Part shown: positions 1-64,000 of the stretch, piece by piece
Position numbering within the stretch: the first letter of the stretch is position 1
How the letters are laid out: the number at the start of each line of letters is the position of its first letter
NCBI GenBank assembly: GCA_965178125.1
Contig: OZ237735.1
Span: 2,232,001 to 2,296,000, forward strand
Length of the DNA stretch: 64,000 bases
From: Bilabrum cf. latius
Lineage: Eukaryota
Direction: 5' to 3'
Program-made: the position numbers and the translations under genes
The notes under the pieces: model-generated
Databases searched by the model: none
What the model was told of the DNA's origin: nothing
The model's input: only the letters and a program-made list of their open reading frames with translations

Positions 1-720
1 GTAACTAGGACGGCTGGGTGAGCAGTTGCATTCTCACAACAGTATCAGCAGGCCACCTGAATACACGTAAATCAGGTGCGCAAACAACTAATCGTGTGAA
101 ATGAATGGTTCGCGGAAACTCTTCGTCTGTGTCAGGCTCCATCGCAAAACCTGCAGTAGCAGCCCAACGAACAGCGGAGCTGTCAGAGTCGTCGGACGAA
201 GAATGGATGCGGCTATCAGAGCACAAATGAAAGACGTGGAGGTAAGGCCACGTGCTGATCCTAGAATTGTCCAAGACTTGCGAATCCGATGGTGCTGGAT
301 AGACTAAGTGAACGCCACCCAGGTAGCGGAGACTATCAGTACGATAGCATCCGGTGCTACTGCCATGAACCAGTCTCCGAGGTTTTCATTCTTGAAAAAT
401 CCAGCTATGCGCCAAGCAATCAAGCTCCCACTTGTCCCAGATTCGGCGAGAAGGGCTTGAAATATGACGTGCAGCAGGCAAGCGATAGCTGCAGTGCATG
501 TGGACACCAGCGCAACAATGTACTGCTACTTCGGCTTCCGGCCGAAAAGGCTCAACGGAGACGAAAATACGGGAGCTAACCCGAATGACGCAATTGCAAG
601 CATGCCATAGACAAGAGAGAATATGGATGGGCGCACCGCAGCGGCAGCCACAAGAACTACCCTTGCTACCCAAGTCGATATCAGGTATCCCTGCGGGGAT
701 ACACGAGACCGTCTGGCCAT
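1..720 (-). CDS. Piezo-family mechanosensitive ion channel, N-terminal part (gene runs off the window start)
   Basis: ATG at 720. One frame joins ORFs 526..726 and 304..507 through TAGs at 526, 304 and 88. The multi-TM sequence (AAAVRPSIFSLVYGML...LLHVIFQ...WFMAVAPDAIVLIVS...ASILRPTTLTAPLF...YSGGLLILL) resembles the Piezo N-terminal helices (RLVAPDLGILVVS; HPSALSSVY). A probable GTGAG intron donor at 37 removes the TGA at 34-36. Confidence 0.65.
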
Positions 721-1102
721 GGCCACTTTGGCTTCAAATGCGTCTTATTGGCTTGCGAGTATCTCAGACCAGTCAACTGTGCTTGAAAACGCGGCGGCGA
801 TCACTGGATTCCGCAACTGCAAGGTGTGTTTCTCCTCAGACACAAGCTCCTTCGAGACCAATTGCCGATTCAACAATGTCTTAATAGGTATCTGTATTTC
901 CGAAACCTTGATTGAGGGGCAGTTTATTGCCCCAAACCCACTCAGATTTGCATGCCAGCGCCTGGTCTTTTTGCCGATGATCTTCGCACGCAACAATTAT
1001 TTGAACAAACCAGATTTCAGTACCAGCCTTTGGCAGCCGTATACTCAGCATTCAATACTAGTACGACGCCCTTTATTTCCCCAATTCGTTGATAGTTGTG
1101 TT
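721..1102. promoter_or_regulatory. Divergent intergenic region between the Piezo-like and RNF25-like genes (putative bidirectional promoter)
   Basis: AT-richer ~380-bp gap between head-to-head start codons. No specific motif identified. Confidence 0.4.
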
Positions 1103-2803
1103 ATGGTGTTGTCTATCAGGCAAGATGTGCAGGATGAGCTAGATGTGATTCAAGCGACCTTCCCACAAGGTGACTGCGAAGTTCTACAGGAACTGAGGGA
1201 AAATGCCTCAACACATCATGATGGATTGCCAACGTGGCCGCATCTAACATTAAAATGCATTCTGCAGCCACGAGATGCCATGACAACCAGCGGTCTGCTG
1301 TCTCGACGAGTGACAGCAACCATGTATCTCGGATTTGGATATGCAAAGTATCCCGACGCAGAGCAGCTGCCCGTATTCGTATCCTCAGAAGGAATTGGTT
1401 TGGAGCCACGCCAGCAACAAGTGGTAGCTGAGGCTGCGAGGCGAGCAGCACAAGCCGGCCTAGGCAGCACGTGTGGATGGGCAGTGGTCGCAGCTGCGAG
1501 TGAGGAGCTGGAACGGCTCGTAAAGAATCCACAGTGCGCATCTGCGTCACGAGATAGGGTAGAACGTGCAACCCTCGTGCTGCCTTGCATGCATGTTAGC
1601 CACGCCCGCTGCTGGCACGCATGGACCGCCGCACACACGGATCTTTGGCGCACAGGAAAGGCTGGACGAAGTGCAATGGAGCGTATCAAGTAGAGAATTG
1701 TGGCGGAGCTCGGCTCGGTGGCAGAGTAGCAGCATTCAGTCGACCAGGCTCGCAAGAACGCGCAGGCCAAAGCTGCTGCCACTTAGCGCGCCAAAGGTAT
1801 CGTATCAGGTTTTAAAGGTTCGATTGGGAAGCTCCAGAAAGACATGGAAGATATGAAGGGCAAGCACCGCGACCAGGCAGGGCAAGAGCTGGCAAGCCTT
1901 CAGAGCCGCTTGAGGAAAGCAGAACACACTCTCAGCAGCGCGACCAAGTCGCAATCAGGTGCAGAAAGAGAGCTTGCACGGCTTTCAGAGAGGCTCAGTG
2001 GCGCTAATTTGCCTGCATTTACTGTTGCTGGATCAAGGGCCGCCTCTTCTGGGGCTGGTGCAGCGGATCCTGGGGCCACCGAAACAGCAGCCGTGGGTGG
2101 TGACTACACGGGGCTAGAGCAAACAGCCTGGGCAGAGGCTATCAGCTCGCTCGGGACACCGTGCCCGGTGTGTCGCCGCGAGGTTTCTAATGCGACGCAA
2201 ACGGACGATGCTAGAATTCGCAACATGTGGATAGTCGTCGAAAGATGTGCCTAGTCCTCGCCCGCCCAGCCGACGTCTCTGGCGTCGTCAACAGGCGCGG
2301 CAACAGACAGCGGAAAAGTTGGAGACACAACAGGCGCAGGCAAAGGCGCCTCTTCGAAGAGAAGACGCCGAAAACATGCAGACTCCAGCGCGACGCCTGC
2401 AGAATCAGAGGCATAGCCGAGGCCACAGCGAAGCGAGGCAACTGCTAGTGCACAACCTTCGAGCGGTGCGGCTGCAGCTAGCAGCAAGACATCAGCTGGC
2501 ATTGATCGGAGACAGGCAAGGAGGCTTCGAAGGCAGAAGCGCAAGGGGAAAGGCGCCGGAGCAGCAGGTGCGTCAGAGGCCTCCACTCTTCCAGAAAGCG
2601 GGTAGTCGCAGTCGGGGTGTGCTGCTGCTGCTGCTGCGTCTGGGGCCTCCAGCGTACCAAGGGAAGGGGACGGCGAAGATGAAGAGGAGGATATGGAAAG
2701 TGTTCTCCGTGCTTGGGCCGCGAAACGCGAGGAGCTCAACGCATCGTTGGAACGCCAGCGCAAGTGCCGAGGTATCTTTGATGAAACTGCAATCGAGTCT
2801 TGA
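1103..2803 (+). CDS. RWD + split RING E3 ubiquitin ligase, RNF25-like (~566 aa with TAG=Gln)
   Basis: ATG 1103 to TGA 2801-2803 in one frame with 6 in-frame TAGs (e.g. 1691, 1727, 1784, 2252). It has an RWD-type start (QDVQDELDVIQATFP, YPD), RING halves LPCMHVSHARC and TPCPVCR, and a C-terminal LERQRKCRGIFD resembling the RNF25 RQQERGGIID motif. Confidence 0.65.
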
Positions 2804-2856
2804 TGCCCACAGCATGGAAGCTGCCGTTTCCTGATATTGAATAACTTGAGTCTAAT

Positions 2857-5800
2857 TCAATCGTCATTGCGTTCGCCCGAAGCATCCAAGCCCGAGCGCT
2901 TGCCTGCATCGCCGTCTGAAGCGTTCTGGTCGGGATCGTGAAGCCCGTCTTTAGGTTCTCCGGACTTGGAGAGCAATGAATCTGCCTACCAGACTGCGTC
3001 CAACACCGATCCGTCAGAGAAGCTATTAGCTGATCTATCGTCATCACTGGGACCGTCCAGCTCCTCGGCCAACCGAGCCAATGCTCGTACAGCCCCACTT
3101 GCTTGATTTGAGCCGTGTCTGGCAGCGCTGTGGTCGACACCTCGCGCTGGTGACACGTCGCTAAGATCAGAGGCGAGCTCGCTGCCATCGCTGGACGATA
3201 GATCGATCTGCAGGTTTGTCGCGTAGTCCATAAGCCCCAGCAGGTCCCTGCTCTCCTGCATGCCGTAGTCCTAACGCCGAGCCTACGATGTCTTGGACCG
3301 GCGATCTTGCCGCACCGGCCTTCTCCCCTTCTGTGCTTTGGATGCCATCGCTCGCGTTTGGCTCTGCTTGGCTTTGCCGAGCGTCTGGGACTTGGATGAT
3401 GACAGTCGCTTAAGGTGCCGTAACACGGATTGCTGCCGTTTTGCGGCAACTCGAGCGCTGCTACTCTTCCGCAGGACTGCATATTCAACGACGCCATCAG
3501 CAACCGAAGACCTTGCCGTGGGCCTTGGCTTGCTCTTCTTGCGTGTGGCTGCCTTCCTTCCAATATGCCTTGTATTCCGTTTCCTGCTTGAACCAGTTTC
3601 AGGGCCATAAGTAGTCTCGCGCAGCCTTTGTGTCCAGCAGTGCACGCTCTCGCCCTTGCTGGGGGCATCATCGAACGAGGCTTCGCTCCAGGCTTGATGC
3701 GATCCACCCGTTCTCCTAAGCTTTGCAAGGCGTTTTTCCTGGCTAGAAAGTCTACTGGAGACTGCCAAGACCTACAGCTTGCGAACATCAGCCTTTGAAC
3801 CACGGGTTCTACTCTTCGACCTGCTCTTCCTTGCAGTCCGGGCGCGGCGCCGCCTTGCCGCCTTGAAGCTCGCAGCCTTGGCGGCTCGCGGCTAGTCAGA
3901 ACCAGCAGAATTCATACTTGGGTGTTTCTGTGCAAGCTATGCGGCCGCATGCTGCCCCTGAACCAGAGTTTCATCTCTTGGTTGCTCCCACGGCTAGAAA
4001 TCGGTCTCGATCCGAACTCGCGCAGGCGATGACGAGCTCTGATTGGGCCGAGCGCTTGCCTTCTCGTTTGTACTGGAAGCCTCCAGATCAACCTTGAAGA
4101 CTATAGATCGTGATGGACTTGAAGAGGTCACTTGCAGAGTATGCTGTGCGATACTGCAGCTGTTGCTGTCCTGGGTTGGCACCTTGGAGCCGCCACCGTA
4201 GCTCGCACCTCGTTGAGGTAGTGACACGCGCGGCTCTTGCAGAAGAGCCCCCCTCGCAGGAGAAGCAGCTGCATTGCTGGTTTTGCCTCGACCACTGTCA
4301 AGTGCAGCATCCTCCATGCCGGTGCTTCTTGCCGTGTCGTCGAGGACGTGATCTGAAGCAGGAGCAGTCGACTGCACAAGCGTGTATTCCTGCTTCTGTT
4401 GCTCCAAATCCTCATCCGATTCTACCGCAACCGCATCGAATTTGGTTGAATCGATCGCTGCAGTGGCAGTAGGCAATCTAGGATTAGTGTCACTCCCCCG
4501 GAGGTTACCTGCACTGGTCTGTAACCAAGCATGCTGCTGTAAAACATCACTGTCTTCGTCTGGCAGTTGCATTACAGCACCCGCACCCTCGTTTGAATGG
4601 CTGCTGGACTCAAACTGAGATATATTGCCCTGCATCAAATGCTGCTACATTGGTGCAACCTTACCGTGGTCAGTGGAGTGCAAATCGGCAGCCTGCTAGT
4701 CGGAGTTCGTGCGCTGATTCAATGCCTTGACCATGAGGTTTAGGTGGGCTCGCATCTTGGCTGCTTGCAGTGATGATTTGCTGCCAACTTGCTGCGTTGC
4801 AGATCTATTGGCCCCATACCATGCCGGCACTTGGCCGGGCACAACGGCAATTCCAGCTGTCTGCAACTCTTCCATCTGCTACTGCCTGATTGCACCCCAT
4901 GACGCGCCAATTGACTGCAGGCGATCATGCGTCGCAGCAACGTCACCATTTGGATCTAGTTCGCTGCCTTGAGAGGACTCGCTGCAAGCTGGAGCTGCCT
5001 AATGCAGAGGTTTCATGCTGGCCTGCTGATTGGTTTGGCTGGCTTGCACCTTCCCAAAAGGAGCGTGGCAGGCGGCTTCGGTGCTTTGACAAGACTCGTT
5101 GCAGGGCGCTTCCGCTTGTTTCAAATGGTCGCCTAGGTCCGATACTTGGCATCGGTCGCTGGCTAAGTGCCCTGAGTCCCGCGTCTACGTCACGGTCTTC
5201 TTCGAAGGTGTGCGCCGTGGAGAACGACTGCTTCCCTACCAAGTCCGCTGCACCCTTACCGATGTCCTTGTTGTCCTCGAGGTCGGACTCCCCCTCGTCC
5301 TGTGACTAGCTTCTGAACGACTGGTCTGCCAGGCCAGAGGGCTATTGATCACGCTCGTGGGACTTCTGCTCCGCATTGAAACAGCGTCTTGCAGCCTCTC
5401 GCTGCTCGCTAGCTCTGCCAGGCCCTGTGCAACTTGTGGTTTCAGCGTCGATAGCATGAATCCTTCCGCGCCAGATCCCACTTCGGTGTTTCGGAGAGCG
5501 CTATGCTTGCTCCTACTGGCCTGAAGTGGCGACCTAGGACCTGTCGCGGTCTGCCGAAAATCCAATCTCTGCACTGTGACTGCCTATTCGATACTCGTAT
5601 CCTGAACGTGGGGACTAGTCTCTTCCGAAATAGCCTCTCCAGATTCACCATGGCCTTGAGGCTGTGAAGAGCTCTCTGCGTGTTGAGCTGCCTGGCGGCC
5701 AGATTGGGAGGATGCGCTGTCTATAGCAACACCCATCGTTCTACCAATCGGCTAACTCTGCACAGCTGCGGTTCGTTGCTCGGAGAGTATGCGTAGCGCA

Positions 5801-8800
5801 GCCTGGCTTCGTTCTAGGAGAGCTTGAGTCTCGGAGTCGATGTGCTCTGGAACATCGACGTGCGGGCGAACAGACAAATCAACGGGCGCAGCCGGAGCAA
5901 GGGGGTGCAGCGTAAGCTTGACACCTTCTTGCGTTCTAGAATCAGCATCTATTGCCAACGGTTGTGCCGCAGCCTGCGAAGCCACCACCAGTCGTGCTGC
6001 TCGGCCGCTTCGTTCAACGGTGGAAGTGCTTGGCTGGCGGTGCGCCTGCGCGTGAGCCACAGCAAGACGGACAGCAGATTCATACGAGGCTCTCTTCCCT
6101 TTGCCAGAGTCTGCGCTCTCTCCTGAGGCAGGATAGCTGCTCCCTTGCAAGACTAGCGATGGAGAGGGTGATGCGGGCCGGGACGGGGCAACATCTGCCT
6201 CTGCGACGCTTGCGTCGCACTGGAGCGGAAGGCCACTAGATTCACCCTACTTCGTATCGTTGGAAACGGCTTGCTACTCGAGAGCTGAACGTGTACGAAC
6301 TCCAGATGTGCTTGCCTGCTACAGAGCAGCAGTGACACCTCGTTGGTGGCCAGCATGCTGAGCGTTAGGGGACTGCTGCTGCTGCTTGTACATGACAAGC
6401 GTTCCAGATGATGTCTACAGCTAGAACAAAACGTTGTCAGACCCCCCTACAGTCTAGAATGCGGTAGCTTCACTTTGCTGCAATGATGGCTGAGGCTACG
6501 AATTGCCAGTCGGAATGACAGCGCGCTACTCGTGATGAACTTGCGCTGGCTGTTCTCCGATTGCAGCGAGCAGCATGCTGGTGCGATCCATAGTCTTCGA
6601 CGCTGCAGCAGCCATCCTCTGCTTTCGCGAAATAGAGCTTTCTTCGCTATCATCAGCAGACTAGGCTCGCTCAGCTGGCGCTGCTTGCGCAGATGACATG
6701 AACGACGACAGCTCAAGTTGATGCGTAGCAAGAGACCTGGGATAGGCTGTTCCAGAAGCTGCTGGTACTGCTGCTGATCTATTTGACTGTGTAGTTCCTT
6801 GGGGCGGCGTTGCTTGGACGCCCACGCTCTGGTTGGCTTCGTGTCCATGATTCTTTCTGGCCTGTTTCCAGTGTGCCGCCCCGGACACGTGGGTTTCGGG
6901 CACTGGCTCGCCAAATCGCTATGCAGCCTTGCTCTGAAGCTCACCAGGGCCGCCAGATGACCGATCATCAAGCCCAACCCACATGGAGACGGGCTCCTTG
7001 TGCTTTGCTTGCTGGGTGGCAGCACCACTAGGAACGAGCGGCGGGGGCACGTATGTACTATACGAAGGCGTCCATGCGGCGCCCTTTGCACCGTTGCTAC
7101 AGCCTACTTCAACATCACCAGACCCGATGACTTCGTGGTCGTTACGACTCCCAGTCCCACTCAGTAGTGGTGCACGCATCCGGGGGGACCCAATCTCGAG
7201 AGCTGCTCCATCGTCACCTATGGCAGCTTTCGCGGCCGAGCCGGATAAATCTACCTACTGCTGCTCATGCAATCGGTGAGTATCTGCTGTAAGCTACCGT
7301 GGCGGGGGCGGTGGGGGTGGCCGCTGCATCTTCCATCGGTGCGACAAGCTGCTCAGTCCTGCCCTTTGATTCTCCAGTCCAACAGCCTCTTGTACAGCTG
7401 GCAGCGGTGAGAGGAGTGCTGCGTAGTCACTTTCCTCCCTTGGACGCCCTTCCACCGAATAACCTGCTGCTGCTGGGAGTACCTGCTGCTAGACTTGATT
7501 GGTTGGCTCCTACTGTGCAGCCCCAAACTGTAGCGATCGCATGGCAGCAGCAGCTGGCGATAGCATCGACCTTTTGGATGCCATGGACGATGCACTGGGC
7601 GGTGAGGACCTCCAGTGTGCGTTAGACTGGTAGCCAGACGCAATCGAGTCAGTTTCGATGCCACCATCATGCTGTGGTGTTCTTGTTGGTCCTCCATCGG
7701 CCAGCATTCCATACATTCCCCGGGCAATGCTGTGCTGCGAGCCACCGTGGTGAGGCTGCGATGGCGGGCTAACACCGGTGCGCCGGGCAGTGGAAGTTGC
7801 ACCGGCCTTGTCTTGCATACGGGCCAGGGCTCTCTTGAGTGCGGCCGAGAGCTTCGCAACCTCGCTGCTGTCTCCTCCCGTAAGTCTACCATGCAGCCCG
7901 TTGCCAAGGACCTACGGCTATGCAGTGGCAGGCTGCGTGGGATTCACCTCTTTGCATCGGTCCGCCTCATCCATGGAGTCTGAAGGTTCAGTCATGGCCG
8001 CCGCCGGGCTTTGCATACCAGCTACGACTTGGGAGCTGTCCATCTCGCGCTGCCGCCTCGGACTTCGTCCTTTAGCGTGCTGACCTATCTCATCGTCTGC
8101 CTCGAGCAGCTCCTCCGCCTAGACCACGGCATCAGGTTGCATCTTTGGCGGAGGAGGTCTGGCAAGTAGAACGTCTCCTGGTCTCCCTTCCGAGTCCCGG
8201 ATCTACTTTGCGAAGAATGCCTCGTTGCGCTATTGCTGCTGGACGCGGGCACCAACTGATCGCCACTTCGATTTAGAAGTTGCACTTGTTCTCTTGGAAG
8301 GTTGCCCATTGGTCGAGGCAGCACCATCATCATCACCGCTACTGCCGACGATGTCACGCCATGGAGGACGAGAATCTGCCAAAGCACTGTTCCGACCAGC
8401 CGATCGAGTAGATCGCCGTGCACGGGACTGGACTAATTTGCTAGGCTATTTCGGCCTGATCCGATCCGGCTTGGACGGTTCAAACACAACGAGCTATGTG
8501 CTCGCGTTATAACCAGGGTCTAAGTTTGGTCGCAGCGATTCAGCGAATGAGACTCGTCTGGTGCGTTTCGGGCGTTTGCGTGTGCGACTGCCCTGCAGGA
8601 TACCGGTTCTCTATTCCTCTTGATGCTCGACTGGAATAGCAAGCGCACTGGGATCCAACGTGCCGTGTGATTGACCAGTCAAGTAGCTTTGCTGCTAGTC
8701 TAAAGTCGAAGCCTCCGCAGGCTGCCTCCCTTCCACGTGCAGCTGCATGCGCGTTGCCATGGACAAGGCCAGCGCGTTGCAGGCGTCTCGCTCGTGTTCG

Positions 8801-10600
8801 GTGATCCGGCGTCCATCCAATGCCTGCAGAGAGCTGAGGGCGGCAATCATGACAGCGCGGTATCCTGCTTGTCTAGCTTTAGTCTCCTGGTCCAGGCGGC
8901 TGCCGGGTAAAGATGATGCCTCGGTTGGCTGGCGCTCGATAGCCGACGCTGTCAGTGGGACCGCTCTAGGGTGCAGGATCACTTCTCGTGCGATGCGCAC
9001 AGCATCCAAGCTCTCGTGGCTAAACTCCGACTCTTCCCAAGTCTCCACGTACTCTATCGCCCCTGAAATTGCCTTGATTGGATTGAATGTCTCTCTGGAG
9101 ATTCCAAATAGACGGTCACTGTACTGTGCCTCAGCCCCAGTAGCTGACCCTCTCTGAGACTCATGCATTGCGTCAAGGGTTGCAGACTCGTACAAGCCTG
9201 CATTGCATGGGTTCTCTCGCATGTCTAGGAGTGAGAGAGATGGCATACCACGAAGAGAAGCTGCTAGTTTTGTAGCATGCCGCAGCTCATTCGACCTCAT
9301 GGTTAGTGACTCTAGGGCAGGAACACATGCCGCGAATCTGGAGGGCACGTCTCGGATCTGGTTACTCGACACATCAAGCGACACCAGGTGCGGCCAAAGT
9401 GTCTGACCCATAGCAGTCACATCCTTCATGCCTCTAATGCAGTTGCCAGCGAGGGACAAGTGCCTCAGAGCGTGCAGTCGAGACAAAGGGAGCAGCGAGC
9501 CAAGCCGATTGCCGTCGAGCCGGAGCGTCTGCAGCAAGGGCATAGAAAGAGCGGGGGTGGCCCCACTGGCAGAATGTGCAGAGCTCCATGAAGCAGAGGA
9601 TGCACCTGGAGGGATAGACCCTGGCGCAGGCCCCGCGCTGTGACGCAGCCCGCAGCACCTCGCGCTCAAGTGCTCGAGCTAGCCCAGCCCTTCCAAGCAC
9701 TCGAAAGAGTCTAGCCTGCACCCATCTAGGTCAAGCGCCCGAAGCGCCGGAAATCTAGACTACCGGAGTGGTCGCGCGGTTCGAATTGGGTTGCCCCTGA
9801 GGCTGAGAGCGATTAGGGACTGACTGGACGGGCCCAGGCGGCCGGACCCAGAGGCTGGGCCGCTGGCCAGGGAGGCCTTCAGCTCGGCAATGCTGGCCAC
9901 GCTGCTGCCGGCTGCCCCCACGCCAAGCGATTGAGCCTAATGATGATCCGAACCACTTGAAGAAAGGTTTGCAATCCTGTTGCTGTCAGCGATGAGCACC
10001 TTGAGTGATTTGAGATGCTCAAGTCCAGCCTGCGAGCAGCCAAGGCAGGATCGAAAACAGCTCACGTGACATGTTCAGAAGACTGCATACTGTACGCACG
10101 GAAATATAGTATTCTTACTAAGCCGTACAGCTGGTTCTGGGCAAGTAGAAGCACTGCTAGCCTCGGCAGCTGCGCCCCAATTGGAAGAGAGTGTCCCTCA
10201 AGAGAGTTCTGGCTAACGTCCAGAGCCCGAAGAAATGGCAGTTGATTTACCTTTGACGCCTGGCTGCTGCCTATGTAGTTACTTCGAAGCGACAAGGATT
10301 CCAACTTCGTAGCTCGCTGGATTCCGTCTAGAAGTACAATCTGGTTCTTGCTCAGGTCGGCCGAAGCAGCATCGGCTATCTATGCTGCAAACTCATCAAT
10401 GTCGGCGATTTCTCTTTCCTGCAAACAGTAAACACTACATAGGAATGATTACAGGGTTTTATTGGTTCTAACAATAGTACACTTGCAGCCCATAACTTCA
10501 GCTAGCCGGACTCGGCAGGTGTCCCTGCCACAATCAATTCGGTGAGTGTGTCGTTTGGGATTCCCAAACTCACCTAAACAGTAAGATGTGAGTTATTCAT
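2857..10600 (-). CDS. SDS22/U2A'-type leucine-rich-repeat protein with a very long low-complexity C-terminal region (~2,500 aa)
   Basis: Exons 10600-10574, 10418-10119 and 10029-2857 (TGA). LRRs include ADLSKNQI, LSLRSNYI, LDVSQNSL, LRLDGNRL and LDMRENPC, with an LRR cap YRAVMIAALSSLQALDGRRITEHER. The listed fragments at 8695, 7510, 6919, 6661, 5752, 5236, 3994, 3283 and 2986 share one frame, and the breaks I checked are TAG. Confidence 0.75.
10030..10118 (-). other. Spliceosomal GT-AG intron 2 of the LRR gene (89 nt)
   Basis: Donor GTAAGA and acceptor CTCGCAG. Splicing restores the LRR register NQLYGL|AGLEHLKSLKVLIADSNRI. Confidence 0.75.
10419..10573 (-). other. Spliceosomal GT-AG intron 1 of the LRR gene (155 nt)
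   Basis: Donor GTGAGT and acceptor TTTGCAG. Splicing gives MNNSHLTV(TAG)|EREIADIDEF in frame. Confidence 0.6.
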
Positions 10601-10715
10601 AATAACCAATTGAAGTTCAAAGGTAACAAAGCAGCAGATTTGGAGCAATCAGGACTAGTTGCTCAACGTTGCAAACGGCAAGCAAGTGCGGAACCGGTGA
10701 TGCGCGGCGCCACAT

Positions 10716-13700
10716 TCAGCGGCCAGATTCCCGTTCTCGCAAGGCAGCAAGTCCGGCCGCGAAGAGTGGGTCCAGCGTTGACCCCGTATCCCCAGCTCCG
10801 TCTCTGTTGCCCCGTCTCTAGCTTGCTACCTGCTGCTAAGCCCCTCCAGCACCCGGCAACGATGCTTTGCTCTCTTGCAGGCCAGGCACTCTGGTGCTCG
10901 ACACCACTCCGAAGCTATCCACAGAGCCGCTGCTGCCGCTGAGAGAGGCAGATCTTCTCTGCGATGGGTCTTCACCCGTGGCACCAGCAACCCACAGCTC
11001 CTTGCCGTCGTCATCATCCCGTTGCTGTGTGTCGCTGCTTCCGCTTGGTTCTGGATCGGGAGCACGACGCTGAGCCAATGAATCACCCGACGCGCTGTTG
11101 CCGTTGGAATGGGCAACACTCCCGTCATACCGAGCTGCGATGCCCCCAGAGCCGCTTTCTGACGTGCCCATGGGATCACGCGCACCGCCGTGCGAACCGA
11201 ACCGGGTGTCCACAGCATTGCCGGTGAGCTCCGCAGCATCAGCCAGCTGCTCCTGCCGCCCATCGTGCAAACGTGAGGGACTGATGAGCGGAGAAGACGT
11301 TTCCTCCGACATAGCTGACGCGGTGCTGGACCCACCAGCACCAGAACCACCCGGTCGCATCGCATGATGACCCGTGTCCTGCAACACCCCGAGGCCATCG
11401 CGGATCGCCTGAAGCCTGTGTGCGAGGCCGACAGCAGGCCCGATGGCCTCCGTGATGTGGCCCGCCTGCCTCCACGTGTCCCAAGCTGCGATCGCAGACC
11501 GCACAAGGACGACCATGCCGGCTTTGATGGCCACCCAGCTGAGTGGGATGACGATTCCCACGACTCCCCCGAGGCGAGCGTTCACAGGGTGCTCTGCCCT
11601 CACCGTCAGGATGAGCAGAGCGGCCAGTGTGGGCAGCAAGCTCTGTAAGTTTGCGAGAGAGAACCTCCTTCCCATGGATGGGCTGCATGCTGCCAGGGCC
11701 AGCACGCCCAAGATGGGGGACAGGATAGCCAAGGGGGGGATGCAGAGCAGAAGGATGAGGGTGACCCAGCCGGCGCTGTCGAGGTCTCCGTTGGTTAGGG
11801 ACGCGCTTTCGGGCTGCCTGCTTGCAGCCGACATCGCCACGATTGCAGTGGGCACCAGCACGGTGGTAAGCAGTACGTCGGCTATGACAAGCGCGGTGAG
11901 GCCTGCAACAACCAGTCGTGGGTGCTGCGGCTGCGGCGCGTGGTCAAAGGGCTGCATGAAGGCGGGCAAGCACCCGCAGCTGCATATGTAGCTGCCAGTC
12001 TGCGCTGCCTGACGCAACTAGGCCAGCTCTGCGCACGGTCCGTCGCCACAGCATTTATTCGATGGCTTCCTATCTCTGTCCAGAAGCAGCTTGCCGCCGC
12101 GGGCCCGCCCCAGTCCGTAGACCTTACCCGCTATCGAGGTGCCGCCGCTCCCTACAGGCCCCACGTAGCCCCCGAGGGTAGACTGCTGCGCCCGAAGAGA
12201 GCCAACACCGGCCTCCGCAGCGGCGCCAGCTGACAGCCGCCGGGACTGACGGCGGGCTGCTTTCCTGTGGGCACGGGCCCATGGGGCCCAGAGCTCCGGG
12301 TTCCGGGCTTCGAGGGGTAGCAGCCGCACCCTGTCAGGAAGGTAGTACTCCACGTCCCCCGTTGGATGAACGATCTCGTCTGCGGGCAGCAAGACCAGAG
12401 ATAGCCGGCTCTTGCCCGGCTACGGGGTCGGAGAGGCGTTGGTCACACCCACGGCGATCTGGGAGGGTCCTCGAGCGGCAAGAAGTTCCGCGTTCAGGTC
12501 CTGAAGCGCGACCTGGAGGTCCACCAGGCACGCCATCGTCTGTCCAACTGAGCGCTGTGCGCCACACCCAGCCGTCGGGTTGATTGGAGATGACGAGTAG
12601 AGAAGTGAAGCAGCATCAGAGCTCGATGCTACAACTGGGCCATCGGCCGACGTGGTAGGAAGTGCCAGCTAGGTGCCGGTGCTCCAACGCACCGAGCTCT
12701 CTTGCCGGTCAGAGTAGGATCCTGCAGCTGATGCAGCGCTAGAGATCGACGGTCCATCGTCGTCTGAGCTGCTGTTTGAGCCGTCCTGCTCCTGCTTGCC
12801 AGCTGGCTCCTCTGAGGGCACAAGCTGGGCAAATCTGGCCATAGGGCTGCCCTGCCCGTCATTGCTGGAGCGGCTCGAGCGGCGCCTCCTGCGGCGCTTC
12901 CTCATTGATAGGCTCCTGGCGTGCATGTCCAGCACAGCGACAAGTGCAGTAGCCACAGACTTGTGGTCGAGTCTGCGGGCGGCCCACACAACGCGGTTAA
13001 AGGATACGCTGCCCCACTGGCCCCTCGGCTGCTTGGGGATGGACCAGACGCCACCTGCCATGCGCGTCCCAGCGACAGCAAGCAAAGCTTGCGCGAGCGG
13101 TCGCGGTTGAGCTGCCAGGGGATTGCGCGGGTGACTGGCTGCGGGCGTTGATCCTGCGTGGGACCACGGAGTCGACATCTCCGCCCGTTGCTGCTGTCTA
13201 GCCTTGGAGGAAGCGCCCTATTGACCCCCTTCGCCTGCTCCAAGGTCTCCACCCTGCCAAGGGCCGTCGGTCACGGCAAGATACGGTGCAACTAGGCTCA
13301 GCAACGCCGATATCACCAGCACGTCACTCGTGTCAACTCGTAGCGGTGCCGACACAGACCCGTCTCCCACTAGGGGAAGCACGGCCGGAAGCCTTGGCTA
13401 GCCGATGGGTGCACCAGCAGTCGTCCGTTCAGCACCATCCTGCGAGTCTGGGGCTTCCATGCCCCTCCCACCACCAGATGTCCTCCCTTTGCGGTGCACC
13501 AGCACGTCGAGATACGCATTCCTGTAGTCGGGCGACACTCCAAAGCGCAAGCAATCGCCACGAGCGTTCGACTGGACGTCTCGGAAAAGTGCTAGCTCGT
13601 ACATAGACACGGCATCCGCCACAGCCCTGGCCTTCTGCGATCGAACTGCAGAGGACAGGAGCGTGCTGAGCGGCCTGCAGCAGATGCGGGCGGCAGATAC

Positions 13701-16700
13701 AAGCATCAGGTCGCTGTCTTGCCATGCAGCTGCCTATGCAATCGCTTGCTCTAGCTGTTTAAGCTTGTCTTGCGACACGACTCCGAGCAACTCCGGCGGG
13801 ACGGTAGGGTCCAGCTTCCACGGGCGATTCCACTGGTTCTCACCCTGCAGATGCAATCGATGCACGTGCCTTCCTAGATCCCTCCATCCCAACTACAGCT
13901 GGGGCTGCCATGGGACTGCGGGAGCCGGCCCTGGCAGCGGCGGCCGCACGAGGACGCCGCTGCTCCTTGCAGCGTCGTACACACCGGAGAGCATGCTGTG
14001 CAACCCACTAGTTCCCAGCTGCAGCATCTATCGGTTCAGCTGCACCCAATCTTGCTCCACAACCTGTCGGTTGCAGCAGCCCGGCAACTCCGGCGGTTGC
14101 GCGACCGGGGGATCGGAATGTCTTGAATGCCTTCCACTGCCCTGTGAGCTGATGCCCGCAGCAGGCTGCTAGAAGTCGAGTGCGCTCATCCTGGCCCTGC
14201 CTGCCGCGTGGTGCACACCTCGTTTGGGGGGTGATGCGTTGCTAGGACGTCGCCGTGAGCCAATACCTGTCCGAGAGAAGGCTGGCTCGGGCGAGTACGC
14301 AGCCAGAGTGCGCCCGCTTGGCGTGCCCGGTTGCACCATCCTACGACTCGCAGCGGCAAGGCGGCTGCTGCCATGCACCATGCTTGCATGAGGCGATCCA
14401 ACGCTGTTCCTAGGAGAGGAATTGCTAAGCTGAGATGCGTATCCAGCGGACGTCACTGGCTGAAACTGCTCCGGACGCTTCGCATTCGCAGCATCGGCAC
14501 CCACTCCCAAGCTGCCATGTGGCGTGAGCACGAGTGACGACGCCATCACTTCTTTGGCAGCTGCACCCAGAGATGACCTGGGTGCCGGAGCGGGATCCAC
14601 GTGGCTGCCACCCAGGAGCGGCGTCTTGACCGAACCTGTTGGCCTGTCCGACACGCCTGTTTGCACCCTGTCCCAGCCTACCACCTCAAGGTCAGCGGCA
14701 AGCCCTGCCACCGACATACCCGCACCACGATGAGCGACTGCCGCAGATGTGCTGCTGCTAAACCTGGAGCCCTGCAGCGATGTCTGCGCTACGAGATCCT
14801 GGAACTGCGCGATGCGCCTCAGTTCCATCCAGAGGGCGGCTTCGCCCGTGGCCTGCAGCTCCTTGGATGACACTGGGTTGGGATCAACGCAGATGCATAG
14901 CAGGCCGTTGCAGTCAAATGGTCGCTGCTGCACGCCAGGCTAGCGGCCGCTTGCGTCCTCAGTATTGAGCCTGCGAGCGCGACCACCCTTTTGCTTCTTG
15001 GTGGAAGCACACGAGCAGCAACCCGCCTGACAACGACACACGCGGGCTGGCATGTATCGCGAGCACGCAGGGAAAAATCCAAAGCACCCGCAGCAGCACC
15101 CACAGCAGCACAAGAACTGAACCATTCCACCGCTGACGACGGCGCAACCGCGAGCGACCCTCCGATCGCAGAGCCCACCGGTGGCAGGTGACACCGTCAG
15201 CCAGCCGAACAACAGCGTAAACAGCGCCAAGCCGCAAACAAATGCAAGTACTTGCCAACCGCCACCCTGTCGGAGCGCAAATTCGTACGGGGTGTAGCAT
15301 CCAGACACGCCGATCGTGCCTGACTCACACACAAATTGGCAAGCGTAGGCCTGGGCGCTCTGCACTGGGCCGGAGGCGGGCACGGGCTTTTCCTTGTAGT
15401 AGGAGTTTGCGGGTTTCTGGGGGCATGCCTTGCATCTAGGAGACCCTGATTCAGCGAACTGGCCAACAGGGCATTTTGTGCACGTTCTTCGCTCAATGTC
15501 GGGCATCTGGTTCATCGGGCACTGCTTGCACAACGTGGAGCCCGGGCGGTCCGTGTGGTTGCCGCTGCCGCATGGATTGCACTGCTGCTAGCCTGATAGC
15601 GGCTACGCAAACCCAGGGGGACAAGAAGTGCACGTGCTGGAAGCCTGAGCATTGTTGTACTGTCCCGGTGGGCAGAGAGAGCACTTGGTCGCAGATCCCG
15701 TGCTGTACTCTCCAGGGTGGCACGGGCTGCACTGGTTCTATCCCGCGCTCGACTTGGAAAAGCCCGGATTGCACGGTCGACAAAGGCCCTTGCCATCCGG
15801 ACTCGAGCTGGTTTCGCCAGTAGGCTCAAACCCCGCTTGACAAACTGTACAAGCAGTCGAAGCAGCATTCGGAGCTACTCCAGCAACGCACGGTGAACAC
15901 TTACTGGTCCCCGGCAAGCTGGAGAAGTTACCTGCGGGGCAGTCCAAGCAGCCCATCGCACCTTCCATTGGTTGGTACTGCCCCGCTCGGCAAGCCCTGC
16001 AAACTTCGTTTGTATTCGTGTTGTTCTGAAAGGTACCTGGCTGGCACAACTGGCACAGAGCACCGCCCTCGCCTGTTGTGCACCGAGGCTGTGAAAACTG
16101 CTTCCCCGAACCGCCCGGGCTGCCCCCGTTCATATTGCCGGCCCCACCCTCGGATCGAATCGATCCTGCGAACGATCCCATGATAGGTCGGTCCACGACG
16201 GGCTCCGGCGGGGGCCCTTTCTTCAGCTGCAGCAACCTGGGGCCATTCTGCATGGGCGCCTGGAATCCATGAAGCCTCCACACGGCGGAGCAGTTCTGGT
16301 ACACTGTTGTATTGGACGGGTTGTGCTCGAAATTCTCGGCCAACCACTGCACCGCATCGTCATCGAGCTGCTGCGCCAGTATAAGACCCCCAGCGCCACC
16401 ACCGCCGCCCGCGGCCCAACCTCCGCCACCAGACACATCAACAACGCCAGACTTGCCGCCATCCAGCACGCACGCCTACAGCAGGGCAGATCCACCTGCT
16501 CCACCACCCCCGCCCAACAGGGCTGGATTGGGCCCGCCAACACCAGCCAGGCCACCTGCGTTGATGTGGCCATCCAAAGTGGCGTTGATTACGTTCACCC
16601 AAACGATACCACCTCCAGCTCCGCCAGATGCCGTCGGCCCGCCTCCAGAGCCAACCATCCTTGGTCGGGCGGGATCGTCGTACGGTTGACCACCTGGAGC

Positions 16701-19325
16701 GACAGCAGAAATAGTGAGGCCAGTCACCGAACTGTTGTGAGGCGCGCCGCCTGCACCACCGAAACCGCCATGTCCACCTCCACCGCCAATACCCGCCGGG
16801 GTAGCGCCGCCCGCGCCAGCTCCCAAGCCAGCCCCGCAGCCCAGCCCCGCAGCACTGAGCGCTGAAGTCGCATCGATGTCCGCATGCAAGGCGCACAGCC
16901 GCAGCTTGGGGCCGTTCATGGATGCGCCATTCGCCATCTTCAGCCTTCCAGCAGAGACCCAGACGCTGAATACTCTCGCCTCCTGACTACCAGCCTGGGA
17001 ACATGCCAGCGTTGGCAGAGCATACTTGGTGCGATTCACTGCGCCCCCACCGGCGCACATACCTGTGCTTATGACTTCGTGGCTAGAAACGGACCCGCCC
17101 AGCATCTCAAACGTATTGTTGACCGAGATGTAGATCGTGTAAGCATCTAGCGAGGACTAGTGCTGCATGGAGAGCTCCTAAGCCTGCAGGGTCAGTGATG
17201 TCTCCTGCTAAGGGATGTCCACCTGCGACAGGTCGTTGTTGATCGCTGCATTGTCCACAATCAGCAATGCCTCATCACTAAAATGGACGTACGATTCTGT
17301 GTCCACGGTGAACTGGCTCGACTGAACCTTCAGCACAGCAGCTTGCAGCTCAGAATTTGACAAAGCGATCTGCTACGACTGCAGCTGCAGCACGCTCTTG
17401 GTGGTTGTAAAGTGCGATCCCTATTGCAGGCGGATGTTTGGTACGTTTACAAACACCCCAGATGCTGCCAGGTGACCTTCATTGTCTCCAGCGCTGCTAT
17501 TCGAACGCAAAGAAGGCAGCCCGCCTGCTTGCAAGCTAGACGAAGTCATCTCTAGCTGGTTCACCTGAACGCTTGAGATCCTTGAGATATCCCAGTCGCA
17601 ACCCTGCATTTGCAGCTAGGTTGGAACAGTAGTCAGCTCACCGGGCAGCTGCAGGCCATTCTGCAGAACACCTTGGGCGGTCTGCGGCAAAAGGGTGGTG
17701 GTCCGGTGCCGCAGCCCAGTGATGCCCTCACATGTAATGAGACCCTACAGATCGGGCAGCTGCTCCAATTCCAGCGGTGCGTCGCTGGGTTCAGACCGCA
17801 CGGCATCGGAGCCTGCCTGTTCCGTGGCCGCCTCTAGGTTGTCAAGCTTGGGGGCCTTAGGGACCGGCGCAATCCGAACTGCCACGCCGGCACCGCCGTC
17901 AGGACACGCGTACCTCTGGGGTCTATCGAGAGTCACACCGCCCGATGTGGCCGTGACACCCGTGTCAGATGCAAACAAACCAGTGGTTGCAACCACCGTA
18001 ATGATGCCGCCGCCGCCACCGCACTTGAAGAGCGAGCTGCCTCCCACCGCGCGGAGTGTGGGGATGCCCGCCGGGCTGTTGATGGTTACACGGCCTCCGC
18101 TGATGAAAATAGAACCACCGCCACCCCCTCCCAGGATGTACTGTCCTTCCACGTCCACTGGCGTTTGCCCATTCGCAACGACCACACCGTCGATGCGAAT
18201 ATCCCCAGGAATGGGCTGCGACTCTGAGCCAAGGCCAATCAGTCGGATCCTGCCGCCGCCTCGCGCAAACACAGGGTCTATTTTGTTCCCGGCCTGCGAG
18301 TTGCCGCCGAATTCCCACGGGTAAGACAGTGAGTCGTATCCGAATGCAACGAACGGGGTCGGTGTGGGGGCGCGCAGGGGCTGTGAATCGTCGAGTGGAG
18401 AAGAGGCTGCGTGCGGAGCAACTCGATTGGCAAATGGATCGGCATGCTGCCGTGCTAGTAACGCTTGCTGCACGCTCCATGAAGGAGCTACTGTCCCATG
18501 CATGCTAGAATAGGCGCCTGCTTCAATGATAGGCTCGCCATTCCCGCCTAGCGGGCTGTCCCCTCCAACCGGCCGGCCGGAGCCCATCGACCGAACTGCG
18601 GCTGGTGGCCAGCCGCCATGAGTGCTGTCCAGACGGTGGAGCTCTTCACGAAGTGTGGTCCCCGCACCACGAGAAGAATCATTCTTTCGCAAGAGTTGGG
18701 CATCAATTCCTTCCCGGCGGGCGATGGCTTTCCAAGTCCAAGCAGAACTACGAAGCCTCGCTTGGTGGAGCGGCTCCACCGTCTGGGCGCCTCCCTGGCC
18801 TAGATGCGAGCCCCCACCCCCATCAGCTGCGTAACCCTGACTGTCGAATACCCCCGGTGCCCCACAGCTAGCATTGATCACTGAGGTGGCATCGACCGTC
18901 ATGTATGAAGCTTGCAGCAGTATTGAAGGCGCAACGATTGACGAGCCAATCGTTAGATGTAGCTCGTACGGCGTATTATTAAAGGCAAGAATATCCGAAA
19001 AATCATATCCGCACTGACCTTCGACCTGTCGTCCTTTAATATGTGCGTTCTGGAATGTAATTGAGTAGTTGAAGCTGCACGTCTCGGGCCCACCAGTGTA
19101 TTCGACCGTCTGATTAGCGAATATGCATCCCCCAGGAGCAAGCTTCGTCTTTTCGCACCCAAGAGATAGCGCATCACACACTGATGGTTGTGCTTTCCAA
19201 CCAGCTGCAAGCAATCGATCGGTCGGGCTCCTCTTGGTCGAGGCCTGCGATGGGGCTCCTCTTGAGCCTTGCGTGCTACTAAAGGCGCAGCCAACTGCAA
19301 CCAGCAGTATAAAATACAAATTCAT
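10716..19325 (-). CDS. Large receptor-like membrane protein: signal peptide, Gly-rich repeats, GCC2/GCC3 (ephrin-receptor-like) Cys repeats, TM, and a conserved cytoplasmic/multi-TM C-terminus (plant At5g11700-like family), ~2,869 aa
   Basis: ATG 19325 (MNLYFILLVAVGCAFSSTQG) to TGA 10716 in a single frame broken only by TAGs. Motifs include GGGGSHLGQGG, PWEFGG, GGGGRIRL, GGGGGGSIFI, CxxCxPGxYQ repeats, TM GGWQVLAFVCGLALFTLLFGW, HVHRLHLQGENQWNRPWKL, LRFGVSPDYRNAYLDV, LPLVGDGSVSAPL, and a TM cluster near 11500-11930. Confidence 0.75.
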
Positions 19326-19503
19326 TGTTATGTTTGAGGCTCTCAAGCAGTCATGGGTTCCAAGTCAGGAGAAACCTCTGGGAAACACAGATATGGTATT
19401 ATTAATGAAGTAAGGTGTTAATAGTGGAACCCACGTGCGCTCGCGTCATTCTTTCCTCGAATCCTCGCACAAGAGCTTGCAACTCTCCAACAACGCAAGT
19501 AAA
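19326..19503. promoter_or_regulatory. Short divergent intergenic region (putative bidirectional promoter)
   Basis: 178-bp AT-richer gap between two head-to-head genes that both start with a signal peptide. Confidence 0.45.
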
Positions 19504-22023
19504 ATGATACTGCTTGCATTGGCTATACTTCTACCTGCAATTTGTAAGATTCATAACGCCTATTAGTAACAGAATTGACCCGAACTTCTACGTGCAAGCA
19601 TCCCCTGGGACAATCACCCCCCTTGAACCAATCCAATCGCAGCTGTCGCTGAATCAACATATCATCTCGTTGGAGTCTATGAGACGATGACAAGCGGTTA
19701 GGCAGGATCGCAGATGTCATGTTCCAGTGCAGCGATTCGTGCGACCGACGTGAACGTAAAGGTACAGGTCAACGCCTCCATCATTCAGTCCATCTCATTG
19801 AGCTCAAATACTAGTCACACGATATTTCACGACATTTTGAATAGGACTATTGAAGGCCCGCTGCGATTCAACGTTGTGGGAGCTGCGACTGAAATGAACG
19901 AGGTTCGGATTGGCCTCCTACAACAAGAACGTGGATTCGTCGGGCTTGAGTTGGCTGGGGGGCCACAGCACCCGCGGGTGTGCGCATATATGCACTGGGG
20001 CATCAAGTTTGGCCCGCCATACTTCGCAATGTCGCTCTTGTGGGACGCCGACGGCAACTCTCGTTGCGATTCTGCCGGTGGCACCGTGTCCGTGGAGCCC
20101 AGCGAATCGTACTGCGCGTAGCCAGGCGGGAGACGAAAGTCATCTTTGGTTGCCATTGAGCGTAGGGTTGGCTGGAAAGCATAGCCATGGAGCCTGTGCG
20201 AATCCCAGTCGACAACATGCGATACAGGGCTGCAAACCAGGCAAGTCACCTGCTCCGACAACCTGCAGAACCAGCTTCCAGACTCTGCGTGCAACGGCTT
20301 GGAACGGCCTCCATCGCAGCAAGCATGCGTACACGTGGCATGCGAAAACGTTGCAACGCCTCCAGCATCGGTTGCTTCTTCGGCGATCTTTTCAGCTCTG
20401 CCAGAAGCCCTGCTTGGCGGGTGGGTTGGTATCTATGCAACACGAACCACCCAGGCATACTGCGGGCGGACCATGAAGCGCAGTGTCGTTGACATCGAAA
20501 TTACGCAGGGAGACTCCGGTTCTACAAACGGCAGCCTTGTGCAGCTCCCTCGATTGAAGATGAGCACACGGAGCGGCATCGCAACCCCCCTTCCCCTTGT
20601 CTCAGACATGCTGCTATCCGGGACGGAGTCTGGCACTGCAGTGTAGTTCATGTTTGAGGGGATCATCACTGGGTACGATGAATAGACGGGAACTCTCTCG
20701 GTAATGAACCCGGCTATTCCCGCAGCGGGCTCAAAGGCCCTCCGCTTCTTCCCGAACGTCGAAGGGATTCTTGGCGTGCGCGAGGACGAGAACCTCGCGA
20801 ATTAGCACCACCTTCTGGAAGTCGGGCCGGGGGCTGCACTTCTTGCGTTTAGCTATGACGCACCGGAGATGACGTCTTTCCTACCTGGCCCGAACGGAAC
20901 TGCGTCCTGCGCACCGAAAGACACCCCCCTCCTGGATGACCTCTGGGCGGCTGCACCCGCCGGCCGGGTTGACTTCTTCAGAATCAGCAGGAAGTCTGGC
21001 CAGTTCCAGCTAGGTCCCTTCGAGGAATGCGAGCCTAATGTGGCTCTGGGCGTGTGCTAGGCTCGCCAAAGCGTCCTAACCGACAAGTGCTTCTTTCCGA
21101 ACAGCACAGATGAGGTTGACTCTGCGCTGTGTGACGGGGCCTCGATGCCTGCAACGGTCATGCGCAACTGCTCGGCGTGTGTCGCATTCGAGCTGAGCGA
21201 GTGGTCTAACTGCACGGCGAAGTGCAGCGGCGGCGTGCAGGACAGGACGATCACCTGCGTCAAAACATCGTCGGCGTCTCGCCCGCCCCAGCCGCTGTCG
21301 ACGTGCTCTGCCATCCTCGGTACAGGCATTCCGGCGGACGAGCAGAGGTGCAACATTGAGCCTTGTGCATCCTGGGTGGTGGGCCAGTGGGGCGCGTGCT
21401 CGTAGCCATGCGGGCCGGGACAGCAGACAAGGACGGTTGAGTGCCGAGAGCTACAGTCAGGCAAGCTGATTGAGACTAACACGTAGAGGCGCTGCGGGAC
21501 GGAGCCTGTCGCCGCCATGGCTTGTCAGATGTGTCCATGTGAACCCACGAACCAGGGTGTTATCGAACCCGTGCGAATAATCCCAGAGGCACTGCAAACT
21601 GGGGCCCTGGAGGATCCAAAAGTCGACCCGCTGGAGCCGTACGATCCCGCCTCTACCGACTTCGTTGGGTACCGAAGCGTCAACTCAAGCACGTTCTGCG
21701 GGGTGGGATAGGAGCTACTTACAATGGATCAGTTCAAATGCTTCCCAGCATCGTTCTAGAGAGACCTGTGCGCGCGCGTATACAGCCGTGCCAGCCCTGG
21801 TAGCATCCCGGTGGCGTTCAAGGCCAGGGATGAGGACCTCCCGCTTGATGTGCCTAGGTGGGCCACTGCGGCAGGGGGCCTGCTGGAGGGATAGAACCCT
21901 GACATTGTGCTTCAGGCGTCCGATAGCTAGTGCCGGTTCTTTGAGTTGCAGCACCAGGACAGGGCGTTTGTCTCCCCGGAGCGACAAGCGGCTGTGGGCG
22001 TGTGCAGGACAAAGCTGACCTGA
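19504..22023 (+). CDS. Secreted thrombospondin type-1 (TSP1, ADAMTS-like) repeat protein, ~806 aa
   Basis: Exon 1 19504-19543 (MILLALAILLPAI), GT-AG intron 19544-19642, exon 2 to TGA 22021-22023, with 13 in-frame TAGs. TSP1 motifs are PWSLCESQSTTCDTGLQTRQVTC, SEWSNCTAKCSGGVQDRTITC and GQWGACS*PCGPGQQTRTVEC. Confidence 0.8.
19544..19642 (+). other. Spliceosomal GT-AG intron (99 nt) in the TSP1 gene
   Basis: GTAAGA...ATCGCAG, phase 1. It joins the signal peptide to the main frame and removes the TGA at 19624. Confidence 0.7.
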
Positions 22024-22181
22024 TCGGCCTCGGTCCGAACACTGAGTGCTTGTAAATGATATTGTGGAAAAATAGATGACCTGTACTGATACTGCATGAT
22101 ACCAAAATGATATAGATGGTTGATCTAGTCACTTAAAATAGCAATTGACGTTGCAGTTCGTCTCGCGCATCCAGCCCCTCA

Positions 22182-25100
22182 TCACTCGTCAACCTTGGCT
22201 CCATCCGTCCCTCCGGGAGTAGCCACGCTGGACGAGAGGCCACGAGCATGCCTTGCAAGTGCATCCCCACCCCCTGCCTCGGCCTTCTTTAGCTCCTCCT
22301 TGCGCGCAGCTAGTGCCTCCTCCAGCACCCTCTGTTTGTCCTTGGTCCGATCTGCTCGCGTTCTCGTCTGCGTGCGAGCTTGGTCCATCTCCTTGAGCTT
22401 TTCGTGGATGCGTTGCAGCTCCCCGCTGATGTCCTCTTCGCTTGGCAGGCTACCCGGCTCAAGGGCGGCTGCCTCTGCGTCTTCGTCCGCGTAGTCGGCC
22501 GGGTCCTCTACTTGACCTGACTGAACTGCGGCGTCGCGTCGCTGTGCCGCCGCAACGACCCGCCGCACCAGCTCCAGCTGCCTCGTCTTCTCAGCTCTCT
22601 CTAGCTCCAACGCGTCCACGCGCGCATCCACAGCCTGGGCATCGCGCAGCTGCTGTACGTAAAGCCCGTTGGCAGTGTCCAGCCGCTCCTGGATGAGCTC
22701 GATCTGCCCCCTGAGCATCTCCTGGTACTCGGCCGCAGTAGCGGCCTGTGATGCGGAGGGAACCTCGACGTCGATACCCTCCATGGCCAAGGAACGCCTC
22801 CGGCCGCGCCTGCCACTGCCACGAGACGAGCCACCCGCCTCCCCTGTTGCAGAGGAAACGGCTGCCAGCACGTCATCGTCATCCTCATCCTCGCTGTCCC
22901 CGTCATTGTCCAGCTCGAGGACGTCCTTCTCGAGGCCTTGCAGGTACTTGACCAGCCCATCCCGCTTGCGGAAGGCACCCATCACGGACAGCCGCTCCCC
23001 AATAGACCCCGCCGCGAACCCGTTGTTGCTGTTGCTAGGCATGGTGGACGCCAGGGCAAGGGCGGCCGTCTCCCTTCCGCTCTCCTCGACGTCATCCATA
23101 GGGATCGAGTGGAGGATCTCCTTTACCTCCATGCCCATGCTCTTCATCCGGCGCAGCTTGTCGATGGCGCCTCCGATCCGGCGACGGAATACGCCTCCCT
23201 TGCCGCCTGTGGATCCTGGCTTGGACCCGCGAGCACCAGCGGAAGTGGGCCTTCCTTTAGCCCCCGCAGAGATGGCTCGCTGAAGCTTGCCTCTCCCGTA
23301 CGACGATCCCCTAGTGATCTTGCCAACGGAAGACATCTGCGTGGTGCTGACGGGTCCCTCCTGACCCTCCTCTCCCGACAGGCCGAGGAACTTCGTCTTG
23401 AACATGTGCTGCCCAGCCTGCTTGAGGCAGCGCCGGAACTCGGCCTGGAAGCCACGCCGTCTGTCGCTGGGCACGCTGTCTCCTGGAACAGACCCCAATC
23501 GGATGTGAGCCACCGCATGACACAGCAGCACCAGCAGATCACCCACACCTTGCAGACGGCTGTACCTGACGTAGAGCGTGTTGCTGCGGCGGTCATGATC
23601 GTAGCTGTTCCCGAACGAGTTGTCCTCGGCGCCGTCCCTCGAAGGCAGCTTGGCTGCCACCCGCAGCTTGAGCCCGCCCTTCTCCTCCGGTGACTGGCCC
23701 AGCGCCTCCAGCAGGCCCCTGGCGAACTGCAGCCTGAGCACCTCGCGCTGGCTGAGAGTGTCCCTCGGCATGGGCACCAGCTGTCCTTCCCTCGGTTCCT
23801 TGCGGTCGGCCGTGTCGATGAACACTTCAATGGGTCCGCTGGATCCAGCATCGCCCTCTTTGCTCTCGCCGCCGCCACCACCACCTCCCAGCTCCCCCCT
23901 CGCAGCACGGTCTGCCACCACACGAAGCAGCTTCTCAACTGCCTCCAGCCTGCTCTCGAGCTCCTGCATGTCCTTGGGGTCCATCTGAGCCACCACTGCC
24001 CGGCCAGGGGGAGCCCTCGCGGGAGCTGCCTCCGTGCTGTCCTCAGCGATGGCGCCGAGCGTGGGCTGCACCCGGTTCCGCAGCACCTTGCGCGCGGCGC
24101 GATCCAGGGCGGAAGAGCCGCCGAAGCCGCCACCTCCCAGTCCCATGACTCCTGCGGGACGCTTGGGCGGCGCGGCGAGGCCTCTTCGTGGCGGGAAAGC
24201 AGGAAGACCCGACATCGCCGGCTTGGACGGCTCGTCGGCACCTGCTCCTGACGCCGCAGGGCCCCTAGGGTCAGCCTCCTTCTCTGTTCCGGGCCTAGGC
24301 TTGTCGATGCCGGCCTTTTTGGCAGCCTCTTGCACGGCCCTGGCCTGCTTGGCCATCTCCTCTCTCTGCTTCCGCGCTTCCTCCTCCTTCTTCTTGCGTT
24401 CCTCGGCCTCCTTGCGCCTCCTCTCTCTAGCCTCGTCGGCCTCCTTGGCTCGCTTGATGGCGAGTTCCTCGGCCATCTTGCGCTCCAGCCGGGCACGCTT
24501 GCGAGCCGCCCTCGCCTCGAGCCTCTTCCTGAGCTCGGTATCGTGGGCAATACGCTGCTGCTCAAGGCGCTCTTCCAGCACGCGGCGGTTCTCTGCCAGC
24601 TGCTTCAGCAGACGCTCCCTGTGCTCCGTGTCGAGGTGGGCAGCCTGCTCCTCGGCCTCCTTGCGGGCCCGCTCCTGCTCCGCCTCGATCTGTTCCTTGC
24701 GCCGGCGCATCGCGTCGTCCGCGCGCTTGCGCTCCTCCTCCAGCTGCTACTTGTGCTGCTGCTCCAGCTCCTCCATAGCCTTTTCGTTCTCCTGCCGCAG
24801 CCGCGACTCGAACTGCTTCTTGTCCATTGCCAGCTTCTGCAGGCGGGCCTGGTGGTCCGCTGCCTGCCGCTCCTGGAAGCGCTTCAGCTCCTCCGCTTCC
24901 CGCTCGGCCTCCTGCGCAGCCTGTCTTCTGGCCGTCTCCTCCGGAGCAAGCTGCTCCAAAGTAGCACCAATCTCGGCAAGTTGCCTCTGCTTGAGCTTCA
25001 GCTGCTCCTTGGCGTGCTTGGCTTCGAGTTTCTCCCTCACAGCGTCCTGCGCTTCCTTCTGCTTCTCTTCCCACTCAAGGACGAAGTCCTCCATCGCAGC

Positions 25101-28100
25101 GTCACGCTCGCGCTCCACGCGCACCCGCTCCTGGCCCCCGTCATCAAGCAGCCGCGCGGCCTCAATGCGCTCGTTCCACTCCGCGACCAGCTCGGTCTTC
25201 TGAGCGTGCTTCTGCTCCAAGATATCCTCAAGGGCAGCCTGCAGCTCGTCCGTCCTCTCAGCGTACTGCCTGGCAACCAAATCGCTCGTCTCCTTGGTGT
25301 GGCGCTCCGTCAAGATCGCCTCGATTGCGGCACCCTTGCGCAGGCCGCGTCCACCAGCCGTGCCGGTCGACGCGCCTCCCACGGAACCGACGCCATCTCC
25401 CGCCTCGGCCTCCAGTGCGCGAGCGAGAGCAGCTCGTTCTCTCTCCCTGGCAGCCGCTGCCTTGGCTTCTTCCTCTCCATGCTTGGCCGAATCCTGCGCT
25501 GCCTTCCTGGCCCTCTCCTACTTCTTCGCAAGCATCTTGCGGCGGCGTGCGCGCCTGGCCTCAAGCCTCTCCTTTAACGAGTTGCTGTGCTCCTTCTGTT
25601 GCACCTGCAGCGTATGGTCCAGAGCCGCTACCTCGCTCTCGTACTGCTCCCGCATCCGGGCAACTTCTTCCTCGGTCGAGGCCCCGGCTGCCTCCACGCG
25701 CGCCTGGATCTCCTTCCTCTTCTTCTCGATCAGGTCCGCCTTGCGCTCCTCGGCCTCCTTGGCCTTGCGCTCCATCTCGGCTCTCTCCTCGGCCTCGATC
25801 TGCGCATCCAGTGCGTTGCGTTCGGCTTCATGATCCTGCTCCAGTTGCTCCTGGTCCTGCTCGGCCTTGCGGCGGGCGTCCTCCACTGCCCTCCGCTCCT
25901 GCTCCTCCAGCCGCAGGCGATCGGCCTCATCCATCTCGCCGTCGCCGCGGTTGGCGGCTCGAACAGCCGCGGCCACGCGCAGCGCCGCGCCCCCATCGTC
26001 CTCGGCACCGGCCAGCACGGACCCCTGGCCCGCCCCCGCGGCACCATCCAGCAGCTCTTTCTCGATGGCCTCTGCGGCCTCGGCCTCCTGCTTCTGCAGC
26101 TCGGCCCTGGCCTCCTTGTCGGCTTCCGTGACCTGCTCCGCATGCTTCTGCGCCAGCCTTGTCATGCGATCGCGCCTGCGCGCCCTCAGTTTGGCGTCGA
26201 GCTCGGCCCGGCGACGGGAGGACTCGCTGCCGCGCAGGCCCTCGGCGGCCTGCTGCTCAGCCTCGTCCGCAGCGTCGCGCGCCTTGTCCTCACGGGCCCT
26301 TGCTTGCACCATTGCCTGCCGAATGCGGGCCTCTACTTCGGCGTTGTTCGCCTCATGCTCGGCCTCCTCGTTGGCTTCCTCCGCCTCCTCCTCTTCCAGC
26401 ATGGCGGCCCAGGCCTCATCATCGTCCCCGAGGTCGTCATCATCCTCCTCGGCATGCGCCACAGCGGCCGCAATCATGTCGGAGTCTGCCTGCAGGCCAG
26501 CCACGCGGGCTGCAGCCCGCATGAGCATAGAATGCCTCTTGCGCTCGCGCTTGCGCTCCATTTTGCGGCGGCGGTCGGCCAGCCGCTTCTGCATCTCGGC
26601 TTGCTGCCTCGACTCCTCCGCCTCCTGCGCTTCCCGCAGACGCCTGGCTTCCTCGTCTGCCCGCTCCCGCAGCTTCCTGAGCTCCTCCTCCGCATCCACG
26701 GCAGCTGTTGCGACGCCCTCTGCTGCTCTAGCAGCAGCAGCCTCGGCCTTTTGCTCCTCCTCTTCCGCTGCGCGCTCCGCCGTGTCATCGCCGGTGGCCG
26801 CCGCGGCAGCAGCCGCCTGCGCCGCCTGCGTGGCTGCCCTCTGCACCGCGCCAGCATCGGCACCCGCAACCTGTCGCGCGAAGGCAGCCGCGTCCCTCGC
26901 GGCTGCCTCTTGCGCCTCTGCCCTCTTGCGGGCCATGGCGTCCCTGCGCCTGCGTCTGCGGTCCGCTAGCCTCTGCCTAAGTCTGTCCTGCTGCCGCCTG
27001 GATTCCTGCCCTGCGGCCGCCTTGGCCGCTTCCACGTCCTCGTCCCTCCTGGCCAGCAGCTCTTTGACCTTGTCCTCAGTGCCGTCTGCCTCGCGCAGCA
27101 GCCGCTGCTCTAGCTCGCGCTCCTCCGCCTCGGCGCTCTCGTCTGCCTCTGCGTCGGCAGCGCCCAACTCCTTCTCGTGGCGCGCCCGCATCGCCGACAT
27201 CTCCTCATCCGGCGCACCATTTGCCACTGCATCATCAAGCTCTTCCTGGTGGGCGCGGCGACGGTCTGCCTCGCGCTTGGCCCGGCGTAGCGCAAGGCGG
27301 TGCTGCAGCTCGCGGCGCTGCTTATCAGCCTCGAATGCCTCATTCGATCGGAGCTCCGAGGCCTCGGCTTGCTTGGCAGCGCGAATGCGCCGCAGCTCCT
27401 GTTCTGCGGCCGCTCCCGTCAGCTGGGCACGCGCGGCGGCCGCAGACTTCTCGGCGGCCGTGTAGGCCGCCTGGGCCTCGTGCTCACCCTCCTCGAGCGC
27501 AGCCGCCACCTCCTTGGCGTGCCGTGCCGCCAGTGCTGGCAGGTCCGCGGCCGATGCTCCGGCAGCCTCCTTGGAGTGCTGTTCCCGCAGGGCCTCGATC
27601 TTGCGGGAGGCGGCCCGGCGAGCCTTCGCGGCCGCCGCGCTTGCCCGCTGGTCGGCTTCCTGCTCGATGGCTTCCCCGGCTCGGCGGAGCTTCTCCGCGC
27701 GAGCAGCGGCGCGCGCATTGGCTGCATCCGCAGCCTCTTGCCGCGCCTGGGCGCTCTTCTGAGCAGCTGCTTCTGTCTCTTTGTCTTCCTCCTCCTGGAT
27801 GTCCTTCTCGAGGTCCTCGGCCTCCTTGGCGTGCCTGGCCAAAGCCTCCTCCCGCGCCTGTTTGGCCTCGGGGCCGTCGCCTGGCCCTCCCGCAGGCACC
27901 AGCTCGGACCGTTCCTGCCTGTGACGCTCGGCCAGCTGCCTGCGCCTGCGAGCTCGCCGAGCGGCCAGCTTACGCCGGGTGTCAGAGGCCTGCCGGCGAC
28001 GTTCGGCCTCCTCTGCCTCGTGTGCCTCGGCTTCCTCTCTATCAAACTTCTCACGCAGCACACGCAGCTGCTCCTCGGCTTCCAGCGGCGAGTCCGGGGA

Positions 28101-31100
28101 TGCGTCCGCGGCTCCTGCTGCTCCCAGCTCTTGCCGTCGGGCTTCCGCAGCCTCCCTGGCGGCTTCCTCTTCGGCCTTGCGCTCCTCCTCCTTCTGGGCC
28201 TCCTCGAGCTCCAGCCGTTTCTGCTCCCGCTCCGCCGCCATCTTCTCGGCCGCCTTTGCCTGCGCGTCCCGGATGCGTTTCTGCAGCTGCTGCTGCTTCC
28301 TCACTTCCAAACGTTGCGCGAGCTCGCCCCGCTGCCTGTCCTCTTCGCTCTTGAGCGCTTCCAGCATCTGCGCGCGGTCCCTCTCGAACTCGGCTCGCAG
28401 CCGCTGCTACTCCTCCTCGTCCAGGTTGGACGCAGCAAGCTGCCGCTCCATCTGGTCCCGGGCCTCGGCGTCACGCAGCGCAGCCTCCTCTTCCCTCCTC
28501 TGCTTCTCCTGCTCGAGCCTGTCCTCGATTTCCTTCACCTCCTTCTGAGCCTCCTCCTCGATCCGCTTGGCAAGGTCCTGCTCGCCCTCGTCTTCCCCGC
28601 GGGGGGGCAGCCCAAGCAGCCTGCGGCGGGCGTCCTCTCCAGCGTACTCGCCCTTGCGCGCCTTCTCGATCAGCTCGCTCACTCGCTCCGCGAGCGCCTC
28701 GGCACCCTCCTTGGAGAGCCGCGCCCGCGCCGCCTCCTCCTCGGCAGCGCGACGAGCCTGCGCAACGGCGTGGCGGGCGGCGCGAGCTGCCCTGTCCTGC
28801 GTGGTTCTTACGGCACCAAGGCGGTTCTGGTCCCCGGGGGCGCGGCCGAGCAGGGCAGCCACGGCCTCGAAGAGCTGGACGTAGAGACGACCGAGGTCCT
28901 CTTTGGCTCCGGCCCGAACGCGCTTTGCCACCGCGGGGTTCTGCTGCTCGACGGCCCGAGCCAGCTCCTGCACGAACGTTCGAAGCGTCTGCCGCTCGGC
29001 GGCCTCGTAGGCAGTGGCCCCGCCAGCAAAGGCCAGGAGTCCCTCCAGCAGCCGCTGCTGGGCACCCACCACGGGGTCCTGAGAGGCCTCGAACTGCTCG
29101 ATAGCGCGGCGCACCTCGCGGTTGGCGCCGGGACCCTCTAGCACGCCCGCGCCGGCGGCCTGCCTCCACAGCGTGACTCCCTCCGCGCGCCGGCGCTCCT
29201 CGTCCTCCACGCTCGTGGCCATGGCGTCGATCGCATCCCTCGCCCGGCGCACGGCGCGCAGCAGAGCATCTTCTTGCGAGGAGTCGGAAGGTTGCAGCCG
29301 CTTCACGGCCGCCAGTTCGTCTGCTACCGTCCGCACGAGGCCATCTCCTCCCGCAGCACTGGCCGCAGCCGCGCTGGCAGCCCCGCCCAGCTCGCCACCG
29401 TCCGCCACCTTGCCCTCGCCGCCCTCCCCACCGTCCCCAAAGAGCCCGTCGTCGTCATCGTCGTTGGCATCTCCGTCCCCGGCCCCACCGAGGCCCAGCA
29501 CGCCAGCTACCGACACCAGCTCCTGCACCACACGGCCAGCAGCCACTGTGGGTCTGGGCCTCATGCACTCCGCAATGTCCCGCAGCGACTGCATCACGTC
29601 GGCTTCGCGCCGGGCCATGTGTCGCTCGTGCAGCGCCCGTGCCGCCAGCTCTGCCTCCACCTGTCGCAGCACTGCTGCACGGCGTGCCGCCTCTCCGCCG
29701 GGACCCCCGGCTCCGGTGGCGCTGGCGCCGGCATCCACGGCCGCTCTTGCAAGCATCCGCCGCAGCTGCTGCGCCTCGTCACGAAGGGCTGCCAGAATAT
29801 CCTTGGCCGCCTTGGTCTGGCCCTCAAAGGCCCTGCGCACCTCCTCCTAGTGAGCCTTGAGACGCTCCACAAGGTCTGCGAGGTCATCATCATCGTCCGC
29901 GTACATGGACCAGTCCGGCCCATCGTCCCCGTCCACCAATGCTCCTGCCCCTGAGGCGCCCTTCTTGCCACCCCGACTGCCTTTTCCACCTCCCGCGATG
30001 CTGGCAAACTTCGACTCGCCCAGCAGTCCGGCCTTGCCGCGGCCCGAGCGCCGTCCCGGGTCTGCACCCCATGCCTGATCCCGGAAGATCCACACGCCCG
30101 TGATGATCACGACCACAACCACAAGCAAGCCGCCCATGATGGCAGCCAGGACGTCCCAGTTGGGCCCCAGCAGCGGGCTGTTTGCCTCGGTTACTCCCAG
30201 TGCTACCAGATTCTCTTCCGTTTGCGGCACGAATGACCCTTCCACGGCGCACTGCTCGCCAGCCGCTGTCACCACGATCAGCGTCTGCGCCGTGGGATCA
30301 GCCGACGAGGAGAAAGTGTACGTACCCGCCTGCGTAAACGTGAAGGCAAACAGCGTCAGATCCGCCGTGCCACCGTTAGCCTCCGCGTAGTCCTGAAGGC
30401 GCCGGAACGCGCCATAGTCGAAGTCAGGGTTGGTGTTCAAGTAGCTGTCCTTGACGTAAACGGGGTAGTTCCCTGTGCCTTCAGTAAGATCCCAGGCCAC
30501 CGCTGAGCCTACTTGCACGCAGGTCACAGGCTGATCGACGGCTGGGCCCGTGGCGGCAGACTGCGCGCGCCTGGCACTCATGCGGCGGTGGGCGGGTACA
30601 GCTGCCAGCCGTCGCGCCCTCTCCCTCCTATGCCTCGCCTGCCAAGCGCTCGCCTTGGCCTCTGCCCCGAATGCTCCGGCCTCAGGGCTCTCCTCTTCTT
30701 CCGGTTGATCAGCCTCGTCGGCGAAGAACCCGTCGCGTGCGCGGAACCCCCTCAACCCAACGTCCTCGGCAGCAGAGCCAACACCCACATCTCGCTTGGT
30801 CCGCCTTGCACCCTTGCCAACAAAAGGGGAGGTGGGAGGCACCCGGTGTCCAGGGGTGCTACTCAGAGCCAGTGCCCGCTCGGTGTCCTCACACACGGCG
30901 ATCAACTCGGCCACAACGTCCAACAGCTCGTCACCCGAGGGTTGGCCTGCACCGGCGTCATGCGTGCGGTTCCTACCCGCCTGCCCGCGGGCCGTCCAGC
31001 GGCGCTCAGTGGCTGCATCACCGACTGCATCAGGGAGACCAAGCTGCTCCGCAAGCCAATGCATCGAGGCGTATGGTTTGACCTCGTCCTCGGCCTCAAG

Positions 31101-34100
31101 GACAGCCTCAAGCACAGCCGGATCCGAGGAGGCCCAGCCGCGATGCAGCGCAGACTGCAGCCTGGCCCGGAGTTCCAGGCCATCTTGCACAGTTACCATT
31201 TGCGGACGGCCAGTCAGATGTCGACCAGGCGCGCGAGAGCCACTGGTCCACGCTGCGTCCTCAACGGTCCCGTAGGCCCCTGGCCGCAGCCCGTAGACGG
31301 CACCAAACTCGGGACGGTGCTCTGGCATGCCGGAGTGGAGGGCAATCTCGGAGAAGCCAAGGGGCCCCCCAGCCACTAGTCTTGTCCGCAGGTAGTGGTG
31401 CGCGCCAGCGGTGCCTCCATGAGACGATTCAAACCGCCCCGCAGCGCTCTGCAGCACCCGTTGCCTGCGGGCCGCACTCCGCTGGGCTCTTCGTCTGGAG
31501 CCCGAGCCGGCTACGGCCCCTTGCACCGCGGACGGCGGACCGTACACGCCAGAAAAGCCTTCGGTGCCCAGCTGCATTGTGACCACTTCGCAGGACAGGT
31601 CAGTCGCCCCCGAGCTGCCCGCATCCGCCGACAGACCCGGGGAGTTCACGTCGTCCGTGCCCGGCTCGGCATCGTCCTGTGCCTGGGCAGCCGCCCCAGA
31701 GCTGCACGACAGGCTTCCACCCGCACCAAAGAAACCGGGGATGTCTTCTGACGGGTTCACGGCGCGCTATTCTCCCGTGATGGGGTCAGTAACCACCAGC
31801 TGTCCGTCAGATGCGCGGAATGTAACAGTGACGGCGTCGCTCCGGCAGTCGTCGTCGCACACAGTCGCCAATGAGGCCTGGTCGCACATGCATCCGAGCA
31901 GCTAGGGACTGTACGTGCCCACTCCGGTGGGGCAACGTTCCGAGCAGTCAAGGTCCGGGTCACACCTCCCTTGCGCGTTCCTGCGCACGCCCTCCTCGCA
32001 GAAATCGACGTTGATCGGCTGGCAGTCCTCCTCCCCGTCCTCCTCCGATCGGACGATCAGCTCATCGTCAACGAACTCGTAGCCCGGCTAGCACACGCAC
32101 ATGCCGTCTGTCGGCTGGAAGAAGCGGTACAGCCCCACACAATTGCAAGTTGTGGACCCGTTGCTGGGCGCAGAGCTCGAGGCAGAGCATGGGCGACAGG
32201 CAGACGCTCCTCTGTCCGGGTTGTACGAGTCGGGCTTGCAAGACAAGCAAGACTCGAAGTTAGACCGTCCAGCAAGCGGGTTGTACGAACCGACAGGGCA
32301 CAGTCTGGGAGCGGAGGAACCCTCTGGGCAGTACGTCCCCGGCAGGCACTGGAAGCCGCCATCCCTGTCGAGATCCAGAGGGGTGGACGTGCTCGTGTTG
32401 CCGAGGCACGCGAATCCTGGCGGGCAGGGGAGGCACTCCGTACCCGAAGAGCCGTCAGAGTAAGTGCCAGCAGGGCAAGTCTGACACGCCAAGCCAAAGC
32501 TGGTTCTCGTCAACGGGCTCGTCTCGGGGCGCTGAACAGTACCGGCCGGGCACACGAAGAATCGATCCGAGCCAGCGGGGCAGTACGTTCCTGCATCACA
32601 CGGAATTGGTGTGATAGTTCCATTGGGGCAGTAAAACCCGGCGGGGCACTCGATCGGGTCCACAGTGCGCTGCGTAGGGCAGTACTCCGTTGGCGGGCAC
32701 ACCACCGGAATCTCGTTCCCACCCTCGCAGAACGTGCCGTTCGGACAGGCGAGGGGCACCACGGTGCCGGTACCGCAGTAGGCTCCCGGCGGGCAATCAA
32801 AGCAGTCTGCTTGAGAGCCTGCGTACGGGAGATCGCGGTACGTGCCTGCTGCGCACGGGATTGGTTCTGTGGCGGACTGCGGGCAAAAGCCGCCCACATC
32901 CGCTGGACAAGGATGGTCGAGCGGGTCCACCACAGCAAGCGTGTCGCACAGCGACCCGGGAGGGCAAGGTGAGCAGTCGCTCTCGTCGTCACCGAGAGTC
33001 TCGTTGCGGTAGGTGCTAATGGGGCACGGGATGACGACGTTGCTACCTGGGCAGTAGTGGCCTACCCTGCACTCCCTGGGCGTCGGGTTGCCCTCTTCAC
33101 ACTCTCGGCCCGGGGGACAGTCACCGCATCGTGCGGGAGTGGCCAGGCCTATGATGTCGCTGAAGGTGCCGTTGGGGCACGGGACCTCGATTTCGGTCCC
33201 GTTGGGGCAGTAGAACCCCGGCGGGCAAAGGCCACCGTTGGACGTCCAGGTGGCGGTGAAGGGGGCCGCAGGAGGATTGGGCTGCCCAATGCCGTTCCTG
33301 CAGACAAAACCTCCAGAGCACTCCCCCGTGACAAACCCGTCAGTGCAGTACATTGCCCCTGGGCAGCTCGCGCACTCGCCCGCCTCTCGAAGGCCCTGCA
33401 TCTGACCGTAGGTGCCGTCAGGGCACGGCAGTGGAACGGATGTATTGGACGGGCAGTACCTGCCCAGCGGACAGTAGACTGGGTCACTGGTGCCGTCCTC
33501 GCAGTAGTGACGCTCAGGGCACCCCTCACAACCAGCCTGAGCGGAGGAGTTCTGGTACGTCCCAGGCGGGCATGGCAGAGGCACAGTCTCGGCCTCGCCT
33601 TCGCAAAACGTCCCCGGGGGACAGGCGAAACCCATCACCAGCGGGAATGGGTCGGGAAGCTCCGTCCCGTTGCCAGCGGTGGAAAGCCTACGAGCCAAGG
33701 ACAGCCGGCGCCCCTCAGCACTTCGAGCCACTGCCCTCGGGTCACGGTACCTCAGCTCCACCCTGTGCTGGGAGGTGGCTCGCTGTGCCCAAGCTCCTGG
33801 CGGGACCTTTGCCTCCCTCTCCAGCGCAGCAGCCGCATCGGCAAGCCCGAGCTGCATGGCGGCGTCGTGCAGACGGCGGGCTGCAGGGGCAGGAGAACCT
33901 ACATCATAGGCATATAGAGACTCGTTCACGACAATCGGCCAGATGCCCACGGCCAGGCCAGGCCCGCTGGCGCCCCAGCCGCGACTGGACACGCGGTCGT
34001 CGAATGGGCTGCTCCCATTGTCGCCGAAACCTTCGGGCCCGCCTCCCTGCCCAAGGTAGAAGTGCTCAAGCTGCGTAGCCGAGGTCAGCCTGCCCTCGTA

Positions 34101-37100
34101 GGGATTCTGAGGGCGAGGAGTCCAAGACCCGTACGTGCAGACATAGCCGGCATCGCAAGGACCTCCAGTTATGCCTGAGTCGTTGGGCTGGGGCCGGCTG
34201 GCGCCACCAGTGCAATAGTACGCAGGTCCGCACAGACCTGTGGGCTCCGTTAGGCCATCAACGGCGCAGTACTCGCCGGGGGGACAGTCCAGGCAATCGT
34301 CGAGCTCTCGGGCCCGCGCGAAAGGCAAGAACGTGCCGGCAGGGCAAGCCACCTCAGTTCGCAAAACAGACCCAGCCGGGCAGTAGTATCCAGCCTAGCA
34401 GTCGATCGGGTCAACCACAGCTCCGATCTCGCAAGCGAATCCTGCTGGGCAAGTGTCGCAATCTGGCTGGCCAGTCACGTTCTGGTACGTGCCGGCAGGG
34501 CATGGTTCGGGAACGACGTTGGAACCTGGGCACTTGTGTCCCACAGGACAGATGTGCATGCTGTCGCTCTCTGCCTCTAGCCCCTCGGGGCAGAAGTATC
34601 CCGCCCTGCACGGCTGCGTCGGCAGGACAGTGCCGCTGGCTGGACAAGTGAAGCCCGGCAGGCAGGGCAAGCAGTCTGTCACTTCTGTGTTTGCCACGGA
34701 GGGGCTGTAAGTGCCAGCCGGGCACAGTCGGGGAGCACTGCTACCTTGCTCGCAGTATGCGCCAGGTGGGCATACACCGCCGACGACCGTGGCAGGAACC
34801 GTGGCATTGTACGGCGTGAGCTCGATGGAGCCATTGGCAACCATTGGCGCTGCAGTGAGCTGCAGTGCGGCCGCATACAGATCCAACGGGCTCGTGGGCA
34901 CCCGAGACTCGTTGCCGGGCAGCAGCACAGTGCCGTTCGTGTCCAGCAAGTCTGCCCCAGCGCACCCACCTCCCGCCACGGGCTGCAGCCGGGCCACTCC
35001 GTCCACCACGGATACGCCAGCGGCTCGCAAAGCAGAGGCCAGTGCAGCCAACCTGTCCTGTAGCGTGGCATTAGTGCCCAGTAATACACCGTTCGGCAGC
35101 GCTTCCTGCCTCCCGAACCCATCGCCTACAAGTAGTACGTTCAGCCCGCCCGAGGCCGCAGTGTACTCCACAGAGCCAGCTGCCTCGAGGGCTGCCAGCA
35201 GCGAAACGTCAACCGAGGCGGCACACCGCTCAGAGAATAGCGAGACAAGAGCTGTATAGGGATCGAACGATGGTGTTGGGGTGTGCGACCCTGCCAAGCA
35301 GTAGTATCCCGCATCGCACTCGCCAATGGGGGCCGTGCGGCCTCGCAGAGAGCAATGCATGCCATGCGGACACACGGTGCAGTTGGAGGCGTCCGTCAGC
35401 TGGGTCTGGTTGCTGTAGGTTCCCAGCGGGCAGGGGTAGTCGAACGGACGCTCCGTTCCTGCAGGGCAGTAATAGCCTGCGGGGCAATCCAGCGGGAAGG
35501 CCGTCGCATTCGGGCAGTAGCTACCGGCCGGGCAAACTTCGCAAGCACCCACACCTGCCGTGTCCTAGTACAAGCCAGCCAGGCAAGGGTCCGGCAGCAC
35601 GCTTCCGGTGGGGCACCTGTATCCTCTCGGGCAGATGAGCGTGGGCTGCACGTCACCACCAGGGCAGTAGAAGCCCTCCGTGCACAGCTGCTGCGGGTAA
35701 GCTATCGACGAGTTGGGGCAGAAGAAGCCCCCAAGACACGGTTCGCAGGAGGATGCATTCACCCCGCCAAACTCGGAATTGAACGAACCAGCGAGGCAGG
35801 GCTTCGGGTATGCCGAACCAGCCTCGCAGTAGTGGCCCCGTGGGCAGATGTCGCCCTTGGATGGAGGCAATGGCAACGACACATTCACTGTGGTGTTGGT
35901 GCCATTGACCACCGCGGGCTCGATTATGATGCCATCGCCTCCGCCATCGTAAAAGCCCGGGACGAAGTACCCTCCCCTAGAGATCCCAAGCCAATGGGCA
36001 TCCGGCCCGCCCGACGGCCACGCGGAATAGGGGCTGGCATATGCGCCCTCATCGTTGCAGGCCAGAGCCGAAGCTCCGCTACCTACAAGCAGGTCCGCGT
36101 ACCCGCAGCCCAACGTCAGCGAGCATTGGTACCCATTGTCGAAGCCCTCCGTAGGCGCCTTGCTGTCAGACCCACTCAGGCAGTAGAATCCCTCGGCGCA
36201 CTCGCCCTGTGGGGCGGTAAGACCTTCACGGCCACAGAACTGGCCGCCCAAGCACGCCTGGCAGGCACTGATGTTGGTCTGGCGAGTCTCGTTACTAAAC
36301 GTACCATTGGGGCACAGCTAAATCTGGGACTCATTCGTCGTCAGCGCGTTGTACCCACCGGGGCAGTACGCGCCAGGTGGACAGTCGAACTCCGTCCCGT
36401 TGATGCAGTAGTACCCTGCTCGGCACAGCTCGCAGGATGACTGTCCTACGTCGTCCTGGAATGTAGCCGGAGCACATAGCCGAGGGAACGAGGTGCCTTC
36501 GGGGCATTCGTGCCTCTCGAAGCACTGCAGAGTAGGCACGGTAGTGCCCGCAGGGCAGTAGAAGCCTGCCGTGCACGGGAGGGTGGCCGCCGTCTGCCCC
36601 AAGTTCGGGCAGTAGAACCCAGGGGTGCAGTCCTGGCAATCACCCACGCCCTCATTGCCCACGGCTGCACTGAATGTCCCGTTCGGGCACAGGAAAGGGT
36701 CAAATGTGCCATTGGGGCAGTACCGGCCGGGCGGGCAGATGTCTCCAATGATACCAAAGCTGCTGTTTTGCCCGGCCGGTCGTGGCGTGAAGCTACCGCG
36801 CGTGCAGTAGAACCCAGCGTCACAGTCCCCAGCCGGAGCTCCCGTGGAGTCGAGGCAATACTGCCCTGGGTTGCATGGGATAGGGAAATCGGACCCAGCC
36901 GGGCAGAACTCGCCCGCCACGCACCGGTCTCCGGTCAAACCATCCGTTGGCGTGCTCTCTTGCGCGCCGCCGGTGCAGAAGTACCCTTCGTCGCACGGAC
37001 CGTCTGGCTGGACGTTTGCGACACCGGCGCAGAACTGCCCAGCATCACAGGGGAGGCACTGCGTGGCAGACTGCAGCCCAGTCTGGTTGCTGTAAGTGCC

Positions 37101-40100
37101 AGCGGGGCAGGGGAACTCGAAGGGCTGCGTGGTCCCATCCTCGCAGTAGTGCCCTTGAGGGCACGTGAAGTTGGCAAAGTCCACGGTGGCGTCCTCGCAG
37201 TAGAACCCGGCGGGACAGGTGATGCAGGCACCGTTCGGCTGGCCGAGCTGGGGCTGGTACGTGCCTGGGGCGCAGGGGTCAGGCAAGATCGTGCCGTTGC
37301 CGCAAGTGAATCCGGCCGGGCACCTGTCACCTCCCACAATGTAAGTTCCGTTGCCCAGGCCAGGTCCCACGGTGACGTTGAAAAGACCACTGCGGGGTGC
37401 CGGGTCGCTGTTGCCGCGATAGCAGAAAAAGCCTCCAAAGCACTCTCCCTCGGGTGCACCCAATCCCTGTGTTCCGCAGTACATGCCCGAATCGCACGGA
37501 TGGCAATCCCCGATCTCGTCATTTCGATACGTCGGTAGGTACGTCCCGATCTGGCACAGCAGTGGCACAGAGGTACCCTCGGGGCAGTATCGGCCGGGGG
37601 GGCATTGCCTGCCCACCAGAGCCACCTGCAGGTCAGCAGCCGACAGGCTGAACAAGGCGTCCGGGAACAGGTCGATCTCAGCACCATCGCCTGCGCCCGA
37701 GCCACCGATCCATGGGCGCAGGGCATCCTGAAGCAGAGTGCCGTTACCGTTCAACGGAACGAGACCTGATTCGTTCCTGAACCGGCCGTACTGGTCGGCT
37801 GCGTACTGAGGGCAGTAGAATCCAGGTGCGCACGGTCCAGACCCACCGCTGGTCGTAAGGCCCTCAGTACCGCAGTACCTGCCCGGTGGGCATGGCTGGC
37901 ACTCTGATGAACTAGTGAGCAGCAGCAGCGAGTTGTACGTTCCCTCTGGGCACAGGGGCGGCGTTGTTCCAGTACCGGCGGGGCAGTATGACCCGACGGG
38001 GCATGGCTGCGGCTGTGCAGGCGTAGATCCGTCGCAGAAGTACCCCTCGGGGCAGATGTAGCACTCGCTTGCCCCCGTGCTGTTCATAAAGGTAGAAGAA
38101 GGGCACTGGAGCGGTGATGACGTGTTCACGGGGCAGTAGTGCCCCACCGTGCATGGACCACCGCCCACGGAGCCATCAGGCGGTTGCTGCAGGCTGGAGC
38201 CGCCCGAGCAGAAGAAGCCAGCAGCACACGGTCCTGCCGGCTCGCTCTGCCCAGGGTCCTCGCAGTAGCTGCCTGGCGGACACGGCAGGCACGCCGAGTC
38301 GTTGCTCCGCTGTTGCACTGGGTTGATAGTGCCCGGCGGACAAGGGAACTCTGTCGCAAACTTGGTCTCGGCTGGGCAGTAGTGGCCCACCGGGCACGGT
38401 CCTCCGTAGTCTCGTGTGACCGAGTCGGCGCCGGGGTTGCTCAAGATGGCACCACCAGTGCAGTAGAATCCCGGATCACACGGGCCTTCCGGCTCCAGCA
38501 TGCCAGTGTCCGGGCAGTGCAGGCCCGCTTCACAGACAGTGCACTCGGTGGCATTCTGCAGGCCCCTCCTGCTGCTGTAGGTGCCTCGTTCGCACGGTGG
38601 CGGAATGTCCGTGCCCTCGGGGCAGTACGATCCAGCGGTGCAAATCAGCGGATCGGTCATGCCGGTGTCGTTGCAGAACCGTCCAGCCAGGCAATCGAAG
38701 CAAGATGCTCGCTGCTCCACGTTATTGAACGTGCCAGGCGGGCACGGGATGGGCGCCGGATCCGCCCCGTCCGTGAAGGTCCCCTGCGGCGCGATCACCG
38801 CTGTAGCCGTCTCTGACCCCGCCGGGCAGTAGAAGCCGGGCTCGCAAGGGCCCGTGGGGAACGGGAGGCTGGATCCCTGGCAAAAGAACCCACCGGGGCA
38901 TGGCCTGCACACTGAGCTGTTAAAAGCGCCCGTCACGTTGCTAAACGTGCCCGAGGGGCAAGACTGCGGCTGGCTGGAGCCCTGAGGGCAGAAACCACCA
39001 GGCGGGCACAGCCCCCCGAACGGCGTTGGTTCTGAAGAGAGCGGGCTGCTCGAGTCTGCAGGCGCAGGGCTGCTGGAGCCCTCCAGGCAGTAGTATCCCG
39101 CGTCACACTCCCCTGCTGGTGTCTGCAGGCCTTCCGTGTCGCAGTAGAACCCGGGCGGGCACGGGGTGCAGTCGTCCGGCCTGCGCAGCCCGGTGGTGTT
39201 ACCGAAGGTACCAGCGCGACATGGTGTAGGCGTGTCCACGCCCACCCTGCAGTAGGACCCTTCGGGGCACGGGATAGGGTTTACCGTGGCGTTGAGGCAG
39301 TAGAACCCAGAGGGGCAGAGCGCGCAGTCGTCCTGGCTACGGGCCCCGTCTGCCACTCGATAGAACTTTGGGGGGCAGTCGATCTCCGTGTCTGAGATGG
39401 AGCGCTCGGGGCAGTAGTGTCCCGGTTGGCAGAGTCCCGCTGGCTCGGTCTGGTTCACGATGGGACAGTACTGGCCGGCAGGACAGGGCTGGCAGTCGTT
39501 GGCTTCGGACATTCCACCTTCATGCGGGTTGATCGTGCGGGCGGGACAACCGAGAGGATCGACTGTGGCTTCCGGGCAGTAAAATCCGGCAGGGCATGCG
39601 TGACTCGTGAACTCAGGCTCACGGCCAAGGCCCAAGGGACAGACCAGGCCGGCAGGACATCGCAAGCTAGCCAGCATGCTTGCCGTCGACGTGGTGTTTG
39701 AGGGGCAGTGGTGGCCTCGCCTGCACAGCTCACAGCCGACCGTCTCGCCAGAGTTGCCAACGCCCAGGCCCGGGTACCCGTCCGCGAGTGCATCCAGGAA
39801 ATTCGTCCCGTCGTCTGACCCGTCCGCATGCCGGCCCGTGCCGCACTCCCTTGGCTCCACGCTGCCCTGGATGCAGTAGTGGCCGGCGGGGCACTCGATG
39901 CAATCCAGCGCGCTTTCCGTGCCCGTCGTGTTGGCGTAGGTCCCCGCGGGACAGTCCACAAAGAAGTCCAGCCCCCCAGTGCAGTAGTGGCCTTCGGGGC
40001 ACGGCTCGCACTCGTCCTGCCGCACCATGTCCGTGCGGTTCCCGTACGTGCCTGGCGGGCACGGGAACTGATTGGCGGCCGATGTTCCATTGGGACAGAA

Positions 40101-43100
40101 ATGACCAAGAGCGCACGGGCCGTCCGGCGCTGTCTTGGCGCCCTCGCAGAACCTTCCAGGGGGGCAAGCCAGGCACTCTTCCCAGTCCTGCAGGTTGTCC
40201 GCGATGCCATACCTGCCTGCAGGGCACGGGCACAGCTGCCCCACGGGACAGGAGGCCGGGTCCAGGCTCGAGGCTCGGTTTCCCGCAATGTTTTCCAGCA
40301 CGGCCCCGGGGCAGTAGTACCCTGGCTCGCAAGGCTAGGGCGGGTTGGATCCGCCCGTGCCCACCTCACAGGTGAATCGCTCGGGGCAGAGGTCGCAGTC
40401 ACTCGCGCTGGTGGTACGGTCCGAGTCCGAGTAGCGTCCCGCTGGACACGGGTCCTAATCGGGCTGGATGGTGCCAGCCTCGCAGTAGTGTCCGGGTTGG
40501 CACCGCACCGACAGCTGGTACGTGCCAGTCTGTGGGCAGGCCCAGCCTGCTGGGCAGTCCTGGCAGTCGGATGGTAGCACCCTCCTGGTCTGCGTGTTGT
40601 ACGTTCCTTGAGGGCACTAGATTGGATCTGCGGTATCGTCATCCGGGCAGTAGTGGCCCGGGGGACAGTCGAAGCAGTCAGACTGTGACTCGAGGCGATA
40701 CCGCTGCCCGCCCCCGAACGTGCCACCGGTGCAGTGCGTGATCGAGCTGAACCGGGTCCGAACCTCGCAGTAGCTGCCGGGCGGACATTCTTGTGGCTCC
40801 GAGGTTCCTGCGTTGCACCAGTATCCCGCGGGGCAATCCAGGCACTGGGTGTCGGAGATGGCACCCGGCTCTGGGTTGTAGGTCCGCACGGGGCAGTTCT
40901 GGGGCGTGCCGCGGCCCGCCTCGCAGTAGGTACCGGGAGGGCACACGAACATGGTGTCGCGCACCCTGCGGGGGTCCGTTGCTCCGGCACGGCAGAAGAA
41001 TCCGGGGGTGCAATCATCGCAATCTAACTGGGATGTGAGACCACGGGTCAAACCCCGGGTCCCGGCTGCGCAAGCAGTCCATCCAACCCCGCCACCAGGG
41101 CAGTACCCACCTATCGGGCACTCGGCGCCTTCAGGCTCGGGGCTCGTGCTGCGAGGCAAGCACGCCCACCCAGGGTTGCAATCCTGGCAGTTCGGGAAGC
41201 CAGAACCGCTGTACTAGTTGGCGGGGCACGGGTCCGGCTCCACCTGGCCGTATGGGCCAACAGTGCCGGGACACTCGAATCCCGGGGGGCACGCGGTGCA
41301 GTTGGTCGCTCCCGTTGTGGCGCTGAACCTCCCCGCGGGGCAGGATTGGGGAGCTAGGGACGTGACCGGGCATTCAGCTCCCTCCGGGCAGATCCTGCAG
41401 TCCATCTGCCCGAGAATGCTGTAGAAGCCAGGGATGCAGGGCGTCGTGGCCGTGCTCGCGGTGCTCACGCAGCTGTAACCAGCGGGACAGGTCGTGCACG
41501 CCTCGGCAGTGCCACCACTGAACGTGCCCACAGGACACACGTCGTTGTTGGCCGACCCGGCATCCTTGTCGGGGCACTCGTAGCCTGGTGGGCAGGGGTC
41601 ACATTCCACGGACTCCGCCTCGCTGATGTGTCCGAACGGGCAGACTTCCACCGCAGCTGAGCTCGTGGTGATGGGGCACCTGGAGCCGGCGGGGCATATC
41701 GTGCACTGGTTCGAATCATCGCCAGCGTCCGCATAGCGACCAGGGGTGCATCGCACGATCCCGGCTCCATCGGTGTTGGGGCACACGTACCCGGCAGGAC
41801 ACAGCGTGCAGCTGTCGCTTCCAGCCGGTGCGTATTCGCCTGAAACACAGGGGACGGGTGCATGCACCGTTTTCGGGTCGGGGCAGCGGTTCCCCGCTGG
41901 GCAAGGTGTGCACGACTTGGCACCTCCCTACGACGGGGTGTAGGTGCCCGGGGGGCACTCCACCTGTGCTGGGCTGCCCGAATCCGGGCATGCATACCCG
42001 GGGGGACAGGTCGTGCACTCCATCTGCGCGGCGGAAGCAAAGCTGCCAGCGGGGCACGGTTCTGGCGCCAGGTCCTGCACCGGGCATGCGTAGCCGGGCG
42101 GGCACACGGTGCAATTGAGAGACCGTCCGAGCGAGTAGGTTCCGTTCGGGCAGGGCTCTGGGGGCAGGGCCGGGCTGCCACAGACCTACCCAGCCGGACA
42201 CGGCGTGCATGACGTATCACCCGCAGCGGACGTGGTGCCCGGGGGACACGGCGCGGGTGGCAAGTCCTTTGTGGCGCATGCTTCGCCAGCCACGCAGCGG
42301 GTGCAGTTGGTACCCTCGCCCCCGAGGCTAAATGTACCGTCCATACATTCAACTGGCAGCTCGTCCGCCTCCGGGCAATAGAAACCCGCGGGGCACTGGT
42401 AGCAGGACGTGTTGCCGGCTAGGCTATACGACCCTGAGGGGCAGGGCTGTGGTACTGCCTGCGCAGGATCTCCGCACGAGAATCCGGCGGGGCACTCGGT
42501 GCATCCAGAGCTGCCAGGGGGTGCTAGGGTGCCTAGTGGGCACGGCACCGGCGGGACCGTGGGATCGGTGCAGAACGTGCCACGGGGACAAGTGATGCAC
42601 AGCCCGGCGGTCCCATTCTCCAAGGCTGCAACGGGATCTGCTCCCCTGGGAGCCCAAGTGCCGGGCTGGCACTGCTGGGGGCTCGACCGGGGGTCGGCGC
42701 AGGCGTACCCTGCCGGGCACGGCAGGCACCTGTCCTTCACGATGAGCTCCGAGTAGTCGGCACCCCCTCCTCCACCCGTCCCGTTAGACACCAGGTTCAC
42801 CACCCACGGCTCTACGCCCCTGGTTCCCATCGGGCAAACCTTGCACTGAGACTGGCCGCCCTCGCTGTACTGGCCCACGCCGCACTCGATCGGCTCCGCC
42901 GCCGGGTCAAGGCACGAGAACCCCGGCGGGCAGGGGAAGCACCGCCCGCTGCCAGGGCTGCTGGCGTAGGTGCCGTCCTCGCACGGGCGGCAGCCCTCGT
43001 CTGACGCCGCCCACGAGTACGTGCCTGCAGGGCACTGCAGCGGGGGCGTGGCAGCGGTACCGTTGGCGGGGCTACCAGAGCCGTCGCCGCCGTGGCACAC

Positions 43101-44081
43101 GGATCCCGCAGGACACGGCTCGCACGTCACGGACCCGTTCTCGGTGGTGTAAAAGCCCCTGGAGCACGGCTAGCAGTCGATTTCTCCACCCACGCTGAAA
43201 GTGCCCGCAGGACAGTCCTCGGGCAGCACGCTGCTGTTGGTGCAGCGCGCACCCGGCGGGCAAGCCACGCAGGCCGACATGCCGACGATGCTATACTGCC
43301 CCTCTCCGCATTGGGAGGGCGAGGACGAGACCGAAGGACAGCCCGCTCCCGCGGGACACTAAAAGCACTGCGTGGATCCCCTCGGAGAGTAGGTGCCCTG
43401 GACGCAGGGCACAGGATCCGCTGTGGGGTCCGAGCACTCCGCGCCAGCGGGGCACTCCTGGCAGGAGGAAGAACCCGGGCTGCTCGCGTAGAATCCAGCG
43501 CTGCAAGGGGAGCACGTGTTCGTCAAGCCAGCGGAGGCAGTGCCCGCGGGACACTCCGCTGGGCTGCTCGTGGGATCCGTGCACTGCCTGCCGGCAGGGC
43601 ACGGCTAGCACGAGTCCTGGCCCGTCTGGTCCTGGTACGTCCCCGCGCCGCAGGCCGTGCAGTCGCTTGCTTGCGTTGCGTTGAAAGCAGTTCGCACTGT
43701 GCCCAGCGAACAGGCTTGCGGGCTCGCGCACGAGCCTTCGCAGTAGAAGCCGGGAGGGCACCCAGCGCACACGGCCTGGCCGTCGCAGTCGCTGGGATAC
43801 GTGCCTGGTGCGCAGGGACAGGAGCACGCCGGCGAAACCGTGTCTCCGTTGAATGTTCCTCCAGCTGCTAGGCAGGAACAAGTTGAAAATCCGGCGTCCG
43901 AGACGGCGTCGGAAGGACAGCTCACGCAGTCTGCGCTTGAGTTGCCTGCCGCCGGCTTAAATGTGCCAGTGGGACAGGTTTGGCACGGCTGCACGCCATC
44001 AGGCGAAAACAAACCCGCGCCGCAATCTGCACCTCTCGCTAAACTGCCAATCAAAGCTAGCAGCACCAATGCCACCCGCAT
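22182..44081 (-). CDS. Giant type I membrane protein (~7,299 aa): signal peptide, ~4,000 aa of GCC2/GCC3-type Cys repeats, juxtamembrane domain, one TM and a ~2,600-aa coiled-coil cytoplasmic tail
   Basis: ATG 44081 (MRVALVLLALIGSLARG) to TGA-TGA at 22184-22179. All 13 long minus-strand ORF fragments are in one frame and are separated only by 19 TAGs, with no in-frame TAA/TGA in 21.9 kb. Repeats follow CPAGxYC...PxPCPxGTY. The TM VLAAIMGGLLVVVVVIITGVWIF lies near 30085-30155. The frame is also open upstream to 44579 (alternative ATG at 44342). Confidence 0.88.
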
Positions 44082-45140
44082 CTGTGAGCCATACACGTGC
44101 TGGAAACTGAGCTATCGCGATAGATGCCACCGGGAGAGCTGACCCTGGCGGGTGAGCTCTGAGCCCTTAGTAGCAAAAGACAGCACACTCGGGTGCCAAT
44201 TACTCTGGCCTGTTATGGTGCCAGCGCAGCCGTCCTTCTAGGTGTCGCGAGAAGTACCGACGGTTTCAGGCCGCGCTGCGTTGAGCCAGTGCTGCCTGCA
44301 GCGCGATCTATAGGAGCTAGCTGGCTGCTTAGCAACTACCATTGGGTCAGATAGAGGCTAATAAGCCAACGATAGCGGCACAGCTTCGCTCTGTGCAGCA
44401 GTAGTGTTGTAACTGAGACGTAAGCGCGGTATCGAGGTATCAGCAAAGGTTGGCTGTCTCAAATCCTGCGCAAGTAAGGGGGACACGCAAAAAGGGGTCC
44501 TTAAAGCTGCAGGTAATAGATCTCCAGCTTGTTTGGTTGAATCTAGCGGTTGCACCGCGATCAAAAGCCAAAGAGGAGTTCAGACGTGTGAGCGAGCGGA
44601 GGGCGCTTGACCACAGCGTCCATACTGACAGGATACTCTAGCAACGCACGCACAGACAACAGCACGCTCATGATAATATCATATGCTATTGGATCTCTAG
44701 TTCAGGTGCTCGAAAGGTCGTAACATTGACCAAGCGGGCACTGGAGAGCTCATGCGGGTTCGTGCGACCGCCGCTTCCCCTCTCTGTGACACACTGCGCC
44801 AAATAGACCTCGCAGCAATACAGCCTTCTTACACTTGAACTATACTCTGTATGGCGGGAATGACACAGGGCTTGTAGCCTGGTTGTACGTGCAAGCCCTG
44901 CCGAACCCGTTGCCGGCTTGCGACCAAAAATCGAAACCGCTGGTGAATTTGTAGTCTATTCCGAATGGAGCGTAAAATTAAAAATCTTAATTCTTGTTGT
45001 ATCTGCACGCAATGGCAACCATTGAATTATGATACATTCTACAAAATCATATAAGGGAGAGCATGAGCATGAGCAAGGCGAACGCTACTTGCACTGACAG
45101 CGCACGACACAGCACAGTTCGCCGAGCAGCTTGTCATTCG

Positions 45141-46272
45141 TCAGTGCAGCGTGTCTGGGTCGAGCGAAATCCCTGCCCCCTTCCCAACCTCCTCCGAATC
45201 GGCCTCCTTCGCTTCTTGTGCCGGCCCGTCGCTATCGGTGGCACCTGCACCCGAGGCAGCACCGCTGCTTGCAGTCGCCGCGCTGGCTGCAGAGCCCACC
45301 GATGAGGCCCCGTTGCCTCCGGAGCCCTTCCCGCCAGAAGCTCCAAAGGCCCCCTTGCCCCCTCCTAAACCGCCGTCGCCCCACATGTCATCGTCCTCGC
45401 CATCGAGATCGTCGAGGCCGCTACCAAGCCCCCCGCTGCCAAGCCCCCCGCTACTGCCAGAGCCGCCCCCGAACGCCCCGCTGCTCCCAAACCCATCGTC
45501 ACCGTTCTGCCGCCGCTGCCTCGACTCCGTGAAGGCCTTCGCGATCGTTTTCTTCATATCGTCGTCGCCGTCTTCATACATCTGCTTCATCATATCCATG
45601 ATGCTCGCGGAGGGGTCTTCCTGGTCCTTCTTCTTGTCGGCCTTCCCGGCCGTGGCCCTGGCGGCCTTGCGCTTGTCCACCAGATTCATGAAGTGCGACC
45701 ACTTGTCCGCTTTTCGAAGGAAGAGCGTGATCTTGTCCTTCTTTACCTTGAACTTGCTATTCTCAGGATCAATATCCTTGTCGAGGGGGGACTGAAGCAG
45801 CCTGTAATTCTTGCCATGCAGCCCGAGAACGCGTAGATCAAATTTTGATTTAGTGCAGTCTAGCTTGATGGAACCCTCAGGCAGCTCATGGACGCCATCC
45901 AGGCCACTCAAGATGTAGACTTTAACATTTTTATCGTTCTAGTCCCATGCAAACCTTTCGATTGCGACGAACTCCGTTGCTGGTAGCTCGGTGTGCGCAG
46001 GCCTGGTTGAAGCTGCTGCTTCGGGCTTTTTGTCCTATGGGAGCACCTGTATCTCCTTGTCGATGTCGAGTAGCAGAGATTCCAGCCTTTTACGAAGAGA
46101 TACGCTCACCGTTTCCTGGATGATGGAGTTCAACTCCCTCCTCTGGTCTGCGGGTGATTTGGAAAAATCCATGGACGCGTGGCACGCAAGTGTACGTCCA
46201 CGTAGTCCGCAAGATTGAACCTCAATCTAAATACCATACCAGCGGCTTATTCTCACCAGCAAGATCTTCCAT
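45141..46272 (-). CDS. CACYBP: Calcyclin-binding protein / Siah-interacting protein (CacyBP/SIP) homologue with CS domain, SGS-like region and a Gly/acidic tail
   Basis: Exon 1 46272-46257 (MEDLA), intron 46256-46148, exon 2 to TGA 45141. CS domain FAWD*NDKNVKVYI...SKFKVKKDKITLFLRK. SGS-like DPSASIMDMMKQMYEDGDDDMKKTIAKAFTESR. An unspliced alternative ATG lies at 46172. Confidence 0.85.
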
Positions 46273-46433
46273 GTTTCTGTGCGAGGCTCCTGGTGAGAGC
46301 GCTGTAGCTTATGAAGGAATGAAAACAATTTTTCGAGTTGAATACCTGCGAACCGCATGGAACGTTCGGTTTTCGGTTCGCGGCAGACAACCTTTTCGCC
46401 TGTGATTTACTGTAGTGCCTCCGTACTTTCGCC
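46273..46433. promoter_or_regulatory. Short divergent intergenic region (putative bidirectional promoter) between CacyBP and spermidine synthase
   Basis: 161 bp between head-to-head ATGs. Confidence 0.45.
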
Positions 46434-47934
46434 ATGGCCGCTGTTTCCTCTAGTAAAGAATCATCAAGTGCTTCCAAAACAACTGGGAGCTCGTCAGCAC
46501 TGCCAGGCGTCCACTTGGATGGCTGGTTTGGAGAAGCAGAGCTGATGTGGCAAGGTATGGAATTCCCGCGAGGTGCACTGGGTTGATCCTCCACCTGTGA
46601 TCGCATTCTACCACTTGATTTGCTTAGTTCTTGCGTTGCAGGGCAGAAGACTTGCATCAAGGTTGAAAAGACCTTGCACTCGGAGACGTCCGAGTTTTAG
46701 CAGATTGATGTGTTCCAGACGCAGGATTTTGGACGGATGCTGGTGCTGGATGGCGCCATTCAATTCACTGAAAAGGATGAATTTGCGTACCATGAAATGA
46801 TGGCAGGGATTCCATTCAATGCTCACCATGATCCCCGCCGCGTTCTGATCATCGGTGGGGGGGACGGCGGCGTAGCTAGGGAGATCTTGCGATACCCCAA
46901 CGTTGACAGCGTAACCCTTTGCGAGCTTGACCCGCGAGTCACAGCTGTAGCAAAGTCGTATTTCAAGTCAAACACTTTGTTCCCAAAACGCGAGGGAGTG
47001 TCGTCGGGCCTTGAGGATCCCAGGGTCGAGGTAGTCCACAAAGACGGCTTCAAGTTCCTCAAGACCCAGCCGTCGAACAACTTTGACGTCGTTATCGTGG
47101 ATTCTAGCGATCCAGTCGGTCCAGCAGAGGTGCTGTACTCCGGCGAGTTTTACAAGGAGTGCGCCCGGGTGCTTGGCCCCGGCGGGGTCCTTGCCACCCA
47201 GGGCGAGTGCACCTGGATCCACATGGACAAGATCAAGGAAATTCTGGGCAACCTGAAGAAGGCTTTCCCCCTTGAGGTTGACTACGCCCAGTTTTCCGTG
47301 CCGACGTACCCATGCGGCCAGATCGGCATGGCGATTGGCTGCAAGGAGAGGCCTGGATACACGGCCTCTGTCCTTGCCGGGCTCGACCCGGCCAAGCGTG
47401 AGACTGCAGTGCACGTGCCTTTGCGATCGATTGCTTGGTATGTTTGCCGCCATATATCACCCGACAGTAGTGCCCTAGCATCTTGCATGGAGAGTGACGA
47501 GTGTATCGGACTGGCTATGCCGGGAGGCCCGCGTATCTGAATGACGCTTGTAACGCTTAGCGCAACCTCTTTTATTAGCACCTTGTTGCTTCACATATCA
47601 CATCATCGCAGCGGTAAATGTGCGCTTTGGCAAGCGGGAAATGCTACCGCACGTGGCGTACGGCCAGCGATTCTACACGCCGGTGATGCACATGGCCTCG
47701 TTCGTGCTGCCCAAGGCCACGAGGAAGCACCTCGAGCCCATCTGCGGACCCAACGGCAAGCCGCCCAAGCCTATCCAGCTCGGTGTGTCGCTGCAAGGTG
47801 CTACCGTTGCTGCTGGCGTAGCCTTGGCTGTGGGTGCCGTGGCTGGGGCGGCTGCCGTTTACTTGACTGGGCGGGCTGGCGCTGCAAAGGGCGGTAGTAG
47901 CGGAGCATCCGGCAGGTCTGGAGGCCGATCGTGA
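46434..47934 (+). CDS. Spermidine synthase (aminopropyltransferase) with a C-terminal hydrophobic extension
   Basis: Exon 1 46434-46554 (GWFGEAELMWQG), intron 46555-46641, then SEF*QIDVF...GRMLVLDGAIQFTEKDEFAYHEM, VLIIGGGDGGVARE, DVVIVDSSDP and VPTYPCGQIG. The last exon starts at about 47612 (RFYTPVMHMASFVLP) and ends at TGA 47932-47934. The donor of the last intron (47438-47533 region) is uncertain. Confidence 0.92.
46555..46641 (+). other. Spliceosomal GT-AG intron (87 nt) in spermidine synthase
   Basis: GTATGG...TTGCAG, phase 1. Splicing restores the conserved W-x-G-Q motif. Confidence 0.85.
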
Positions 47935-48216
47935 GGCGAACCCGCGCAATATCTTTGATGAGCAAAACGTAAGTTTGTATTTCTATTATGACCAGGGAGC
48001 ATAGTCTCGTGTAGGCGACGGTTGGCTGCAGGCTTCCACAGCTGCACGAGCTGGAAGCTGGTTGGGCAGTGCTGTGGAACTTGCGAGCTGAAGTGCATCC
48101 ACGAGAGCTATTGTTCTGTTGCAAACGTAACCTTTTGCTTGTTTACAGGAAACACTTCTACAAGTGCGTATGTACGATTCATCGCATGATTATGTCCACG
48201 GGAGACCGACAAACTC

Positions 48217-51200
48217 TCAACCACCTTTGTCTGCCTCGCCACTGCCTTCCTCAGGGTCAAGCACTGCCCCGAGCCCAGCCATTGCCTCCCGGAGTGACCG
48301 AACCGCCACAGCATCCAGAACCGGAGCCTGCAGGAGCCTGGGCAGCGCCTCGGCCCACGCTTCTTGCACCGATGCAAGCACGCGAGCATCTACTTGAGCC
48401 GCACGGCGCTGCACCTGGAGGCACTCCCGGCAGTACGGGGGCAGCGGCAGAGACGAATCCTCGACGTCCTTGGCCTGGCGTTCCTCATTGCACTGGCTGC
48501 AGTAGTAGTCCGCTGCAGGCGAGTGGGACACGGCGCGCGTGATGGCGAGGCCGAGTTTCTGCACGAGGCCCGGGCCAAGCTCCACGAGGAGCTGCCTGGA
48601 TATCTGCCGTGTCAGCGACAGCGACAGACGGCTCGTTAGTCCGGGCAATGCGGCAGCGACCAGACGCTGCACGGCTCTCGGCACAGCCTTCTTGAGCACG
48701 TTTCTGGTCACTCCCGCCGCAGCGGCCGCCGGCAGCAACCGCTCCAGCTTGTCTGCTGCAACGCGCGCCGAGCTCAGCAGAGCTCCGCCCTTCAAAGACT
48801 GAGAGATTTCATCCACGACTCTAATCTCGATGTCCGCCACCGGGTCGCCGGCCTCCGGGGCGAGCTTTGCGCCGGAGCTACTCCTGGCACCTGCAGCGGC
48901 GGCTGACCCAGATGCCGCTCTGATTCTAGAAGTGCTCCTGCTTGACGCCTGCAGCAGTGTGGCAGGCAACGAGCCAGAGCTCCCAGTGTACTTGTCGTAC
49001 TCATATACCTCATGCTGCGGAGCACGATCATCGGGTGCGAGCGCGGTGTCTCCATCGACACCCGGCATGGTTCTCACGCTCGAACCGCCCAGCGGTTGGG
49101 AGGGAGCCTCAGCGGAGCACTGGCAGGGCTGCCCGTCCTGGGTGCGACCCACGCTCACCCCTGCGAATCGCTGCGCACCTGAGAGAGCTGGGTTCCCAAC
49201 CGGCCCCTGAGGGCACGAGCAAGGAGGTGGCTTCTAGGGGCCTGGGCCAGCCTGCTTAGGGAACATGGCGACGTCTGGGCCCGGTGCCATCAGCGGCACA
49301 CTCCCGGAATTCGGCACCATGATCGGGGGAATGATCAGCGGCATGATCAGCGACATGATGTCAGCGAACGGCTGCCGCACGACGTTGACCAGGATTTGCA
49401 GGATGATTTCTGGGGCCACGTTCATGATGATATCCACGATGCAAGCGAATGCCTCTTTGCTGGCAGTACCCACCCCGAGCAGCCCCGCCACACTCGCGTC
49501 AGTTTGCACCGATAGTAGAGCCATGGCTTTGTGCGGGTTCCCGTCGGCTGCCACGGACAGTGCGTGCTCGGTAGGGTGCCTCCAAGATCCGCTGCCGCGC
49601 CCGGATCGCTGCTCCTTTAGCCAGCCAACTACAACGTCGCCGTTGGCTGCGTGTGCGGCATCCGAGCCATTGTATGCCACTCCACGCGACTGAATTGCAT
49701 CGCGCAGACTGTTATGACCAGAGCCGGTCTCGGAGTGCAGCTGCAGCAGCACAGCATGGGCTAGCGTGACGGCAGCATGACGTTCATGATGCCGCGCTGC
49801 AGTGCCGCCGGCCGCAACTCCTTGCTGTAGAAGCGAGGCCGGTGCCAAATTCCCGTGGACCAGCGCGGCAGCCTTGCCTAGCTAGGTACGAGCGCGCGTG
49901 CTAGCAGCCTTCACGGCCGCATCGGCTGAAGTGTCCACGGCACCGTGTGACAGGACGCTGGCCTCTGCTTGCGCTCGCAGCACCGCCTTGCGGCCCTCTG
50001 CGGTTCTCGGCTGCCAGGAGTAGAGCCCGGCTGCATCATCGCCACCAAGATGTCCGTTTTGAGCTGCCGCCTTCTCCTGCGACCCTTGGATGGCCTTGGC
50101 CACTGTACCAAGCAGCGGGCTCGACTGTGACCTGCTGCCTACCCCAAGCGCCGTGGCCTGCCTCCAGACATCTGCCAGGCCCCTGCTCCACCCCGTAAAA
50201 GGACCCTGGTGAAGATACGCCCCATCTTGTTCTGCAGTTCCACTGACCTCTTTCGCAGCACCACGCGAAGTATCGTCCGTGCTGCTTGCCTCGTCCCCTC
50301 GAGAGGCCAGAGCACGCTCGGAGCGGAGCTACCCCGCCGCGAACCGCAGCGCAGATGACCCTCGCAAGGTCGCAGCCACATCATGGGCACTAACAAATGA
50401 GCCTTGCTGCCGCGACAAGGGTTCTGATATGTGGCCGTCGCGTCGACGGGCCACGCCGGACAGGGCTACATCCCCGTCTGTTGAGACGATGGCTGAGGCA
50501 GCAACATCGGCGGCTGGGGCGTCGTGCAATAGGAGCGCCTTGAGGAGCGAGTTGGTCCCGCTCGATTCAGCAAAGGTGCTCATGTTTCCACCGGCATCGC
50601 CATTTCTTTGATCCTACCGGCTGTGGCCAGACGCTGTAGAACGTGGAGGCAGTACCCTTCTGAGTACCTCTACCAGATACTCGACGTGCTTTCCCATGTC
50701 TGCATCCCCAACATGAATAGGATGCAACAGGCCTTCTCGAGTTGGTCGCGGCTCCGTCGCACCGTCCACTCCAGGACGCTCTGCCGGTGCATCGTTTGGC
50801 GGAGTCGTGCCGGCCTACCTGGAAGAGTCTGCCCTGGTGGCTTCACCCTGACCAGCTGTTTCAGCGCCCTGGCTCGACCAGGAGCGGTGCACTGCCACTG
50901 CCCAATTGGCGTGGTCCTGGCCTGCCTCTTGCCAAGCGCCCACGGTGGCAACGAAGTCCGGCTCGTCGTGCAGCCAAGACCCGACTTCTAAAAGGGCAGC
51001 ATCATGCTAGCCACTCTGATGCTCGCTGGATGCGTCGTCCGAATGCTCTGCCCAGGCGCGATCGGGCTCACCCAGAGAGCCCAGGGTTCGCATTGATTCG
51101 TCCATCTCGGCTGCCATAGAGTCTACGAAGGACTTGGCAGTGACCACTGTCACCGAATCTCCTTCCGTCCACGTACCAACGATTGGATCGGTAGCACGTA

Positions 51201-52353
51201 CTGCCCCAGGTAGCCCCCCGTCCTCCGGAAAGGCGAGCCGTGGGGCAGCTGGCGGGTCCGTTCGAAGCCCTGCAGTTGACCTCTGGGCAGCATCGATCGA
51301 GAGCAGTTTGCGAGACCCGGGATCTTTCTTGGATTTGCCGTGCTTTTGCTAACTTTTTTGATCGCTTTGGTGCTTCCCGTTCCAAGCAGCATGGTGCTGG
51401 TGCTTGTGACCCTGCGAGCGAGGGCATTGCCGCGGCGCGACGAGCATCCATCGTCCCGAGCTGTCTGGAGGCGAGCGCGGGATCGAAATTCCGCGGGATC
51501 TCGGCAAGAGAGGAGGTTGGTGCACTCTAACAGGTCCAGACGAAAACAAAAGAACGTTGTGGCTGTCTGCACCCTTGCTTTGGTCGCCTCGCGAGTCCTG
51601 CTACGCGGTGCTTCTCGTCCGGTCCCATTTGAACCAGCAGGCGCCTCCGGAGCGAATATGCCGGATTGGCAAGGAGAGTTTAGAAGATTCGTTCGTATTG
51701 CCTAGTCTATGGAGAACGTCGTCTGCCTCGGGTGCCGATGGGGCACCTGGCGTTGACTTCCTGTTGTCGTCGAGTGCTCGGGCAAGGTTGACATTTTCCG
51801 AGAGCATCTCCGAAATAGTCAGTCGACCGACTTCTCCGAAATAAAGGTGTTCAGTTTTATCCATATTCCCGGTCAGGGCCAGCAGGGTGTTCATTGGTAC
51901 CCTTTCTGGAGTTTCCCACGGAGTTGCGAATACAACATCAAACCATGCTACCCTGCCACTTTCTGGACCGATCGCACTGCCAGCTATCGAATGATTGCAT
52001 CCAGCCTATAGAAGAAGTTGCGAATTGGAGACTGGGGCTCGCACGTGCCGAATCCTATTGAAGTGAAACGACTTTGTCACTACGGAGGCATTCGATCTCG
52101 TCCCGCACTGCATTTTTCCAGTAAACTCCATGCTGGCACCAACGATTGGATTTATACTACTCGACATATGCCCCAAACCGGGTTGATCTGGACCTAGGGC
52201 ACATCCTAGTCGCAAAGAGGCCTCCATTCGTACTTTGCTGATCCAATGCGAAGGTCCTAGTGTCACTGGACCGGCCGGGATGCAGTCAATATCAGCATGA
52301 GCGCCGACCGACAATACACACAAAGCACCGAATAATACCAGACTTAAGCTCAT
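48217..52353 (-). CDS. Hypothetical secreted or membrane protein, ~1,378 aa
   Basis: ATG 52353 (MSLSLVLFGALCVLSVGAHA) to TGA 48217. Fragments ending at 52006, 51601, 51349, 50329, 49882 and 49234 share one frame and are joined by TAGs. It has a hydrophobic stretch near 49310-49450 and a C-terminal YYCSQC...YCREC. Confidence 0.65.
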
Positions 52354-52494
52354 TTCTCGCGGATTGAATTCATGTAGCAAGCGAAAATATGGAGCCGGCA
52401 CCTACGGTGAACTTCAAAGGAACGTTCGATATTCAAAGCTTGCTTCGCCTGTTCGGCGCCTTGAATCTGCACATTCCAAATCAAATTCGTGTTT

Positions 52495-55400
52495 TTAAGA
52501 CAAGTCAATCAGCCCGGCACTTCCCACTACGGCCTCGTTCAGCTTTTCCCGCAGCACCATGATCGTTGAGTAGTCCGGCACTTTGAGCAGGTGCGAGCAC
52601 GTGCTGGCGCTGGGCAAGACAAGATCATGCGGGTTGAATTCGTTCTCAGCACCCTCAGACATGTGACGAGACACAAAAGCACTTGGTGGCCTAGATAATC
52701 CTGCAGTGCTTTTCCCACCGGCCGCGCCGGAGCTGCCGCTGCTGCTGCCGCTGCCGCTGCCGCTGCCGCCCGCGCTCCCATGCGGCACCGCAGGCGCGGG
52801 CAACTCCACCACCCGGCCATCGAGCCTGATAAGCTCCCCACCATTCATCCCAACCCTGATCCAACGACCATCTGCACTCCTCACGCGGCGACCACCCAGC
52901 TCCTCCGGGTCCTCGTCCTCATCAGAGTCATGGCCGTCGCCATCCTCGTCGTCCTCGTCCATGTTGCCACCTCCAGATTCGTCGCTTTGCACATCGATCG
53001 GTTCAGCAGAGGACGCGACCCCTCCTGCTGCGCCCCGCACCTGCATAGACAGCCACTACGGGAGCTCCTTCGCACCCACCGTGAGTGGGGGATCCAGAGC
53101 AGCTAGTCCGCCGGGCGGGAGGATGGGGGACCCAGTGGCGAACTGCAGGAATGCGCGGCGCTGTAGCTGGGGCATTTCCATCATCAGCTCTCGCACGTTC
53201 TTTACCACTGAGCTTGACGTGAAGTAGGGCGGCCTAGCCTTCACGTGCTCTTCAAGATCCTGCAGCGTCCAGTGCACGGTGCTGCTTCCGCACAGGATCC
53301 GAACCATCTCTTGAGCTTGCAGGAGCGGAATGGCCGGGATTGACATGACGTCGCTCATGCCATCCAGCATTGCCTGCAGCTGAGGCCGGACACCGTCCCA
53401 GGCGATGTGCCGGCCCCAGGCATCTACGTACAGGTCGACGTCGTCCGCAGCCAGGTCGGGATCCTCCCAGTCTGTCTCGGCGTGAGGGTCCTACGGACCC
53501 AGCAGGCACCAGTCTACCGCCTCTGGTGAGGATACTGTAGCCCGAGGCCGTCCTTTAGTGCCCATGATTTCATCGCTGCTGTCATCTTCGTCAATAGCAG
53601 CTGCTATCTCAGCATCGGCACGGACGGGGCTCGAGGGCGCCGAGCTGCCCTGGCTCAATCCCAATGAGCCCTTCCCGCCCGACCTCTTTGGCTGAAACTA
53701 TGAGGACTGAGATGCGCTTGCCTCAGAAGTTGCTTTGGCGGGGGATTCCGTCGTATCGTGCAGACTGCTTGCCGTGCTGCGCAGGTGCTGTCGGCTCATC
53801 GCCTCCCGCACAACGGGCTCCAGGTCGGCTCTGGCGCCTTGCACGTGCATGTTGAGAGACCCGTCGCGATTGCACAGGAAAGGCCTCGATATTAGCTTCG
53901 CCATGCGCTCACGAGCCAGCACCAGCGGGTGGGACGAGGCCAGGGGTGGCGCTCCTTCCCCTCTGAACGGAAGCAGGCTGGAACCAGTCAGGGGTTCACA
54001 CCACTCCAGGTAGAGGTCATCGACGGAGGGACCAGCATCGGCAAGGGCGTTGCTTTTACTCGCGCTAGCGGCGCTTGCGGAGGCACCGTTGCAGTCCTCG
54101 AGCTTGGCTCTTGCCATGGCACCCTCCGCCTTCGCGTTGGCTGCTACAAGCATCTGCTGCATGGATCGCAGCCGCAGTCCTCCTTGAGATGCTGAGCCGC
54201 TGTCTTCATCTACTGGGTCATCGCTCATGGCAGCTGCCGCAGTTGTTTCGATCGTCTTTTGTGGAACAGAAGCAATTGACTCCTTCAAGCTTGCAATCTT
54301 TGCCTCGATCTCTGCAACCTCTGACTTGGCAGCCAGCACGTTGTCAAGAAGCTCAACCGCTGGCGAGCCACCCAACCTGACGTGCGCCTTGACTAGCGCA
54401 AGCTCATCTCGCCTCGAAATCACGCCAGCAGTCTTGGCGACGCGCAACTTGTGGCGCACCTCAGCGGCCGCCAACAGGCCCGAGCCGACCGCGGGGTAGT
54501 ACTGAGTCAGCACTTGCTTCACGAAATCCCGCTCGAAGGCAGGGTACGTCAGCCTCCAAGGGCCCGCTTCGCTCCCTTGATCGTCACCAGGCACACGCAA
54601 GCTGTATAGTCCCTTCCAGCCCCCAGCTCGCGCCATGGAGGCGAGCATGCCCTTCACAGAGTCTTCCCTTGTGGCAGTGATTCCATGTTCACTTGCAATC
54701 CCAGCCAGCATCATCATGATCTTGATGGCAAGAGGACTCAGCTGGATAGGCAGCACCTGCTGGTCCATCATCGCTCTCCCAACGACTCTGCCAAGCGACC
54801 GAAAGTGCGCTTCGACGGCGTCCCGCGCCCGAGAGAATGGCCTCACAGGCAATGGCGCTGGAAACAGACCAGCAGGGTGAGACGCGACAGGATCGTCCCA
54901 TTCATCAATGCCAGGCGGGGCGTCGTTTGCCACTGCGCTACGATCATCTTCGTCACTCATGGCGCCCATGGTTGCACCGGCTGCCGTCGCAGAAGCAGCC
55001 GATGAGCTCGCTGCCGATGAGCTCGCTGCCGATGAGCTCGCTGCCGATGAGCTCGCTGCCGAGGAGGCCTTCGTTGGTGCCACTGCGCTCGCCGGGCCCC
55101 CTTGCGTGACGCTTCCAGTGGACGCGGCAGCGGTGGCTGACTCGCTTTGGTCTGAATGCCACAGCCGCAGGATCTACGTGGCCTTACTAGACTCGGATCG
55201 TCTCAATAGAGACTCCCATACGGTTGGAGTGACATCAGGGTGGGGCAGGGCACGATACCCGCTGGCATACCTGCGTAGTCTGAGCTTCAGTGCTGATGGC
55301 TTAGGATGAGAGCTCTACGCTACAGATTTCGATACAAGCTCAGGCTACTCCTCAACAGCTGCAGCCTTCGATGAACGCCTGCGTTTCTTCGTGGGCCGGC

Positions 55401-58400
55401 TGGACGCCTTGGCATTCGACCGCGAGCTGCGTGCACTGTCTGGTGATCCCAGTGACTCTCTGTCTGCTCCCACTGTAGAATCATCATCACTAGGCAGTAG
55501 AGCAAGACTGTGGGCAGCGACTGCTATTCGCCTCGGGGACGATCGTGGTCGCTTCCGACTCCTACTCGATTTTGCCTTGTCCCTGCCACTCCAGAGGCCC
55601 TATGCTCCTAAACGCAGGAACGCCGCAAGCTCATTGTCGCGCCCTCCGTTGTTCGACAGTGCGGCAACGATCTGTCTGCACTCGTCAGCTGCCGAGGTGG
55701 TCGGGACCTACAGGCTCAGGCAAGAAGCAGCCTGCGCGAGGGCGGCATATGCCTCCCGGTTGACGCCAGGCCCGTGCCCGCGCTCCCCAGAGAAACTGAA
55801 CGACACCATGCCTTGCCGAGCAGAGAGGGGGGAGGCGCCGTAGCGCACGAGGCCCGCCAACAACGCCCCCGCCGCCACCAAAATCGAGCGGTTGCGCTGC
55901 CGAGGCGGCAGCTCTATCCGGCAAGTCTGCAGCCGCCGCTGCATGAGGTTGAGCTGGGGTGAATACGCCCAGCCGCGATCGAGCCTGGATGGAACTTCGG
56001 CTTCTCCGATCTAGTTGATTTTGTGAGCAACGTATCTCCAGGAGTACTTGAAGGGGTGCTCAGACATGCCGGGCGCGTACCCGATCCAGTCAGCCATATC
56101 AGACCCCTCACAGACCTTGACAAGCTTGATACCACTCGGCCCGTACTGTACACTCTACATTGACTCACGGACCACGCGCACCGCGTATTTCGCCTGGTCC
56201 GACATGACCACCGTGCCCGAGAGCTTCCTGGCTAGCATTCGGATGCGCTCAATGGAAGCGCCTTGCAGAGCGACTGCCGCTGGGGAAACGTTGTCGACAT
56301 CGCTTGGCAGCTTACGGAAAACGCCAGCAAAGAACGCACGGGCATTGTTGACGTATAAAGGCAAGTCGGTCTGCTCTTGCGGAGAGACTTCAGATGGCTC
56401 TGCTGGCGCCGTCGGCGTCATTCCCGGCGTTGCAGTTGCCACTGCTCTGGTTGCAAGCGACTATGCAAGCGACTTTCGGCGTTTGCGGGACTTCTTCTTG
56501 CCAGGTATGGCCTCCTTGCCGCCTTCACCAGCTATCTGCTGCTCCGCAATGGCTATCCACTCGTCCAAGCGTCTCAACGAAAGCCGGCAGGCACCTCTCA
56601 TCAGGCCCCTGAGCTTGTTGTACCTGTCCCGCATGAGTTCTGCTCTGGACTCATACAAGCCCTTAATGGCCTCCGCCTGAGCAGAACCTACCTCAATGCG
56701 ATCCCTCGCAAACTGCGCGCATGATTCACTGTACCGCTGTCCGCCGAATGCGATGGCTCGCTGGGCCACCAGCCTCAGTGAGGCCGGCAGTAGAGACGGA
56801 GCATCCCTAAGAACACCGAGAAGCCAGCCAGGCACCAAACCTGAGGTACAGGCCAGACCGTCCGCCAGCTGAAGGCGCAGACGATTTGACAGGTAGGGGC
56901 TGTGCGGCGTCAGCGGGATCTTCATGCACGCCGGCCTGCTGACAGCATCCAATGCAATTGCGTCGACGCGTTCAAGGCTTAGGTCCCCACTTTCACCGAG
57001 CATAACCTGTGCGATCTTCTGAGCAGTGCAGTCCCCTGCAGCTGCTAGCTTTGCGGCAGCCGAAGCTTTGTGAAGGGTGTGACCGAGAACTCGCAGCCCC
57101 CGAATTCCGTACGTCTGCCTACCCATGGCAAGGAGGTCTTTTGGGGGCAATCCCTTCGACGACAGTGTTGCCTGCATCGCCTCAAGGCCACTCGATAAGG
57201 CGCGCAGCTCCTCACGGGCGTCATGGCGCGACGAACGCTCGAACTCATTGTGTAGTTTAGGATCGTCAGACTGCGCCTCCTTTGGGAGATTCTTGGGACT
57301 ACTTGCTCCAGCCACGGCCTCTGTGCCCTCGGGATCAGTTCTAGCGCGCTTCTTCCCGATCCCGCCACTCGATTCTCCGCTGGTGACTGCTTGCTACTCA
57401 AGGTCTGAGCTGCCGTCACGAGATTTCAACTCTGCCTCCTGCTGGGCGATTGTGCCAGTAAGTGCGGCCCTGTTGACCTCAGCTAAGTAATCAGAGATGC
57501 TGTCAAAATCAGCAAGGACTGGGCAAAAGTCAACGACGAGCGTCGGGCCGCCAGGAACAAGCCACGATGGGTAGTCGGTCTCAGCATGGTTTAGCAAGGA
57601 GAGAGTAGCAGCGCCCTACCTTCTTCCTTGCCATGTGTGAGTCCAATTGCGGACCATATCGGGCGGGCACCCGGCTCCCTTCATGTTTGCGGCAAATTTT
57701 CGAGATGTTTGGCCGCTTTGCGCGAAGCGAGCGTACGCAAGAGTTGGATCTGATTGCAGCTCACCAAGCCACCAGTACATTTGGGCAGCGGACTTGCAAT
57801 CTGCGAGATAGCCGCGCCACTTGCCCTACGTGTCTGTTTTATCCACTTTGAATTGCCACAAATTCGATTGCTTCTAATGCTGACGAGCCAAAAATTCGCG
57901 AAGTGCCCTCTGCTGCACCTCTGCGAAAGTGACCAGCCTCGCTAGGAAGTTGGTGTCTTGATGCGGCTTAGTAGCGTCGACAAAGTTGCAACCAGAGACT
58001 GAACGATTCTAATCGTTGAACGCACTGGACGGCGCGTCGGTTCTGACAGGGACAAATGGCGTGCATGCCAACGGAGGGGCGTTCGGCTTTGAGCTCCACC
58101 GCAGCGAAAGTCGCATGAGCAATCGGACATTCGGCCGCAAATAGCGGCTTAATGCAGCACCACCGTGCTGTCCAGTCGGGAATACCGCCCGATTGGCATA
58201 TCTATCAGAAGCTGATGGATGGATGTAGCTGCTGCGCGGCCTTCCAGTGGCGCTGAGCTCGCTACTTGCCATAGGAGGCCGCCCTAACGCCGAAGACCAG
58301 AAGGATCGCCTTCCGATTGAAGGAACTTCGTCTACCTACTCCAAGCACTTTGCATCCTATGCCATGTCACCGACTGCGCTAGCTGCCGGGGATGCTGGAG

Positions 58401-61400
58401 ACAGCTGGGCTGATCTGGTTGCGAAAGCTGCCGCGGAATGTACGCCACACACAGTCCAACGTTCACCGAGGAACTAAACACTGTAGCTGGTCGGACTAGA
58501 CGAGTCATAATTGCCAATGCACCCACGATTGGCACCTAAAGACGCGCTGTCGAAGGAGAACGGCGGGGCAAAGCCGTCCCTATCGGGCTGTAGCCGGCTG
58601 TAGTCAAAGGAGCCTGATCGAGTCGCGGATAAAGGGCTGAACCTATCCCTAGATGAGCTGGACTTTGACTCTCCGTTTGGATCTGGTAGAAGCGCAAGTT
58701 CTGACATGAACGGGGCACCAGAGGGCGAGCAGATTGAGAGGGGAGATGCAAGGGAAGACAGCGTCTGGTCTACCAAGCTCTGAGCATCGGATTCGGACAG
58801 CGGGTCGTCAACCTTCACGAGCATCAGGCCTTCGTCCCGTACGCTCAGCCTTGGAAAGCTTAAACCCGTGCTGATGCTGGCCTCGAAGCTCGCCTTGTCG
58901 CTGGCACTCAGGGGCACGTGGGTGTTAGGGTCTTGCACAGCCTCTATGGCCTCCTGAACAGCAAAATTCTTCCTCTAGTCTGCTTCTCCAAAAGACGCCA
59001 GCTCAAGAATTCGCGCAGTTCTACTGACAGCGTTATGTTCAACATGGCAGCCCATAGATTCTCGATGAGAATCGGAGCTCCTATAGAGGACTGGCGAATT
59101 GGCATGGATGCGAAGTCGGCTCTTATTCGGCCCCACTGCTTTCGCATTGACAGTCATTGGCTCGGAAACTCGAAGGTCTACTTCTTCCCAGCGATAACCA
59201 GTAAGCGCAGTCAAATTAAAGCCACCAAACACCCTATGCTGACGCAACAGCTGCAGTGTGGCTTGCATGGTCACATTGGACAAGGACAGACGCAATATCC
59301 GTGCTGCATCTGCCATCGCTGTGCGCTGCAAGTCGGCAAGTTGTGGTATCTCACGAGATCTCCAATCATCTTCCAAAGCAGTTCCTCGATCAAGTGCAGA
59401 ATGAAGCGCGTTTGTACCACGCCTCGCGGCTGATTGAAGCTGCAAAGCCACTACTTGCCATCTAGCTTCGAAAGGAACGCCTTGATTCCGCAGCCAATCA
59501 GCATCACTCTCCTGCACGTGACGTGCAGTAGCTGCCCATGAATCCTTCGATAGCTTGCTTTTGGCAGTCGTTGCTTTTGATGGCTTCTTTTTGGGTGGCT
59601 GCTCGGGGACAAACTTAGACGACTGCCTGTCAGACGGTATCCGGCCGGTCACAATGCCATTAGATAAGGCCGCTTGGACCAGCGATCGAGACTTCGAAAG
59701 GACCTCAACGTTGAACATAGAACCTAAATACACACTGCCTACGGATTCAGATGACGTGGGGCCGGATGACGCAAGCTACGCCTAGATAGGTTGCGTATTG
59801 GACGGAACCCCAGCCAGCATGCATCGGTGAAGCCGCATGCTCGCAGACACAGGCACCCTGTTCAAATACGCTGGCTTCTGCAGAGGTGCTATTCTGTAGT
59901 CTATGCGGGGCTAACACGTCTTCATTGCATTCTTTCGAAGCTTAGTCAACGTCTCCTCCAACCGGATTGGTACCCAGGCCCACTAGTTAATAGAATCCTC
60001 GTCATCCGATTCAACTTCTTCTTCCTCATCTTCGTCTTCATCCTCAGTACTCGAGGGGCTACGCAATCTAGCAGCCCCGACGATTCCCCGACGAATCACG
60101 AACCTGAGGGCATGAATTGGTAAAGGCACCCAAAATGGACCCTTCGATGCATCAGAGAGTTGAACGAATGCGTGAGTGTTGTAGATGAAGCCATCCATAG
60201 TGTCTGAGCACCACATTCCCGGCTGGATACCCGGAAGGTTTGCTCCCATCTCTATCTCACTCATCTGGTTGATTTGGTGGTGCTACTACCCATGAGGAAT
60301 TCCTTGATGATGGTGAGCAAACCTGGAATTCTCAAGAAGCAGAATAACCGCTTCCTCCCAGCGGTCTGAGTACGGGCTGTGCACTGATACCACGTCTCCA
60401 ACTCGAAGGCCCATGCACCATAGGCTCAGCGAGCATGCGTTGAGGGCGGAAGGATGGTGGCTTGAGACAACAATATCCTTGTCGGGAAGACTATCCAGAG
60501 AGGTGCCCAGGAGAGGGTCCGTTGTTGACAAATTCATGGTACCAGGCAGCAGACAGGAGTACCTGCTCAATCTTGCGATGTCATTGACATTGCTCAGAAC
60601 GTCAACATCGTTCCTGACTAGATCGGAGAAAGGCAAGTCCTCTACTTCATCGCCTTCAGCTTCTGGGACTTGGCTCTATTCCGGAAGCATGGCAAGCGCA
60701 TTCAGCATCAGCTCACAAGATCGCAAGCTACCGGTTTGAAGCCGCTCAACTGTGTGCAAATAGGAGCCACCGACCCTGCACTTGCTCTGGCTTGCCATGA
60801 GGCCTGCGTCCCAGAGATTGTCTCTCCGCATACATGCCGAGGGCCGCATTGCTTCAAGTACTGCGAAAATTGCAGCAGTAGCGGTTTTTCGTGCTGAGAA
60901 TTGCAGCATTGAGGCCGGTGTCACGCACAAAACCAAGTCAGGCGCGCGGTCTAGCATTTCAAGCTCCTTGTCTCGAGACGCTCCCTTGCTTGCCTGCTTT
61001 CCCTTCTTTGACCGCGTCGTTCTCTTTGGCCCCGAAGGCGCACGGGTCACGATAGGAAGGCACTCGAGCTTTTCATTATCTCCTCCATGTTTCACCGTCA
61101 CGGTCTCGTCAGCTCGTTTCGCGCTGCTTTGGGTGGTCTCAGCCGGTGGGTCATCTGCCCCGGCACCAGAGGCGGGCCCTCCACCAGAGATAGCATCGTC
61201 CGGTGGGGCGCGCGTTTCAGAGATCTTCGAGATATCGCGAGAGTGGCGACTCAAGCTACCGGGAACGGGCAGGGTAACCCTTGTAGTACCCCAGCACTCC
61301 ATCTCGCTAACAGCAAGGTTTGTCCTGTATCGTTGCTATTCGATCCCAGCAAGGGATTCCCCTGGCGCCAGACTATCGTGGATGCGCCTATGGTCATCGG

Positions 61401-64000
61401 CGGTGAGAGATCGACTCCAAACGCAGCTGAGGGTCTTAGAATTGAAGTCAGCCGTCCTCACGGCGACCCAGTCTCCCGGCTATCCAGCAGGAACGATGGC
61501 CGTGATGCGGCCGCCATCGCGACTGGCCTTCTCTACGGTGATACCTGAGACGGATTTGCGGGTGAACGGGCTCAATCCTAGCAAGTACTGTTGATGACGC
61601 ATAGCCCCAACGAGGTCGTCTGCTGACGATGGCAGCTCGAATTGGAGCGTCGAGTAGTCTGCCTGACTGTTTAACAACGATGCTCGCAATCTCAATTCCG
61701 CATCGGTAGTCGATAAATTCATCGGCACCGAGACATCAAATGCCTAAACCGGTGCGATAGACTGTATCGGCGCTGTCCACTCCGTGGCAGGAGCTACAAT
61801 GCCAGGGCTCAGTCCAAGGTCGTGCGTGTCCTGGACCGCTAAACCACTTGCCCCTTTGAATGCTTCAGATGCGCCGATTTTCCATTCTTGCGCATGGACA
61901 CTCGAAACATCTACTGTAACCAGCATCGAGCGAAGCTGGAGCTACCTTGTGTCCAGAATCTCGACCGGCAGCGGTACCGCATGACGATCGGGCCTTGACG
62001 TGCTGCGAGATGCGCTTCGTTCAAGTGCAGCATCCAACTCGCTGCTCATTGGCTGAAACTTGTGATTGGTATCACGTTCGTGACTCTTGCAAACCGCTGT
62101 TCGAAAGCATTGCTCGTCTACAGTCAAAACTCGTTGATTTCGAGCTCCAGGCAACAGCTCGAATGGGTGATTCGCTGTAGATCGCACTGGTCGCACTGGC
62201 TCGTTAACAGTCCGCGGCACTATGAACGAAAATAGTCGCAAGGGTAGAGACCTGGCACACTGATCAATGTCTCTTGTCAACAAGGACACAAGAACCGCGT
62301 AGCCACGAGCAAGCTGCATGGAATGTAGCTCTGAATCGGCACGACCCTCCTTCATGGCAGAGGCAAGGACGCTTGCCAACTTTGAAAAAACGCGCCTAAC
62401 TCCCGACACACCGGTGCGCTAACTATCAGCGAGTAGGTGCTTCTTGATTCCGACCCACACTCTATTCGCCCAGGAGGCAATCGACAGGGTCGTCGAGCCT
62501 CTCATGATTGCACCGCTCGTAGAGACGAGTGGGTCGCCTTCCTCCCAAACAGCTGGGTCAACATTTGCAGCACCATCTGGCCCAGCGGGCGTATTGCTCC
62601 AACCCTTCAAGATAGAGGAAGTCACAGCCACGTCGTCTTGCACAGCTGCAGTTGACAAAAGAAGCAACAGTGACTTGCAGTGCTCCATGGAGCTGGACGG
62701 CTCCGCAGCAATACGGCGCGCAAGGCTGACACACAATTCAAGGAAGTCGTCGTGGCGTCCGGTGCTTTTCCGCAGAAGGCTAGAGACGATACTGACCATG
62801 GAAGATAAAGCATCGCTATGCTGCTGTAGCGGATGCTTCGGAACCAGGAGCCTCTTAGCATATTTCCACAGCTCCTGCTGTCCATAGGCTTCAGTGTAAG
62901 CAAAGGCGCCTGCCCTCAAAGATAGTAGCGAAGCTATTGATGGGGTTGCAACTGGCATGGACTGCCAAACTGCGCATGGCAGCCCGCACGAGTAGACCAC
63001 GGAGGTTTTCTTTTCTTCTGAGCAATCGTAATCGCACGATGGGCACCGCCCGAAGGATTTTGCACTGGACATACCGCACTCCCTGCAGACGTACTTCGTG
63101 TTGGTCTAGACTGCACCGTCAAGACGAGCCATGCTCTCAACTTTAATGCCCTCTCTAGCAGCGATGTAAGCCATAAGTGGGTTCAACTCTTGCTAAACTT
63201 TTGAATTGGTTGGCGAAGCCAAAAGGATCTCGCAAGCATCGCCCAACGCTTGCAATTCCAGCGAGACGACATCGTTCGGTAGCCGCGACATCGTTGAAGC
63301 GGCCTTCTCCATGCTTTCATGGGCAGTGAGGCAGGCGTGAAATTGTTTTGCGCACCTGATTAGTTCGGTCATCTCAGCAACGACTGACACACCAGACACC
63401 GACTCAGGCGCACTGGGAAGGCTGTCGAGATACATGTGAGTGCTGTTCCTGCAAGCGCCCTAGCTCCTCGGTGAGCATCCTGAGGAAGCTGAAATGACCG
63501 GACCGAGGTCAAACCCTGGCGTAAGTCGATCGCGGTACAGCTCATCATCCGAAATATCGGCCCCGGTTCTGAACGCTGCACAAGACCCAATTGGTGCAAA
63601 GCCACTACCTGGACCACCAACCTAAGTGGTAATTGCGGTGATTTCTGGTGGAGACCACATGCCCTCACCTATGATAGGCTGCGCACTGACGAAAGGTATG
63701 GAGGATCTGGGTAATTTCTCTTCGGCTCCGCTGGTCGTCACGCTTCGCACCTGCTACATGGATCCCACTGCGTGTCTGGCGCGATAGGCACCGTGCTGGG
63801 AGAGCCAAGCATCGACTTTAGCCATGGCCCGTACTGCCGGAGATGCAAACTATTGCTGCGATTTGTCAGCTCGCGGGGTGACTGGCCCCAAGCGTTCCAG
63901 GGCATCAGCCGAAGGAGGCAATCCATCCGAGAAGCAGTCGCTGCATGCGGACGCAATGGCATCCTCTACCAAGACGAATGGCTCCACGTCTACTTTCGAA
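52495..64000 (-). CDS. HECT E3 ubiquitin ligase, TRIP12/Ufd4/UPL3-like (>3,835 aa, 5' end beyond the window)
   Basis: About 18 ORF fragments lie in one frame with at least 25 in-frame TAGs and end at TAA 52495. The family signature YLSNRLRLQLADGL...VPGWL...APSLLP...R...AFG is present. HECT motifs are FSGERGHGPGVNREAY, GLFPAPL, FRSLGRVVGRAMMD, RRAFLQFATGSPILPPGGLAALDPPLTV and LPSASTCSHLLKVPDYS...DLS-stop. Confidence 0.88.
52731..52770. repeat. Imperfect (GCTGCC)n microsatellite encoding a Gly-Ser linker in the HECT insertion
   Basis: agctgccgctgctgctgccgctgccgctgccgctgccgcc encodes GGSGSGSGSSSGS on the minus strand. Confidence 0.7.
55001..55060. repeat. Coding minisatellite: four perfect copies of the 15-bp unit GATGAGCTCGCTGCC (AASSS repeats in the HECT protein)
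   Basis: Read directly from the sequence. The unit length preserves the frame. Confidence 0.9.

What the first reader, a model, noticed from the sequence alone, without database searches (positions are those of the whole stretch)
1..64000. Window-wide stop-codon reassignment: UAG read as glutamine in a GC-rich eukaryotic nuclear genome
Seen in the sequence: all 10 genes carry in-frame TAGs. Same-frame ORF fragments chain together for 7-22 kb, and every break I checked is TAG rather than TAA/TGA. Protein motifs continue across the TAGs. TAG also sits in Q-rich runs (K*QLEE, EEE*QRL, SQQ*F). Established knowledge: nuclear UAG-only-to-Gln codes (NCBI table 15 pattern) are rare, e.g. Iotanema spirale and a few ciliates, and most UAR=Gln codes are in AT-rich lineages. 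Inference: gene content, high GC and few short introns remind me of a heterotrophic stramenopile (bicosoecid/Cafeteria-like). I cannot confirm this, but it would be a lineage where I know of no such code.
Basis: partly seen in the sequence, partly recalled or inferred. Interest (0 to 1): 0.95.

Follow-up and report, generated by a model that had tools for sequence, protein, structure and literature searches.

The report
UAG codes glutamine in GC-rich eukaryote
This stretch of nuclear DNA comes from an unidentified GC-rich microbial eukaryote that reads the stop codon UAG as glutamine while still stopping at UGA and UAA, a rare variant of the genetic code known from only a handful of lineages.

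Summary

- **TAG is sense.** With TAG read as sense, the window resolves into nine gene-sized frames of up to 7,465 codons. They hold 158 in-frame TAG and no internal TAA or TGA in 20,309 codons. Making TAA sense instead changes nothing.
- **TAG means glutamine.**
  - The one TAG in spermidine synthase lies on a column that is Q in 119 of 119 covering homologues.
  - The TAG in the CS domain of a calcyclin-binding-protein homologue lies on Q of the human protein and of 27 of 45 homologues.
  - Against a divergent relative's contig (L001), 9 of 14 TAG-versus-sense codon pairs are CAG or CAA, in both directions.
- **TGA and TAA stay stops.** Window genes end 8 TGA and 1 TAA; L001 genes end 2 TGA and 2 TAA.
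- **Not an artefact.** Spliced contigs from three further runs carry the TAGs unchanged: 46 of 51 sites covered, none different.
- **Not tested.** No genome is held, so tRNA-Gln(CUA) and eRF1 could not be examined.
- **Lineage unresolved.** The stramenopile guess is neither supported nor rejected.

This is a new member of a known kind.

The parts
461..2803 (+). Stop-to-stop frame of 780 codons for an unnamed protein. It has 7 in-frame TAG and ends in TGA.
   Evidence: No Pfam family at E<=0.01. The start of the coding part was not determined.
2857..10074 (-). Leucine-rich-repeat protein frame of 2,405 codons. It has 41 in-frame TAG and ends in TGA. No Met precedes the repeats, so an upstream exon is likely.
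10716..19364 (-). Membrane protein with ephrin-receptor-like Cys repeats. The Met and signal peptide start at 19325. It is 2,869 aa, has 23 TAG and ends in TGA.
19627..22023 (+). Thrombospondin type-1 repeat protein frame of 798 codons. It has 13 in-frame TAG and ends in TGA. Its C-terminal 207 codons align to L001.
22182..44081 (-). Giant single-exon coding sequence of 7,299 aa. It has a signal peptide, about 4,000 aa of ephrin-receptor-like Cys repeats, one membrane helix and a long charged coiled-coil tail. It has 19 TAG and ends in TGA.
44465..44831 (-). Intron of 367 nt (GT..AG on the minus strand) upstream of the giant gene's Met. It is spliced out in contigs of runs X5, X6 and X7 but not in the DNA run X1.
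   Evidence: table 5.
45141..46272 (-). Calcyclin-binding-protein homologue with CS and SGS domains, 340 aa. It has two exons with an intron at 46148-46256, 2 TAG in the CDS, and ends in TGA.
45939..45941 (-). TAG codon in the CS-domain motif W-D-[TAG]. It lies on Q of human calcyclin-binding protein, on Q of 27 of 45 homologues, and on CAA in L001.
46434..47934 (+). Spermidine synthase, 399 aa. It has three exons with introns at about 46553-46639 and 47398-47611 (both GT..AG), 1 TAG, and ends in TGA.
46698..46700 (+). TAG codon on an invariant Gln column of spermidine synthase. The column is Q in 119 of 119 covering homologues, and the codon is CAA in L001.
48217..52353 (-). Secreted or membrane protein of unknown family, 1,378 aa from the Met and signal peptide. 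It has 9 TAG and ends in TGA. Its C-terminal 215 codons align to L001, which has 4 TAG there.
52495..63999 (-). TRIP12/UFD4-like HECT ubiquitin ligase, with its 5' end cut by the window. The frame is 3,834 codons, has 38 TAG and ends in TAA.
52495..52497 (-). TAA stop of the HECT gene. The alignment runs to residue 1480 of the 1,483-aa yeast UFD4 chain and leaves 3 residues in the query too.

Best explanation
The organism uses a nuclear genetic code in which UAG is an ordinary glutamine codon, making up about 15% of Gln codons in this window. UGA is the main stop and UAA also still terminates translation. A divergent relative (L001) shares the code, so the change predates their split.

The most likely mechanism is inferred from other UAG-only codes and is not shown here. 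A tRNA-Gln with anticodon CUA, derived from tRNA-Gln(CUG), would read UAG but not UAA. An eRF1 with weakened recognition of the third-position G would stop terminating at UAG.
For: **Shown: TAG is translated through.**
- There are 158 in-frame TAG against 0 internal TAA or TGA in 20,309 codons, and the frames reach 7,465 codons.
- Protein similarity to a relative continues on both sides of TAGs.
- Against L001, dN is 0.15-0.39 while dS is saturated or 2.4. This also holds downstream of the first TAG in each alignment.

**Shown: the residue is Gln.**
- Spermidine synthase column: Q in 119 of 119 covering homologues, with 1 gap among the 120. It is Q in the Plasmodium structure sequences.
- Calcyclin-binding-protein CS domain: Q in the human protein. 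Among 52 homologues, 45 cover the column: Q 27, L 10, A 4, E 3, S 1.
- Window versus L001: 15 aligned codon pairs have TAG on at least one side. They are 9 TAG versus CAG/CAA (5 with TAG in L001, 4 with TAG in the window), 1 TAG/TAG, and 5 others (GAT, CTT, GTG, GGC, AAG).
- In the same alignments ordinary Q pairs with Q 46% of the time, and E, K, L, R, S, T, A and Y pair with Q 4% or less. Q beats the next residue by 9.9 natural-log units with BLOSUM62 and by 19 with empirical frequencies.
- Of 5 protein fragments at 81-92% identity to the window, all held in Logan and presumably predicted with the standard code, 4 end exactly at a window TAG and the fifth at a window CAG.

**Shown: TAA and TGA are stops.**
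- Window gene ends: 8 TGA, 1 TAA. L001 gene ends: 2 TGA, 2 TAA. None ends in TAG.
- The TAA of the HECT gene falls at the family's C-terminus.
- If TAA were used as CAA is relative to CAG (229:677), about 53 in-frame TAA would be expected. None is seen.

**Shown: it is neither error, editing nor splicing.**
- Contigs of runs X5, X6 and X7 (two studies other than the DNA holder's) lack four GT..AG introns that X1 retains.
- They otherwise match the window, with one differing letter (57325 G>A, in X6) over the 19.9 kb laid.
- 46 of the 51 in-frame TAGs in that region lie inside the listed pieces.

**Inferred only.** The tRNA and eRF1 mechanism follows passages of PMC5304391 and PMC11687900.
Against: - Only two TAG sites in the window sit on strongly conserved columns. 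Most TAGs lie in variable or disordered regions.
- 5 of the 14 informative pairs with L001 are not Gln.
- Within the HECT protein, relatives show G, E or Q, Q, L and V at five window TAG sites.
- An internal-paralogue test on 15 TAGs in the Cys repeats was inconclusive. K ranked first and Q second, 2.2 log units behind. The method recovers true Q in only 94 of 300 control draws.
- No tRNA gene was found in the window or in L001.
- No peptide evidence exists.
- Only 13 gene ends were seen, so occasional termination at UAG elsewhere in the genome is not excluded.
- The runs with spliced contigs are labelled as RNA only by guess, and X5 is labelled 'probably DNA'. Their RNA origin rests on the four intron-less joints.
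Confidence: 0.9

Rival explanations
1. Both UAA and UAG encode Gln (NCBI table 6, as reported for Amoeboaphelidium, ulvophyte algae, hexamitids and many ciliates). On this view TAA is simply too rare to be seen in a GC-rich window.
For: - Table 6 is the commonest variant nuclear code (passages of PMC11687900 and PMC5304391).
- TAA is the rarest stop triplet in the window, with 209 on the plus strand and 156 on the minus strand.
Against: - There are 0 internal TAA in 20,309 in-frame codons, against 47 and 80 in the shifted frames. About 53 would be expected if TAA were used as CAA is.
- Making TAA sense as well lengthens none of the five largest frames except by 27 codons after the HECT stop.
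- That TAA sits at the family's C-terminus.
- Two of four L001 genes end in TAA at positions matching the window's TGA ends.
Confidence: 0.03
2. UAG is a sense codon for a residue other than Gln, such as Glu, Lys, Leu, Ser or pyrrolysine, or it is decoded ambiguously.
For: - UAG=Leu and UAG=Ser nuclear codes exist (passages of PMC11687900).
- 5 of 14 codon pairs with L001 are not Gln.
- The internal-repeat test ranked K just above Q.
Against: - The spermidine synthase column is invariant Q, 119 of 119.
- The CS-domain site is Q.
- 9 of 14 pairs are CAG or CAA, whereas the other residues tested pair with Q 4% or less of the time. The likelihood gap to E is 9.9 log units and to K 12.3.
- The repeat test never classifies true K sets correctly, so its K call carries no weight.
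Confidence: 0.04
3. UAG has a dual, context-dependent meaning, as stop codons do in Condylostoma, karyorelicts or Blastocrithidia. It would be Gln inside genes and still a terminator at some gene ends.
For: - Such codes are known (listing and abstracts; figure-legend passage of PMC5304391).
- Only 13 gene ends were examined here.
Against: None of the 9 window gene ends and none of the 4 L001 gene ends is TAG. Every gene seen has a TGA or TAA at the expected end.
Confidence: 0.06
4. The TAGs are not translated. On this view they are sequencing or assembly errors (C>T at CAG), are removed by RNA editing or splicing, or the genes are pseudogenes.
For: Nothing beyond the prior that in-frame stops usually mean errors or pseudogenes.
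Against: - The same letters occur in runs of three studies, with one difference in 19.9 kb.
- Spliced contigs are colinear with the genome across 46 of 51 TAGs.
- TAG is the only stop triplet tolerated in frame.
- A relative at saturated synonymous distance has its own in-frame TAGs, and purifying selection acts downstream of them.
Confidence: 0.01

Closest known systems
Iotanema spirale (Fornicata) nuclear code: UAG=Gln, with UAA and UGA as stops (PMC5304391, passages read)
   Same: UAG alone is reassigned to Gln, and UAA and UGA are kept as stops. UAG is never seen as a terminator. UAG is a minority Gln codon: about 8% there and about 15% in this window (158 of 1,064).
   Different: Iotanema ends 104 of 119 genes with UAA and 15 with UGA. 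This window ends 8 of 9 with TGA. The window is 60.7% G+C. Nothing ties the window to fornicates. The T32G change in the eRF1 GTS motif proposed for Iotanema could not be looked for here.
UAG=Gln codes of ciliates: two phyllopharyngean lineages and Protocruzia tuzeti (PMC11687900, passages read)
   Same: The codon assignment is the same, and in-frame UAG is used widely across genes.
   Different: [quoted passage not shown] Here TGA dominates and G+C is 60.7%. The window holds a 22-kb intron-free gene and introns of 87-367 nt. By my recollection, which no call tested, these are not ciliate macronuclear traits.
UAR=Gln code (NCBI table 6) of Amoeboaphelidium protococcarum, ulvophyte algae, hexamitid diplomonads, oxymonads and many ciliates
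   Same: UAG is read as Gln.
   Different: TAA is not sense here. Amoeboaphelidium genomes are 40.5% and 39.9% G+C (Table 1 of PMC10608142), against 60.7% here. No NCBI protein above 51% identity turned up for the two conserved genes.
Other UAG-only nuclear reassignments: rhizarian exLh and some phyllopharyngeans (Leu), and Scotinosphaera (Ser) (PMC11687900 passage)
   Same: UAG and UAA are decoupled. A CUA-anticodon tRNA is expected.
   Different: The amino acid is different.

Membership tests
UAG=Gln, UAA/UGA=stop nuclear code (the pattern of NCBI table 15) | In-frame UAG inside conserved, selected coding sequences | tested here: met
   There are 158 in-frame TAG in nine frames. They include spermidine synthase, a CS/SGS protein and a HECT ligase. 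dN is far below dS against L001 downstream of TAGs.
UAG=Gln, UAA/UGA=stop nuclear code (the pattern of NCBI table 15) | UAG aligns with Gln at conserved columns and with Gln codons in relatives | tested here: met
   Q in 119 of 119 homologues. Q in 27 of 45, and in the human protein. 9 of 14 codon pairs are CAG or CAA, and Q is favoured by 9.9 or more log units.
UAG=Gln, UAA/UGA=stop nuclear code (the pattern of NCBI table 15) | UAA is not a sense codon and is used as a terminator | tested here: met
   No internal TAA in 20,309 codons. TAA ends the HECT gene at the family's C-terminus and ends 2 of 4 L001 genes. The sample is small, with 3 TAA ends.
UAG=Gln, UAA/UGA=stop nuclear code (the pattern of NCBI table 15) | UGA is a terminator, not a sense codon | tested here: met
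   No internal TGA. Eight of 9 window genes and 2 of 4 L001 genes end in TGA.
UAG=Gln, UAA/UGA=stop nuclear code (the pattern of NCBI table 15) | UAG is not used to end genes | tested here: met
   None of 13 gene ends is TAG. This is too few to exclude rare use.
UAG=Gln, UAA/UGA=stop nuclear code (the pattern of NCBI table 15) | UAG is present in the mature mRNA, neither edited nor spliced out | tested here: met
   Spliced contigs of runs X5, X6 and X7 cover 46 of 51 TAG sites with no difference at any of them.
UAG=Gln, UAA/UGA=stop nuclear code (the pattern of NCBI table 15) | A tRNA-Gln with anticodon CUA | not testable with these tools
   No genome is held for the window. No tRNA was found in the window or in L001.
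UAG=Gln, UAA/UGA=stop nuclear code (the pattern of NCBI table 15) | eRF1 altered in its stop-codon recognition motifs | not testable with these tools
   eRF1 is not in the window, and no genome is held.
UAG=Gln, UAA/UGA=stop nuclear code (the pattern of NCBI table 15) | Gln found at UAG positions in peptides | not testable with these tools
   No proteomic data are available.
UAR=Gln code (NCBI table 6) | UAA as well as UAG used as an in-frame Gln codon | tested here: not met
   No in-frame TAA, where about 53 would be expected by the CAA:CAG ratio. TAA sits at conserved gene ends.
   In the spermidine synthase tree the window and L001 form a long branch outside the 11-row stramenopile clade (SH-aLRT 99). 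The AU test does not reject joining them (p 0.176). The best named calcyclin-binding-protein hits are ochrophyte algae at 37-43% identity. No bicosoecid was sampled.
Aphelida (Amoeboaphelidium) | Genome composition and near-identical proteins in NCBI | tested here: not met
   Amoeboaphelidium is 40.5% and 39.9% G+C (PMC10608142 Table 1), against 60.7% here. The best named hits are 51% identity or less. TAA is not sense here.

The most novel reading that the evidence does not exclude
This would be an independent origin of the UAG=Gln / UAA=stop code, in a eukaryote lineage not yet known to deviate from the standard code. At least two species at saturated synonymous distance share it, and more distant environmental relatives exist.

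It arose or persists in a 55-60% G+C genome whose main terminator is UGA. That is the opposite of the AT-rich, UAA-terminating setting in which the known UAG-only Gln codes (ciliates, Iotanema) sit. Loss of UAG under AT pressure ('codon capture') would then not explain it.
Probability: 0.55. Interest if true: 0.85.

Novelty: new member of a known kind. Interest (0 to 1): 0.78.

Why it matters
**Rarity.** Nuclear codes that separate UAG from UAA are very rare. The passages I read list one fornicate, one rhizarian, one green-algal genus and a few ciliate lineages (PMC11687900).

**Why a new case helps.** Each new case tests how the translation machinery tells UAG from UAA, and which genome conditions allow a stop codon to be captured. 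A case in a GC-rich genome that terminates mainly at UGA would be a useful contrast to the AT-rich, UAA-terminating examples.

**Practical consequence.** Any gene prediction on this assembly and its environmental relatives made with the standard code is badly fragmented. The protein databases already hold such fragments, ending exactly at TAG.

Tried and rejected
**Tools and data not available.**
- No whole genome is held for the window. Assembly-wide codon inference and searches for tRNA, eRF1 and 18S were therefore impossible.

**Searches that found nothing.**
- ARAGORN on the window and on L001, and Rfam on the window, found no tRNA or other RNA gene.
- A PDB sequence search of the middle of the HECT protein found nothing.
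- The three TAGs in the last 400 residues of the HECT protein fall outside the aligned blocks.
- Scans of genome contigs and viral contigs with 1,199 residues of the HECT protein found no relative.

**Tests that were inconclusive.**
- The internal-paralogue test covered 15 TAGs in the Cys-rich repeats. Neighbour windows had Q enriched 2.5-fold, but the likelihood ranked K first and Q second. Bootstrap winners over 2,000 draws were K 752 and Q 312. Controls showed low power.
- The homologue search with the 2,882-aa membrane protein matched only the generic ephrin-receptor-like repeats. The best hit was a Triparma laevis protein. It gave no lineage signal and no alignable TAG sites.
- The lineage remains open from the spermidine synthase tree and AU tests.

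**Hypothesis rejected.** The aphelid idea was rejected on G+C content and on the lack of near-identical NCBI proteins.

**Sequencing runs.**
- No RNA holder is listed for the stretch. RNA origin of runs X5-X7 is inferred from intron-less joints only.
- Five of the 51 TAG sites in the laid region lie outside the contig pieces the tool listed. 92 further pieces were not shown.

**Literature.**
- Searches for a prior report of this code in a GC-rich non-ciliate found none.
- The library lacks most subscription journals.
- Supplementary tables of the papers read were not opened. They may hold G+C or stop-usage figures that bear on the comparisons.


Full report
**1. The observation**

The window is 60.7% G+C.

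Under the standard stops the longest open frame is 1,338 codons. If TAG alone is read through, frames of 7,465, 3,834, 2,882, 2,405 and 1,398 codons appear.

The controls behave differently. Reading TAA through changes nothing. Reading TGA through gives many frames of about 1,000 codons on both strands, as expected for GC-rich DNA, but no giant one.

In the nine frames I delimited (20,309 codons) there are 158 in-frame TAG and no internal TAA or TGA. The two shifted frames of the same DNA hold 157 and 153 TAG, 47 and 80 TAA, and 256 and 450 TGA. TAG therefore behaves like any sense triplet, while the other two stops are excluded. Eight frames end in TGA and one in TAA.

I count nine genes, not ten. 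At least five of the 158 TAGs lie in leader or intron parts of the stop-to-stop frames.

**2. What the genes are**

Pfam and PDB comparisons identify the following:
- a spermidine synthase
- a calcyclin-binding-protein homologue with CS and SGS domains
- a TRIP12/UFD4-like HECT ligase
- a leucine-rich-repeat protein
- a thrombospondin type-1 repeat protein
- two membrane proteins with ephrin-receptor-like cysteine repeats, one of them 7,299 aa in a single exon
- two proteins without a family

These are eukaryotic genes.

**3. Transcripts keep the TAGs**

Logan contigs of four runs were laid on 44100-64000. X1, a DNA holder at 100% of the sampled words, is colinear with the window.

X5, X6 and X7 come from two other studies and are labelled RNA only by guess. 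Each carries four joints that remove 367, 109, 87 and 214 nt with GT..AG ends on the gene's strand. So they derive from spliced RNA.

Joining the exons gives complete reading frames for spermidine synthase (399 aa) and for the CS/SGS protein (340 aa). Both end in TGA.

Over the 19.9 kb laid, only one letter differs in any run (57325 G>A in X6). Of the 51 in-frame TAGs in the region, 46 lie inside the listed pieces of these runs, and 16 of them in two or more runs.

The TAGs are therefore not assembly errors, not edited and not spliced out.

**4. Which amino acid**

Conserved columns:
- The only TAG in spermidine synthase (46698-46700) aligns with Q in the Plasmodium enzyme. It aligns with Q in 119 of the 119 homologues that cover the column. 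The 120th homologue starts downstream.
- The TAG at 45939-45941 lies in the W-D-Q motif of the CS domain. It aligns with Q in human calcyclin-binding protein. Among the 45 of 52 homologues that cover the column, 27 have Q, 10 L, 4 A, 3 E and 1 S.

A relative's contig: a metagenome contig, L001 (4,482 nt, 54% G+C), carries orthologues of four window genes at 55-79% amino-acid identity.
- Fifteen aligned codon pairs have TAG on at least one side. Nine pair TAG with CAG or CAA: five with the TAG in L001 and four with it in the window. One is TAG/TAG. Five are other codons (GAT, CTT, GTG, GGC, AAG).
- In the same alignments ordinary Gln codons pair with Gln 46% of the time, and eight other residues tested pair with Gln at most 4% of the time. 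Gln is the best assignment by 9.9 natural-log units over Glu with BLOSUM62 frequencies, and by 19 with frequencies taken from these alignments.

Fragments in the databases: five fragments at 81-92% identity to the HECT protein were found, all held in Logan assemblies (the 98-aa cluster also has an ENA member). They were presumably called with the standard code. Four stop exactly where the window has TAG, and the fifth where it has CAG.

Weaker or contrary points:
- Inside those fragments, five window TAGs face G, E (Q in a second variant), Q, L and V.
- A test using the protein's own repeat paralogues could not separate K from Q and has low power.

**5. TAA, TGA and TAG as stops**

No TAA occurs inside the frames. 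About 53 would be expected if TAA were used as CAA is relative to CAG.

The TAA that ends the HECT gene leaves three residues after the aligned block. The alignment likewise stops three residues before the end of the 1,483-aa yeast UFD4 chain.

In L001 the four genes end in TAA, TGA, TGA and TAA, at positions matching the window's TGA ends. No gene end in either sequence is TAG (0 of 13).

So this is the UAG-only pattern, not the common UAR=Gln code. Thirteen ends are too few to rule out rare termination at UAG.

**6. Selection and age**

Against L001, nonsynonymous distances are 0.15-0.39. Synonymous sites are saturated or, in one sub-region, at 2.4. This also holds for the parts downstream of the first TAG in each alignment.

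So the regions after TAGs are translated and under selection. The code is shared by two well-separated species. More distant fragments (32-45% identity to the HECT protein) exist in public assemblies, but without DNA their code cannot be read.

**7. Mechanism**

This is inferred, not shown. By analogy with the cases discussed in PMC5304391 (passages) and PMC11687900 (passages), two components are expected:
- a tRNA-Gln(CUA), one mutation away from tRNA-Gln(CUG), which would read UAG but not UAA
- an eRF1 with weakened recognition of UAG

Neither could be sought. No genome is held, and the window and L001 contain no tRNA gene.

**8. Which organism**

This is unresolved.
- The best named hits to the two conserved enzymes are only 37-51% identical. 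They are spread over chytrids, oomycetes, alveolates, a streptophyte and ochrophyte algae.
- In a spermidine synthase tree of 34 rows, the window and L001 form a long branch outside the stramenopile clade (SH-aLRT 99) and the opisthokont clade (91). They sit weakly (75) beside three long-branched alveolates.
- AU tests reject neither a stramenopile (p 0.176) nor a fungal (p 0.119) position.
- I considered the aphelid Amoeboaphelidium, reported to read TAG and TAA as Gln (passages of PMC6299283 and PMC5304391). I rejected it because its genomes are 40.5% and 39.9% G+C (Table 1 of PMC10608142), its NCBI proteins did not appear as close hits, and TAA is not sense here.
- The window also differs from Iotanema, where UAA ends 104 of 119 genes.

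**9. Novelty and verdict**

The kind of code is known: UAG=Gln with UAA and UGA as stops. Its carrier appears not to be any of the lineages for which it has been described. Seven literature searches found no report that fits. The library is incomplete, and supplements were not read.

I file it as a new member of a known kind. It has one notable twist: a GC-rich genome that terminates mainly at UGA.

My confidence that UAG is a Gln codon here is 0.9. The lineage and the molecular mechanism remain open.

Noticed in passing
window 22182-44081 (-); L001 647-924: The 7,299-aa single-exon giant gene lies between the thrombospondin-repeat gene and the calcyclin-binding-protein gene in the window. In the relative's contig L001 those two genes are only about 280 nt apart and no giant gene lies between them. 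So a 22-kb gene was gained or lost, or the region was rearranged, between the two species.
   Followed up: partly
window 47612-47934 (+); L001 3238-3624: Spermidine synthase has a third exon that adds a C-terminal extension of about 110 aa. The extension ends in a hydrophobic, Ala/Gly-rich stretch that looks like a membrane helix. It is conserved in L001 (60% identity over 102 codons). None of the PDB homologues aligns to it.
   Followed up: partly
window 52495-53060 (-): The HECT domain is interrupted by an insertion of about 140 aa. The insertion is acidic and Gly/Ser-rich. It lies between the block ending 'LTVGAKELP' and the catalytic-cysteine segment 'LPSASTC'. PDB homologues align on both sides of it but not across it.
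   Followed up: no
window 54980-55066 and 52722-52780: A 15-nt tandem repeat (4.6 copies) lies inside the HECT gene. A second spot lies near the gene's 3' part. At both places contigs of the laid runs break: X1 and X5 at both, X6 at 52781. They are assembly-fragile repeats.
   Followed up: no
proteins P0130-P0134, P0140: Public assemblies (JGI/IMG, ENA, Logan) hold fragments 32-45% identical to the lineage-specific middle of the HECT protein. This points to a wider, unsampled environmental clade around this organism. Their genetic code could not be read without DNA.
   Followed up: partly
window, intergenic spacers (2804-2856, 22024-22181, 52414-52494): Neighbouring stop-to-stop frames are separated by only 53, 158 and 81 nt, and the confirmed introns are 87-367 nt. 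The genome is compact despite encoding very large proteins.
   Followed up: no

Follow-up and report, generated by a model that had tools for sequence, protein, structure and literature searches.

The nuclear genetic code rarely changes, and when one of UAG and UAA takes on a new meaning, the other nearly always does so too. The window analyzed here, by which we mean the whole 64-kb stretch of DNA, raises the question of whether these two codons have been separated in its organism, since a HECT ligase gene crossed by many in-frame TAG codons terminates with TAA; and, if so, which amino acid UAG specifies and how one of the two codons could be read as sense while the other still terminates translation. 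The genes and gene ends on which the answer depends are the following.

52495-52497, minus strand: TAA terminator of the HECT ligase gene, identified by the family-conserved C-terminus and contained in the X5 RNA contig.
52498-63999, minus strand: coding sequence of a HECT E3 ligase (TRIP12/UPL3/Ufd4-like), 3,834 codons with 38 in-frame TAG, its 5' end open at the window edge.
52414-52416, minus strand: next in-frame stop, TGA, 27 codons past the TAA, within the short gap that precedes the ATG of the next gene (52351-52353).
48217-52353, minus strand: protein of no assigned family, 1,378 codons counted from the first ATG, some of them in-frame TAG, with a TGA end (ORF; X5 RNA).
46434-47934, plus strand: spermidine synthase (Pfam, E 4.2e-58), exons 46434-46552, 46640-47397 and 47612-47934; TAG at 46698-46700 and TGA end at 47932-47934, with coordinates taken from the sequence.
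45141-46147, minus strand: second exon of a calcyclin-binding-protein-like (CacyBP-like) gene with CS and SGS domains (Pfam); TAG at 45939-45941, TGA end at 45141-45143, intron 46148-46256 (from RNA contigs).
22182-44342, minus strand: giant gene of 7,386 codons from the first ATG, ending in TGA TGA, with Cys-rich repeats recognized by reading the repeats.
19627-22023, plus strand: ORF of a thrombospondin type-1 repeat (TSP1) protein (TSP1_ADAMTS, E 6.9e-27), 13 in-frame TAG, TGA end.
10716-19364, minus strand: ORF of 2,882 codons with ephrin-receptor-like Cys repeats (Pfam), 23 in-frame TAG, TGA end.
2857-10074, minus strand: ORF of 2,405 codons with leucine-rich repeats (Pfam), 41 in-frame TAG, TGA end.
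461-2803, plus strand: ORF of 780 codons, 7 in-frame TAG, TGA end, matched by no Pfam family.

The window is GC-rich (GC content about 0.55-0.69) and gene-dense, with nine genes in 64 kb and few introns; the first two ORFs from its left edge, 461-2803 and 2857-10074, converge with 53 bases between their stops.

The 3' end of the HECT ligase gene was found where the initial annotation had located it, within positions 52495-52620: the reverse complement of this segment reads ...REKLNEAVVGSAGLIDLS and then TAA (52495-52497). The encoded protein contains a Pfam HECT domain (E 8.7e-34) and extends for 33 residues after the catalytic cysteine, the last of them being 'DLS', and a post-cysteine tail of the same length is present in all six UPL3/TRIP12-type homologues retrieved. 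The best solved relatives of the ligase are TRIP12 and Ufd4, and past the aligned C-terminal block 13 residues are left both in the query and in the human TRIP12 chain, as are 3 residues both in the query and in the yeast Ufd4 chain. Judged by the HECT domain, the catalytic cysteine and the fixed C-terminal tail, the gene can be assigned to the TRIP12/UPL3/Ufd4 subfamily, and the TAA does stand, as had been claimed, where proteins of this family end. Beyond it, 26 codons separate the TAA from the TGA at 52414-52416, and only about 9 of these 26 end in G or C, versus a GC3 of 0.60 in the gene itself. The X5 RNA contig 52480-52721 spans the terminator with no other letters. The same contig stops at 52480, 15 bases past the TAA, although contigs cannot show RNA ends and a single run is concerned; the segment 52375-52479, which holds the next in-frame TGA, is covered by a DNA contig and by none of the RNA pieces listed.

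In the 19,657 in-frame codons of eight genes, TAG occurs 152 times, whereas neither TAA nor TGA occurs at all, which bears out the statement that the coding frames are devoid of TAA; this zero is in part a product of the method, since TAA and TGA were used to bound the ORFs. What does not follow from the construction is the length of the frames opened by reading through TAG (2,405, 2,882, 3,834 and up to 7,465 codons), despite 43 and 80 TAA triplets in the two other frames of the same DNA, where TGA was counted 247 and 425 times and TAG 150 and 148 times. The longest of these frames, the full ORF of the giant gene (7,465 codons), contains 22 TAG. Genuine coding sequences carry UAG in frame at an appreciable frequency, including sites within Pfam-matched domains. 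Among the 1,041 Gln-type codons in frame (CAG 664, CAA 225, TAG 152), TAG accounts for about 15%. Eight of the nine gene ends of the window are TGA, seven of them being taken from the gene table and the eighth being the end of the last spermidine synthase exon, and one is TAA; both the eight TGA ends and the single TAA terminator agree with the initial annotation. UGA is the main stop codon of the window's organism, and UAA is a minor one.

A syntenic metagenome relative of the window, L001, was used for comparison. Its 1,073 in-frame codons include seven TAG, no TAA and no TGA, and its four gene ends, two TAA and two TGA, each lie within a few residues of the TGA ends of the window. The L001 orthologues of the TSP1 gene and of the gene at 48217-52353 end with TAA, versus TGA in the window, and the TSP1 pair displays reciprocal TAG/CAG exchanges. 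Of the three TAA terminators observed, a small sample, two come from the relative and one from the window itself. L001 follows the same code as the window. These data support the view that UAG is a sense codon and UAA still a terminator in the window, i.e., that the two UAR codons are uncoupled, so the code is not that of table 6. It is very unlikely, in particular, that a table 6-type code operates here, with UAA and UAG both read as Gln, UGA as the only stop, the HECT protein 27 residues longer (to the TGA at 52414-52416) and TAA merely rare in a GC-rich genome: the base composition, the minority of A-ending codons (CAA versus CAG) and the single TAA end in the window speak for such a code, but about 51 in-frame TAA would be expected in the window if TAA related to TAG as CAA does to CAG (225:664) and none was observed, none occurs in the L001 codons either, TAA stands exactly at the conserved HECT end, and two L001 orthologues have TAA where the window genes have TGA. 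The earlier statement that the code differs from the ciliate table 6 is thereby sustained.

The identity of the residue encoded by TAG was assessed from homologous positions. In spermidine synthase the TAG column is occupied by Gln in all 119 aligned homologues. In the CacyBP-like gene, TAG aligns to a Gln of human CacyBP (PDB 1x5m), and the eight homologues aligned at this site have Gln (5), Leu (2) or Ala (1), with Gln in L001 as well. The 15 TAG sites that face L001 correspond there to CAG (6), CAA (3), TAG (1) and five other codons once each, one of them CTT. The profile of the Cys-rich repeats of the giant gene, built on 13 TAG sites, also places Gln first (3.8), with a narrow lead over Thr (1.9), and Leu far lower (0.1). 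A different result was given by the neighbour-residue likelihood test, in which Leu came first (7.8) while Gln and Val both scored -1.9, and which was given no weight in the assignment. This test, together with the two leucines among the CacyBP-like homologues and the one CTT facing a TAG in L001, could be taken to mean that UAG is sense but encodes another residue, e.g., Leu, which it specifies in the rhizarian exLh and in certain phyllopharyngean ciliates. However, the invariant Gln column of spermidine synthase, the nine of 15 L001-facing sites occupied by Gln codons, the Gln of human CacyBP at the TAG site and the repeat profile all run against this assignment, and we consider it most improbable. 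On the strength of the alignments, TAG in the window is read as glutamine, a residue for which the initial annotation had given no name.

Considering UAG = Gln, the retention of UAA and UGA as gene ends and the same code in L001, the nuclear code of the window corresponds in form to NCBI translation table 15. The code could still be ambiguous, with UAG decoded as Gln inside genes and also serving as a stop near the mRNA 3' end depending on context; described precedents of stop/sense ambiguity are UAR in Condylostoma and UAA in Blastocrithidia. Only nine ends were sampled in the window and four in L001, and TAG was read through by construction in the ORF calls, such that a TAG end shortly before a TGA would be missed. 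Nevertheless, none of the nine ends in the window and none of the four in L001 needs TAG, in each gene the distance from the last in-frame TAG to the terminal TGA or TAA is 31 to 855 codons, and the ends of four genes (the CacyBP-like, spermidine synthase and TSP1 genes and the gene at 48217-52353) agree with their L001 counterparts to within a few residues, with TGA or TAA in every case. Such ambiguity is therefore improbable, while some genes elsewhere in the genome may end in TAG, which is compatible with the nine gene ends of the window.

Both DNA and RNA data for the window's organism are present in public runs, and four DNA runs (X1-X4) contain the whole stretch. The RNA status of runs was derived from spliced contigs, as none of the run records listed is marked RNA: in three runs the contigs lack four introns which a DNA run retains, and they are thus RNA. 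Both GT..AG introns of the spermidine synthase gene are skipped by the three RNA runs and kept by the DNA run, and a further intron, 44465-44831, was delineated by the RNA contigs upstream of the ATG of the giant gene. The spliced RNA contigs agree letter for letter with the window over the TAG codons and the HECT TAA, as does the X5 RNA contig 48153-52374, which spans the gene at 48217-52353; therefore, no editing removes these codons.

As to the mechanism, UAG would be read by a tRNA-Gln with the anticodon CUA, and eRF1 would have lost or weakened its recognition of UAG while keeping that of UAA and UGA. The uncoupling of UAG from UAA would then follow from the tRNA itself, because C34 of tRNA-Gln(CUA) could not pair with the A of UAA. 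A plausible route to this state would start from a GC-rich genome with UGA at most gene ends, in which UAG terminators became rare, and the rare UAG could then be captured by a mutated copy of tRNA-Gln(CUG). The same prediction, a CUA tRNA combined with an eRF1 that does not read UAG, was made in the initial annotation and has been printed for Iotanema and the rhizarian exLh, with the GTS, NIKS and YxCxxxF regions of the eRF1 N-domain named for the sparing of UAG (PMC5304391). ARAGORN detected no tRNA genes in the 64-kb window and in L001, and Rfam at gathering thresholds detected no RNA genes in the window; eRF1 is not among the window's genes.

The same code could also be maintained with no dedicated tRNA(CUA), if an ordinary or structurally altered tRNA-Gln(CUG) read UAG by first-position mismatch in the presence of a UAG-weak eRF1. 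A near-cognate analogue is provided by tRNA-Trp(CCA) with a 4-bp anticodon stem, which reads UGA in some trypanosomatids and ciliates (PMC13092985, PMC13192750), the tRNAs responsible for most variant codes are described as not known (PMC5304391), and the window and L001 offer no tRNA gene by which tRNA-Gln(CUG) could be excluded in this role. On the other hand, TAG makes up 152 of the 1,041 Gln-type codons, which would presumably be a heavy load for mismatch decoding, and tRNA-Gln(UUG) could in the same manner be expected to read UAA, yet UAA never occurs in frame. Reading by mismatch is, in our view, unlikely, though with a real if minor chance of being correct.

Taken together, the gene ends, codon counts, homologous positions and RNA contigs are best explained jointly by a code of the table 15 form with a tRNA-Gln(CUA) and an altered eRF1, both predicted, and we put the probability of this reading at about 0.85. 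The claim of the initial annotation that UAA remains a stop while UAG is sense is accordingly upheld by the HECT end, by the counts of 152 TAG versus no TAA and by the two TAA ends of L001. The novelty which it implied was overstated, as uncoupling of UAG and UAA has been in print since 2017 (PMC5304391, PMC11687900).

The closest named homologues reach only 47-50% identity and are drawn from unrelated groups. In the spermidine synthase tree (28 rows, no fornicate among them), the window groups with the database protein P0002 on a long branch (1.54) that falls outside all sampled groups; P0002 and another database protein, P0122, are N-terminally shorter than the genes of the window. It is possible, though we rate the chances somewhat below even, that the window together with its environmental relatives L001, P0002 and P0122 represents a separate eukaryotic lineage, in which UAG was reassigned to Gln independently of Iotanema and the ciliates and for the first time in a GC-rich, gene-dense, UGA-dominant genome. 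The full-text literature searched, with subscription journals and bioRxiv supplements outside its scope, yielded no account of a gene-dense, GC-rich eukaryote in which UAG = Gln. If true, such an origin would point to a UAG that was captured after GC pressure and the dominance of UGA had made it rare, unlike the AT-rich setting of the known cases, and the lineage would be a candidate host type for giant viruses that apparently use code 15. Each independent change of UAG alone is one more demonstration that the two codons are separable in decoding, and it adds a natural pair of eRF1 and suppressor tRNA, and such reassignment has been tied to genetic-code engineering (PMC5304391). In practical terms, if this genome, or metagenomic contigs of its relatives, were annotated with the standard code, the proteins would be cut at every TAG.

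With respect to the systems already described, the window is probably another case of UAG/UAA uncoupling, a rare change reported in a few other protists. Table 6-type codes, reported for many ciliates, hexamitin diplomonads, Streblomastix, some Ulvophyceae and Amoeboaphelidium protococcarum, share UAG = Gln with the window, but UAA is sense in those organisms, while in the window it is a terminator and never occurs in frame. The crAss-like and other phages with code 15, in which TAG = Gln (PMC9523058), have a table of the same form; those are viruses, however, with hosts that use another code or one not established, whereas the window is DNA of a cellular eukaryote and has spliceosomal introns. 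UAG alone has been reassigned to other residues as well, namely to Leu in the rhizarian exLh and one clade of Phyllopharyngea and to Ser in Scotinosphaera (PMC5304391, PMC11687900), and in the ciliate PL0344 UAA encodes Lys and UAG Glu. In all of these UAG and UAA differ in meaning, as in the window, but the residue is Gln only in the window. The ciliates Hartmannula sinica, Trochilia petrani and Protocruzia tuzeti are reported to read UAG alone as Gln (PMC11687900). They have this assignment in common with the window, where TGA is the dominant stop. Macronuclei of ciliates are AT-rich, and those of Phyllopharyngea have gene-sized chromosomes; the 64-kb GC-rich stretch with nine genes is unlike this anatomy. 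A close counterpart is the fornicate Iotanema spirale, in which UAG encodes Gln, UAA and UGA are stops and UAA is the primary terminator (PMC5304391). The three assignments, the uncoupling of UAG from UAA and the predicted mechanism are the same as in the window, but the main stop is UAA in Iotanema and TGA in the window (8 of 9 genes), and Iotanema is known from a transcriptome only, whereas the window is genomic, GC-rich and gene-dense DNA. Differing from the described cases in both base composition and preferred stop codon, the window can thus serve to test whether the capture of UAG depends on AT pressure.

The window spans 64 kb and is GC-rich (GC 0.55-0.69 in 4-kb steps). Under the standard stops it splits into many medium-sized ORFs, and with TAG read through it yields a few very long frames, among them the following.

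2857-10074, minus strand: ORF of 2,405 codons with 41 TAG
10716-19364, minus strand: ORF of 2,882 codons with 23 TAG
22182-44579, minus strand: giant gene, a Cys-rich repeat ORF of 7,465 codons with 22 TAG
48217-52413, minus strand: ORF of 1,398 codons, of no assigned family
52495-63999, minus strand: HECT gene, a TRIP12/UPL3/Ufd4-like E3 ligase of 3,834 codons with 38 TAG, open at the window edge

The source of the window is a cellular eukaryote. The Pfam matches of its ORFs are to eukaryotic domains (LRR, ephrin-receptor-like repeats, TSP1, HECT, CS/SGS and spermidine synthase), the spacers between genes measure tens to a few hundred bases, and introns are sparse. Four GT..AG introns are absent from the contigs of runs X5, X6 and X7 (two studies) and kept in those of the DNA run X1.

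46553-46639, plus strand: intron skipped in RNA contigs
47398-47611, plus strand: intron skipped in RNA contigs
46148-46256, minus strand (CT..AC as read on the plus strand): intron skipped in RNA contigs
44465-44831, minus strand (CT..AC as read on the plus strand): intron skipped in RNA contigs

The skipping of introns that the X1 DNA keeps identifies X5, X6 and X7 as RNA and shows that the genes give rise to spliced transcripts. The last of these introns, 367 bases long, lies upstream of the first ATG of the giant gene (44342) and looks 5' untranslated; the same gene ends in a tandem TGA TGA (22179-22184). The convergent genes at 461-2803 (plus) and 2857-10074 (minus) have only 53 bases between their TGA stops (window 2801-2859), so that their 3' untranslated regions are either very short or overlapping.

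Eight genes besides the HECT gene end in TGA, namely seven tabulated ones and spermidine synthase, with its TGA at 47932-47934 closing exon 3; this agrees with the initial annotation, as does the lack of in-frame TAA that it had noted. Counted in eight genes, each from its first ATG, the 19,657 in-frame codons include 152 TAG and neither TAA nor TGA, whereas the two off-frames of the same DNA hold 43 and 80 TAA, 247 and 425 TGA, and 150 and 148 TAG. The use of TAA as an ORF boundary accounts for part of this lack of TAA, but not for how long the frames run. At the CAA:CAG ratio of 225:664, the 152 TAG would be accompanied by about 51 in-frame TAA; their absence, together with the long frames, means that TAA resembles TGA in its behavior and TAG an ordinary codon.

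The HECT protein terminates in ...AGLIDLS, followed by TAA at 52495-52497 (minus strand). Past the aligned block, 13 residues remain in both the query and the solved chain of human TRIP12, and three in both the query and that of yeast Ufd4; the distance from the catalytic Cys to the C-terminus is 33 residues, ending in (D/H)LS, in the window protein and in 6/6 UPL3/TRIP12-type homologues. Readthrough of the TAA would add 27 residues up to a TGA at 52414-52416. The TAA stands at the normal end of the family, as had been proposed.

The rules can be followed in L001, a syntenic contig from a relative (4,482 bases, GC 0.54) which a single scan of metagenome contigs brought up. Its genes keep the relative order of the window: the TSP1 (thrombospondin type-1 repeat) orthologue, represented by its 3' end, is followed by the CacyBP gene, then by spermidine synthase, in which both introns are present, and last by the 1,398-codon gene's orthologue, again as a 3' end. 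Its 1,073 in-frame codons comprise 7 TAG, 0 TAA and 0 TGA, and its four genes end in two TAA and two TGA; both TAA ends (TSP1 and 1,398-codon-gene orthologues) lie a few residues from the TGA end in the window. L001 thus bears out TAA as a stop, and the variant code extends beyond the window to at least one environmental relative. Pooled, the window and L001 show 3 TAA and 10 TGA stops, and no gene end requires TAG. The window counts, the HECT end and L001 together uphold the earlier proposal that UAG is sense while UAA remains a stop, the two UAR codons being uncoupled.

The two loci also differ in content. In L001 the stops of the TSP1 orthologue (TAA 645-647) and of CacyBP (TGA 924-926) are about 280 bases apart, whereas in the window the 22-kb giant gene (22182-44579) separates the two genes; it has thus been gained by insertion, lost or relocated in one lineage. 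The window spermidine synthase bears a C-terminal extension past the usual enzyme end (47612-47934) with a hydrophobic Ala/Gly/Val-rich stretch, unusual on a normally soluble enzyme and conserved in L001 (about 3300-3624; last exon 59% identical). The second intron of this gene in L001 contains a hexanucleotide microsatellite (about 3150-3240), marked by recurring two-residue patterns in all three frames.

TAG stands for glutamine, and the strongest support for this comes from the comparison with L001. Four alignable gene pairs (55-79% identity) provide 15 aligned sites with TAG in one or both members, at which the partner codon is CAG in six cases, CAA in three, TAG in one, and GAT, CTT, GTG, AAG and GGC in one each, the exchanges running in both directions. 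In the alignment column of the spermidine synthase TAG (46698-46700), 119/119 homologues carry Gln; the 120th, the metagenome protein P0002, is truncated at the site. The TAG at 45939-45941 in the CacyBP-like gene faces Gln of human CacyBP and, among eight aligned homologues, five Gln, two Leu and one Ala. A profile of the giant gene's repeats ranked Gln first at TAG by a narrow margin; a neighbour-residue test, which we regard as uninformative, ranked Leu first, at odds with Gln.

RNA contigs show no letter differences from the window. One X5 contig spans the entire 1,398-codon gene, another covers the 3' part of the HECT gene including three TAG (53058, 53493 and 53700), and a third RNA contig covers the HECT TAA itself; being identical to the window across these codons, they place the TAGs and the TAA in the transcripts. 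An X1 DNA contig of 117,792 bases matches 44400-52721 without differences. A (GCTGCC)-type repeat at 52722-52780, coding a Gly/Ser run within the HECT gene, is a break point for DNA-run and RNA-run contigs alike. X5 and X7 contigs share a 27-28-base loose end that leaves the genome at 52149, within the 1,398-codon gene and towards its 5' end; on the minus strand, this point is not preceded by AG. An alternative exon, a junction with a paralogue or a branch in the assembly might explain it.

P0002 shares 78% identity with the window spermidine synthase, whose other matches are proteins from unrelated groups at 47-50% identity; in a 28-row tree the window enzyme and P0002 form a long branch outside every sampled group. 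Runs X1-X7, i.e., the DNA runs holding the stretch and the proven RNA runs, carry three different coded organism labels.

The code of the window takes the form of NCBI table 15, TAG = Gln being termed 'Genetic code 15' in PMC9523058. For Iotanema spirale, whose eRF1 carries T32G in the GTS motif, a tRNA-Gln(CUA) and an altered eRF1 N-domain were proposed as the mechanism (PMC5304391). The simplest inference is that the same operates here: a tRNA-Gln(CUA), a single mutation away from tRNA-Gln(CUG), would pair with UAG and not with UAA, acting alongside an eRF1 N-domain with weaker recognition of UAG. Neither the window nor L001 yielded tRNA genes, and the window holds no eRF1. A rival mechanism, which seems improbable to us, is that a tRNA-Gln(CUG), either normal or altered, reads UAG as a near-cognate codon.

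The window is most likely a further case of a known type of variant code. An Amoeboaphelidium-type code, with TAG and TAA both Gln as reported, does not fit it. Uncoupling of UAG and UAA was first reported in 2017, by the account in PMC5304391, with UAG read as Leu in the rhizarian exLh and as Gln in Iotanema, so that the phenomenon is already established. Since then UAG has been given as Gln also in Hartmannula sinica, Trochilia petrani and Protocruzia tuzeti (PMC11687900), as Leu in a phyllopharyngean clade and as Ser in Scotinosphaera, and one ciliate is described with UAA = Lys and UAG = Glu. No published description of a similar organism was found in full-text searches of the literature outside subscription journals. 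Iotanema and the phyllopharyngeans are described as using UAA as their main or preferred terminator, whereas TGA ends 8/9 genes here; what distinguishes the present case is this setting, a GC-rich, gene-dense genome with TGA as the usual terminator.
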